DNA from: Chiloscyllium plagiosum
Lineage: Eukaryota
NCBI RefSeq assembly: GCF_004010195.1
Contig: NC_057718.1
Location: 54,312,972 to 54,376,971 of the forward strand
Length of the DNA: 64,000 nt
Direction of reading: 5' to 3'
Shown here: piece after piece, positions 1 to 64,000 of the stretch
Layout: each line of letters opens with the position of its first letter
Position numbering within the stretch: the stretch's first letter is position 1
Made by a program: the position numbers and the translations under genes
The notes under the pieces: generated by a model
What the model was told of the DNA's origin: nothing
Seen by the model: only the letters and a program-made list of their open reading frames with translations
Database searches by the model: none

Positions 1-1916
1 TGAAAGGAAAGGCTGGTAGGTATAGGGAATGCTGGATGACTAAAGAAATTGAGGGTTTGGTTAAGAAAAAGAAGGAAGCATATGTCAGGTATGGACAGGA
101 TAGATCGAGTGAATCCTTAGAAGAGTATAAAGGAAGGAGGAGTATACTTAAGAGGGAAATCAAGAGGGCAAAAAGGGGACATGAGATAGCTTTGGCAAAT
201 AGAATTAAGGAGAATCCAAAGAGTTTTTACAAATACATTAAGAACAAAAGGGTAACTAGGGACAGAATAGAACCCCTCAAAGATCAGCAAGGTGGCCTTT
301 ATGTGGTGCCGCAGAAAATGGAGGAGATACTAAATGAGTATTTTGCATCAGTGTTTACTGTGGAAAAGGATATGGAAGATATAGACTTTAGGGAAATAGC
401 TGATGACATCTTGCAAAATGTCCATATTACAGAGGAGGAAGTGCTGGATGTTTTGAAACGCATAAAAGTGGATAAATCCCCAGGACCTGATCAGGTGTAC
501 CCTAGAACTCTGTGGGAAGCTAGAGAAGTGATTGTTGGGCCTCTTGGAGGTTGGCTAACGTGATGCCTCTGTTTAAGAAGGGTGGTAAGGACAAGCCAGG
601 GAACTATAGACCAGTGAGCCCTGACGTTGGTGGTGGGCAAGTTGTTGGAGAGAATCCTGGGGGACAGGATGTACATGTATTTGGAAAGGCAAGGACTGAT
701 TAGGTATAGTCAACAAGGCTTTGCGCGTGGGAACTCATATCTCACAAACTTTTTTGAGTTTTTTGAAGAAGTAACAAAGATGATTGATGAGGGCAGAGCA
801 GTAGATGTGATCTATATGGACTTCAGTAAGGCGTTCGACAAAATTCCCCATGGGAGACTGATTAGCAAGGTTAGATCTCATGGAATACAGGGAGAACTAG
901 CCATTTGGATACAGAACTGGCTCAAAGGTAGAAGACAGAGGGTGATGATGGAGGGTCATTTTTCAGACCGGAGGCCTGTGACCAATGGAGTGCCACAACA
1001 ATTGGTGTTGGGTCAAGGGGGTGAAAACGGTTACCTCAGATTACAAGATCTTGACCAGATGGGCCAATGGGCTAAGAAGTGGCAGATAGGATTTAATTCA
1101 GATAAATGCGAGGACCTGTAATTTGGGAAAGCAAATCTTAGCAGGACTTATATACTTAATGGTAAGGTCCTAGGGAGTGTTGCTGAACAAAGAGACCTTG
1201 GAGTGCAGGTTCATAGCTCCTTGAAAGTTGAGTCGCAGGTAGGTTGGATAGTGAAGAAGGCGTTTGGTATGCTTTCCTTTATTTGTTAGAGTATTGAGTA
1301 CAGGAGTTGGGAGGTCATGTTGCAGCTGTACAGGACATTGGTTCGGCCACTGTTGGAATATTTCATGCAATTCTGGTCTCCTTCCTATCGGAAAGATGTT
1401 GTGAAACTTGAAAGGGTTCAGAAAAGATTTACAAGGATGTTGCCCAGGGTTGGAGGATTTGAGCTATAGGGAGAGGCTGAACAGGCTGGGGCTGTTTTCC
1501 CTACAGCGTCGGAGGCTAAGGGGTGACCTTATAGAGATTTACAAAATTATAAGGAGCATAGATAGGGTAAATAGACAAAGTCTTTTCTCTGGGGTTGGGG
1601 AGTCCAGAACTAGAGGGCATAGGTTTAGGGTGAGAGGGGAAAGATATAAAAGAGACCTGCGGGGCAACCTTTTCACGCAGAGGGTGGTATGTGTATGGAA
1701 TGAGCTGCCAGAGGAAGTGCTGAAGGCTGGTACAATTGCAACATTTAAGAGGCATTTGGATGGGTATATGAATAGGAAGGGTTTGAAGGGATATGGGCCA
1801 GGTGCTGGCAGGTGGGACTATTTTGGGTTGGGATATCTGGTCAGCATGGACAGGTTGGACTGTAGGGTCTGTTTCCATGCTGTACATCTCTATGACTCTA
1901 TCTATGACTCCATGAC
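1..1916 (+). mobile_element. CR1 (HER1-like) LINE, 3' part of ORF2 reverse transcriptase plus 3' UTR; decayed
   Basis: ORFs 36..563, 627..1121 and 1408..2055 give CR1 ORF2 motifs (KSPGPDQVYPRTL, VDVIYMDFSKAFDKIPH, RTRGHRFRVRG...FTQRVVCVWNELP). A deletion near 1015 removes the FADD segment. (TCTATGAC)n tail at 1889-1916. Confidence 0.95.
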
Positions 1917-2142
1917 AGATGTCAGAGGTAGTTTCTTTACTCAAAGAGTAGTAGGGACGTGGAATTCACTGCTTGCAACAGTCATAGACTCGTCAACCTT
2001 AAGGGCATTTAAACGGTCATTGGATGAACATACGGACGAGAATGGGATAGTATAAGTTTGATCGGCTTCAGATTGGTTTCACAGGGCGGTGCAATATTGA
2101 GGGCTGAAGGGCCTGTCCTGCGTTTTAATGTTCTATGTTCTA
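1914..2142 (+). mobile_element. CR1 LINE 3' fragment of a second family with a (TGTTCTA)n tail
   Basis: DVRGSFFTQRVVGTWNSL...FKRSLDEH; 3' UTR gggctgaagggcctgt; tail atgttctatgttcta at 2128-2142. Confidence 0.85.
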
Positions 2143-4223
2143 TTACATTGTATGCAGATGATGTTATCTTTCTGTCGAACCCTGTAGTTTCGGTACTTCA
2201 TCTGATACAATGTATTAATTCATTTGGCGTCTTTTTGGGTTATAGGGTTAATTTTAGAAAATCAGAGGCCAAGCCTATGGGCAGGAGTCTCCAAAAAATA
2301 TCTGATGTTGAGGGTGAATCTCAGCTTCCTTATACATGGTCACGGGGGGGGAGGGTGGTGGTTGGGGGCGGGGGGCGCGGATGGTGGGGGGGGTGGGTTC
2401 CTTTATTAGGTATATTCATCACTCCTGTCTCTGATCAGCTATTACGGGCGAACTTTGTCCACTTATTTGACAAAATCAAACAACACCTTCAAAGGTGGTT
2501 CCAATGTCCTGGTTAGGACGGGTAGCTCTAACTAAAATGAATGTCCTGCCATGTCTGTTATACTCGATGTGAAAAACTTGCTTTGATCTTTACTAGACAA
2601 ACATTCAGGAGACTCAATGGCTAGATCAGCTCTTTTATTTGGCACCATAACGGCCCCTTATCAAGCTAATAAAATTGCAACTGCCCCACAAACAGGAGGG
2701 ACTGGGCCTTCCAGATATTAAAATCTACCAATTAAGCTCTCTGTTATCCTATGTTAGTGACTGGGCCAGCGGGGACTCTGCTTCAATATGGTTAGATATC
2801 GAAACTTCACAGTCAAAGTACCGCCTCATTAGTTTGCTGTACTTAGACAAAATGAGGACAGTTAAGGAACATTGTTATAATCCAATAGTTATCAATACTG
2901 TTGAAGCATGGAGGGCAATGTAGCAGATCGAGGGCAATATAGCCAAAACATCACTTCCTACTCCTATAATTGGTATGCCAGGTTTCCAACAGGGGATAAT
3001 GGACTCCAGGTTTAAACTCTGGGCAGCTGGGGGTGTGTCTTTCCTAGGTGACTTATTTAAGGGAGAAACAATGATGTCCTTTGATCAAATAACTCATAAG
3101 TACGGACTATCTAGTGGAGACCTTTCCCACTTTTTTCAGATCAGGGATTTTAATCAAAAAAGTACCACACTTTTAATCAACCCTTACAGATCCGACACAG
3201 GGAAGAGGGTGGTTAGTTCTAAGAACACACTTTGTCAGCACTCTTTATCATTTGTTGGAGGGTGGCCCCTCAGATGAGACTGAGTGGCTTCGTGAGGTCT
3301 GTGAGTGCCAGTCGGCGGCAAAATCCCATCTGAGACATGGGAGGACATTTGGGAAAATGCAAGAAAGATTTTGATTTGCAATTGGACTCATGTTCCATAG
3401 TTGAAGATTCTCCACAGGGTCCATCTTGTCCCAGATCGCCTCTCAAAGTTTGAAGTGGGAGTATCTTCAACATGTCCTTAAAGTAAAATGAGCACAGGTA
3501 CTCTCACTCATTGCCTTTAATCCTGCCACAGGCTCCGGACTTATGGAGTGATGTGGTAGATGCAATAGAGAGGATCTTGGGGACTGAATTGGAGATGGAC
3601 CCAACCTGTCTTCTCCTGAGCCTGCCCAGTGTGCTTCCTTTTGACGTGCATTGGAAAAAAACTTTTTAATATCTTTGTCTTCTGTGCAAGGAAAAACATT
3701 TTGTTATGTTTGGGTGTCTGAAAACCATCCCTTCCGCACCACTCCCCGACCCCCCCACCACCCCCCCACCCCGTGTCTTTCAGGTTGGCGTAAGTTAGTT
3801 ATGGAGCATATCCCTTTGGATTTTCTTACAAGTATGTTGCACCAAAAACCTGAGAATTTTTACAAGACATGGCAGCCCTTTTTGGATTACTTGGATGCAG
3901 ACTTATGTGTCACTCTACTAAGAGCACTTATACAGCCATGACAAGTGTGCCTAATGAATCTGGTATCCTGAGAGGAAGGATTACAAACAGGTGAATGTGT
4001 ATCGGTTAACACTCTCAATGGTTGCAAGCTATTGTTTTGTTATGCTGAGCCATATTATTTATTACATATTTATTTGTTTGTTAACTGAGGTGTTTCTTTA
4101 TACATATATGTACATGAGTGTAGTTCTGTTCTTTTTGGAGTTTTTTTGAGTTGTGTTGTTTTTTTTTGTTGGTTTATTGTAATGTTAAAAAATCTCTTTT
4201 CCAATAAAGATACCTTTAAAAAA
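2143..4223 (+). mobile_element. L1-clade LINE, ORF2 from the RT YADD motif to the C-terminus plus 3' UTR; decayed
   Basis: ITLYADDVIFLSNP...FGVFLGYRVNFRKSE and LQLPHKQEGLGLPDIKIY. Degenerate Cys/His knuckle near 3470-3515. T-rich UTR ends in AATAAA (4203-4208) and an A-run. Confidence 0.9.
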
Positions 4224-4949
4224 GTGGAATTGGATATATTTCCTTATCAAAGGAAGCCTTATGCTGTGCTCTGCAATTATGCTACTGTACAAATTGGGTA
4301 GAAATGTTTAGATTGCTTTCCAGTCTGTCACTTGATTGAACATCAAATTCAGCTCAGCTTGGAAACTGTATTTCATGTTCCATCTGAAATATGAATTTGA
4401 ACTGTGATAATAGGTAACTTTGCCAAGCTGAATCAGTGGTTTTATTTCTGTATTCAATGTATAAATTATTTGCAAGAACTGGAAATCAATCTGAACATTC
4501 CTGGTATCGCAGCCAAATTGAACACTGTTCTATCAGTGAGACATATTGAGATCAATTTTCCAGGAAAATGTGTTAGTACACCTCCTACCAGGCATTTGTC
4601 AAAAGAGCATTATTGGACTGTTAAATTCATGGGCTTATTTAATTTTGTGGGATCAGCTTTGTTAATATAATCTGGACAATTTCCTGGTGTATCATTCGGG
4701 AGCTCATTAGTGGGAGCTGAGAAATCATCTGCAGACAGCCACTACAAATGGTGTTAGGATAAAGTTTAATAAAAGTAAGCATTTAAAAATAGGTAGGCCC
4801 ATTTAGGTCTTAAAAATAATAGTAGCTTTCATTTCTAACATATCTATTGCACAGTTTATCCTTTTTGAGGTTTTTTTTATTTAGAAAATTGCCTGGTAAA
4901 TCCCAATGGCTAGCTCAATAAATAGTGAAGACAAAAAAACAGAGGAAGA

Positions 4950-5296
4950 TAAGGTGAATGACAAGGGTCTTTTCCCTAAGGTGGAGAGTTCAAAACTAGG
5001 CGGCATATTTTGAGGGTGAGAGGAGAAAGATGTAAAAAGGACAGGAGGGGCAACTTTTTTACACAGGGAGTGGTTTGTGTATGGAATGAACTGCCAGATA
5101 AAGTGGTGGATGCAGGTATAGTTACAACATTTAAAAGACATTTGGATAAGTTCATGAATAGGAAAAGTTTGGAGGGATAGTGGCCATGTGCAGGCAGGTG
5201 GGATTATTTTAGTTTGGAAACATGGTCAACGTTGACTAGTTGGAGGAAGGATCTGTTTCCATGCTCTATGAATCTATGATTCTATGACACAATGAC
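4950..5296 (+). mobile_element. CR1 LINE 3' fragment
   Basis: Matches the 3' end of the 1-1916 element (gggcaactttttacacagggagtgg...ggaatgaactgcca); (TCTATGA)n tail at 5265-5288. Confidence 0.9.
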
Positions 5297-5747
5297 TCTA
5301 ATTTTGACTCCCATCCACCGCCTCCAACCTCATAGTCCCACAACCCCGCACCGCCCGCTTCTACCTCCTGCCCAAAATCCACAAACCTGACTGCCCCGGC
5401 CGACCCATTGTCTCTGCCTGCTCCTGCCCCACCGAACTCATCTCCGCATACCTCGACACGGTCCTGTCCCCCTTAGTCCAAGAACTCCCCACCTACGTTC
5501 GGGACACCACCCATGCCCTCCACCTCCTCCATGATTTTTGCTTCCCCGGTCCCCAACGCCTTATTTTCACCATGGACATCCAGTCCCTGTACACCTCCAT
5601 CCCCCATCACGAAGGACTCAAAGCACTCCGCTTCTTCCTTTCCCGCCGTACCAACCAGTACCCTTCCACTGACACCCTCCTTCGACTGACTGAACTGATC
5701 CTCACCCTGAACAACTTCTCTTTCCAATCCTCCCACTTCCCCCAAAC

Positions 5748-6689
5748 NNNNNNNNNNNNNNNNNNNNNNNNNNNNNNNNNNNNNNNNNNNNNNNNNNNNN
5801 NNNNNNNNNNNNNNNNNNNNNNNNNNNNNNNNNNNNNNNNNNNNNNNNNNNNNNNNNNNNNNNNNNNNNNNNNNNNNNNNNNNNNNNNNNNNNNNNNNNN
5901 NNNNNNNNNNNNNNNNNNNNNNNNNNNNNNNNNNNNNNNNNNNNNNNNNNNNNNNNNNNNNNNNNNNNNNNNNNNNNNNNNNNNNNNNNNNNNNNNNNNN
6001 NNNNNNNNNNNNNNNNNNNNNNNNNNNNNNNNNNNNNNNNNNNNNNNNNNNNNNNNNNNNNNNNNNNNNNNNNNNNNNNNNNNNNNNNNNNNNNNNNNNN
6101 NNNNNNNNNNNNNNNNNNNNNNNNNNNNNNNNNNNNNNNNNNNNNNNNNNNNNNNNNNNNNNNNNNNNNNNNNNNNNNNNNNNNNNNNNNNNNNNNNNNN
6201 NNNNNNNNNNNNNNNNNNNNNNNNNNNNNNNNNNNNNNNNNNNNNNNNNNNNNNNNNNNNNNNNNNNNNNNNNNNNNNNNNNNNNNNNNNNNNNNNNNNN
6301 NNNNNNNNNNNNNNNNNNNNNNNNNNNNNNNNNNNNNNNNNNNNNNNNNNNNNNNNNNNNNNNNNNNNNNNNNNNNNNNNNNNNNNNNNNNNNNNNNNNN
6401 NNNNNNNNNNNNNNNNNNNNNNNNNNNNNNNNNNNNNNNNNNNNNNNNNNNNNNNNNNNNNNNNNNNNNNNNNNNNNNNNNNNNNNNNNNNNNNNNNNNN
6501 NNNNNNNNNNNNNNNNNNNNNNNNNNNNNNNNNNNNNNNNNNNNNNNNNNNNNNNNNNNNNNNNNNNNNNNNNNNNNNNNNNNNNNNNNNNNNNNNNNNN
6601 NNNNNNNNNNNNNNNNNNNNNNNNNNNNNNNNNNNNNNNNNNNNNNNNNNNNNNNNNNNNNNNNNNNNNNNNNNNNNNNNNNNNNNNNN
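5748..6689. other. Assembly gap (942 N)
   Basis: Run of N. Confidence 1.
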
Positions 6690-6803
6690 TCTCCGGCCTA
6701 TCACCCTCACCTTAACCTCCTTCCACCTATCGCATTCCCAACGCCCCTTCCCCAAGTCCCTCCTCCCTACCTTTTATCTTAGCCTGCTGGACAAACTTTC
6801 CTC

Positions 6804-6839
6804 ATTCCTGAAGAAGGGCTTATGCCCGAAACGTCGATT
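6804..6839 (+). ncRNA. Minimal type I hammerhead ribozyme motif in PLE pLTR
   Basis: attc-CTGAAGA-a-GGGC-ttat-GCCC-GAAAC-GTC-gatt. Core and stem II are intact; stem I is short and imperfect. Predicted cleavage after 6835. Confidence 0.75.
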
Positions 6840-8149
6840 TTCCTGTTCCCTAGATGCTGCCTGACCTGCTGCGCTTTTCCAGCAACACATTTCCAGCTCT
6901 AATTTTGACTATGGCTAATAGTGTAAACCAACAAGATTAAGATCAATTCAAATGTTTATTATACAAGTGCAATAAGAGGTACATTTAAGAGATAATGAAT
7001 TGATATACATTTTTATCACTCAACATCAAATGTAATCTCCTACCCCCAACCCTATTCTGCGGCTGATCAAAGGACAACAGATCAATCCAATGTCCTTGTG
7101 CAATGGCTGATAAAGCAGAGATGGTAAGAAAAGGAATAGTAACACAGACAATGAAACTATAATTTGAAAAACAGAAAAAGAAATTGTAGCATTTACTTGG
7201 CATAACTAATGCTTAAGGATAAATTTTATGATGTATTCTGCAGCGAGTAACTCATTTCCTGATGCCCTATCAATTGGCACCCCAGGGCTCTGTCATTTAC
7301 TCATTCAGTAGAAGATTATAGTGTAACAACTGCCAATTTTCCTTTTCTCTCTACAACAAAAACACCTAATCTTAACAAGTGCTTCCTCCATCTCTCACTA
7401 TCACTCCATAGTGCCATAATGTGACTAAAATGCGATTAAAATCAAAAAATGAATATGTAAGGATTTGTAGATGCAAGTGAAATTCCAAATAATAAGCTAA
7501 CTTTACCTATTGGACTATTGTGTGATTTTTAACTTTGCTTTAAATTGTTTCACACTTTAAATTAATTTCTACTCTTTCATAGGAAATTGTTGTTGTTGGA
7601 CTAGCTACTTACTCATCAAGGTGGTTATTCAGTGTTGCTGAATGAATTTATATTGCACTTGTCCTATTGTTGGCATCAAGCATTCCATGCATCATAGGTC
7701 AGGTTTAGCTTAAAACTCACTCCTTAGAGCTCTAGCAAAGGACCAAACTATACTTTGGAATATCAACCCTGAGGGAATCAGTATGATATTTTCATTTCCA
7801 TAAGTGACAATCTCATGAATGATATTCCTCAATGTGTTGAGTTATGAACTGTCTGTTTTTACCTCTGAAAGCTCCAGTAAGGAGCAATGTGTAAACAAAA
7901 TGTACTCCAAATAACAGTTTTATCTGTGCTTGAACCAAATTACATGCTAACAGCTGTTTCCTTTTTTAAAAAACAAATAAATATGGACACTGATGGACCG
8001 AACACTGAGCCTCCCAACCTGCCCAACATAATTGCAATACCTTGTATATTGCCAAAGTGCTTTCCAATCCTCCAAAACCATGTAATCCAGTGGTTCTCAA
8101 GAATAGATTCAAAATTATGATACTAATATCAATAGCATAATCAAGTTAT

Positions 8150-8555
8150 AGAATGGGGATAGCACAGAATGGTTTCCTGCCATTGAACCTGATTTGTCCA
8201 TGTCCAGTCTCTGCAAAAGCAACTCTGCCATTGCAGCCCCATGCTCTTTCCAAGTGGCCCAATAACATTTTTTCTCTTCACTTACTTATCTAATTCACTT
8301 TTCAAAGCCATAATTGAATTTGACTCCTGTATAATCTCTGATGGATTCTAGCCATTTTCTGCATAAAAGTACTTTTTGTTGTGCTGTCATTGCTTCATTT
8401 GTGAATCACTGAAGAGCAGTATTCATTGGTTTTCAACTCTTCTGTCAATGTGAACAGTTTAACTTTATTTAGACCACTCAAGATTTGAACTCCTCTATCA
8501 AGCCACCTCTTAACATGCTGTTCTTCCAGCAGAACAACCCTTCCTTCTCCAATCC
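8150..8555 (-). mobile_element. Old, degraded CR1 3' fragment
   Basis: Reverse-complement resemblance to CR1 3' UTR and ORF2 end (cttatctaattcacttttcaaagcc; gaacaacccttccttctccaatc). Confidence 0.55.
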
Positions 8556-8569
8556 ACAGAGATCATAGT

Positions 8570-8790
8570 TGTTAACCTGCTCCTGGGCCTGGCCAAATGA
8601 ACATTAATAAATCCAGGCATTGGGAAGTTAACAGTGATCATTCATCCCAAGTACTTAACTCTTTTCCATAGTTACATCCACACCCAGCTGTCCCTGGAGA
8701 GGAAGCTCAGTGTCCACCTGAAGCTTGAATTCAGTAGGGTCCACGAAGCTGTACGGCACTTTCAGCACCCCTAAAAAAAACAAATAGTCT
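8570..8790 (+). mobile_element. Tx1-clade (L1 group) LINE C-terminal relic
   Basis: ctgctcctgggcctggccaaa reads LLLGLAK and gtccctggagagg reads SLER, typical of Tx1 ORF2 C-termini. A T-rich UTR follows. Confidence 0.55.
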
Positions 8791-8989
8791 AATTTTGGTA
8801 TGTTTCGTTTCAAGGTTTGGTTCTGTCATGTTGTTTATCAATAGGGTTGGTTATTTAATTGTTTATTCAGTTGTTTATCTGATTGCCCAAAAACACATGT
8901 CTTCCTATTCCTGTATCTGTTTTAAAATTATAAACTTTCAGTTATTCTTCACTTACTTACTACTTGTATCATTTCACACTGCACATTTA

Positions 8990-11150
8990 TAGGAATCACA
9001 GAATTATTAAGGTGCAGAATGAGACCATTAAATTACCATGTCTGCACTTGGCTCCTAGCATGTTAACTTAGTGCTACACTCTTGTCTTTTCCCCAAAAAG
9101 TAGCACATTCTCTCTTTTTAAATAATTATCTAATGCCCTGTTGAGTGCTTCAGTTAAACCTGCCTCCATCACACTTCCAAGCAGTGTATTTCATTTCCCA
9201 ACTAATTGTTTGTGCAAAAGTTTTTCTCACTTATTTTTTCCTTCTTTGATTTTTGATCCATTTAAGTAGGACCAGTTTCTCTCTGTCCAGACCTCTCAAA
9301 GCTTTGCAAACTTCTGTCAAATATTTTCTTAGCCTTCTCATCTCTGCAGAAATAGTCCTAACTTCTTTAATCTGTCTGCCTCATTCCTGAAACCATTCTT
9401 CTGCATTCTCTTCAAAACATTCCCATATTTCCAATAGTGCGCCATTCCAAACTGTACACAATACTCCAACTGAGATGCAACAAGTGCCTTACATAAGTTC
9501 AGCATCAGTTGCTTGCTCTTGTGTTTCTGAATCTGAAGGCAGTACTTGTCTTAATGTGTTCTTAATGCCAAAGTACATCACTTCACACTTTTCTGCTTTG
9601 AACTTCATCTGCCACTTATTCGCCCACTCCATTAACATGTCAGTCTTTTGGGAGTTCTACACAGTCCTCCTCACAGTTTACAATTCTCCCAGACTTTGAA
9701 ATTTCCTTCTCCATTCCAAGATCTAGAACACTTTCTATATGTGTATGTATATATATAAAAGGTAAAGCAAGAGTTCATACACATATCCTTGAGAGGCTCC
9801 ACTACAAACCTTTTTTCCATCCCAGAAATTATTTATGAGTCATTACTTTCTGTTTCCGATCCCTCAGTCAATTTTACATTCATGTTGCTACTGCCCCTTG
9901 TTTTCCATGACCTATAACTTTCCTCACAAGTTTGTTGTGTGGCACTGAATGGGATATATTTTGGAACTACATGTATGTCACAGCATTAGACTCCCCTCAT
10001 CAAAGCTCATCTACCTCTTCAAAAAACTTTGGTAATCTTTAGACATGACTATCCCTTAATTAATCCACACTGACTCCTTCAACACATTACACATTTTCCA
10101 TCTGACTGTTAATTTTATCCCAAACAATTGTTTCTCAAAGCTTCCCCACCATTGAAATCAAACTGATTGGTCTGTTGGGCTGATCTTTGCAAGCTTTTAT
10201 GGACAAGACATCATGTTTTCAATTGCCATATTCTCTGACACAACCACTGACTCCAGGGAAGTTTGAAAAATTGTTGCCTGTGTCAGAGTTTTCACTCTCA
10301 CGTCCTTCAATATTTTTGGACCATCTCATCTGGTCCCAATATCTTACCATCTATCAGTTGCAGCTTATCCAATACTTCATCTTTATCAATTTTAAATCCA
10401 TCCGGTGACTGAGATTCCTTCTCTATCACCATGGCATGAGCAGCATCAGTCTCAAAGGTAAACACAGATGCAAAGTATTCATTCAACACTGTAGCCATGT
10501 GTCTTGCCTCTAAGTATAAATCTGCTCTCTGGTCCCTAATCAGCCCTGTTCCTTTTTTCAGGATTCTTTTACTCTTGAGTGAAACTAGGTTAGTTTGGAA
10601 AACTTGGTCATCAGCATGGATGAGTTGGACCGAAGGGTCTGTTTCCATGCTGAATGACTCTGTGTTCTAATAGAAGAATTTAAGATTTCCTCTTATGTTA
10701 ACTGCCAGTATTTTTTCATAAACCGTGTTTACTTTTTATATCTGCTTTCTCATCTCCTGCTGAACCTTTTACATTCAGCTTGGTTCTCAACTGTAATTAT
10801 GACCTGACAACTGTCACAAGTACAATTTTTCCTCTTTAACATCCTTTACATCTCCTTTGTCATCCAGTGAGCTCCAGATTTGTTTGTCCTAGCTTTCTCT
10901 TTTGAGGAAATATACCTTGACTGTGCCAAAAACCATCTCTGCTTTGAAGGTAGCCCATTGTTCAGCTATTGTATCTCCCAACAACGTTTGGTTCCATTCT
11001 ATGCGTCCCAGTTCTGTCTTATCCCATTGAAGTCTGGTCTTCACCAGTTAATTGTTCTTACTCTAGATTGACCAATATTATATTCTACCATCATCCTTAA
11101 CCTTATGATACAATGATCACTGTTTACTAAATAGTCTCCTACTATCAACT
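8990..11150 (-). mobile_element. Old CR1 LINE ORF2; heavily decayed
   Basis: ORF 10307..10648(-) contains MATVLNEYFASVFT...LGPDEM. Reversed 3' end (ataggaatcacagaat) near 8990. Confidence 0.8.
10585..10662 (+). mobile_element. Short CR1 3' UTR insertion inside the older CR1
   Basis: cagcatggatgagttggaccgaagggtctgtttccatgctg is the young CR1 3' UTR, in the opposite orientation to its host. Confidence 0.8.
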
Positions 11151-12139
11151 TGAAAACAACTGAGTTATACTAATGACATAGCTGTTAAGAGTCAACCATC
11201 TTGCTGCTGGGTACATATTCACCACGGTAGTTAAGAACACTAGATTACTAAAAAAAGAACATCTATGACAATTCAGCAGCTTTGTGGTCACCAATTCAAA
11301 TGATAGCTTTTAATTCCAGGTGTATTGTGTTAATTTAATTTAAATTCCCCAATTCCTGAACACACATCTCTGAATTGTTAGTCCAGGAGTTCTAATCTAA
11401 AAACAGAGCTGGTATGAGACATTATCCTTGAGGATATCACTGTCCATCAGGGAAGCTAATTCTGCTTGTTCTTAATTAATTTTCAGTCTTCCAGAATCAC
11501 CTTCATCCCACAGGCTGCGAGGATTCAAGTGGGTGGCCCAATATTAACTTTTCAAAACCAACTGAGAGTGGTCATCAAACGTTGGCCTTGCCAGTGATGT
11601 CTATCTCCTGAGAATTAATAAGAGCCAGGGGAACATTGATTTAAAAATTGGAAGAATAATGCATTTCTGCTGCACAAAGCAAGAAAATAGTAAACTGGAC
11701 ATAAAACTGAACATGTTTGAAATACACTTCATGTCAAACTGTCAGACTTACCTAGTTCCTTCCCACATTAGATATTGCATTGCCTAGTCAATGACTGATT
11801 TTCTGTCAATGTTTAGAAAATAAATTCAAATAGCATTTTAGAAGTCCAGATGGTATAATATATCAAAAAGCTTAACCTATATAAAAACAATGCTTCTACT
11901 CTTGTCTAATCTGTAGTCAAATTACTTCCACAGAATTTCAGGAACATCTTCAGTATGCACAGGGTAAAATCTGACCATTTATAAGTAGCTGGAATTTTAC
12001 AACTTAAAAAAGTGCAAAATCACATTGCTTATTTGTGGTCTGTAAACGGAGGATATTGTATGTGTGAATGGAGTGTACAATCAGGTTTTCCCTTTATAGT
12101 ATTTCAAATAAGTCAACCCTGCAAATGATAGTTAAGTCT

Positions 12140-12515
12140 TCTTTACAAGGGATCTACATCTGCCTTTGTTCTTCTAGATAGAAGTGGTGCTGTTTAAGGA
12201 TCTTTGGAGAATTTATGCAGTGCATCTTGTAGATAGTAACCCCTGCTGCTACTGAATTGGTGGTAGAGGGAGTGGATGTTTGTGGATGTAGTGCCAATAA
12301 AGCAACCTGCTTTGTCCTGAACGGTGTCAAGCCTCTTGAGTGTTGTTTGAACTGCACTCATCCAGGCAAATGTGGAGTCTTCAATTATACACCTCTTTGG
12401 AGAGTCAGGAGGTGGGTTTGTCATTGCAGTATTCCTAGTGTCTGACCTGTTCTTGTAGCTATTGTGTTTATGTGACAAGTCCAGTTTAGCTTCTGGTCAA
12501 TGATAATCCCAAGAG
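12140..12515 (-). mobile_element. CR1/L2-group LINE fragment, same family as 33620-35800 and 42290-42818
   Basis: ORF 12194..12478(-) reads AWMSAVQTTLKRLDTVQDKAGCFIG; homologous to 35330-35560(+). Confidence 0.75.
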
Positions 12516-12772
12516 TTCTAGCAACCCCTGTGACTTTGTATGATATGTTGAAGAATTTCACTGGGCCATGCCCAGGTTACTCACAATTTCCTAGAACAGC
12601 AAAGATGTGAGATTTGAATCCTAGTCATACTGGATCTCAGTGCAGATTATATCCTGTGAAGAAATAAATCAGTTTTGGCTGAAACAGTTTTCAGGAAAAC
12701 AAATGACCTCTGGGAAATGGATAGTCACGCTTATGATGAGAAGGATATGCTAATGGCCCCCTTTTCTTTTAG

Positions 12773-12957
12773 GCAGGTGTCCCACACAGTCCAGTAACAC
12801 CCCAATGAATGGTTATCAAACAATGGGTATGGGAATCACAGGTGCAGGAATTCAAATTCCAGATGAGCCCTCAATTTATTATGACCATATCCTCAGTGAG
12901 ACCCCCATGCTACCACAGCTCCAGATGGTTTGCATGGATGTGCCAAGCCCCAGTTAA
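12773..12957 (+). CDS. Candidate terminal coding exon of an unidentified host gene (..RCPTQSSNTPMNGYQTMGMGITGAGIQIPDEPSIYYDHILSETPMLPQLQMVCMDVPSPS*)
   Basis: Branch-point-like CTAAT at 12750-12754, pyrimidine tract ccccttttctttt, AG at 12771-12772. 60 open codons in the frame from 12775 to TAA at 12955-12957. Non-repetitive, UTR-like sequence follows. Confidence 0.5.
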
Positions 12958-14557
12958 AGAGAGATGAGCTGGCTGGAAATACATTATTCACCCAGCCCCT
13001 TTGATTGTTCACAACAAGGTTAATTTTCCCTTGTGCGTACCTTTCTCCCGGAGCTAATTATTGTATGTTTTAACAGAGGCCAATTTAGCCAAAGTCTAAG
13101 CTTATTAGTTATTAAACATGAGAAGAAATAATAACATGCATCCACACAGATTAGAAATGTGCACCAAATCCAGATACACAGATCACTCTCTATCCACTCA
13201 CAAGGAGTAGATCGTGAAACATTGGTAGTTGAGCAATCAATTTCAGGATTCTTAGCTTTACAGGTTAGTTGAAATCCTTTTGCTTTCTTTCCTGTCAACT
13301 GCTTTGCTAATTAATGCAGAGGTGACTAGTGGGTGGTTCTTTAGCTTTGACTTTCAAAGAGAGGTGAGCATTTCACCTTCTGCTGCTAGAACAGCCAGAC
13401 CAAAGGTGAATTGGCTTTTATGCTCTATTCTTCCATAATCTTGAAAGGGAAAGACAGAAAACCTGTCACTTACCCAGACTGATGACTTTTCTCCCATCAT
13501 GTACACAATCTGAGATAACTCTCAGGAAATTGCAGTTCAGTTTGCAGTGCATTTCTTGCCTTTAATGTCCATCACTGAAACTTCCTTGACAACTTGTCAG
13601 GTGTGACATTTCACATTTAAGTATCTCTCTCTTTCTCTTTGTGTGTTTAGGCAACCACAGCATTTGCATCTAAAGTCATTTTGACTCCATCAGTGTTTAA
13701 AAAGCAAATAGTGGAAATAAAATTCAAATTGTCCGTAGGTGATCTAGGGTTATGGTCTGTCGTCATGACACAAATCAATATCCACTTAAGATAGTGAATC
13801 TTGAATGCTATCCAGTTGATCTAGTCCAAGCTTTTGAATGACTTATCTGATATACTGATGTGATATGAATGTGATATTCATTCTGAGGCCTTAAATCCAA
13901 TCTATGTGCGCATATCAGTAAATCTGACAATGAAACTAGAATAATCATCCATAACAAGTGTAACAATATATTCAAAGTGCATTCCAGTCTTAATAACAGG
14001 TTCAAATTCATATCCATTAGACCTGTCACTCAGCATGACTAGAGTGGCAGCCATATTCAAAAGCAATCCCAAGCAATGTTTACTGGATTTGTTTTAAGAG
14101 CAATGGCATGACAAGTATTTATGCAAAAGGATTTGTACTCATAGCTCACAGCTTTCGTGAATGTAAGAGCAACCCTGACACACAGAAGTGATGAACCCTT
14201 ATATTAGTTGCCTTGTCTTATCTATGATTAGTTCTGAATAGCATGAACTGGCCAAATGGTTGGGTAAATTACTACAATTGGTTTAGAGCCAGTTCTTCAC
14301 ACACACAGTAAAGGATTCATTCACATTTGTGAAGACTATACATGAAGCCTTAGACATTTGCAATACAGAGCTATATCATTGCAATCTAGTTCCACCATCA
14401 TCATGTGAATCAGATTTGTTGAACTTAACTACTCAGTAATTTTCGCAATTGACATCAGTTTTAATGACATCCCCTATGCTCAGAAAAGAAAGTGATGTCA
14501 CAGAATCCCTGTTAAGCCCAGCTCTCACAAACATCTTTATTGGCCTCCATAAATAGA

Positions 14558-14897
14558 GTATAGAGTCATAGAGATGTACAGCATGGAAATAGACCTTTCG
14601 GTCCAACTCATCCACGCCGACCAGATATCCCAACCCAATCTACTCCCACCTGCCAGCACCTCGCACATATTCCTCCAAACCCTTCCTATTCACATACCCA
14701 TCCAAATGCCTTTTAAATGTTGCAATTGTACCAGCCTCCACCACTTCCTCTGGCAGCTCATTCCATACACGTACCACTCTCTGCGTGAAAAAGTTGCCCC
14801 TTAGGTCTCTTTTATAACTTTCCCCTCTCACCCTAAACCTAGGCCCTCTAGACCTGAACACCCTGACCCCAGGGAAAAGACTTTATCTATTTATCCT
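14558..14897 (-). mobile_element. CR1 LINE 3' fragment
   Basis: ORF 14640..14861(-) reads FRVRGESYKRDLRGNFFTQRVVRVWNELPEE; reversed tail tagagtcatagag. Confidence 0.93.
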
Positions 14898-14914
14898 TGA
14901 ATAAAAGCAATTAT

Positions 14915-15261
14915 GCTGGCATGGTAGCACTGTGGTTATTACTGCTGCCTCACACCGCCAGAGACCAGGTTCATTTGAAGCCCTGGGCAACTGTGTGAAG
15001 TTTGCATGTTCTCCCTGTGTCTGCATGGGTTTCGTCCAAGTCCTGTTTCTTCCCACAGTCCAAAGACATGTAGGTTAGCTGGATTGGCCATGCTGAGTTA
15101 GCACATAGTGTCCAGGGATTTGGAGACTACATAGATTACCCACGATAAATGCTGGTTTATGGGACATGGTCAGGGGCTAGTTCTGGGTGGATGCTCTTCT
15201 CAGAGTCAGTTCAGATTTGACGGGCAGAATTCCACTTTCCCCACTGTAGGGGATTCTATGA
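14915..15261 (+). mobile_element. HE1-type tRNA-derived V-SINE
   Basis: A-box TAGCACTGTGG, degenerate B-box GGTTCA, V-domain gtttgcatgttctccctgtgtctgcatgggtttc...cccacagtccaaaga, and CR1-like tail gattctatga. Confidence 0.85.
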
Positions 15262-16235
15262 CTGAGGAAAAACATAGTCTAGTAAGAAGTATGCCTTCAA
15301 TGGAATGACACCTAACCTCCTACTCCTGGCAGCTTTCTAATATGTCAGTGATATTTTTGCTATATTTGAATCCATGGCTGCATGTAATGATTTTCTTACA
15401 TGTCTTAATGGGTTCTATCCTATGCTCAAATTTACCCTTGAAAAGAAGCAGTCAAATAAGCTGCATTACCAGATTTTCTAGTAGAGATATTGGCCAGGTT
15501 TCTCAATTACTGTCTATAATGAACCTACCTTCACTGGTCAAAATATAAATCAAGATTCCTACAGTTCCATGAACTATGAGATTGGCCTAATGGTACATTG
15601 TAGCTAAGGCTTGTTCATTTTGCAAGCTTGATGCTGAAAATCAGCCACTTCAGAGCCATCCTACAGGGTAATGGCTGCCCTGATTAGGTCGTTTCATACT
15701 GTATATTGTACAAACTTATGAACAAGCAAAAATCTGTATTGGCTGAAAAGTACCCAGCATGGAAGGGTCAGGTATCTCAAATACATTGAGTAACAAGTGA
15801 AAGTAGATGGTTTACCCTGGTATTCTGTAGTAGCAAGACAATGGTATTTCCACCAGCAAGATCTTTCATCAAGTCAAAAAGGTGTGCTGTCTACGCCACA
15901 AATGAGTAATGTGACAGATGAATATCAGTGCCAATGTGATGCCAGATGTGCATGTCATAAGTCCCAAAGATGGGCAGGTTATATCAAACAGCATATCCTA
16001 ACTGTTATTCACAGCACAAAAGGTAACCAACTGGCCCATGCTTTCAAAACTCACAATGCAATGCTTCAAAGTTTGATATTACTTCATGATTGGACAGCAT
16101 TTACTAAATAATGATGTTGACAACCAATTTAGAATTGTCTGTCAAATTTGTAATGTGGTGCACTTGTATTTACTGGAAATTAATGTACTAATGCACAAAG
16201 CTCTGTTTTTTTGCAGATGTTCTCTACAGATCTTT

Positions 16236-16436
16236 TCAGTCCAAAGATGTATAGGCTAGGAGAATTGGCCATGCTAAATTGTCCTGCAGTGTCCAGGATT
16301 GTGCAGGGTGGTGGGTTAGCTATGGTAAATGTGGGACTACAGGAATATAATGGGTGAATGGTCTTCAGAAGGTCAGTGCAAACTCGATGGGCTGAGTGGC
16401 CTCTATCTGAACTGTAGAGTTTCTATAATTCTATGA
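16236..16436 (+). mobile_element. HE1-type SINE, 3' half
   Basis: cagtccaaagatgtataggctaggagaattggccatgctaaattg is homologous to 15056-15105; tail ttctataattctatga. Confidence 0.75.
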
Positions 16437-16632
16437 GTCAATGATTTTATGATGCTGTGAATATGTACACACTGTTATAACTCAATAAAATAGATGACAG
16501 CCATTCGCTGATCTGTTTCTTAGGGAAATGTATTAATCAATCAGTCAACCTGTCTTGTTTAGAAATTAAACAAAATTTGACAGTTAACTACTAGTCATCG
16601 CTAACTTGTGAATTCTCATAGCATCATTGAGC

Positions 16633-17550
16633 CATAGAGTCATGGAGATGTACAACACGGAAATAGACCCTTCGGTCCAACTCATCCATGCCATCCAGAT
16701 ACCTAACCCAATCTAGTCCCACCTGCCAGCACCCGGCGCATATCCCTCCAAATCCTTCCTATTCATATACCCATCCAGATGCCTTTTAAATGTTGCAATT
16801 GTACCAGCCTCTGTCACTTCCTCTGGCAGCTCATTCCATACATGTACCACCCTCTGCACATAAAGGTTGCCCCTCAGGTCTCTTTTATATCTTCCCCCTC
16901 TCACCCTAAACCTATGCCCTCTAGTTCTGGATTCCCCAACCCCAGGGAAAAGACTTTGCCTATTCACCCTATCCATGCACCTCATAATTTTGTAAATCTC
17001 TATAAGGTCATCCCTCAGCCTCCGACGCTCCAGGGAAAACAGCCCCAGCGTATTCAATCTCTCCCTATAGCTCAAATCCCCCAACCCTGGCAACATCCTT
17101 GTAAATATTTTCTGAATCCTTTCAAGTTTCACAACATCTTTCCATTAGGAAGGAGATCATAATTGCATGAAATATTCCAACAGTGGCCTAACCAATGTCC
17201 TGTACAGCTGCAACATGACTTCCCAACTCCTGTACTCAATACTCTGACCAATAAAGGAAAGCATACCAAATGCTGCCATCACTATCCTATCTACCTGTAA
17301 CTCCACTTTCGAGGAGCTATAAACCTGCACTCCAAGGTCTCTTTGTTCAGCAACACTCCCTAGGACCTTACCATTAAGTGTTTAAGTCCTGGTAAGATTT
17401 GCTTTCCCAAAATACAGCACTTCATATTTATCTAAATTAAACTCTATCTTCCACTTCTCAGCCCATTGGCCCATCTGAACAAGATCCCATTTTAATCTGA
17501 GGTAACCTCCTTCACTGTTCATTACACCCCTAATTTTGCTGTCATCTGCA
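16633..17550 (-). mobile_element. CR1 LINE 3' ~0.9 kb
   Basis: ORF 16713..17132(-) reads KLERIQKIFTRMLPGLGDLSYRERL...RTRGHRFRVRG; closely similar to 1030-1900. Confidence 0.95.
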
Positions 17551-17700
17551 ACAACTCTACCAATCAGAGTTCACCCGCCAACCAATTAGCAGTCTCTTCC
17601 TATTTATTTTGAAACACTTGTTTTATCTTACAGTGGAATATTTTGTGAATTGTTTTGATTGGTGCAAGATGAAAAGCAGTCTTTTTTCAGTAAGTCTCAA
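17551..17700 (+). mobile_element. Decayed terminal repeat of a probable PLE family (CCAAT-containing)
   Basis: ctaccaatcagagttcac...aaccaattagc is the reverse complement of 58940-58980, which lies next to a PLE RT relic. Confidence 0.4.
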
Positions 17701-19074
17701 ATTCAGTACTACCACACTATTTCTCACTTTGTTTAACATATGGGACTAAACTTTCAACACTTAAAAAAGCCTTTGCCTTACTTATTCTTGCTGACTGACT
17801 TCATATTTTATTATACAGAGCCTTTGGCCTGGATTAATGCTAATAAAGAATCACTCAAAAAATTACCAAGCTTGGCCTGCTGTAGCTGGAGCAAAGACTA
17901 CTCAGCAAGAACATAATCCAAAAAACTATACTGTCAACATTAAAAACACATAGTTCAATGAAACTGAACTAATGCCTATCTACACCCAGCGGCAAGCATG
18001 CAAACTCTTTCACTAGCACTAAAAATGCAGACTTCGCAGAGATAAGACGATGGCTGTTCTCCAATTCCATTTGTTATGGCAGTCAGGATGAAGCTTGTTA
18101 AATCCAGTCTGCTTTAGAGAGTGTGTTAATATTTTCAAATTTCTCCTTCACAGCAAAGCTTCATGAATAAGCATGATAGATAAATATTTCCACCAAGTTA
18201 ACAATACTCAGAGACACCTAACAACGTTTCAGTTCATTGTCTATATAGTTGTCAGACTTTAGGATTACATTGTGGAATATGAGCCTAAAAACTGAAATTG
18301 TTTACACGTACATTAAAATATTAGACAAAGGGCATATGAACATATTAATTATTTACATGCTAGTACCTTCTGTTTCTTCATGTACCATTCTCCCAGGGTT
18401 GCTAATCATGGCTTAATGCACAATAGGACAAGATGAGGATGTAGACATTAAGATCCCTGTCTGCTTGGAAAGGATTCATATCACATCATGGCATTAATCT
18501 GCAATACATTTGAACCACCTAAGCTAACTGAGCTGTCTGCCAGTACTTTTAAATGATTACCATTTTTGTTGTATGTCCTAAGTAATTAATAGATAGCCAT
18601 GGTAAGACTCATCACATTATTCACAATACTGGAAGATGGTTCTGCACATGCATTTAAATGAAGCATTTTGTATGACTATTAGTAGCATTGCATTAAAGCT
18701 AGTTGTTGTGCACCAACTCAGATGAAGTTCTGTAATTTCATGGTCCTGCTAATTGGAAGCATGTTGAGTAAAATATTACAGCTGCTGGACATCCAGAGAG
18801 CAGGAGAAACTGTACACAGAACCTGAAAGTAATGATGCTGAATATGCATTTTCAAAGCCCACTCTAGAAATAAAATTCAGAACTTATTTTTATTGTTGAT
18901 GCTGCTGCATCAGTTCCTGATATCTTAAAGAGAGAGTAGAAAAAGACACTAATTCACATTCCTTGTCCAAAACTGGTCTGAAACTGACTAGTTATTACAA
19001 TAACGGTATTCTAATATTAGGTGAAGTTAGTGGTATTGTGGAATACGTCCTGTTACCTGGCCATTGGTAGTAGG

Positions 19075-20487
19075 AAGACTGGAGGTTCGCTAAGTTTGTG
19101 CCTTTATTTAAGAAAGGCTGCAAACAGAAGCCTGGGAACTGTAGACCTGTGAATATGACATCAGTGGTGGGAAAGTTATTGAAGAGAATTATGAGGGAGA
19201 GGATTTACATGCATTTGGAGAAGCAAGGACTGATTGGAGATAGTCAGCATGCCTTTGTGCTTTGGAAATTTGATTGAGTTTTTTGAGGATGTGACCAAAA
19301 AAATATATGAGGCCAGAGTGGTAGATGTTGTCCACATAGACATTAAAAGGCATTCTACATGGTAGACTGGGTAGTAAAGTTACATCACATGGGATTCAGC
19401 AAATGCTTGCCAATTGGATACAAAATTGATTTGACTGTAGGAGACAGAGGATGATAGTGGAGGGTATTTTTCAGACTGGAGGCCTGTGACCAGCAGTGTT
19501 CCACAGGAATTGATGTTGGGTCCATTGTTGTTTGTCACTAATATAAACAAATTGGATGAGAATATAGGAAGCATGGTTAGTAAGTTTGTGGCTGACACCA
19601 AACTTGATGGTTTGGTAGACAGTGAGGAACGTTATCTAAGATTACAAAGGGATCTTGATCAACTGAGACAATGGGTCAAGTAGTGGAGATAGAGTTTAAT
19701 GTAGACAAATGTTAGATGTTGCATTTTGGTAAGACAAACAAGGGCACAGTAAATAAGTGTTGTAGAACAGAGAAACCTAGAGATTCAACTGTAGAGTTCC
19801 TTCAAATTGGTGTCACAGTTGGAGAGAGTAATAAAGAAGGTATTTGGAATGTTTGTCTTCATAGCTTAGACTATTGAATTTAGGAGTTGGGACATCATGT
19901 TGGAGTTGTATAGAACTGTGGTGAGACCACTTTCGGAGTACTGTGTACCATTCTGGTCATACTGTTTTAGGAAGGACATTATTAAATAGGAGAGGGTGCA
20001 GAGATGATTTAGAAATATGTTACCAGGATTGAAGGGTTTAATTTTTAATGAGAGGCTGGATAAGCTGGGACCTTTTTTCACTAGAGCATAGAAGATCGAG
20101 AGATGACTTTACAGATGTTTATAAAAGCATGAGAGGCATAGATTAGGTAAATAGCAAAGATGTTTCCCTTATGGTAGGGAAGTTCAAAATTAGAGGGCAT
20201 AATATTAAGGTGAGAGGAGAAAGGTTTAAAGGGGGCCTGAGGGACAACCTTTTCACACAGAGGATAGTTTGTATGTGGAATGAACTGTTAGAGGAAGTGG
20301 TAGATACAGATACAGATACAGATACAACATTTAAGAGACATTTGGATAGATACATGAATAGTAAAGGTTTAGAGGGATATGGGCCAAGTGCAGGCAAATG
20401 GGACTAATTTATTATGCCAACTTAGTCAGCATGGACTAGTTGGACTGAAGGGTCTGTTTCCCTGCTATATGATTCTATGGCTCTATG
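19075..20487 (+). mobile_element. CR1 LINE ORF2 RT and 3' end; decayed
   Basis: SVPQELMLGPLLFVTNINKLDENIGSMVSKFVADTK; IRGHNIKVRGERFK...FTQRIVCMWNEL; tail gattctatggctctatg. Confidence 0.93.
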
Positions 20488-20659
20488 AAAACAAAACTAA
20501 TCTGTAAAAAGAACTTATCAAAAGTCTTAAAAGCATCTGTCCAAATGAATTTTCAAATTGACTTTCAAAGTATTTTCCTTTCACTCATACTTTTTAAATA
20601 TTTGAAATGAATCTATCTAGGATGTTAAAAAAAATGCAATTGTTTGCTCTTTCACTCTG

Positions 20660-20790
20660 TGTTGTGATTTGGAGGTTCTGGTGTTGGACTGGGGTAGACA
20701 TAGTCAGAAATCAGACCACACCAGGTTACAGTTCAACAGGTTTATTTGAAATCACAAACTTTCGGAGTGCTACTCCTTCATCAGGTGAAA
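20660..20790 (-). mobile_element. Solo PLE pLTR (GGAG-stem family) with hammerhead motif at 20752-20788
   Basis: Minus strand reads TCAC-CTGATGA-a-GGAG-tagca-CTCC-GAAA-GTTT-GTGA, with a perfect 4-bp stem I and 4-bp stem II. Homologous to 22975-23098 and 40116-40326. Confidence 0.75.
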
Positions 20791-21647
20791 TCCTTCTGAC
20801 TCTGTATGTTGACACAGCCCTGAAGGTTATCATTACCAAAATAGTGGCAAATGACTGATCTCGCAACCTTCAATTATCATAATGGAGTACTTGCCATTTC
20901 ACAGTCTGACTAACAGCTCCAAATGGTTATAGATTCTTTGAAGTGGGACTATTAATTCCAATGCTTATCTTCTTAAGGGACTAAAGCACTTGTATAAAAT
21001 ATTAGGTTTTTTTTAATAATGTAGTTGAAGGACTGTAAATGGAATGAATGGATTTTTATAATGAGAGTGCTTGTTTAAAGTAAATTCGGAAGTAGACACT
21101 TAAACTTTATTTTATTTACCCAGCATGGGCCCTGAATCACCCTTACTGTGTGAGTTAGTGTTGTTGGTATAAGGGCAAAGGATAGTGAGTGGAGGAAATG
21201 GGTTGGTATGTGTTGGCACCATGTTGGCATAGAGACTATGAAAGGCTAAGGCACATAGGTTGTGGCACATAGGTTGACATGGAACATATGAGGGGAATTG
21301 GAGTTGGGAGAGAGGCAGATATTGACATTGAGGGACTGAGGGGGCCCATGAAGTGGTTATGGGCCATGACAATGTACGATGTGGGCAATGTCTATGGAAT
21401 GGGAGGTTGTGAGGAAAAAGGATGGGATGAGAGGTGTGCTGTTTTAGGTTTTATTGCTTCCTTGCAACTTTGACACAATACCCAAATGCTGAAACAGGCC
21501 TTCCGGATCATATAGCCTCTGCACGTTTTCCAGTGTTACCCAATCCAATTCACAGACAGTGCAACAACCCAGATCACAAATCCCACTTTTGTAGCATTTT
21601 TCCCACAGTCAGGGCTATGGATTCAAGGAAGATTCCAGAAAGCATCC

Positions 21648-21797
21648 GGACGGGTATATGAACAGGAAGGGTTTAGATGGATATGGGCCACATGCTGGCA
21701 AATGGGACTAGTTTAGGTTAGGATATCTGGTCTGCATGGACAAGTTGAACCAAAGGGTCTGTTTCATGCTATACATCTGTATGACTCTAAGACTCTA
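21648..21797 (+). mobile_element. CR1 extreme 3' fragment
   Basis: ggacgggtatatgaacaggaagggttta...tatgactctaagactcta. Confidence 0.85.
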
Positions 21798-22740
21798 AAT
21801 GCACAATGTACTTCACATACATAAACAAAGTCAATGCAAAATTATTCAGAAGTTGAGAAAGTAATGTTAGCCAACACATATGGTGTTACACAATTTCACG
21901 GTGGTTTGTATTGTAGGAAACTCAATTTTGAAGTGACCACTATGCCCTTATGGTCATGTTTGGTTCATAAAAAGGGGAGACATGCTTTATGGTTTTCTAC
22001 ACCATCCTTCGTGACATAAAACACAAAGAATCAGAGTTTGTTGAGATAGGTTTCTTGAAGTTTATTAACAACAATAACAATTTACACACCAAATCAAAGA
22101 CTCACACACATGATAGGCTATTTGTCAACAAGTTCAACCCAAGGGTTTGTATTGGCATTTATGATAAATAACGCCAATGCATGGGATGTCAGACCTTTGG
22201 TACACTATGATTATCTTGTGTAGATTACATCATGCTATGCCAGTTTCCTGAGTATATCTCTTGTGAGATGCATGGAAAAATTAAATTAGCATTGGTAATT
22301 TTACCCTAAGTTCATATTGTCCATTTGTTTTGAGGGAGATAACTTGTTTGAAGGTAGAGACTTCAGGTTTTCTGACAATGACCATGTGAGGGTTTGTTAC
22401 AATCATCACATGTACTGTCTGACTGGAGTCTGCAAGTGCTCTGCAAGCTGCAACATCACGATTGTCTCGAGGAAATTATTGACATGCTTGTGTGTCGCAG
22501 ATGGAATTCTGGGAGCTTCCTTGACATTGTTTCTTGGATGGCTCTTCTTCACAAGCTACTGCAGAGTGTGATGTCATGGCTTGGTTTTTTGACTTGTGAT
22601 TGGCTTTCTTATCTTTACTGTCCTCTTGTATAACACGGTTTCCATGTGACACAAAATTCCATGCACTATCTTAGTTGTTGAAACAAGCCACATATAGTAC
22701 AGATTTAAATATTCCTCTGAACCTGTTCATGGCTGCAGTA

Positions 22741-23215
22741 GAATCACAGAATCATAGAATCAAATGATACAAAAGAGGCCCTTTGACCAACATCAACAAC
22801 CACCACTACCACCTCCCTCCCCCTGGGCCTGACAGACAGTCCATACCCCTCACCCTCCTCTGAGTGAAAAATATTTTCCTCAAGTCCCCTCTAAAGCTCC
22901 TGCCTTTCACTTTAAAATTATGCCCCCTAGTTACTGACCCTTCAACTGAGGGGAACAGCTGCTTCAATTCACTCTTTTGGAGGAGCCAGTGTTGGACGGG
23001 GTGAACAAAGTTAAAAATCACACAACACCAGGTTATCGTCCAACAGGTTTATTTGGAAGCACTAACTTTCGGAGCGCTGCTCCTTCATCAGGTGGTTCCC
23101 CCCCTTCAACCTTCTCTGCATCAAAGAAAACAACCTTATCCAGTCTCACTTCACAGCTGAAATGTTCCATTCCAGGCAATATCCTGATGAATCTGTTTTG
23201 CATCCCAACCTGTGT
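22741..23215 (-). mobile_element. CR1 3' fragment interrupted by a PLE pLTR
   Basis: QLFPSVEGSVTRGHNFKVKGRSFRGDLRKIFFTQ and QNRFIRILPGMEHFS lie on either side of 22975-23098. Confidence 0.8.
22975..23098 (-). mobile_element. Solo PLE pLTR with hammerhead motif at 23060-23094
   Basis: Minus strand reads CAC-CTGATGA-a-GGAGC-agc-GCTCC-GAAA-GTTA-GTG. Confidence 0.8.
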
Positions 23216-24134
23216 AATAGTTTGTCCAGAGACAGGCACATGACGATGTTGCTGGACTGCTACAACCATATGAACTTGTGTCTTTCTTCAAGGAATAAAC
23301 TGAAGCTCTGACAGAATATCAATGGATCATCACTCCATGATTTGATTTTTATGTGTCACTTTATTCTCCCTAAAATGTCAGGAAAAATCCATATAACATT
23401 ATAATTTTGTTTTCTGTATTTCCTTCTTATCGGTTGTCGCAGCTTTAAGAATTGCCGCTGCTTGTTTAGAAGTTGCACATTTGTGCCTGTAGGTGGCATT
23501 TGCACCCCAGAAAGAGTCAGTTGTGACATTACATGTCTTCTTGTCTTCGCACCTTTTCTGAGGGGCGAGATGACAGAAGTGAGAGACAGTAGAGAACTGG
23601 TGAGCTTTTTTGAGATGTAAAAGTATGTTTTTCCTCTTCTTTCCTTAAGAGTTAGCTGGATAAACTGGAGCTGCCTCTTCTACACCATTTAATAGACTTT
23701 TTTAAAAATTGGAGCTATTCTGAGCTTCTTGTAAGCAGCCTGTTTTCTGAAAAAGAGAGGGTTTAGAGCATTCACTGTGCTTTAGTAAAGGTTTGTAGCC
23801 TTTAGTTTTGATTGTAGCTGCACTATAGTTCTGAACTTGGGCAAATCAATGGATGGTTATTAGAAAACAAAAGACTTTGTATAATTGTCATGCTCCTGTC
23901 ACCTTCTCAGCTTTCAGTGTCCACTGAATTCCACTAGCTAGCTGTCATGACTAACTTTTAGTGCCCATTTACTGCCATCATGATGCACTTTGTGGATTTC
24001 TATATGCTAGCAGATGAAACATAGACCACAAAGAGTCATGTTCTTGTTGTGAAAGATGTTCTGAAATTTATTAATAACAATATTTGCACAGCTACCATAT
24101 CACAGGTTCACATACCCAATGTGCTGTGCTTACC

Positions 24135-26440
24135 AATGGGACCTCGAAGTAAAGGAGCCATTAGGAGGTAGTGACCATAATACAATAAGTTTTAATCAGC
24201 AATTTGAAAGGGAGGGGGTACAATCGGAAGTGACAATATTTCAGTTGAATAAAGGGAACTATGGAGCTATGAGGGAGGAGCTGGCCAAAGTTCAATGGTG
24301 CAATACCCTAGCAGGGATGGCAGTGGAACAACAATGGCAGGTATTTCTGGGTATAATGCCAAAGACGCAGGATCAGTTCATTCCAAAAAGGAAGAACGAT
24401 CCTAAGAGGAGGCAGGGGTGGCCGTGGCTGACGAGGGAAGTTAAGAAACATATAAAGTCAAAAGAGAAAAAGTATAACATAGCAAAGATGAGTGGGAAAA
24501 CGGAGGACTGGGAAGCTTTTAAAGAACAACAGAGGATTACTAAGAAGGAAATACGCAGAGAAAAAATGAGGTACAAAGGTGAACTGGCCAAAAATATAAA
24601 GGAGGATAGTAAAAGCTTTTTTAGGTATGTGAAAGGAAAAAAAAATGGTTAAGACTAAAATTGGGCCCTTGAAGACAGAAACGGATGAATATATTACGGG
24701 GAACAAAGAAATGGCAGAAGAGTTGAATTGGTACTTCAGATTTGTGTTCACTGGGGAAGACACAAGCAATCTCCCTGAGGTAACAGTGGCTGAAGGACCT
24801 GAACCAATGGGAATTTCTATTTGCCAGGAATAGGTGTTGGAGAGACTGTTAGGCCAGAAGGTTGATAAGTCCCCAGGACCTGATGGCACATCCCAGGGTA
24901 CTGAAGGAGGTGGCTCTCGAAATCATGGATGAATTGGTGATCATTTTCCAATGTTCTATAGATTCAGGATCAGTTCCTGCGGATTGGAGGGTGGCTAATG
25001 TTGTCCCACTTTTTAAGAAAGGAGGGAGAGAGAAAGCAGGGAATTATAGATCAGTTAGTCTGACCTCAGTGGTGGGAAAGATGCTGGAGTCAATTATAAA
25101 GGATGAAATTACGACACATCTGGATAGTAGTAACAGGATAGGTCAGAGTCAGCATGGATTTATGAAGGGGAAATCGTGCTTGACTAATCTTCTGGAATTT
25201 TTTGAGGATGTAACTTTGAAGATGGATGAGGGAGATCCAGTGGATGTAGTATATCTGGACTTTCAGAAAGCCTTTGATGAAGTCCCACATAGGAGATTAG
25301 TGAGCAAAATTAGGGCGCATGGTATTCGGGGCAAAGTACTGACTTGGATTGAAAATTGGTTGGCTGACAGGAAACAAAGAGTAGTGATAAACGGCTCCCT
25401 TTCGAATGGCAGGCGGTGACCAGTGGGATACCACAGGGATCAGTGCTGGGACCGCAGCTTTTTACAATATACATTAATGTTATAGAAGATGGTTTTAATA
25501 GTAACATTAGCAAATTTGCTGATGATACAAAGCTGGGTGGCAGGGTGAAATGTGAGAAGGATGTTAGGAGATTACAAGGTGACCTGGACAGGCAAGGTGA
25601 GTGGTCAGATGCATGGCAGATGCAGTTTAATGTGGATAAATGTGTGGTTATCCACTTTGGTGGCAAGAACAGGAAGGCAGATTACTACCTAAATGGAGTC
25701 AAGTTAGGTAAAAGGGCAGTACAATGAGATCTAGGTGTTCTTGTACATCAGTCAATGAAAGCAAGCATGCAGGTACAGCAGGTAGTGAAGAAAGCTAATA
25801 GCATGCTGGCCTTCATAACAAGAGGAATTGAGTATAGAAGCAAAGAGGTTCTTCTGCAGCTGTACAGGGACGTGGTGAGATCGCACCTGGAATATTGTGT
25901 GCAGTTTTGGTCCCCAAATTTGAGGAAAGACATTCTGGCTATTGAGAGAGTGCAGTGTAGGTTCACAAGGTCAATTCCCGGAATGGCGGGACTATCTTAC
26001 GTTGAAAGATTGGAGCGACTGGGCTTGTAAAACCTTGAGTTTAGAAGGCTGAGAGGGGATCTGATTGAGACGTATAAGATTACTAAAGGATTGGACACTG
26101 TGGAGGCAGGAAACATGTTTCCGCTCCCGAACCAGAGGACACAGTTTAAAAATAAGGGTAGGCCATTTAGAACAGAGTTGAGGAAAAACTTCTTCACCCA
26201 GAGAGTGATGAGTGTGTGGAATGCTCTGCCCCAGAAGGCTGTGGAGGCCAAGTCTCTGGATACTTTCAAGAAAGAGTTGGAGAGAGCTCGAAAGGATAGT
26301 GGAATCAAGGATTATGGGGATGGGGCAGGAACAGGATGCTGATTGAGGATGATCAGCCATGGTCATAATGAATGGTGGTGCTGGCTTGAAGGGCAGAATG
26401 GCCTACTCCTGCACCTATTGTCTATAATCTATTGTCTATA
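24135..26440 (+). mobile_element. CR1 LINE, 5'-truncated in the endonuclease domain, full RT, (TCTATTG)n tail
   Basis: LGGSDHNTISF (end of APE endonuclease), VDVVYLDFQKAFD, GIPQGSVLGPQLFTIYIN...ISKFADDTKLGG, FFTQRVMSVWNALP; a few stops and frameshifts. Confidence 0.96.
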
Positions 26441-26810
26441 TTGTTACCGGTGATAATGTACATTGTGTGCACATAGCTGATTCCACAATACAGAACAGAG
26501 CCTGAAGGCAAGACAGGTTCCTTCATATAAAAATGTCACATGTTTGATGTCAAGTAACTATCTTAAAGGTACCCGGTCTTTCTGGTCTAGAATCTATGTC
26601 ATAATATATCATTGTGTACCATCCCTAACAGCACCATAACCTCAAAAATGGATACTGATTTTGATGACTCACCAATACAATATTAAATATAGTAAGACAG
26701 TATGTCTTGCTGATGTGGCTCTTCTTTCAATATTTCCCATGGACATTCTTAGCTACTAGTGATACACTTTGCATACATAAGTGACACTCCAATGTCAGCA
26801 ATCAAAACAT

Positions 26811-27135
26811 GGGGACGTGATGGCATAATGGTTTTAATCCAGAAATGTTCTGGGGACCCAGGTTCAAATTCTGCCATGGCAGATGGTGGAATTTGAATTC
26901 AATAAATATCTGGAATTTGGAGTCTAATGATGACCATGAACCTCTTGTTGATTGTTGTTAAAAAACCCTTCTGGTTCACTAATGTCCTTTAGGGAAGGAA
27001 ACTGCTGGCCTATGTGTTACTCCAAAACCACAGCAATGTGGTTGACTCATCACTGCCCTCTGGGCAATTCGGAATGGATAATAAATGCTGACCTGCATGG
27101 TGACACATACATCCCATGAGTGAATATATTTTAAA
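26811..27135 (+). mobile_element. tRNA-derived SINE with a LINE-derived 3' tail
   Basis: A-box TGGCATAATGG at 26821-26831 and B-box GGTTCAAATTC at 26861-26871. The 3' end (gggcaatt...aataaatgctg...catcccatga) matches the LINE end at 35729-35790. Confidence 0.8.
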
Positions 27136-27189
27136 AATTAGAGAAGAAACTCACTAGCATCTAGAACTCAGTAAAATACTCAGTTATAA

Positions 27190-27860
27190 ATAAAATAAAG
27201 AACTGAGGATGCTTGAGTTCTGGAACAAAATCAGGAAGTGCTGGACAAGCTCAGCAGCAAGAGCAGAGCAAAAAACAGAGTTAATGTTTTGAGTCCAGTG
27301 ACCCTTTGTTAGAACTGAAAGCGGCTAAGAAATTATGGTATTTATGCTGATGGGACTGAAAGGGTGGTAGAAATGTGTAGAATACAAGGTTTTGGAAATG
27401 GATGAAGGGGTCTGTGGACTAGGGAGTGTTCTCCTGTCCAAAGAAATGGAGGCCGAGAGAAAAACTACAGAAGGAGAGTTTGACATCATGCCAGTGGAGG
27501 AAATTCATTGAAGTGGAGGGATAAAAGGATAAAATTAAGTCCTTAGCACAGATTGTTCAGTATCTGAGAACGAAAGGTCAGAGGGTAAGGTAAATACCTG
27601 ACAAGGGGTGGGGTTAGGGGAAGAGATAGAGTCAGGAAGAGGGGGAGGGGAGGAATATTTCTTAGGGGTATTGATACTTCCAAGTTATTGAAGCTTGGAT
27701 CCCTTAATACCTAAATGGAATAGAGGAAGCTTCTTGTTAAAACATTGAACAAGGAGAAGAATGAAGTGGAACTGAGGTTCCGGTCAGCTTTGACATAGCA
27801 TGAGGCAATGCTGATAGAGAGAGAGTTAGACATTGTGCATGTGGTTGTGCATAACATTGA
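27190..27860 (-). mobile_element. Old PLE 3' end (ORF C-terminus, C-rich UTR, pLTR with decayed hammerhead)
   Basis: Minus strand at 27277-27317 reads cagttctaacaaagggtcactggactcaaaacattaactc, a decayed version of the motif at 35232-35268. Confidence 0.55.
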
Positions 27861-28834
27861 GTGTGGATCTCAAAATGTGACAAGAATAGCTGTTCAAAGA
27901 GAAGTGTACATCAGAGAGTTACCTGTTATCTCACTTATAAATAAGAGCAAACATAGATAATCCATATGAAAGCAATAACAGAAAACTACTTTTGGTATCC
28001 AAACATTAATAGAAGTATTGAAAAATTAATGAAAAATGTGATGTGTTTCTCTGAAGAAGAAATGATCTATCCAAAGTGCCTTCTATTCTACAGTCAAACA
28101 CAAAATAAAAGCATGGAAAGACATACTTGTCAATTTATTGAAGGGAAACAGCACCTTATTTGGTCAATGGCAAGACCAAATCGATACGTGTTAAATCTAT
28201 GTTCAATAACACAAGTGCTAAACTATTGAAATTGTGAGAAGTTGGATCGCAAATTTGTGGGTTTTCAGGGATGTTAGTGTTAGATAATGAAAGTTTATAT
28301 CAGAAGAGCTTGAAGTATTTCTGAGTATGAACTGAGTCACTTTCTCACATCGCCATATCATCCAGTATCAAATGGTGCTGCAGAAAAATACAGATTGTGA
28401 AGTGGTCTTTGAACAGGTATTTACTACACAACTAGCAAGGCAATAACTCCCATACTTTCCTTTGATACAGATACAGGATCTGCTCCTGTTCACAAGCTAT
28501 GAACTATAATCAACAAAACAGGTTCACTTTTGACATACTACACTTCCAGACCAGTATTCTATTTACACAAAACATATCATTCATCTTTTTTAATGGAATT
28601 TAACTTCAGTTTCACATTAATTCTTTGCTTAATTGGGCAGATGTAGTAATGTGATTTTAGTGAGAGGCTGTAGATTAATATGAATCACACTGTTTTGTGA
28701 CAAGAATTCAAAACCAGCAGCAAAAGCTACAAGCATCAAACGATTCTTTACCATCCAAGGACACACAGCAAAGGAGTGTATTTAAACCAAAACTAAAGAA
28801 AACTGGAAGCAAGGACAAAGTATCTATAAAGGCA

Positions 28835-29067
28835 GAGTGGAGACTGTGATGCTGGGAAAGCACAGCAGGTCAGGCAGCACCCGAGGAGCAGGAAGATGGA
28901 CCATGTCGAGCATAAGCCCTTCATCAGGACCGAAACTGCCACACAGCAACCAGCTTATGCCTGAAACATCGATTCTCCTGCTCCTCGAATGCTGCCTGGT
29001 CTGCTGTGCTTTTCCAGCACCACACTCACTCTGATCTCCAGCATCTGTAGTCCTCACTTTCTCCTAT
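28835..29067. mobile_element. Inverted pair of PLE pLTRs (GGGC-stem family)
   Basis: 28848-28895 is the reverse complement of about 28975-29022. Decayed hammerhead on the minus strand (ctgatgaagggcttatgctcgac) and a partial one on the plus strand (gcttatgcctgaaacatc). Confidence 0.8.
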
Positions 29068-30039
29068 CCATGATACCTGCCAAGAGATAGCAAGGAGTAC
29101 TTACATTCTTGTTTTTGAGCACATAGTAATCCTAATGTACACCTGTCTATATACTTGGAAACCTATGAATCATGAATTGAACAAAGATAGACTTTGTCTT
29201 ATATTTTTTAATAAAAGATTTCTGTTATTAATATAAGCTAATTAAACTTTGCATTACATTTTTTGTAAAAATACAAGTGAAAATAAATTACTATTCTATT
29301 CTATCTTGTGTATGCAATCACTTGATGTCTAACTATCTATTGCCATGGTTTTTAGTCGTGTCTTTATGTCGAGGTTTAGCTTTGAAAATGATAAATTATC
29401 AATTCCTCATAGCTGGGCTTCTAAGCAAAGGAGTGCTTTGGTACAAGCCCAGTTAGTATATTTACCTTTTTGTTTTGCATTATTGATTGAGTGCAAAAAT
29501 CTGCACTATCCATGATTTTTTTCAGTACTAGTGCCTTTATGCATACTCACCAAGTTAGGAATTTACAAAATTCATGACCTTGAAGAAAATGTTAAAAATG
29601 TCTAAAAAAGAAATAATTAAACAAGTGAGTATGTATATATTTTCAGAATAAGTGTAGATATATACAGGGGGAAAAATAGGCAGCAAGTGGTTTACTGAAA
29701 AATAAACTGATCTGTACACAGAGCTATTTGTGTGTTCTTGCTCCGAACAACCACGGCTACAATTCATTAGCTGCAAAGCACATTAGAATTCCCTGAGCAC
29801 ATCAATGGTATTGCTTTTCTTCCTTTATTTCTGAATTCTATCCAATATTCCCTCTAAGCTGCCTGAGAATACTGCGACACAGCAATCAGGAATGTACCAC
29901 ACTGTACAACAAACAGGCCACGCAGTACCAATGTTCCATTAAAGAGCTTTGTATGTATAGCCACACAGCAATCTTGAACATACCACACTGTGCAATAAAA
30001 AGACCATGCACAGCAAAGAACAATTGAAGAGTACTTTGA

Positions 30040-30260
30040 TCTTATCCATATTGATTCTGTCTTAATACAAACCTCTAAAACATCTTTACGCTCCAGCACT
30101 GTGATAGAATCATTCAGTAACAGTGCCAATCCGTTATGTTTTCTTCCCTCCTCATCTCTACTGACAAGATTAATCCAATGGCACTAATTCCACAGTTCAG
30201 TTGTGACAACTATATTGTATTGTTCCACAGACATTAGTTCAGTTAAATTTTCTTTTGAAT
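30040..30260 (-). mobile_element. Old CR1 endonuclease relic
   Basis: ALLLNDSITVLERKDVLEVCIKTESIWI in ORF 29854..30129(-). Confidence 0.55.
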
Positions 30261-31034
30261 ATCATTGCATTTACTTTATTCACCATTCAAACCTGACTCA
30301 ACATTTGCAAATGTATTCTTTTTGATGGATTACTGATTGAATTTTTGGAAATCCCCCGCCCATTTTAAAGCAGTTTTTTTTTAACTCAGTGAAACATTCT
30401 CCTCTATTGTTCTCCTAACATTCCTTCCAGGTGACTCAGTAATTTACTTGTAATTTTTTTCAATTTAATAGATAATACTCGTTACTTTAGATGCAGTTTT
30501 CTCTAAACAGAGAGACCAAATACAGATTTAAGTACCTATTGGGAAAGGTGGGAATGTGGGATTTGAAACACCAACACATTAACCATGATCTTTGTGAATG
30601 GCACCTTAGACTTGAGGGACTAAACCGTATACTTCTGCTCTTATTACTTATGTCTTTAGTGCAGTGATTATAACATGGTCAGCCAAGTGGATGACATAGA
30701 ATATGGCTAACCTCATTACAATCACTGAAGTTAATGTGATGCTGAACTCACAGTTGCTTGCCATTTTCTTTCTCTATCCATGTTTGCCTGACCTTGGTCT
30801 CATACATTCATTCCACGGTAGCTTTACAGAACTGAAAGTTACAGAACCTCATATTTGATTATAACTTTCAGGCCTCAGAAACAAGTTAAACAAATCCATT
30901 TTCAATTATTGGTCCGAGCAAATGCTAGTAATACCATTGATACTTAAGTAACAATTAGTCTCATGTAAAAGTTGACCCCAACCTTTGATCAAAAATGCCT
31001 TTAGATTTTATAATCAAAAAGGAATAAACAATTA

Positions 31035-31130
31035 ATGAGTCATAGAGTCAGAGAGATATACAGCACAGACCCTTTGGTCCAACTCATCCATGCCAAGCAG
31101 ATATCCCAACCTATTCTAGTCCCATTTGCT
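31035..31130 (-). mobile_element. CR1 3' UTR fragment, joined head-to-head with the next CR1
   Basis: gagtcatagagtc...ggtccaactcatccatgcc...gatatcccaacc is a reversed CR1 3' end. Confidence 0.85.
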
Positions 31131-31486
31131 TGGAGCATCGGAGGCTGAGAGGTGTCCTTAGAGAGGTTTACAAAACCATGAAGGACATGGATAGGGTAAA
31201 TAGAGAAGGTCTTTTCCTTCGGATGGGGAAGTCTAGACCTCGAGGGCATAGGTTTAGGGTGAGAGGGAAAAGATATAAAAGAGACCTAAGTGGCAACTTT
31301 TACACGCAGAGGGTGGTGTGTGTATGGAATGAGCTGCCAGAGGCAGTGGCGAAGGCTAGTACAATTGCAACATTTAAAAGGTATCTGCATTGGTATATGA
31401 ATAGGAAGGGGTTGGGATATCTGGTCGGCATGGATGAGTTGGACCGAAGGGTCTATTTCCGTGCTGTACGTCTCTATGACTCTATG
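31131..31486 (+). mobile_element. CR1 3' fragment
   Basis: ORF 31130..31489 reads EHRRLRGVLREVYK...RGHRFRVRG...YTQRVVCVWNELP; tail tctatgactctatg. Confidence 0.92.
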
Positions 31487-31489
31487 TAG

Positions 31490-32882
31490 TAGGACTCCTG
31501 AGTCAGCATGGACTCGAACTCCCGGCCTCAGCATAAACTCGAACTCCCGGCCTCAGCGTGAAGTCGAACTCCCGGCCTCAGCGTGGACACGAACTCCCGG
31601 CTTCGGCGTGGACTCAAACTCCCGGCCTCGGCGTGAACTCGAACTCCCGGCCTCGGCATGGACTCAAACTCCCGGCCTCGGCGTGGACTCAAACTCCTGG
31701 CCTCAGCGTGAACTTGAACTCCCGGCCTCGGTGTGAACTCGAACTCCCAGCCTCGGTGTGAACTCGAACTCCCGGCCTCGGTGTGAACTCGAACTCCCGG
31801 CCTCAGCGTGGACTCGAACTCCCAGCCTCGGCGTGGATTCAAACTCCCGGACTCGGCGTGGACTCGAACTCCCAGTCTCGGCGTGGACTCGAATTCCCGG
31901 ACTCGGCGTGGACTCGAACCCCCGGCCTCGGCATGGACTCGAACTCCCGGCCTCAGCGTAAACACGAACTCCCAGCCTCAGCGTGGACACGAACGCCCAG
32001 CCTCAGCGTGAACACGAACGCCCAGCCTCGGCATGGACTCGAACTCCTGGCCTCAGCGTGGACTCGAACTCCTGGCCTCGGCATGGACTCGAACTCCCGG
32101 CCTCAGCGTGGACACGAACCCCCGGCCTCAATGTGGACACGAACTCCCGGCCTCGGCATGGACTCGAACTCCCGGACTCGGCATGGACTCGAACTCCCGG
32201 CCTCAGCGTGGATACGAACCCCCGGCCTCGGCATGGACTCAAACTCCCGGCCTCAGCGTAAACTCGAACTCCCAGCCTCAGCGTGGACACGAACGCCCAG
32301 CCTCGGCATGGACTCAAACTCCCGGCCTCAGCATGGACTCGAATTCCTGGCCTCAGCTTGGACTCGAACTCCCGGCCTCAGCATGGACACGAACCCCCAG
32401 CCTCGGCGTGGACTCGAACTCCCGGCCTCGGCATGGACACGAACCCCCGGCCTCAATGTGGACACGAACTCCCGGCCTCGGCATGGACTCGAACTCCCGG
32501 ACTCGGCATGGACTCGAACTCCCGGCCTCAGCGTGGACACGAACCCCCGGCCTTAGCGTGGACTCAAACTCCCGGCCTCAGCGTGAACTCGAACTCCCGG
32601 CCTCAGCGTGGATTTGAACTCTTGGCCTTAACAGGGACATGTCTCCCAGCACTCTGGGACACAAGGTGAAACCCGGTGTGGTCTGGGTTGAAAGGACTGT
32701 TAATACATGTCTCTATCTTCATAATTTATCGCTGGACTTTTAATTTCTTTATTTTTCTCATTTTTGTCCCTAAGAATTTGTACTTAAGAATCTAAGATGG
32801 CACCATAAGTGACAACCTATAAACCTTTCACTGTACTTATGTGAGTACATGTGACAATAAAGCAAATTCTAAAATTCTAAAA
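31490..32882 (+). mobile_element. Non-autonomous retroelement with an internal VNTR and a Rex1/Babar-type 3' tail
   Basis: The 3' end tttcactgtactt...tacatgtgacaataaa(aattcta)n resembles the Rex1 end at 37837-37888. 32733-32880 is homologous to the reverse complement of 53253-53420. Confidence 0.65.
31504..32628. repeat. 25-bp CpG-rich minisatellite, about 45 copies, consensus GGACTCGAACTCCCGGCCTCRGCRT
   Basis: Directly visible 25-nt period. Most variants are CpG transitions. It explains all the overlapping 25-aa-periodic ORFs. Confidence 0.98.
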
Positions 32883-34364
32883 CAGTTCTAAGAGTACGAT
32901 ACAGATTTAGTAGGATGCTGCCGTATACTAGGCAATTCAATTACAAAGCAAGACTCGTAAAATTGGACCTTTTTGTTAGGACCTGCAGTTTACTAATCAT
33001 TATAATAGCGCTGTTCAAAATTCTGAACAGGGGAACTCACACAAACGTTTCTGCAGTTGAAGAAATAAAAAGAAGTTATCATAGATTCAGGATTAAATAT
33101 AAACCGTGTACAATTAAGTACAGAAGAAATACTTTTGCACGGCTGGCTGTATGCCTCTGTAATTCATTTCTAAAGTTAGTGGTTGAGTCAGCAATTTTGT
33201 TAATATTCAAAACTAGATTACTTTGGGTTGAGGATTACATGGAACTGAGAAATTAAATATGATTGAAACTGGTAACTTCAACTGGTTTTATTTGAAAGAC
33301 CTGTTTCTGGGTTGGAACATCTTTGTAAAATTAGGTATATATTGCAGATAAAGTCAGCTTTGTTTGTGTCTTAGAAATTGTACATTCTCATTCTGCCGTA
33401 AGCATGGAAGTTTGGATGTAATTTGACCAGTTGCAAATTTCAACAATGCAATAGTTATGAAAAACAATTCCGTCCCTGTAGCTTTGCACTAATGATGCCC
33501 AAGTCTTGATTACAGGCTTAGACCTTTGTCTAAACACAGGTCCTAAAATTTATGTTTGACATGCATCTAATGTATTTCCAAGAGCATTAAAACTAGCTTT
33601 TATTTTATTGTACATTCTGGATCTCATTGATGAGCCATTTCAAACCTGGATATCCATGAAGTTACATCGGTCTATGGCATTAACAGAATTATGTTCAACT
33701 GCAGTTTGTAATCTCCTGGTCTGGCATACCTCTCATTCTGTCATTGTCATCAAGACAAACGATCAACACTGGGTCAATGAGAAGTGCAGGAGCATACGCC
33801 ATAAGCAGCACTCAGCATCACTAAAAATGATGTGCCAACCCAGTGAAACCTGGAAACTTGCATGACAAATGATAAAAGCTGTATAAAATAGATACACCTA
33901 AGCAGTCCCATAACCAATTGATCAAATACAGTCATGCCACTTGAAAGGTTGCGGCCAATTAAACAATTAACTGGAGGAGGAATCTCCACAAATGACCTCA
34001 TCCATCAATGATGGGGGACCTCAGTACATTAGAGTGAAAACAAAGGCTGAAACATTTGAAACCATCTTCAGCCGAAACTATCAAGTGAATAATCCATATC
34101 AGCCTTTGCCTGAGGACCTCAGCATTACAGTTGACAATCTCCAGTCAAATCAATTTATTCCATGCAATATCAAGAAGCAGTTGAAGGCAGTGAAGACAGA
34201 AGACTATGGTGCTTGACAACAGTCCAGTTGGTAATAACATTGATGATTTGTGCACCAAAACTAGCCATGCACCAATCAAGTTGTCCTAGAGCAACAGTAA
34301 CACTGGCATCAACAATCAATGCGAAAAAATGCGTAGGTATGTCCTTCCAAAAAAAAGGTCAATC

Positions 34365-34467
34365 ACTCCAAAACAGAAAATGCTGGAAAATCTCAGCAGG
34401 TCTGGCAGCATCTGTAAGGAGAGAAAAGAGCTGACGTTTTGAATCTAACTGACCCTTTGTCAAAGCT
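34365..34467 (-). mobile_element. PLE pLTR relic with decayed hammerhead
   Basis: Minus strand reads agctttgacaaagggtcagttagattcaaaacgtcagctc...gatgctgccagacctgctgagattttccagcattttctgttt. Confidence 0.6.
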
Positions 34468-34819
34468 GATCAAAGTCAATCACTCTCCCATCTGTCCTTG
34501 CTCAATCATCAGCTAACCAATGGGAGGTGCTTTTGACAATGCGTCAATGAGCACTAACCTAGCTATGTAGCAATAACCTGCTCACTGATGCTCAGATTGA
34601 GTTCCTCCCGAACCATTTGGTTTCTAATCTTACAGAATTTTGATCCAAACTTGATGAAACTCACTTTCAAGGAGTGAGATAGAGTGCCTGCCCTTGACAT
34701 TAAGGGAGCATTTAACCAAGTCTGGAATCAAGGAATTCCAGTGAAATGGACAGCAAGGGAAATGAGAGAGGAAACTTTCCATTGAGAGAATCACAGTTAA
34801 CACAAATGATAGGTGTTTT

Positions 34820-34922
34820 CCAATCAACCTGTTCAGAGCCATTATTACACCGCACTGGAGCAGGTGGGACTAGAATCCAGGCTTCCAAGTAGAGACACTA
34901 CCACTGCACTACAAGAGGTCCT
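34820..34922 (-). mobile_element. Short tRNA-derived SINE head
   Basis: Minus strand has an A-box-like TAGTGCAGTGG and a B-box-like GGATTCTAGTCC. Confidence 0.5.
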
Positions 34923-35228
34923 AGCACAAAGGTGCTTCATCAAAGACATTCTCTGCTTGTTGATGATTGTGCAATATTCAGCACCATTTGCAGTCTGTAT
35001 CCACAAATGGTAGGACCAGGATTATATTCAGTTTTGATAAATAGCAAGTAACAGGCAATGACAATTTGCAACAAGACAGAAACTAATCAATTGAACGTTC
35101 AATGGCATTGCTATCACTGAATCTCTACCAGCACACATGTGGTTCAGAAACTGAACTAAATCATGACTGTGTCTACAAGAGCAAGTCTGACATGGTAATT
35201 CCGTAGTGAATAACTCACCTCCCTACAT

Positions 35229-35330
35229 CTGTTCTGATGAAGGGTCACTGAACTCAAATGTTAACTTTGTTTTCGCTCTTCAGATGCAACTAAACCTACT
35301 GAATTTCTCCAGCACCTTTTGGTTTTGTCT
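35229..35330 (+). mobile_element. PLE pLTR relic with partly decayed hammerhead
   Basis: GTT-CTGATGA-a-GGGTC-actg-AACTC-AAATGTT-AAC. Stem I (GTT/AAC) is kept; GAAAC is mutated. Confidence 0.6.
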
Positions 35331-37099
35331 CAAGAAAATTAAAACCATCTAGAACAAAACAGGCTGCTTGATTGACACCTCTTCAACCATCGTAAATATT
35401 GATTTTTCTCTAATGTCTTTTTGTCTAATGTACACAATGGCAATAGTGTACACCATATACAAGATGCACTGTAACAATTCACTTCACCTCTTTTAACAGA
35501 ACCTCCAAATGCACACACTCTATCACCTAGAAGGACAAGGCAGAATGGAAATGCTACAACCTGCAAGTTCTTCTTCAAGCTTTGTATTATTGGACTCAGA
35601 AATATCTCATCATCGCTTTTCTGACATTGAGTCAGTATTCTGAATTCGTTTTCGAACAATGCGATAGGTATATCTATGGCAGATGGACTGCAGCAGTTTG
35701 AGAAGGCGGCTCACCACCAGCTACCCCAGGGCAATTGATGACAGACAACAAATGCTGGTCCTGTCAGCGATGCTCATATTCCATGACTGAATTATTTTAA
35801 AACTGACAAATGGAGCATTCCCTAAAGGTGCTCTAACTGCATTCTTCCCCCAAGTGCCTGAAGTCTTTCCAACAGATGTTGCAGATACTGAATGCTGCTC
35901 AGCAATAATCAGAAGAAAATCCCTATCCTATTACATTGAATACCAATTTACCACTCCAAGAAGCCAAACTAAATTCTCTCCAGTTCATGTTCGTTAAGCC
36001 TCCTGGACCTTATTGGTAACCCTGATTAATCACAATCACAGAACAGTTCATATGAATCTGTGGTCACGTTGGATCACCACACAGCAACTAGCAGATTATC
36101 TTTAGCCTTGCTTTATTGTCTCACCAGACAATGAATTCATAGGGCTGCTGAATTAGCTATCTCCAAGAGTTAATTTTATTGAGGATAAAGCTCCTATAAT
36201 AATCCTAATTAAACTTCACCCATGCTCAGAGGGTCACAGTTATTATAATGAATGGCTTGCAAGTAATGAGATTGCACTTCTCTTTAATATTTAAATCAGA
36301 CAAAGCAAACTTAAGGAAGTCCACCAAACTATTAATGTGGGACATGTTGTTTCACTAAGTAAATTTATCATCAAAATGTTTAATCCAGGCACAAGTAAAT
36401 ACTGCTCAGTTTTGATATGTCTAACAAAGTATCCTGGATACTTTGTCGGATTTATGAAAATTATGATGCATTGTTTACCTTTTTTTATTTTACCTATTTA
36501 CTACAGGAAATTAATGTTTGCTTTTATGTACATATTTCCATTGTATAGCCATTAAGCTGTAGTATTATGTTTAATTTAATCTGTTATGCAATTATGCTTT
36601 TATAGTTTAAATAGATAATATTGGATTAATTTTGTATGTATCCATGGGTGTAAGTTTAAATAAATAATCTTTCTTCTTAATAATAGTGATTAGCATGCAA
36701 TGATCCATGTGCCATGACGCTATGACTCTATGAGCATGTATTATATTTTTATGCAATGCCCTTTAAGACAAAGCAGACTGGAGTTTATCCTTAAAGAGAG
36801 TTAATTGGCTTCCCAATTTCATTAGATTCCAAGGAATCCCAGTTCATTTGGATTTGCCATGTGCAGGATCAAATAAGAAGCAAAGAGTAAGTAGAAAGCT
36901 AATAACCGTGGAATTGGGATTACATTGCGCTTTCCATCTGGGAGTTCAGAACACAATGAAAATTTGTGTGGAAAAGAACACTCTCCAAATGAAGTAGTTT
37001 TGTCTTTGGTAATTTTAGAAAAGATCCTGCTACTGAAGCAGTGCAATGAGACTAGAACAGAAACTGTGCTACGTTGTCTTTTTTACAGGTGGAAATAAT

Positions 37100-37888
37100 G
37101 AAATACTAAATACCTGAAGGACAATGATAACAACCTTTCTCTCAATGTTGGCAAAAGAAAAGAACTGGTCATTAACTTCAAGAAGAAAGGAGGTGAACCA
37201 GCCTCCAACTATTTGCGAAAGTTGAGATGGTTGAGAGTGTCAAGTTCCTAGGAGTGACAATAACCAACAATCCATCATGGACTTCATACGTAGATGCAAT
37301 AGTTAAGAAAGCACAACAATGCCTCCTCTTCCATAGGGGGCAGCTTAGGAAATTTGGCAAGTCCATAAGGATCATCTCCATCCTTTACAGGTGCACCATA
37401 AGAGCATACTATCCTGGTGCACAACAGCCTGGTATGACAACTGCTCTGGCCAGGACGATAAGAAACTACAGAAGATTGTGTGCTCAGCACAGACTATTAC
37501 GGAAGCCAGCCTTCCATCCATGGACTCCATTTATACTTCTTGTTGCCGCAGAAAAGGTGTCCACATCGTCAAAGACCCCTCCCACCCTGGTGTTGCTCTC
37601 CTACTACATTTTGCGTCAGGCAGAAGATACAACACGATCAAGAACAGCTTCTTCCCTGCCTTTATTAGACTGATGAATGGACTTTCTAACTCCTGATAAT
37701 ATTGATCTTGTTAATGTTGATCGTGCTTCGCGCATCTCCTGTGCAGTGTAACCTGGATGCCTCACTTTGTCTATGCACTCTATGATCTGTGTGTCCTTAC
37801 TTGCTGTGATATGCCTATACTGCTCACAAACAAAGCTTTTCACTGTACTTAGGTACACATGACTACAATAAATCAAATCAAATCAAAC
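37100..37888 (+). mobile_element. Rex1/Babar LINE 3' end
   Basis: DNDNNLSLNVGK, VESVKFLGVTITNNPSWTSYVDAIVKKAQQ, SILSWCTTAWYDNCS, IVKDPSHPG; tail caataaatcaaatcaaatcaaa. Confidence 0.92.
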
Positions 37889-39949
37889 AAGGGCTTGTGG
37901 TTGTACAATAATCTTCGTTGTTGCTTCAACATTGCCAGAGCCAACCAGACTGTTTTAAAGGGGTTAGTGAAGGGAGCATGTAAAGATTTTGTGCAATAAG
38001 ACCTGTTGTGGCCCCAGTGAGAGTATGACCAGTGGCATCCATATCAAGAGATCCCAGAAAATGGAGGTCCAGTTGGAAAGGCTATGAAATTGTGCATAGT
38101 CCCACATTGTTTGGGCAGTAATGTGAGTGCTTGGAGTAAAGGTGTTGTATTAAACTATTTAAAGTTAAATCTGCCTTTTTTAGTTGATGTATTCTTCACA
38201 TGTTAATATTTGAATTATGTCAATTTTAATTGATTTAATACAGTAAAGTTTTAATAAATTGAAATGTTATTCAGTAGTTTTATTTCCATTGACATCATGA
38301 TCACTTTTTAATTATAGTCTTTTAAATGGATCATAACATTAGAATGTACACAATAAACAATTGTTTGCATTTCTATATTTTGTTACCAGCAGTATGTTTT
38401 GTTGATTATTACCTCATTATTTGATCAGTCACTACTTCTGTTCATATCTTGCAAATGCCTAAAATGTAAATTGATCTAATTAAACCCCCCGCCCCCCCCT
38501 CAGAAAGACAAGTGTCTCCACTTGTTTAAGATGATCCTAAGCCATGATAAATGAAACAGGATAATTTTGAATGAAGCTCTGCAAAACAAAAATGAAATAC
38601 CAAAAGTCATCTATCTTGAGATGCTTTTATACTGCATCTCTGGCCTTTGACTGGTTGCAATAATAGCCAAACCTCAGCCCATCACCCCAATATAAATGTT
38701 ATCCATGTAAGTTAAGAAACATGGAAGTACTGTCACTGTTTGAAATAATCTTGGAGGGCTCTAGATGCCATCAGGGTGATATATATGCTATTTCTTATGT
38801 AAGCATGTAAAGGCTTAAGAGTTTGAAAATTCTAAGCCCACAGTCCCTCTGATTGCTTTTCAAAGCCTATCGCATGCATCTTAGCAACCTTATTTTAAAA
38901 GGGATTAGTACAAAAGGCTTATTTTTATTAAAATTGTATTTTAATATTTACTTTCTTTGCTCTTATCTCAGATTTCAAATATATACACTGTAATTTCATT
39001 ATATTAGTTTTAGCAGATAAATAGTGCATTGATCTCAGCGTTCTATGCAGCATATTAAGTACTTGAATGCAAAAAAGTTTAAAAATAGTGTGAATAAAAT
39101 TCATACAAAAATGTAAGCAATTTACAGGGCAGTCACTCTGTATGCTGTGTAAGAAATGGAATTAATCAAAGTCTCAGGTCGATCAATAATAGTGGCACCT
39201 TTTTCAACAGCATTAAAAGATGGGACTAACAATCTGCAATGTCTCTACAAATGCTGTCCTTCAGTTCCATCAAGGTCACCCTTTGAATGATCCAAGTTCT
39301 TTGCTCTATTGCAGCATTCTCTGAGTAATTGCTTGTGGTAGAAGAGGTTGTGATCATTATAATCTTGAAAAGAAGGTTGAATCTTTGTTATTATGTGGTG
39401 ATGCTGTCATTTTGTTCAAATGATGTATTATTTTGGCATCTATTGTCTGAAGCATTTTATTTTTTGCAGTACATCTGTGCATGCCATTCAATGCATGTCA
39501 AGAGTTCAGGAACTCTAAGGATTCTCAACAATCTACCTTGTTGCACCTTAACCCCTCCACTTCCAACATTTCTGGGGAATTGATTGCTTCCAAGAGTTAA
39601 ACTGAGCTCGCAAACTTACAGCTGTCATGCTGGAAGAAACCATGAAAGTTGATGAAGCTTAAACATTGCTCAAATGAGATGTGAAGTCGAATCCTTACAA
39701 CTTTCACTCATTATGACTACGACACAAGAATTCAGATTTGGAAAAGGAACATTTACAGTATACAGCATGAGAAGAGGGTGCTGCTTGTATGGGAGAAGAA
39801 ACATGTATTGATGACAAAAACCTATCCTTTCACCTTCTACTCTTTTAATCTTTGTTTTTACTTTTTCAAACAGAGAGTAGCTTTGGTCTAGATTGTATTG
39901 AACAGTCCAATTGAAATAAAGTTAAAAGTCAAGAGAATGGCACTGAGTC

Positions 39950-40107
39950 ATAATGCTTGCTTGGAGAACCAGTGTGTAGAGTGATGCTAACAGCATGGGG
40001 TCAATTCCCACACTGGCTGTGGTTACTATGAACGACTCTCCTTCTCACATAAGGTGTGTAGCGAAGCAGCGTTATGGTCCTCTGGGATTTTGGCAACTCT
40101 AACTTTA
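39950..40107 (+). mobile_element. Decayed tRNA-derived SINE
   Basis: B-box-like GGGTCAATTCC near 39998-40008, followed by a SINE-like body ending tatggtcctctgggattttggcaactctaacttt. Confidence 0.45.
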
Positions 40108-40115
40108 TCTATGAC

Positions 40116-40326
40116 AGTCATGATTCGGAGATTCCGGTGTTGGACTGGGATGTACAAAGTTAAAAATCACACAACACCAGGTTATAGTCCAACAGGTTTA
40201 ATTGGAAGCACACTAGCTTTTGGAGCGACGCTCCTTCATCAGGTGATGAAGGAGCGTCGCTCCAAAAGCTAGTGTGCTTCCAATTAAACCTGCTGGACTA
40301 TAACCTGGTGTTGTGTGATTTTTAAT
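40116..40326. mobile_element. Palindromic PLE pLTR insertion: 82-bp arms, 2-bp spacer, 12-bp TSD
   Basis: Arms 40160-40241 and 40244-40325 differ at one position. TTTATCTATGAC is duplicated at 40104-40115 and 40327-40338. Confidence 0.92.
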
Positions 40327-41144
40327 TTTATCTATGACTGCTGCCTGAACCATTGGGAGTTTGCAGCATTTTGTGTTTTTAGTTTAGACTTCCAGCATCT
40401 GCATTTTGTTTTTGTGCAGAATTTAGGAGAGAGGTCCTTGCTATGTTGCTTGTTCAGTAACTATGAAGAATCGTGCCCATGAGGGCTTTGCTGCAGGATA
40501 TTTTTCAATAAGCACAACAAATGATTTAACTACAGCTCTTTGTTATAAGTTCTGCACTCAATTGCTTGGTATCTGACAAAGAGGCCTCATGAGTAAGCTG
40601 GTCCTGTGTTGAGAATTCCTCTGGGTGCCGATCCTGTGGGTTGTGACCATCTGAAATGTCAATGATTGACAAGGTGATCAGCACAATGATAGCTCAGGGA
40701 ATTAAATTTGCAGCTGACAATGGAACAGTTAGCACTGAATAATAAGTCTGTTTATTGTTCTGTGTTCCAAAAGATGTTTTTTTTTGCAGCAACTGTCTTT
40801 TTAACTCCTCTGAGCTCACATCAAACAAGCCGCAATACATTTTTTCTGAGAGATTTTATGGAGATGGAGAAGATGCAATCAGGAATATGGAGGCTCTGGA
40901 CTCGTAAGTCTAAGCCAGCAGTTTGAGGGGGTTTGGCATGGAGTGGTGTAGAGGGCATAGAGGATTGGGGCAGGGAAAAGTCTGACATTTGAGCGTGGTG
41001 GGTGAATGATAAGAATAGTCAGTCAATTTTTGAAAAAGATGAACTAAAGGGTCGGAACAATACTGTTAATATGTGGGTTCATCTCAGCATGTTGGTTAGT
41101 AAAGTAAGTACAGTGCTCTGAGTTCACGCTATCATTCCTATCAG

Positions 41145-41941
41145 GAGTGGCAGATGGGGTTTAATTTAGATGAATGTCAGGTGCTGCATTTTGGAAAGGC
41201 AAATCAGGGCTGGGCTTAAACACTTAATGGTAAAGTCCTGGGGCGTGTTGCTGAACAAAGAGACATTGGAATGCAGGTTCATAATTCCTTGAAAGTGGAG
41301 TCACAGGTAGACAGGATAGTGGAGAAGGCATTTGGTATACTTGCCTTTATTGGTCAGGGCCTTGAGTATAGGAATTGGGAAGTCATATTGTGGCATTGGT
41401 TAGGCCACTATTGGAATACTCCGTGCAATTCTGGTATTCTTGCTATACGAAGGATGTTGTGAAACTTGAATGGGTTCAGAACAGACTTACAAAGATGTTG
41501 CCAGTGTTGGAAGGTTTGAGCTATAGGGAGAGGTTGAATAGGTGGGGGCTATTTTCCCTGGAGCGCCAGAGGTTGAGAGGTGACCTTATAGAAATTTATA
41601 AAATCATGAGGATCATAGATAGGGTAAATAGCCAAGGTGTTTTCTCCAGGGTAGAGGAGTCCAAAACTAGAGGGCATAGGTTTAATTGGTAGGGGAAAAT
41701 TTAAAAGGGACCTGAAGGGCAAAGGGTGGTGCATGAATGGAATGAGCTTTGAGAGGAAATGGTGGAGGCTGGTACAATTACAACATTTAAAAGGCATCTG
41801 GATGGGCACATGAATTGGAAGTGTTTAGAGGGAAATGGGCCAAATGCTAGCAAATGGGGCTCGATTAATTTCGGATATCAAGTCAGCATGAACGAGTTGG
41901 ACCATAGGGTCTATTTCAATTCTATGACTCTATGACTCTAT
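41145..41941 (+). mobile_element. CR1 3' fragment
   Basis: LVRPLLEYSVQFW...KLEWVQNRLTKMLPVLEGLSYRERL...KTRGHRF; tail tctatgactctatgactcta. Confidence 0.93.
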
Positions 41942-42289
41942 TTCAATGACCATGCTGACAGCAACCATGGACAATGCCCATTATAATGCCTAGAAGGGAG
42001 GGCCAATTATCTTCCAAATTAAACCCCATTCAATAGAGTGACAAATGTAAGATTGGATATTACCATGATCATCAACTGTGGACAAAAACCACAACATTGT
42101 GTTTCTTTCACAATAAAGTATATGTCCCTAACTTCCCTATAACTGACCTTGAGGCGTACCAGTACTTCTACCTCTCTGACTAAGCTAATCTCAATAAATA
42201 ACAATGATGCACATTTGAGTCAGGAAAAGCTAATGTACTTTGAATCATTTCTGACCAACTACTATGCCTCAAAAGGACATTAGTGACCA

Positions 42290-42818
42290 TGGATTTCCAT
42301 TAGATTTATATTGGGAAGGAGTGAATGTTTAAAGTAGTGAATGGGGTGGTAGTCAAATGGCCTGCTTGGTCCTGGCTTCTTGAGTACAATTGGAGCTGTA
42401 CCAATCCAGATAAGTGTAAAAATTTTCCATCACATTCCTGATTTTTATCTTTTAGTGAATGGACTTGCAGTGTAGAGACAAGAGGCGTATTACTCACCGC
42501 ATAATTCCTAGCCTCTGAGCTGCTCTTTTACTTACAGTAATTATATGACTGTTACAGTTCAGCTTGTGACAAATGATGAATCTCAAGATGATGATAATTG
42601 ATGATTCATCAATGGTAAACAATCGAATACCAAAGGATGTTGGTTGGATTCTCTCTTGTTAGACAAATTCATTGCCTGACATTTGTGTGACACAAATGTT
42701 ACTTGCCTTTTCTTAGCACAGGCCTAGATATTATCCAGTTTTGGGCATGGACTGCTTCAGTATCTCAGGAGTTACAAATGGTGCTGACCATTGTGCAATC
42801 TTCAGCGAACATCCCACT
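42290..42818 (-). mobile_element. CR1/L2-group LINE fragment (family of 33620-35800)
   Basis: Homologous to 12250-12510 (tcaaatggcctgcttggtcctgg...ggagctgtaccaatccagataagtg); RT FADD-region relic at 42780-42815. Confidence 0.7.
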
Positions 42819-42859
42819 GAGGTCTGAAGTCGCCATAAAGGTTCTTCAGTCCATCAAGT

Positions 42860-45800
42860 ATAACCACGTAACTATTCTTATCTCATTTTCCAGCACTTGG
42901 CCCATAGCCCTGAATCCTTGGTATCATAAGTGTATATCCAAATACTTCCTAAATGTTATGAGGGTTTCTGCCACTACTACTTCTGCAGGCAATAAGTTCC
43001 AGGTTCCCATCAGCCCTCTAGTGAAAACTGTCTTCCTCACATCTGTTCTAAACCTCATGCCCCTTCCATTGAATTTATGCCCCTGGTCATTGATCCTGCT
43101 ACCAATGGAAAGAGTTCCTTCCCGTCTGCCTTTTCTATGCCCCTCATAATGTTATACATCTCAATCACATCTCCATTCAGTCTCCTCTACTCCAAGGAAA
43201 ACAACCCAGTCTATCCAATCTCTCTTCATAACTAAAACTCTCCAGCCCAGAAAATATTCTGGCAAATCTCCTTTGCACATTCTTCAGTGCTAACACATCT
43301 CTCTTTTAATGTGGATTCCAGAACTTCACACAAAACTCTCACCGTGGCCTAACCAACGTTTTTTGCAGTTCCAGCATAACCTCTCCACTCTTAAACTTAG
43401 TGCCTCGGCTAATAAAAGTAAGTATGTCATATACCTTTTTAACCAATTCATCTGCCTGTCCCAGGAACCTAAGGGACCAGTGGACATGTAACCAGGATCC
43501 CTCTGATCCTCGGTGCTTCCCAAGTCATTTTAATATCTAGCTCTTTGCTTTGTTTGGCCTGTCCAAGTGCATGACTTCATATTTATTCAGATTAAATTCC
43601 ATTTGCCTCTGATCAGCCTATCTGACAAACCCATCTGTATCTCTTTTAATCTAAGGCCTATCCTCCTCCAAAGCATTTTTGTATCATTCGTGAACATAAC
43701 CAATCAACACTCCTACATTGAAGTATAAATCATTTGTACATCCCACAAACAGCAAGGGCCCCCACTACTGACCCCTGTGAAACTCAACTGAGCACAGATT
43801 TCGAGTCAGAAAAACACCCATTGACTTTTCATCCTCCGCCTCCTACGACTCAGCCAATTCTGGATCAAATTCATCAAATTTAATATCGGCTTTTACTTTT
43901 GTTCTCAATTTCCCTCATGAGACCTTATGAGGCTTTGCTGAAGTCCACGTAGACTACATTGAATGCATTGTCCTCATCTACACAACCGATCACCACTTGA
44001 AAAAACTCAGACAAATGGTCAGACATAGCCTTCCTTTAACAAAACCTTGCGAACTGTTCTTGATTAATCCCTGCCTCTCCAACTACAGATTAATTCTATC
44101 CCTCAGAATTGTTTCGAGTAGTTTCCCCACTGCTCAGTTTAGTCTTTTTGGCATGGTTTATCCTTTGCTCCCTTCTTGAATAATGATACCACACTGGCTG
44201 TCCTCCAAGCTTCTGGTACTTCTCCTGTGGCCAGAGAGGAACTGAGATTATTGCCAGTGCCCCGGCTATTTCTTACCTTGCTTCACTCATCAGCCTGAGA
44301 TACTCTTCACCTGGAGAATCACCTACTTTTAAGCCTGCCAGCTGTCTCTATGTAATTTGTTTAAATGTTTACACAGTCCTTCTCTCTGGTTTCTTTATCT
44401 GTATCACTCTCTCACTCATGAACAAACTATTCATTTCAAACCCTACCTACGTCTTCCAATTTCACAGAAAATTAACTGTGTGGAACTTAATGGGCCCTAC
44501 TCGTTCCCTAGTTATCCTCATACCCTTAATATATTTGTAAAATAACTGAGTACTTTCTTTCATGTTACTTGCTATTATCCTTTCATGCTTCCTTTTGGCT
44601 CTCCTAATTTCATAGAACATAGGACATAGAACAGGCCTTTCCACCCTCAATGTTGTGCTAACCTTTTATCCTACTCTAAGATCAAACTATCCGACATACC
44701 CTTCATTTTACTATCATCCATGTGCCTGTTCAAGAGTCACTTAAATGTCCCTAATGTATCTGACTCTGCCACCACTGCTGGCAGTGCATTCCATGCATCC
44801 ACCACTCTCTGTGTAAAGAACCTTTTTAAGTTTCTTCTTGCATGTTCTATACTCCTCCAGCGTCTCTGTTTTGAGACCTCACTTTCTGCTATCCACCTCC
44901 TTTTTTCTCTTTATCTAATCTTGGGTCATTGGATTTGTTGGTCCCACCCTTTATCTTTATTGGAACATGTTAGCTGCATACTTTCCCTATTTCCTTCTTG
45001 AAAGCATTCCACTGCTCTTGCACAGATTTACTGAAAATCTGGCAAATCATATTTGATCTTATCAAAATCAGCCTTCCCCCAATTTAGAATTTTGATTTCA
45101 GGCTGAACCTTGTCCTTTTCCATAACAATCTGAATCTAACAGAGTTCATTGTCTGCAAAATATTCCCCCACCGATTCTCAACTTGCCCAGCTTCTTTATT
45201 TAAGATTAAGTCCAGGACCGTTGCCTCTCTCATAGGGTCTTCTACATAGTGGCTTGAAAATATTTCCTGTATGCATTTTAAGAATTCTGCTCTCTCACAC
45301 CTTTCACACTATGACTACCTCAGTTAACATTGGGGAAGTTGAAATCCCCTATCATCTTTATACTTTTACATTTCTCTGAAATTTGCCTTCATATCTGCTG
45401 TCCTATTTCTCTCTGATTATTAGGGGGCTGATAGTACACGCCCAGCAATATAGTTGCTCCTTTCTGGTTTTAGTCTCTACCCATTATGGTTTCATTTGAG
45501 GAGTCTTCTAAGATGTTTTCCCTCCTTACTCCTGTAATAGATGTTCTGATCAATATTGTGACACCATCTCCCATTTTACCTCCTTTCCTGTCTTGTCTGA
45601 AAGGAACAATCTTATCCCGGAATATTGAGCTCTTAATCTTGCCCTTCTCTCAACTGTGTCCCATTGACAGCGACAACATCATATCTCCATGTTTTAATTT
45701 GTGCTGTCAACTCATCTGCCCTGTTCATCAGACTCCTTGCATTAAAATAAACACCATCCAAACATGCCAATCACCCTTGTGCCTTAACTGGCCTATAATT

Positions 45801-46075
45801 TCTATGCCTTCCTGGCTCTCTCTTCTGTTTTTGACCATGCAAGTCACCCTGCTGAATAGTTCCTCTGGATTCCACAGCTCCCCAACAGCATTATCAACTT
45901 TCCTGGAAGAATGCTAGCCCAATTCCAGTTCAGTTGCAATCCTTCCACCTATCCCCAAAATGGTCTCAATGTCCCAGAAATCTAAAGCTCTCCCCACTGC
46001 ACCATCTCGCTCATCCAGACGAGCAACATGTTTTGATACTCAGTAGAATGTCGTCCTGGAAGTAATCCAGCAATT
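42860..46075 (-). mobile_element. Old near-full-length CR1 (end of ORF1 plus ORF2); decayed
   Basis: 3' end near 42880; RT motif (ggctttgctgaagtccacgtagactacatt = NVVYVDFSKA on the minus strand); EIRRAKRKHERIIASNMKES; APE region 45250-45760; ORF1 esterase-like relic 45900-46060. Confidence 0.82.
44611..44822 (-). mobile_element. CR1 3' fragment, (TGTTCTA)n family, nested in the older CR1
   Basis: Reversed tail catagaacataggacatagaaca; the minus strand reads FFTQRVVDAWNALP. Confidence 0.85.
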
Positions 46076-46260
46076 ACAGAGAAACCTGAATTATCCAGCA
46101 TTCGATTATCTGAATATCAGATTATCCGGCAAGATTGCAAGGTCCTGGCATTAAAAAAAGGACATCAAAAGGTAGTACAGAGGAACGGTGATTATCCAAA
46201 GATGGGGAGTATTCATTCAATTAATCGAATTCCGGAATGCTTAAATTCCAGAATGTTTAA
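46076..46260 (+). mobile_element. Possible Tc1/pogo (Tigger-like) MITE terminal fragments
   Basis: TA-CAGAGAAACCTGAATTATCC with reiterated GATTATCYG motifs; a second similar end, TACAGAGGAACGGTGATTATCC, near 46176. Confidence 0.4.
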
Positions 46261-46261
46261 A

Positions 46262-47420
46262 TTGTCCCTGGCCGCAGGAAAAGTACCAAAGGACTGCAGC
46301 ACAGCTAATATAGCTCAACTTTGCAAGAAGGTTGGTTGAGATAGACCAGGGAACCATAGAGCAGTGAAACTAACATCAGTGGTAGGGAAACTACAGGAGA
46401 AAATAATAAAGGAGAAAATTAATCTCCATTTAGAGAGGAAAGGTTCAATCAGGGATAGTCAGCATGGTTTTTTTCAGAGGAAGGGCATATCTAACAAATC
46501 TGGTGAATTTTTTGTAGATAGCCAAGGTCTTGTGCACAGGATAGTGGAGATCAAAACCAGAGAGCATGAGTTTAAGGTTAGAGTGGAAAGATTTGAAAGG
46601 GATCTAAGGGGTAACTTTTTCATGCAGTGGGTGATGCGTGTATAGAATGAGCTGTCAGAGGAAGTGGTGGAGGCTGGTACAATTACAGCATTTCAAAGAC
46701 ATCTGGATGGGTATATGAATAGGAAGGGTTTAGAGGGATATGTTCCAAATGCTGGCAAATGAGGTTAGATTAATTCGCATTTCTGGTTAGCATGGACGAA
46801 TTGGACTGAAGAGTTTGTTTCCATGCTGCACAGCTCTTTGATTCTATGATCCTATTTCTCTTTTCTTCCACCTTTTAAATTGCTTTCCGTAATAGAGTGC
46901 TATGGTCAGTTTGTTGATTGTCCCTATAGCCCTCGCTCTCATTCAAACAGGGAGTAAGAATCTCAAATCTGTTACAGAACATCTAACCAAATTCAAGTTG
47001 GACTGAAGGGTCTGATTCCATTCATTACAACTCTGTGACTCTGACTCTATTAGGTCACCAAGCGTTTGAATGACAGTAGGACAGTTCACGTAGTTCATAT
47101 GGATTTCAGCAAGGCTTTTGACAAGATCCCACATGGGAAACTAATAAAGAAGATAAAAGTTCACAGAATGTTGGGTAACTTGTCAAGATGAATCCAAAAT
47201 TGGTTCGGAGACAGGAGACAAAGGGTGGTGGTAGAAGACTGTTAGTCTGCATGAAACCTGGTGTGCACTGGTGTATCACACAGTTCCCACTTGGTTCCTT
47301 ACTTTTTTGTATTATTTATAAATGATGTAGATGTAGAATATGAGGAGCAATAAGTAAGTTTGCAGATGACACAAAGGTGGGACCCATGTTTGATAGTGAG
47401 ATGGAAGGTGTTGAAAACAT
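46262..47420 (+). mobile_element. Older CR1 RT split near 46513 by a younger CR1 3' end (46514-46852) and unassigned sequence
   Basis: KLTSVVGKLQEKII...DSQHGFF jumps to KTREHEFKVR. The missing RT part resumes at 47070 (VHVVHMDFSKAFDKIPHG...ISKFADDTK). Confidence 0.8.
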
Positions 47421-48169
47421 GAAGTCAGAATTCGGTAGATGTGATGGGCATCAGTTGTCAAAATAATTGGAAGTCATTTTTTATGGATGAATTTTTTGAT
47501 AGGTAAAGCACGAACAAAGTCAAAGGTACTTCTTTATTCTGCTGGCCTGGAGTCTTAAAATTGTTAGAATCCTCTTTGGTAGAATTTGGAGGCCTTCTGG
47601 ATACTTTTTTCTCTGAAAGTCCTGATGTTAGGGAGAAAACCCAGCTCTCAAGTACTATTCACAGTGAGCTCAGGAGGAGGTATGGCTGGAATTGACTTCA
47701 CACAGTCTCCTGAGACCTCTACACACTTAAAGGCTCCTTCAGCCAGGTTTTAATCATAATCAAACATGGCTGCTGACAATAACTTTGAATTATTGTTTGC
47801 AAAGCATAGTCAATTACCCTGAATCTCCCTGCAGTGTCCACCCAGTCTTCTGTTCAACACTGCAGAAGCCTTTCTGGAATTACACTTTTTGAGGTTTCAA
47901 TAGATAGTCCTGGAACGCCTGGGCTATTATTGATATTTTGTGATTATGTTTAAGATAACACACCAGTATGTCTGCTTTTAGAAGCATTGAATCAATCAGG
48001 TGACTTTTCATAAGATTAAGTTAATTTTACAAGAGCAGATTGGCCTTCTTTATGAAATATATAACATTATAATTCTGCATTTGTGACAACTGTTTCAATT
48101 TCAACATCTGATCAAATTATTATGCAATTTAATTTTGTCTTTTGTTTTAACTTCTGGCTTCCAACATTT

Positions 48170-51100
48170 ACAAAGAACAAAGAACAAAGAAAATTACAGC
48201 ACAGGAACACGCCCTTCGGCCCTCCAAGCCTGCGTGGATCCAGATCCTCTAGCTAAACCTGTCGCCTATTTTCTATGGATCTGTATATGTCTGCTCCCTG
48301 CCCACACATGTATTTGTCTAGATACATCTTAATTGAGGCTATTGTGTCCACCTCTACCACCTCTGTTGGCAACGCCTTCCAGGCACCCACCACCCTCTGC
48401 GTAAAGAACTTTCAACACATATCTCCCTTAAATATTTCCCCTCTCACCTTGAACTCATGACCCTGAGTAATTCAGACCCAACTCTGGGAAAAGCTTCTTG
48501 CTAATTGCCCTGTCTACACCTCCCATGATTTTGTAGATCTCAATCAGCCCCCCCCCCCCCAACTCAACCTTCGTCTTTCTAATGAAAGTAATCCTAATCT
48601 ACTGAACCTCTCTTCATAGCTAGCACCCTCCATACTAGGCAATATCCTGGCGAATCTCCTCTGCACCCTCTCCAAAACATCCACATTCTTTTGGTAATGT
48701 GGCAACCAGAACTCTAAGCAGTATTCCAAATGTGGCCAAACCAAAGTCCTATACAACTGTAATGTGACCTGCCAACTCTTGTACTCAATACCCCATCTGA
48801 TGAATGAAAACATGCCGTATACCTTTTTGACCACTCTATCAACCTGCGTTGCCATCTTCAGGGTACAATGGACCTGAACACCCAGATCTCTCTGTACATC
48901 AATTTTCCACAGGGCTTTTCCATTTATCATATAGTTCGCTCTAGAATTGGATCTTTCAAAATGCATCACCTCGCACTTGCCCAAATTGAACTCCATCTGC
49001 CATTTCTCTGCCCAACTCTCCAATCTATTTATATTCTGCTGCATTCTCTGACAGTCCCCTTCACTATCTGCTACTCCACCAATCTGCAAACGTGCTAATC
49101 AGATGCCCTATACCTTCCCCCAGATCATTTATATGTATCACAAACAACAGTGGTCCTAAGACGGATCTCTGTGAAACACTGCTGGTCTCAGTTCTCCATT
49201 TTGAGAAACTCCCACTACTACTCTCTGTCTCCTGCTGCCCAGCCAGTTCTCTATCCATCTAGCTAGTATACCGTGGACCCAATGCAATTTCACTTTCATT
49301 CAGTCTCCCATGGAACCTTATCAAACATCTTACTGAAGCCCATGAGTATGACATCTACAGCCCTTCCCTCATCAATCAACTTTGTCACTTCCTCAAAGAA
49401 TTCTATTAAGTTGATAAGACATAACCTTCCCTGAACAAAACCATGTTGCCTATCACTGATAAACTCATTTTTTTCCAAATGTAAACAGATCCTATCCATA
49501 AGTATCTTCTCCAGCAGTTTCCCTACCACTGATGTCAGTCTATAATTACCTGGATTATCCCTGCTACCTTTCTTAAACAAGGGATCAACATTAGCAATTC
49601 CCCAGTCCTCTGGGACCTCAATATGTTCAAGGATGATGCAAAGACATCTGTTAAGGCCCCAGCTATTTCCTCTGTTGCTTCTCTCAGTAACCTGAGATAT
49701 ATCCCATCTGGATCTGGGGACTTGTCCACCTTAATGCCTTCTAGAATACCCAACACCTCTTCCCTCCTTATGCCAACTTGACCTAGAGTAAGCAAACACC
49801 CATCCCTAAACTCAACATCCATCATGTCCCTCTCCACAGTGAATACCAATGCAAAGTACTCATTAAGATTGTCACCCATTTTCTCTGACTCCATGCATAA
49901 CTTTCTTCCTTCATCTTTGAGTGGGCCAACCCTTTCTCTAGTTACCCTCTTGCTCCTTATATACGAATAGAAGGCATTAGGATTTTCCTTAACCCTCTTT
50001 GCTAAAGATATTTCATGACCCCTTTTAATCTTCTTAATTCTTCATTTCAGATTGGTCCTACTTTCCAGATATGTGGATTTACCTTCAAACAGCTGTTCCC
50101 AATCCACATTCCCCAGCTCCTGCTGAATTTTTCTATAGTTGGCTTTCCCCCAATTTAGCACTCTTCCTTTAGGACCACTCTAGTCTTTGTCCATGAGTAT
50201 TCTAAAACTTACAGAATTGTGATCACTATTCCCAAAGTAATCCCCTACTGAAACTTCGATGACCTGGCCTGGCTCATTTCCCAACACCAGGTCCAGTATG
50301 GCCCTTTCCCGAGTTGGACTACTTACATGCTGCTCCATAAAATGCTCCTGGATACTCCTTACAAATCCTGCTCCGTCTAGACCTCTAACACTAAGTGAAT
50401 TCCAGTCAATGTTGGGAAAATTAAAATCTCATATCACCACCACCCTGTTCCTCCTACATCTTTCCACAATGTGTTTACACATTTATACCTCTATCTCATA
50501 CTCACTGTTGGGAGGCCTGTAGTACAGTCCAACATTGTTATCACACCCTTCCTATTTCAGAGCTCTGCCCATATTGCCTCACTGCTCAAGTCTACCATGG
50601 TGCCCTCCTTCAGCTTAGCTGTGATATCCTCTCTAATCAGTAATGCAACTCCTCCACCCCTTTTACCTCCCTCTCTATCCCGCCTGAAGCACATTTATCT
50701 TGGTATATTTAGTTGCCAATCATGCCCTTCCCTCAGTAATAGCAATAATATCATACTCCCAGGTACTAATCCAAGGTGTAAGCTCATCTGCCTTATGTAC
50801 TACACTTCTCGCATTAAAACAAATGCACCTCAGACCACCTGTCCCTTTGAATTCATCATCTGCTCCCTGCCTAGTCTTCTCCTTAGTCACGCTGACTTCA
50901 TTATCTAGTTCCTTACAAGCTTTAGTTACTACCTCCTTACTGTTCACTAACTTTCTCATTTGGTGCCCACCCCCCTGTACGTTAGTTTAAACCCTCCCCA
51001 ACAGCTTAGCAAAAGTACCCTCAGGACATTAGTTCCAGTCCAGCCCAGGTATAGAACATCCGATTTGTAATAGTCCCACCTCCCCCAGAACCAGCCCCAA

Positions 51101-51385
51101 TGTCCTAAAAATCTGAATCCCTCTCTCCTGCACCATCTCTCAAACCACACATTCATCCTGACTATTCTTTCATTTCTACGCTGTCCAAATATATCAGATC
51201 ACTCACCTTCCCAGAGTCCAATTCAATCACTCCCACTCAGTTCCTCATTCTCAACACTCCCGCTGATACTGAAAATGGAGGCCGCTGACTCTCGAGGTAA
51301 GTCCTTTAAGAGGGAAATTTACTTTCCCAGCAGCCATCTGGTCCTCACTTTCACTGCTCACACTTCTGCTGAAAATGGAGGCCTT
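48170..51385 (-). mobile_element. Near-full-length CR1: 5' UTR, ORF1 esterase C-terminus, ORF2 APE+RT, (TCTTTGT)n tail
   Basis: MNVWFERWCRREGFRFLGHWGWFWGRWDYY (SGNH-like ORF1), LRCICFNARSVVHKADEL...DIIAITE (APE), KSPDPDGIY, AVDVILMGFSKMFDKVP; reversed tail caaagaacaaagaacaaagaa at 48171-48191. Confidence 0.93.
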
Positions 51386-53252
51386 CCAAACAAATGTTGC
51401 TAGTTAACTATAAACATTCATTTGTTAAATCAATAATTAAGAGTGGAAAGCTAATGCAATTTCAATATTTTAAACATTTTAGATTTGATTTTGTAATGAT
51501 GCTCTCACAGTCACAGTCTGGAGCCTGCCTCACTAACTTAGACTGTTAAATATGTTTTGTCAATTCTCTATGGAACCCTGGAGAAAGAACCATCTTGATT
51601 TTAGACAATCCTATGTAAATCGATCGCAAGTTGAAATCAGTAATCCCTTTCAATTGTTCATTTTTTCAGCACTTATCACATATTTGAAAAGGGCATTGCT
51701 GGGATTTCCTGCACTGATCCTTCAGAATTTTAATCGAAAATCTGGCTTTTAAAGGCCACCTCAGCTATTGATCTCAGTACAGACGTTTAGCAGCTTTGTG
51801 AAAGCTAATCATGGTGTGCACTGAACACTCGATATTTAGTTCATATTTTTATACCAAGTCTTTTCTAGCTGTCATTCAAAACCTCAGTCTCCTCAGCCAC
51901 TATATGATGGCTAGTTTCTTTGATATGATGGCAGGGCACAGGAAATCTTATGACATCCAGTCCATTGCTCCAGTACCGTGTTCATTTAGACTATGCATTG
52001 TTAATTGATTTAGCCATTTCTCAAAGGAACCACTGTGGGAAAAAAAACATGCTAGCCTCTTTGATCAACTGCAACTTATTCTTTCAAAAGACATGAAATT
52101 ATTATAATGCGAATGACAGTAGTGGGGACATTGACCAAATGCTGCTATAAAGCCTGCCAGTACATTGGATACAATGCATGGGAATGGGTGTCCAACATTG
52201 CAACTGACAACAATAATCATTTCGTACTCCTATACAATTGGGTGCAAACTGGTTAAACAGAGAATGTGGACCCTGTTTATCACAGAATTTGTCACAGTAC
52301 AAACTAAACTAAAATTTCAACAGCATAGAGAGTTTTATAATTCAAGATTTTTCTGACAGTGTTTCCTTTGGTAAAATGCTGGAAAAGTTTCCTTAAGTAC
52401 AATATGTTCTTGTGATGTGGAAGTTTATTTAAGTGCACAGTATGGAAAAAGACCAATCTGCCCAACTGGTCATTGCTACTGTCTATTTCCCACAAATGTA
52501 TCCTCCCACCTTACTTTGTGTATTCCTACCAGATCCTTATAATCCATTTTCCTTGAGCAGTTATCTAACTTCCCTTTATATGGGTTGATAGAATTTCTGT
52601 TGACTATCTTTTCTAGTAAAGCTCTCTACATTTATACCAATCTACTTAAAGATGTTTGTCCTGAATTCTGTTTTGCCCTTCGGCATAACATCGTGGGCCA
52701 AAGGGCCTGTTCTGTGCTGTATTGTTCTATGTTCTATGTTCTATTTATTCATGATTATCTTATTTTATAATCGCTAGTTTTGGATGCCCACAAGAAACAC
52801 TCTCTACATCTACTTCAACAAATCCTTTCACTAACGTAACAATCCCAGATCATTGTTCCGCATTCTCTTTTCCAGAATAAATAGCCTCAATCCATTCTGT
52901 CTTCCCTGAAAAGTGTATCATCTCACTTCTACTCTTTGTGGCACTAATCCAGTAAAACTCACGGTTTACAATGGTCTTCTATAAGAGAAAGACTGGTCAC
53001 TAGAAGCTGAGAAGATAAAGACTACATCATACAGCAAGACAAAAATATGAAACTGTAGACTTAACACAGAAAGTCTTCTGGCTGAATGTGTTTACAGTTG
53101 GATTATTTAATGAAATATGCGTACGTTTCCATGATTTGGTGCTCCTAGTGAAGCGTGCCTGGTATCTGAACATATCTTGGGAAATTGTTGATCAGCATTC
53201 TAAGATTTTCTACAATTTTTTGAGATTTCATCTGTGTGTGCACTAAATCCTA

Positions 53253-53803
53253 TTAGAATTAGATTTTATTTTCATGTGTAGTCAAGTACAGGGTTACAGG
53301 AGTGCAATGAAAAGTGTACAATGTTGTCATTCCCGGTGTCATCTTAGGTACAAAGGTACCTACGTACAAACTCTTAGGTACAGAGTAGAAAAATAAAGAA
53401 ATAAAGTTAAAAGTTCAACATTTCAGTTCTTCTTAAGTGCTTAGCCATGCTGGGCTCACATTCCCCATAAGAGTTCAATCTCCTCTGCATTGAGTTAGAT
53501 CTCCCCTTGTTTGCAACTACCGCAGATGCTGGGAGATCTCAGGCTGCCTGCTCTCACCGCCACTGCAGATGGCAGAGGACCTCTATCGCCTACATGCTGA
53601 GCCCCAATCTCCTCTGCATTGGGCTTACGTTCTTCCACACTGGGCTCGCTTTCTTGTTCTACCCCATGCTCTCTCACAGTTCCCCACATTGGCTTGATCT
53701 CTCCACAGAATTGAAGTAGATTAAAGTAAAGAAAACTCATTAAAATGGACGATCTGCTCCAGGTGGGAGCCTGCACACTGAGCTGCACTCTGCCATCATC
53801 TTG
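53253..53803 (-). mobile_element. Non-autonomous element, same family as 31490-32882, apparently full length
   Basis: Minus strand starts CAAGATGATGGC, has degenerate internal repeats (AATCTCCTCTGCATTG twice on the plus strand), and ends ...tacacatgaaaataaaatctaattcta. Confidence 0.6.
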
Positions 53804-54009
53804 CAATCAGAAAATTTGGAGATTAAAGCAACAGATTTCAAAATCACTAACATAGACACTTCTAAAGTATCAGAAATTTGCATTACGGACAACAAAGGTA
53901 AGTATTTAAAATGCTATTTGCTCCAACTCATTGAGGCAATTCTTAAAATAGCTGTAATACCGAAGCCATTAGTAAATAGCATAAATGGAGGTTCTTCAAT
54001 CTATTAAAA

Positions 54010-54408
54010 ATCTCAAGGCTCTTCACAAATGTAACGAAACAAGATGTGATACTGAGCCAAAAAAAATGTAGGAGAGGTAACCAAAAATATAGTCAGAGTT
54101 AAGTGTTTTTCAGAACTTTCTTTGGAGAAAATCATGGACAGTTTAGGGGAAGGATCCCAGAGCACAAGGTCTGCATAGCCAAAGGTACAGTCACAAATAG
54201 TAAAATGAAGAAAATAGGAGATTCACAATAGAGCAGACTGAGGGAATACAGAGATCTCAAACATTTGTACAGCTGGAGAAGGTTGCAGAGATAGGAAGAA
54301 TCCAGACCTTGGACGAGTTGGTTGAGGCTAATGAGGGATTAAGGTTGGAATTTTATACAAGCCAGGAACAAATGTTGATAAGAAAGCACAGGAGTGACAG
54401 GTGAATGG
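54010..54408 (-). mobile_element. Old L2-type LINE 3' relic
   Basis: gtttaggggaaggatcccagagc and ggagaaggttgcagagatagg resemble reversed L2 ORF2 C-terminal sequence. Confidence 0.4.
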
Positions 54409-54457
54409 AATATGGTGAGAGGGTGTAGGTTTGCTCGCTGAGCTGTAGGTTTGATAT

Positions 54458-54497
54458 CCAGACGTTTCATTACCTGGCTAGGTTACATCATCAGTGG
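54458..54497 (-). ncRNA. Hammerhead ribozyme motif in the inverted pLTR
   Basis: Minus strand reads CCA-CTGATGA-tg-TAACCT-agcc-AGGTAA-t-GAAAC-GTC-TGG; stem I CCA/TGG and a GUC triplet. Confidence 0.78.
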
Positions 54498-55205
54498 CGA
54501 CCTCCAAGTGAAGCGAAGCTGTTGTCTCCTGCTTTCTATTTATATCTTTCTCCGATATTTCGGAAAACAGAGGAGAACCACCTATACAACATATTCAAGA
54601 AGAACGGATACTCAAATAATACAGTGCGCAGATTCCTCAAGAACAAACCACGACAAGCAGACCAAACACAGCCAGAAACCCTAACCACCTTACCATACAT
54701 CAAAGAAGTTTCAGAAATGACAGCCAGACTACTAAGGCCCCTCGGAATCCGAGTAGCACACAAACCCGCCAACACTCTCAAACAAAAACAAACAAACTTA
54801 AAAGACCCAGTACAACCCATGGACAAAACCAACATCATCTACAAAATTCCATGCAAGGACTGCCACAAACACTACATAGGACAAACAGGAAGAAAGTTAG
54901 CCACCAGGATACATGAACACCAGCTAGCCGCAAAAAGACATGACCCTCTCTCCCTCATAGCCCTACACACGGATGAAAAAAAAACACCATTTCAACTGGG
55001 ACAACACATCTATCCTGGGACAGGCTAAGCAAAGTCATGCCAGAGAATTCCTAGAGGCCTGGCACTCCAACCACAACGCCATAAACAAACGCATAGATCT
55101 ACAAACGAACAGGAAATGACATCACCACAAACCCCAGGAACCCCATCCAGGAGAAAGATATAAATAGAAAGCAGGAGACAACAGCTTCGCTTCACTTGGA
55201 GGTCC

Positions 55206-55245
55206 CCACTGATGATGTTACCTAGCCAGGTAATGAAACATCTGG
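55206..55245 (+). ncRNA. Hammerhead ribozyme motif in the 3' pLTR
   Basis: CCA-CTGATGA-tg-TTACCT-agcc-AGGTAA-t-GAAAC-ATC-TGG; perfect 6-bp stem II; GUC has become AUC by CpG decay. Confidence 0.75.
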
Positions 55246-57084
55246 ATATCAAACCTACAGCTCAGCGAGCAAACCTACACCCTAAACCTCAACCTGAGCT
55301 ACAAACCTTCACAAACCTTGCAAAAAATATGGTGAGAATTATGTTATGGGAAGCCAAATGCTATATCAGCAGTTTCAATGATCTGGCATGAATTTCAACC
55401 CCTCAGCTGTACTACTTTTGTAAAATGTCAACCTCTTACCTTTTGTTTGAAAATTTGGAATTTAAAACTTGACTTTTTTATGAGCATATATGGTATGCAT
55501 TTGGACAGCAGAAGATAGGAAAATAGCAAGGAAAAAATAAGAATGTCAACTCTGGAGGTGATAACGGTAGGATCCACACAAATGGATACCAGCACCATTA
55601 GAGAAATATTTGGTCCTAAAAGATTCTTGAAGTTGATTCACATGATGAAAAACCAGACTTCTTGGACAACTATTGTTAGCAGACACCTATTATATATTTA
55701 TGGATTATAATCAAGTGACACTGCAGTTGTTTAAGCACATGTATGGGTCTCAAGAATCTTTGAAAAGTGCATGAAGCCGTGGGACAGGTGCCAATATCCA
55801 ACTTGACTAGGACTCTCACACAGAGAGTATTTCAGACCTTCACCGATTAAAGTATTTCACTATAAATATTTTATGGACAACAAATTGAAAAATTGTGATT
55901 GTTTGATTGTAAAACAGATCTTTTTGTGCATTTAAAAACATTGGAGATCACTCTTTATGTATATTATAGAAGAGCAGCCAGTTAAATGTGGCAGGCAAAA
56001 CACGACCTTGCCATTCACTTTATTATAAATAGATTGCATTGTGCATTAAATTGCCCTTTTTATAATTTATGACAGAATTTGTAATATCAAATGCGTATTT
56101 AAACACTTATGATGCATTACATACCACTGAGTAATACAAATACAGTATTTCCCAGCACCACTCTGTGCTCCAGTCTATGTAATAGATCCATTAGAATTAT
56201 AATGACATTTGTCTGCATGCCCTCTAAGGGAAAATTCATAATTGTTATATTTTCAAGGTAGAAAATAATTGACTGGTTTCATCTAGTGTAATCCAAACTA
56301 CCTTCTACATGAATATATTAAACAAAACATGTCTCAGACAGTAAATTAGCTCAAAGCAGAATCAAAGAATGTTTGTAGCACAGAGGATGCCATGCTGCAT
56401 GTTGCTAATACTCAGCCAGAGAAATTTGGCTCATGTCGCTAGTCAGTCCTTTTCTGCACCTTGTTTTTTATTTATGAATATCCAATTTCCTTTGGTAAAC
56501 AGCAGTTGAATTCACCACCACTACTATTTCAGGCAATGTGTTCCAGAATACAATCACTTGCTGCAAAAACAAAATTCCTCACATCATTTTTGGTTCATCT
56601 GTCAATCATTTTAAATCTGTCTCCCTTGGGGTCTGAGCCACTCTCCAACAGGGGAACACGTTTTCTCCATCTACCCTGCATGTACCCTAAGTGCCTGACT
56701 TGTAAATCAAATTAAGGTGCTTGGGATTAAAGATAGAATGGCAGCAGGGAAATGAAAAGGATAAAGTGGAAGTAGAGGTAAACTATTTTTTTTAACTGGA
56801 AGGATACACATAGTGCTAAACTCCAATTATCAGTATTACCATGTTCTTTTTGATATAGATTAATGACACGAACATTGGAATGCAGGGTATCATTACAATA
56901 TTAAGGGCATGAAACTTGGAGACATGATATAGAAAGAGGGGGGGTAACACCAGACTTCCGAAGGACATCTGAAGACTGGTGAAGTGGCTGGATACATGGC
57001 AAATCAAATTTAATTGAGAGTCTGATGAAGTGATACATTCAGCTCAAATGACAAGAAGCAATGGACGCAAACAGTATTTAGATA

Positions 57085-57231
57085 AAAACAATGACTGCAG
57101 ATGCTGGAAACCAGATTCTGGATTAGTGGTGATGGAAGAGCACAGCAGTTCAGGCAGCATCCGAGGAGCAGTAAAATCGGAAGGGCTTTTGCCCGAAATA
57201 TCGATTTTACTGCTCCTCAGATGCTGCCTGA
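57085..57231. mobile_element. Fold-back PLE pLTR pair, with 30-bp arms around hammerhead stem II
   Basis: Arms 57150-57179 and 57202-57231 (one mismatch) enclose gaaGGGCttttGCCCGAAAtat. Confidence 0.85.
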
Positions 57232-58934
57232 TCAGTATCTGCTGAGCGCACACTGCATTTGTGAAAGTAAATTCTAAACATCTCCCATCATTTGTGTGAA
57301 AAGAAATGATACCTGAATACCCTCCTGAAAACTTTGCTGTAATTTTTTACTAGTCCTAGGCTCCCTATGTTTGGCGATTCAACACCATGAATTACAATTG
57401 ATGCAATCTCACACTAAATTCAACAACTTTATTTAGAATATTTAACAAAACATTTTTGATTAAATTATTCAGGTTGTCAGGCTGTAAGCCGCTTAGGAGT
57501 TATCTTTGACCAAGACCTTCTTACTTGGTTCATCAGGACTCTCTTGTCAATACATAGTTTATTTTCCATGAATTACCCTTTAGATAATCTGACTAAAATT
57601 ATTTTAAATCACTCAGGAGGGATCCTTGACGAAGATCTTGTTGTTTGGTTCACTGAGTCTCTTCCTTTCGATACGTATTTTCATCTTTTAAATGCTGTCC
57701 TCCTCACAAATCTTCTGTTGTCCCTTCTTAAGAATTGTTGTGTAGGACTTCCTGTGAAGTTCAGAACAATGCAGACTTGTTTGTATAAGCATGTCGATCT
57801 CTGCTTTCTGTCCATGGGGAAAGGACCGCCCAACCTGACTAAGTAACCTACACAAGCAAGGAGTCATCACTTAACCACGGGGCCAGCCAGGAATTTCCAT
57901 TAGCCATGTCAGCAGCATGTCTCACTATATCAAGACTACACCAAGAGTGATGGGCTGAAGGGTCAGAGATTTCTTGCAGATCTTAACAGTACTGCTAAAG
58001 AGATCTGACAGCCCTCTAACTATTGTGCAAGCGCATCTAACTATCAGCTAATAAAGCATTTTCCATTTCAATCCTCGTCATTGGTCAGTGACTGGTCATC
58101 CACTCTGTCTACCAGGCATGACATGACTGACCAGCATGAGATTGCTCCAGAACTGAGAGGCAAAGGAAGATGGTCGTCACCAACCACATCTAATGCAACC
58201 TTCTCCTTCCTGTTGGGCTGTGCAAATTCCTGGCTGTGGAAGTTAAATAAATGTCATTACAGAACTAAAGTTAGCACCTTACAATGATAAAATATTTTAT
58301 TGTAAAATACAAGCTAGCAAAATCCTTAAGCATATTAATTACGTAATGGTCTCTTGTAAGAAATGTGAAATAGTTGCAACCTGGCATTTACTTAACACAG
58401 AATTTGTGAGGTTTTCAACTCATTGTTAATTGTATTCTCAAATGTAAGCCCTATACCAGTTGTCAATCTCGTTCCACAGTTATGGGTAGTTTCTTTCTTA
58501 AGAACACACAAAATTTGAATCAGCTACTTAACAGTAAGATCCTGGGATGGTGTTCATGCTTACAGACAGATCTATACCACTTCATTTGGAATAACATGCA
58601 CATCTAGCAGGAGATCTAGGCATGTCCACCATTCCTAATGTTTCATGTAGTTTAAAAACAGAGAATTTCCAGATATCTTTCACAGATTGTGCCGCACATC
58701 ATCTTCTAACAATTTAAGGAATAATTTGCAATGGGATAGGTGACAGATTTCAGTAAAACATTAGTAAAATATATTTTTAAGTCATCAGTGTGTGGAACAC
58801 TGACAACTTATTGTGGTACTGAGGACATTCATATTGAAACCAGTTCATACTCCTCTATATTGAGTAACGGCCTGATTACAAATTTGTTTTGCAAGAACAT
58901 CAAATTTCACAGGCAACAAGAATTTATACTTTTT

Positions 58935-59830
58935 TGGAAGCAAGTGCTGATTGGTTTGCAAATGAACTCTGATTGGTAGAAACATTCCTCTGGAGAATGT
59001 ACCAGTTAATTGCCAGACTTCTGTTTAGATTCAACGCTGATTGGTCAAGGTATTCTGCTGATGCTGCTTTACACTCTATCATATCTACAACTTGTTTTAC
59101 AACCAGCTCTAACTGAGTTTTCCACATACACAATGGAGGATCCCTTCACTTCCATGAAGTTCATATAGGACTTGCATATTAACGGCAATGCTGTGTCTAT
59201 GCACTAATTCAAAGTTATAAACCTATTCACTGATATACTAGTCAGAGAAACCATCGACATTTGTACCATATGAATGGCAATCTTGATACAGTGCCATTTC
59301 TGAATCTGTACTCGTTGAAGTTTTGAACTTAGCAATTTGCAGAAGTAGGTTCAATTTTGGCAACACTATCTATGCTCAAGTAAATAGTGTCTCCATAGGA
59401 TCATCTCTAGGACCAATCTCATGAGCAACTTTGTCAGATTCCATACAGAGACACACCCTCTCACCTCTCACCTGTTGCTTATTTCTGAAGGGGCGATGAT
59501 ATTTTGTCTTTATTTGATTCTGCAGTTGCGTATAAGAATTAATGAGCTCCATCCTGCACTAAAATCCACCTTTGAAACACAGTTTTCTTTCCTCAATGGA
59601 CTAGTTACAAATCCATTATTGGATTTTCTACCACTATCTACCTCAAACCTACCATCTCAGATCTGTATACATGTTGAGATTCCTACAGTTCCTAACACCA
59701 TAAGATTGGCCTTATCGCCAATGTCAGAAATGATCTTAGACCACAATGCAAGCTTGATGACAAGCATCCAGGTTGTCCTACAGGATAATGGCTACCCCGA
59801 TCAAATCATTTCTAACTATACAATGTCTAA
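58935..59830 (+). mobile_element. Old PLE RT relic with an inverted pLTR at its 5' end
   Basis: YAQVNSVSIGSSLGP near 59371-59415 (Q..GVAMGSPLGP motif), plus INELHPALKSTFE and VLQDNGYPDQII in ORF 59421..60173. Confidence 0.65.
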
Positions 59831-60736
59831 GATGAGTATATATATAATGAGTTTAAAACCACCAAATCAGTCCTGTAAAGACCTCTCTGCAAAATCTAGC
59901 ATGTTTACTCATGCTATCACCCCGAACGTACCTCATCTAGCACACCCTTCCCTTTTGTCCAATTCTAGCCTGATTCTCCCTCTCGCTGTAGACGGATGTA
60001 CACACTACTGCCTGGACTTCCCAGGATATACCTGCCATCCCAGCTTTGACACCATATGTTCAAAGGTCATTGTGTACTTACTCAAGCACTGGCTGTCTGG
60101 AGTTGCCCTGCATGTTTGTAGACATCTTCTCAGCCATGCCTGGGGCAAGAGGAATTGGCATCCTGCTTTGTAGACAGGGACCTTGAGGTTCTGGTTCACA
60201 GGCTTGTAAAGAGGACAGTGATTCTCTTCCCAGAGGAGGCCATGTCACAGTCCCTACTATCCTGGTCTGAGGTCATCACTCGGGTCAGTATTGGTCTCCA
60301 TGTTCCAGAGAAATGCCTAGAAGTGCAAGCATGTGATAAATGACCTTTTCCACTCCATCATGGTAAGCGTCACAAACTTTGCTGAGATACCTCATACTAT
60401 CTCTGCAACTGCACCCAGCTCCTACCCAGGCACATGGTCTGCCACTCTCACTATAGAATGCAATATCTTCACTCACTTACTCTCACTCTCCCAAACCCGT
60501 CCACACTAACTCTGCATGCCATGCCCTCTGTGCTGCCTGCTCCTTCACCAAGGACACCTCAGCCCTAAGTGCAACAGCACTAACTGCCTTGCTATTCACT
60601 TTCATCTCACTCAAATCCTCCCTTTATCTCTCATTCCAGGAGAAAATAGCCCACAGGAGGGCCTGAAGTGCCAGAATGGATGCTTTGAGGAGAGGATCTT
60701 GGTGCTGGCTAGTGTTGGAGCTCAGCAATAGCCGGC

Positions 60737-61464
60737 TGTGATTATTGGCTTGTACAGAGGGGAGAAGAGCCAATTCTTTCGTAATTCACAAGTCACTTTA
60801 TTAATATATTAGACAATACACATGCAGCTTTATACGCTTTATCGCAAACTAGAACCTATTTGTACACCCATTAGGGTCCTCTGACACTCCTTGAGTAGTC
60901 ACAGAATATAAGAGCTAATAGGAGAAAGTGAAGACTGCAGATGCTGGAGATCAGAGCTGAAAATGTGTTGCTGGAAAAGCGCAGCAGGTCAGGCAGCATC
61001 CAAGGAGCAGGAGAATCGACGTTTCGGGCATGATCCCTTCTTCAGCATATAAGAGCTAACACCCGAGCAGGATAGTCACTGGTGCTGACAAGGGCTGACG
61101 CTCCAGACGCTCCGTTCCCTCTCTCTCTTTCTCTCTCTGATGTCGTCACCACATCCTTGACGCAGGGTCTGCTTTCCCGATGGTTGGTCTCTGGAGTTTT
61201 CGCTGGCTCCACACTCAAGTCTTCTTCTTATATTTTCCCTTATTTCCTTCAAGCCGTCCTGTCTCTTTCCCATTGGCTCAGGCTCGTTTGCCTTTACCTT
61301 ATTGGCCCTGGCCCAGGGACTTGGTAATATTACCTCATAATTCTATGTCTAAATAAGGCTTTTGTATTACTTTGCCTTCCTTGCTTTGCACAGAACTTAG
61401 TTGGTACAAACAGGATTCAATCAACCCAGACCAGCAGCTAGACTAAGGACATTCTTAGATCACA
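60737..61464 (-). mobile_element. Solo LTR
   Basis: Ends TGTGAT...ATCACA. On the minus strand, CCAAT (61301-05, 61272-76), ATATAA (61228-33) and AATAAA (60797-802) fall in U3-R-U5 order. No clean TSD. Confidence 0.6.
60919..61046 (-). mobile_element. Solo PLE pLTR with hammerhead core; 13-bp TSD
   Basis: Minus strand reads CTGAAGA-a-GGGA-tcat-GCCC-GAAAC-GTC-gattc. ATATAAGAGCTAA is duplicated at 60906-60918 and 61047-61059. Same family as 6801-6896. Confidence 0.9.
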
Positions 61465-61536
61465 AGCTGTTTTTTTTCCCTACGTGTCATCAGTTTTGCA
61501 TTCAGTATTTGCTGCAGCATGTCAGCAGCTTGTATC

Positions 61537-61575
61537 GTCTCTTTCTCTCTCTCACTCTCTCTCTCTCTCTCTCCC
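61537..61575. repeat. (CT)n microsatellite ending in a CAG acceptor-like site
   Basis: tctctttctctctctcactctctctctctctctctccctgcag. Confidence 0.85.
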
Positions 61576-62859
61576 TGCAGCCACTGGCTAACACTAGCAA
61601 TGACCTGGAGTCTCCTGTGGGAATGCCAAAACCTCCATGTCCCAGAAACAAAGTAAGAAGCATTGGCCCTTGTCATGCTATTATCCCATTTCCATATTGT
61701 GCATTTAAAGTTAACATTACAATGACTACTACTCCCTTGAATGGGACATTCTCTTTTTATTTTGTCTTCAGTAGCTACCAGTTGCTGTTGCGAGGTCTGT
61801 TCCATCTCTGAGGAAGACAACTCCCTCAGAGGAATCGTCGGCAAAGCTGCCTCCTGCGCCTCCTACTGGGTCAGACACTGACATCTCAGTGGGAATTTTA
61901 TCTGAATTAGAGCCAGGACCACTGGTTGAGTTAGCACCTCACTACCATGTCATGATAATTGTCCAAGGTAGAAACACTTGGTGGACTGCCAGAGGACAGG
62001 CACCTGCTGAGCCCAAGTCAAGAGAGGATCCCACAGTCATGGACTTCATTGTCATGCATGGGAAGGAATAGGGATAGCAGGTATGTTTGTCAGACGGGAA
62101 CCTGATTTCAAGATTGGCTTCAAGACTGCAACAATGCCGTTGGGACTTGCAGGCTCAGGCTGGTTGGTAGCCACCATAGAGAACCAGATCCAGCAGTCTC
62201 AGTGTCTGTCAGATATGTGCACAGAGCTGTAATTCATCGCTCCGGCCATTGTTGCCCAGCACCAACCACAAAGTAAGAACATAAGAACTAGGAGAAGGAG
62301 TAGGCCATCCAGCCCTTCGAGACTGCTCCCCAAGGTAATGATCATCATCCTTGTTGCCCCTTCCTCACAAGGAGACAGGGCAGTGACAGAAGGCATCCAG
62401 TTGGAGGACAAAACACGGATAACCAGTACTCCCCTGCACCCGAAGTCTCCTCCACGAACACTCCAGAGGTGACTGGGTCTCCTATCCCTACCCCTCCTGA
62501 CACCCTCGGGAATTCATACTCAAAGACCTGCTTTAGAGCAGGTCACATTCAATATTTATGTGAGCACCATCAGGGTCATCAGACCAAACCTCCAAAATCA
62601 ACAGGTTCCACTGTAGGGCAGGCTTCCTCCACCACAGCTGTAGAACCTGGGACTGTACCAAGATATTGTGGAAGGAGAGGAAAGATTACAACCTTCTGAG
62701 GTCACACAGGCACAATGAGTGAAACACCACTGTAAATATGTTATCACATTTATATATCTTCTAACCTCTAACCTGTGTGAGCGAATCTGTGTCTAAGGTC
62801 AGTTTCTGAAGTTATGGAATTCAATATTGAGTATTCGAGGATATGAAGTGCTTAAGCTT

Positions 62860-63320
62860 AAAATGGGCTGTTGTCCCTCCACTTGCATTGTGCTTTGTTG
62901 GAACACTGCACTAGGCTCAGGATGGAAATATTAGAATGAGAGCAAGGAAAATTATTGAAATGGCAAATATCCAGAAAGTTAGGGTCATTCTACAGAGTGG
63001 AGGTGTTCTTCACCCGGTCTGTATGTAATCTCATCATTGTAAATGAGATCCCATTGTGAACAGCTAATAGAGTGGATTAGATTGAAATGTGCACAAGTGA
63101 AACATTGGAACATGAATTTGGGGACTTGCATAGTGTGGAGGGGGGAGGTGAAAGGCAAAGTGCTAGACCTTTTGCAATTGCTTGAAAAGATACCATGGGG
63201 AAGTGAGGAAGATTTAGGAGTGATGGAGGAGTGGATCAAGATGTCAGACAGGGAATGGCCCCTATAGAGTGCTGACAGTGGAGGGGTGGAAAAGATGGTT
63301 TACTGGTGGCATCCCGTTTT
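62860..63320 (-). mobile_element. Old PLE GIY-YIG region relic
   Basis: ORF 62985..63239(-) reads FTCAHFNLIHSISCSQWDLIYNDE...EHL, a degenerate form of FTC.S.NLIYCI.CS.C.L.YIGE. Confidence 0.65.
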
Positions 63321-64000
63321 TGGTCTCTGCCCAGTGATCGATTAATCCTTCAAGTGGAACTTCTAATTTCAGTGGGACATCACTTGGTTGGTATTGAATA
63401 GGCTGCTCAGCATACACGTTACCAATGAGTATTTAGGAAGTTTGGTGTTTAATTAAACCATGTAATCAAGTTCTTTTCCTTGATTACATCACGGTAGCAA
63501 TTCTTAAATTTACAACTTTGACTACTGTAGCAAGACAGAAATAAATCTCCAGCTGAGTGTCTCCTTCTAATGTCAATTATTAAAATACAAATTAAAAATA
63601 TTTACATTAATTAGCACAGATGTGATCTCATTTACCATGCCAGAATGTGTGCTTAGAGAGCAGGATAAAAATCAAGTGAAATCAAGTTTATTTAGTAACT
63701 GTTATCACTAATTATCAAAAAAAATCTTATATTTATATTACACCTATGCGAAAGTAAAACATTAAGTTAGATCTCAGGACATAGAGTACAGGCAGCTGAA
63801 ATGGCGGAGCTAGGCAAACTGAGATACACAAGAAGCCAGAACTGAAGTTGTGCAGAGCTTTTGGAGCCTTTGGTAAGTGTGTAGGGTGAATTAGGTCATA
63901 GAGACAGGGAAACACTCATTGAGAACATCTAAACTAAGCCCTTTAATCAGACCCTCACAGATACCCTCGCAGATGTGAGTCTGATGGCTGAAACATGAAT

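Follow-up and report, generated by a model that had tools for sequence, protein, structure and literature searches.

Minimal hammerheads of Penelope-like elements in Chiloscyllium plagiosum: copies that likely begin at a capped start site and U6 fusions that likely mark the ribozyme cut

Whether the minimal hammerhead ribozymes of animal Penelope-like elements (PLEs) cut in vivo, and for what purpose, is a standing question: they barely cleave in vitro, and Anolis RNA showed no cut ends. The question is raised again by a stretch of 64,000 nt of the Chiloscyllium plagiosum genome (NC_057718.1; hereafter, the window), for which a dispersed population of such motifs had been predicted. Here, we describe the elements that carry these motifs, the positions at which their copies begin, and a set of fusions to U6 that bear on cleavage.

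RESULTS

Hammerhead motifs and PLE insertions in the window

Six motifs had been listed in the window; they lie at the coordinates given originally, and each carries CUGANGA, one extra base, stem II, and GAAA. Three of them (6804, 20752, and 23060) have every element. Among these, the motif at 6804–6839(+) has a weak stem I (2 bp, a U-U mismatch, and 1 bp), and in the motifs at 20752 and 23060, the AGUU segment pairs via G-U wobbles only. The other three are each defective: 54458 through an A-A mismatch within stem II, 55206 through loss of the palindrome (now ACAU), and 61014 through loss of the stem I 5′ strand together with a stem II mismatch. A single insertion accounts for both 54458 and 55206, which mark its opposite ends. 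Six further sites had been described as decayed copies, and all are family members, those near 28900, 40211, and 57181 being head-to-head twin insertions rather than single copies. Where about 12 copies in at least three families had been claimed, mapping with real family copies gave 15 end repeats in 11 insertions and four families (A, B, C, and D) (Table 1). One arm among the 15 end repeats is without the core, and outward-facing end pairs occur in four insertions.

A strict descriptor (core, stem II of at least 4 bp, UH, and stem I of at least 2 bp) gave 4 matches in the window versus 2 in total over 50 Markov controls; thus, the window motifs are far above chance. The Rfam check that had been proposed gave no hammerhead family in the window at E ≤ 5 and would therefore have missed these motifs. 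Rfam miRNA matches in the window were rejected, as they are the hairpins of twin insertions. Minimum-energy folds of the monomer and the co-fold kept stem II, and the active dimer appeared in none of them.

Table 1. Insertions and functional sites mapped in the window (positions are those of the window)
Feature	Position	Strand	Details
5′-truncated family A (Neptune-type) PLE	5308..6903	+	RT fragment 5308–5745, N gap, 3′ pseudo-LTR
TATA-like TTATCT	6774..6779	+	30 nt upstream of inferred +1; from sequence, spacing matched in subfamily references
Family A minimal hammerhead	6804..6839	+	inferred start 6804, core C3 at 6808, predicted cut after 6835
Family B solo end repeat	20665..20788	-	starts ~4 nt before core; predicted cut after 20756
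Family B solo end repeat	22976..23097	-	starts 6 nt before core, after a G run; predicted cut after 23063
Decayed family D end repeat	27189..27318	-	family mapping
Decayed family A head-to-head twin	28833..29068	.	short arm 28833–28929 (-), long arm 28953–29068 (+); outward-facing end pair
Decayed family D end repeat	34370..34457	-	family mapping
Decayed family D end repeat	35232..35333	+	family mapping
Family B head-to-head twin, pivot at core	40113..40331	.	long arm (-), short arm (+); GAAA mutated in both arms; target duplication ~12 bp; outward-facing end pair
Family C (Penelope/Poseidon-type) 5′-truncated PLE	54420..55326	+	two end repeats around EN-coding body: inverted short 54420–54553 with motif 54458–54497, direct long 55150–55326 with motif 55206–55245 and TATA box at 55159; outward-facing end pair
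Family A twin insertion	57080..57231	.	(-) arm begins at or one base before predicted cut, (+) arm inside core; outward-facing end pair
Family A solo end repeat	60915..61045	-	starts at C3 after one G, which is missing from the target; 13 bp target duplication

Identity of the elements and conservation of the ribozyme

The assignment of the motifs to PLE terminal repeats was borne out: a Neptune-type ORF precedes family A, and a Poseidon-type ORF precedes family C. Sense-strand motifs at the 3′ end of PLE bodies were shown for families A, C, and F. Endonuclease matches within 600 nt upstream of motifs numbered 12 for A, 19 for C, 2 for F, 3 for E, and 1 for D, those of D and E being weaker; for family B, the two upstream endonuclease matches were weak and left uncounted, and no PLE ORF was tied to this family. 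Family A copies elsewhere in the genome (e.g., locus L150) have a CX4CxxC linker and a GIY-YIG region upstream, the combination described in PMC8557442 as the mark of the Neptune clade, indicating that family A is Neptune-type. Family C has a GIY-YIG region without this linker and is therefore of the Penelope/Poseidon type. In a Pfam scan of the window, the lone GIY-YIG match, in the family C body, had an E value of 0.0015 and fell short of the Pfam cut-off, and the family A RT fragment in the window gave no Pfam match.

The catalytic core is conserved across six families with unrelated stems. As expected from the original prediction, the stems covary: the commonest stem I and stem II pairs differ among families yet stay paired in A, B, C, D, and F, with a U-U mismatch in stem I of family A. 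The family labels made use of stem II, and stem I is the independent part of this comparison. The GTT/AAC stem I reported for the window is the family D pair, and no copy of this family is intact there. The extra base after A9 was present in 76/76 strict matches, although the descriptor also permitted its absence. In place of helix III, a palindromic segment had been described; a two-base insert was found in 75/76 strict matches and self-complementarity in 69/76, motif 55206 being an exception in the window.

Genomic load of strict motifs

Eight large contigs were sampled as 140 segments of 10 kb each (20 segments adjoining the window), which amounted to 1.34 Mb without N. The strict descriptor found 76 motifs in this sample and 0 to 2 in five controls, which extrapolates to ~190,000 motifs in the genome (Poisson range 150,000–240,000), in agreement with the very large load that had been foreseen. 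Exact core plus stem II patterns gave 83,528 matches for family A, 19,711 for B, 3,617 for C, and 266 for D (107,122 in all) over the whole genome, and the reversed-pattern controls for the same four families gave 0 matches each.

Copies begin behind a TATA-like box and after an extra G

Copies were anchored 3′ of the predicted cut and aligned to body-attached references, the 1.34 Mb having been sampled regardless of motif. In family A, 169 copies were obtained, and 6 ending at N were left out (n = 163). The results showed that 40 of the 5′ ends fall at −5 to −3 relative to the core, peaking at −4, compared with 3 at the cut site, 2 in −40 to −14, and 34 located over 40 nt 5′ of the core. The possibility that copies begin at the cut site was rejected on these counts (3/163 versus 40/163). 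The terminal-repeat reading made originally was correct in itself; what it overlooked is that copies start just upstream of the core, at the likely transcription start. Position −4 is the A of TCATTCC, which we take to be Initiator-like, 30 to 32 nt behind a conserved TTATCT (at −30, −30, and −32 from the start in three subfamily references). In family B, TATAAA is located 38 to 40 nt before the core, and the inferred start is 8 nt before the core; the family B ends (n = 49) are spread over −12 to −3 without a peak.

The base before +1 was then scored wherever it was not the template C, with an expected G share of 26% and the bases counted by eye. Among the family A matches listed (first 100 of 7,180), it was G in 64, A in 20, and T in 16, and among those listed for family B (first 100 of 725), G in 86, A in 4, and T in 10. 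One base further up, no G excess was observed (24 G, 21 A, and 55 C among the matches listed, first 100 of 3,522). Families A and B differ in their offset from the core, and in each, the G position tracks the TATA spacing; the flanks of G-copies are unrelated or fold-back. An origin of the family B G from an internal repeat or a subfamily was rejected: of 15 loci, 12 were G-copies, flanked by unrelated or fold-back sequence, and both T-copies were attached to a body. In contigs of two public runs, joints return to 6804 with a G preceding. A script found the target duplication for 8 family A G-copies, and in 6/8, the target also has the G, indicating that microhomology contributes and that the G is not always untemplated. 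For family C (152 copies), the TATA+30 base was G in 32 versus A in 26 among the matches listed (first 100), and the majority of family C and F copies extend upstream. In the public runs examined, no direct RNA 5′ ends were seen.

Reverse transcriptases add C opposite the cap, and the extra G before +1 likely copies the mRNA cap. Because ends peak behind a TATA-like box with a cap-like G, uncut RNA is likely the usual template for the short copies. The 5′ peak might instead mark where the reverse transcriptase is stopped by the folded ribozyme or by a bound protein, with the G being an untemplated or microhomology base rather than the cap. The location of the peak at the 5′ strand of stem I, the several Gs shared with the target, and the lack of a clear start-site peak in family C would suit such a stop. 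However, the G precedes the core by 4 nt in A but by 8 nt in B, with TATA+30 matched in both families, its excess is absent one base upstream, and the element template has C at its position, so we consider a stop at the folded or bound ribozyme unlikely and retain the capped start.

U6 is fused to the elements at the predicted cut

An Rfam search for U6, in which 48 matches were scored out of 453,147 candidates, identified 45 loci, and 5 of these are U6–PLE fusions. In L322, L338, L348, and L355, the U6 T tract runs directly into family A at precisely the bond predicted to be cut; in L350, U6 is joined to family F inside a T run, at a position consistent with the cut. The junction is present in both twin arms in L338, L348, and L350. 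None of the 5 fusions is at the start site, although ordinary ends are >10 times commoner there, and at the rate of 3/163, the chance of four family A cut-site fusions is ~1e-7. No sequence is common to U6 and the element at the family A fusion bond. In ~18 of the 45 loci, U6 is joined to the head of another repeat, which suggests that other joining routes, without a 5′-OH, may exist. Ordinary junctions, counted genome-wide, numbered 195 at the cut versus 110 and 111 at the neighboring bases; this 1.8-fold excess was not used as support because the capped start has 5 letters in common with the cut product and can mimic it.

Hammerhead cleavage leaves a 5′-OH end. Judged from the junction sequences, the U6 fusions at the cut likely represent ligation to a ribozyme-cut end, and they suggest that the ribozyme likely does sometimes cut in living cells. 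Ligation of U6>P to 5′-OH RNA by RtcB has been reported (PMC6789731).

It could be argued that the ribozyme never cuts in vivo, that the U6 junctions arose by sequence-guided template switching, and that the motif is kept for protein binding or as a promoter. Work on the Anolis PLE (PMC11167929) provides some support for this view: cleavage was dispensable in vitro, and RNA-seq gave no ends at the cut. The same work, in which uncut RNA was the main substrate and cleavage was protein-assisted, also fits the reading preferred here. Stem I is also weak in the largest family. Nevertheless, 4/4 family A fusions use one bond at which U6 and the element share no sequence, a second family has a fusion consistent with its cut, and the core is kept in six families with unrelated stems. 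Permanent inactivity in vivo is thus quite improbable in our estimation, and occasional cutting remains the preferred reading.

Twin insertions and the origin of short copies

An inverted copy is joined to 67/163 family A ends. Across the twins of all loci collected, exactly one arm is long and bears the tail in 69/75 family A twins and 20/21 family B twins, and we infer that each twin derives from one RNA primed twice. Inverted copies and one-sided tails are known for PLEs (PMC8557442), and the Anolis Poseidon protein in vitro used two internal RT starts and extended both strands (PMC11167929).

The short copies might also be independent SINE-like elements with their own masters, either retrozyme monomers or nonautonomous PLE derivatives. 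Many solo copies of 90 to 130 bp carry target duplications, family D has almost no common upstream body in 20 loci, and retrozymes have been proposed to derive from pLTRs (bioRxiv 10.64898/2026.07.22.740005). Such masters are nonetheless very unlikely, as the short copies are without the −30 box, their variants are also found on body-attached copies in A and B, and tandem arrays are rare. The short copies are better regarded as products of the element RNA itself.

Transcripts that carry the motif

In a single-cell polyA run, the family A end was covered by 1,388 of 13.0 million reads, which came from both strands; 96% of them run on into other sequence, suggesting that the motifs are transcribed as passengers. 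No read-end pile-up was seen at the family A site in this run, a library poorly suited to show one. A same-strand strict neighbor within 1 kb was found for 6/76 strict motifs, and none are in tandem in the window. In published work, monomers of the minimal hammerhead were inactive in vitro and dimers weak (PMC4209133), and 1/9 Xenopus dimers cleaved (bioRxiv 10.64898/2026.07.22.740005). The cutting of host RNA that had been suggested is unsupported by these data. That intronic or read-through motifs pair and cut host transcripts is hardly probable, since the number of strict motifs, the read-through reads on both strands, and the cut ends that the U6 fusions imply are countered by the weak activity in vitro, the scarcity of same-strand neighbors, the missing pile-up, and the origin of the fusions on RNA copied by the PLE protein. 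The ribozyme load is most likely inert debris.

DISCUSSION

We propose, with a probability of roughly 75%, that the hammerhead forms the first 30 to 40 nt of a capped RNA, that most short copies are run-off cDNAs of uncut RNA, and that a minority of the element RNA is cut. A Pol II promoter within the repeat, with a TATA or TATA-like box at −30, would start the RNA 4 nt (A) or 8 nt (B) before the core. Reverse transcription would begin at two sites ~35 nt apart, ~90 to 130 nt downstream; this pattern is seen in the copies, and its mechanism is taken from published in vitro work. On the 5′-most repeat, the reverse transcriptase would reach the cap, run off, and add C opposite it, yielding short inserts that begin with G, and priming from both target strands would yield head-to-head twins whose arms differ in length, one long and the other short. 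The ribozyme may sometimes cut in protein-bound RNA or between two repeats of one transcript. The resulting 5′-OH end could be ligated, probably by RtcB and occasionally to U6, and it could plausibly be joined to the element's own cut 3′ end, giving circles that would regenerate tandems. The dispersed copies would be by-products of this cycle.

A more far-reaching reading, which we put forward tentatively and hold to be possible but doubtful, is a switch between two fates. The capped uncut RNA would be translated and copied by a protein dimer, whereas a protein-licensed cut would lead to 5′-OH ends, RtcB circles, and accidental U6 capture. The uncut fate would spill hundreds of thousands of cap-marked strong-stop inserts; the cut would remove the capped leader, and unit-length circles would be the long-sought route to tandem pseudo-LTRs.

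The motif class, its single copies, and opposite-strand pairs are already published. The hammerheads described here resemble the metazoan PLE minimal hammerheads of PMC4209133 in the core, the extra base after A9, the palindromic 15.2–16.2 segment, and the absence of helix III, as well as in the many families per genome, the mostly single motifs, some opposite-strand pairs, and the pLTR location. Unlike the hammerheads reported there, stem II is only 4 to 5 bp in families A, B, and D. The counts, made with different descriptors, are ~190,000 strict motifs here versus 4,000 in coelacanth and 9,000 in Xenopus. Start-site mapping of copy ends and cut-site fusions, both given here, do not feature in the accessible text of that study.

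The Anolis Poseidon PLE (PMC11167929) is similar in its two internal RT starts that give the tail, the extension of both strands, the use of uncut RNA as a template, and a hammerhead near the ORF start. The genomic copies analyzed here add the cap-like G and the rule of one long and one short twin arm, and the U6 fusions mark the cut, whereas in Anolis, no RNA ends at the cut were found. The inverted terminal copies and the 30 to 40 bp tail at one end are shared with the PLEs in PMC8557442. As in Drosophila virilis Penelope (PMC2377424), the promoter lies inside the pLTR; as described for that element, the internal promoter is TATA-less and an intron precedes the ribozyme, whereas here, a TATA or TATA-like box lies upstream and places the ribozyme at the extreme 5′ end.

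The fusions are similar to U6/LINE-1 chimeras (PMC6789731), in which the U6 T-tract end is joined to a 5′-truncated retroelement. In the account given there, however, the junctions with L1 are variable and the nuclease responsible is not defined, whereas one bond, the predicted ribozyme cut, is used here. Non-LTR retrozymes (bioRxiv 10.64898/2026.07.22.740005) likewise have type I hammerheads related to pLTRs and dispersed monomers; they are defined in that preprint as tandem repeats, and the copies here are solo or head-to-head. For the scale of the load, the cap-marked start, and the cut-site U6 fusions, no match was found in the literature searched, which was mostly open-access main text.

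In this genome, the ribozyme load is about twenty times the published vertebrate maximum, a count made with a different descriptor. The genome also provides exact coordinates for the start site, the two RT starts, and the cut site in several families, together with fusions that mark the cut, so that the PLE cycle becomes testable with short RNAs. If the two-fate reading is true, these fusions would document, for the first time in vivo, that minimal hammerheads of animals cleave.

Joints at the Inferred Start Site and Copies at the Predicted Cut Site of Family A

In contigs from public runs, joints led from window positions 6835-6861 back to 6804, the inferred transcription start of a family A (Neptune-type) Penelope-like element, with a G preceding 6804. 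These joints are short tandem copies of the RNA front end. At two loci elsewhere in the genome (L286 and L299), family A copies had their 5′ end at the predicted hammerhead cut, and their flanks were direct repeats of host sequence longer than 30 bp, in contrast to the usual 7-15 bp.

Other Elements

Two more hammerhead-bearing families, E and F, were found, neither of which is present in the window. No end repeat adjoining the decayed Neptune-type fragment was mapped in the window. The arms of the inverted repeat around the CR1-like RT fragment spanned 31041-31116 and 31405-31486. The plus-strand ORF probably represents a LINE RT tail; its Pfam match was below the cut-off (E 0.00038).

Features in the window and at loci elsewhere in the genome
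Feature	Location	Strand	Remark
Neptune-type linker and endonuclease fragment	window 62985-63299	-	decayed
CR1-like RT fragment	window 31041-31486		between inverted repeats
Tandem repeat	window 31401-32669		open frames on both strands
ORF	window 37197-37673	+	weak ALKBH8_N match
Family E	L135, L154, L175
Family F	L116, L187, L225
U6/tRNA-like repeat	L320, L327, L328, L331, L336, L339-L346, L349, L352, L358-L360

U6 Joined to Other Sequences

At approximately 18 of the 45 U6 loci, the 3′ end of U6 abutted a single kind of tRNA-like repeat, likely a SINE, at the 5′ head of that repeat, and the junction differed at every one of these loci. At L323, a tRNA-like sequence immediately followed U6. At L348, a single family A twin insertion (two end repeats head-to-head), which bears a target duplication, enclosed partial U6 copies in both tandem and inverted arrangement.
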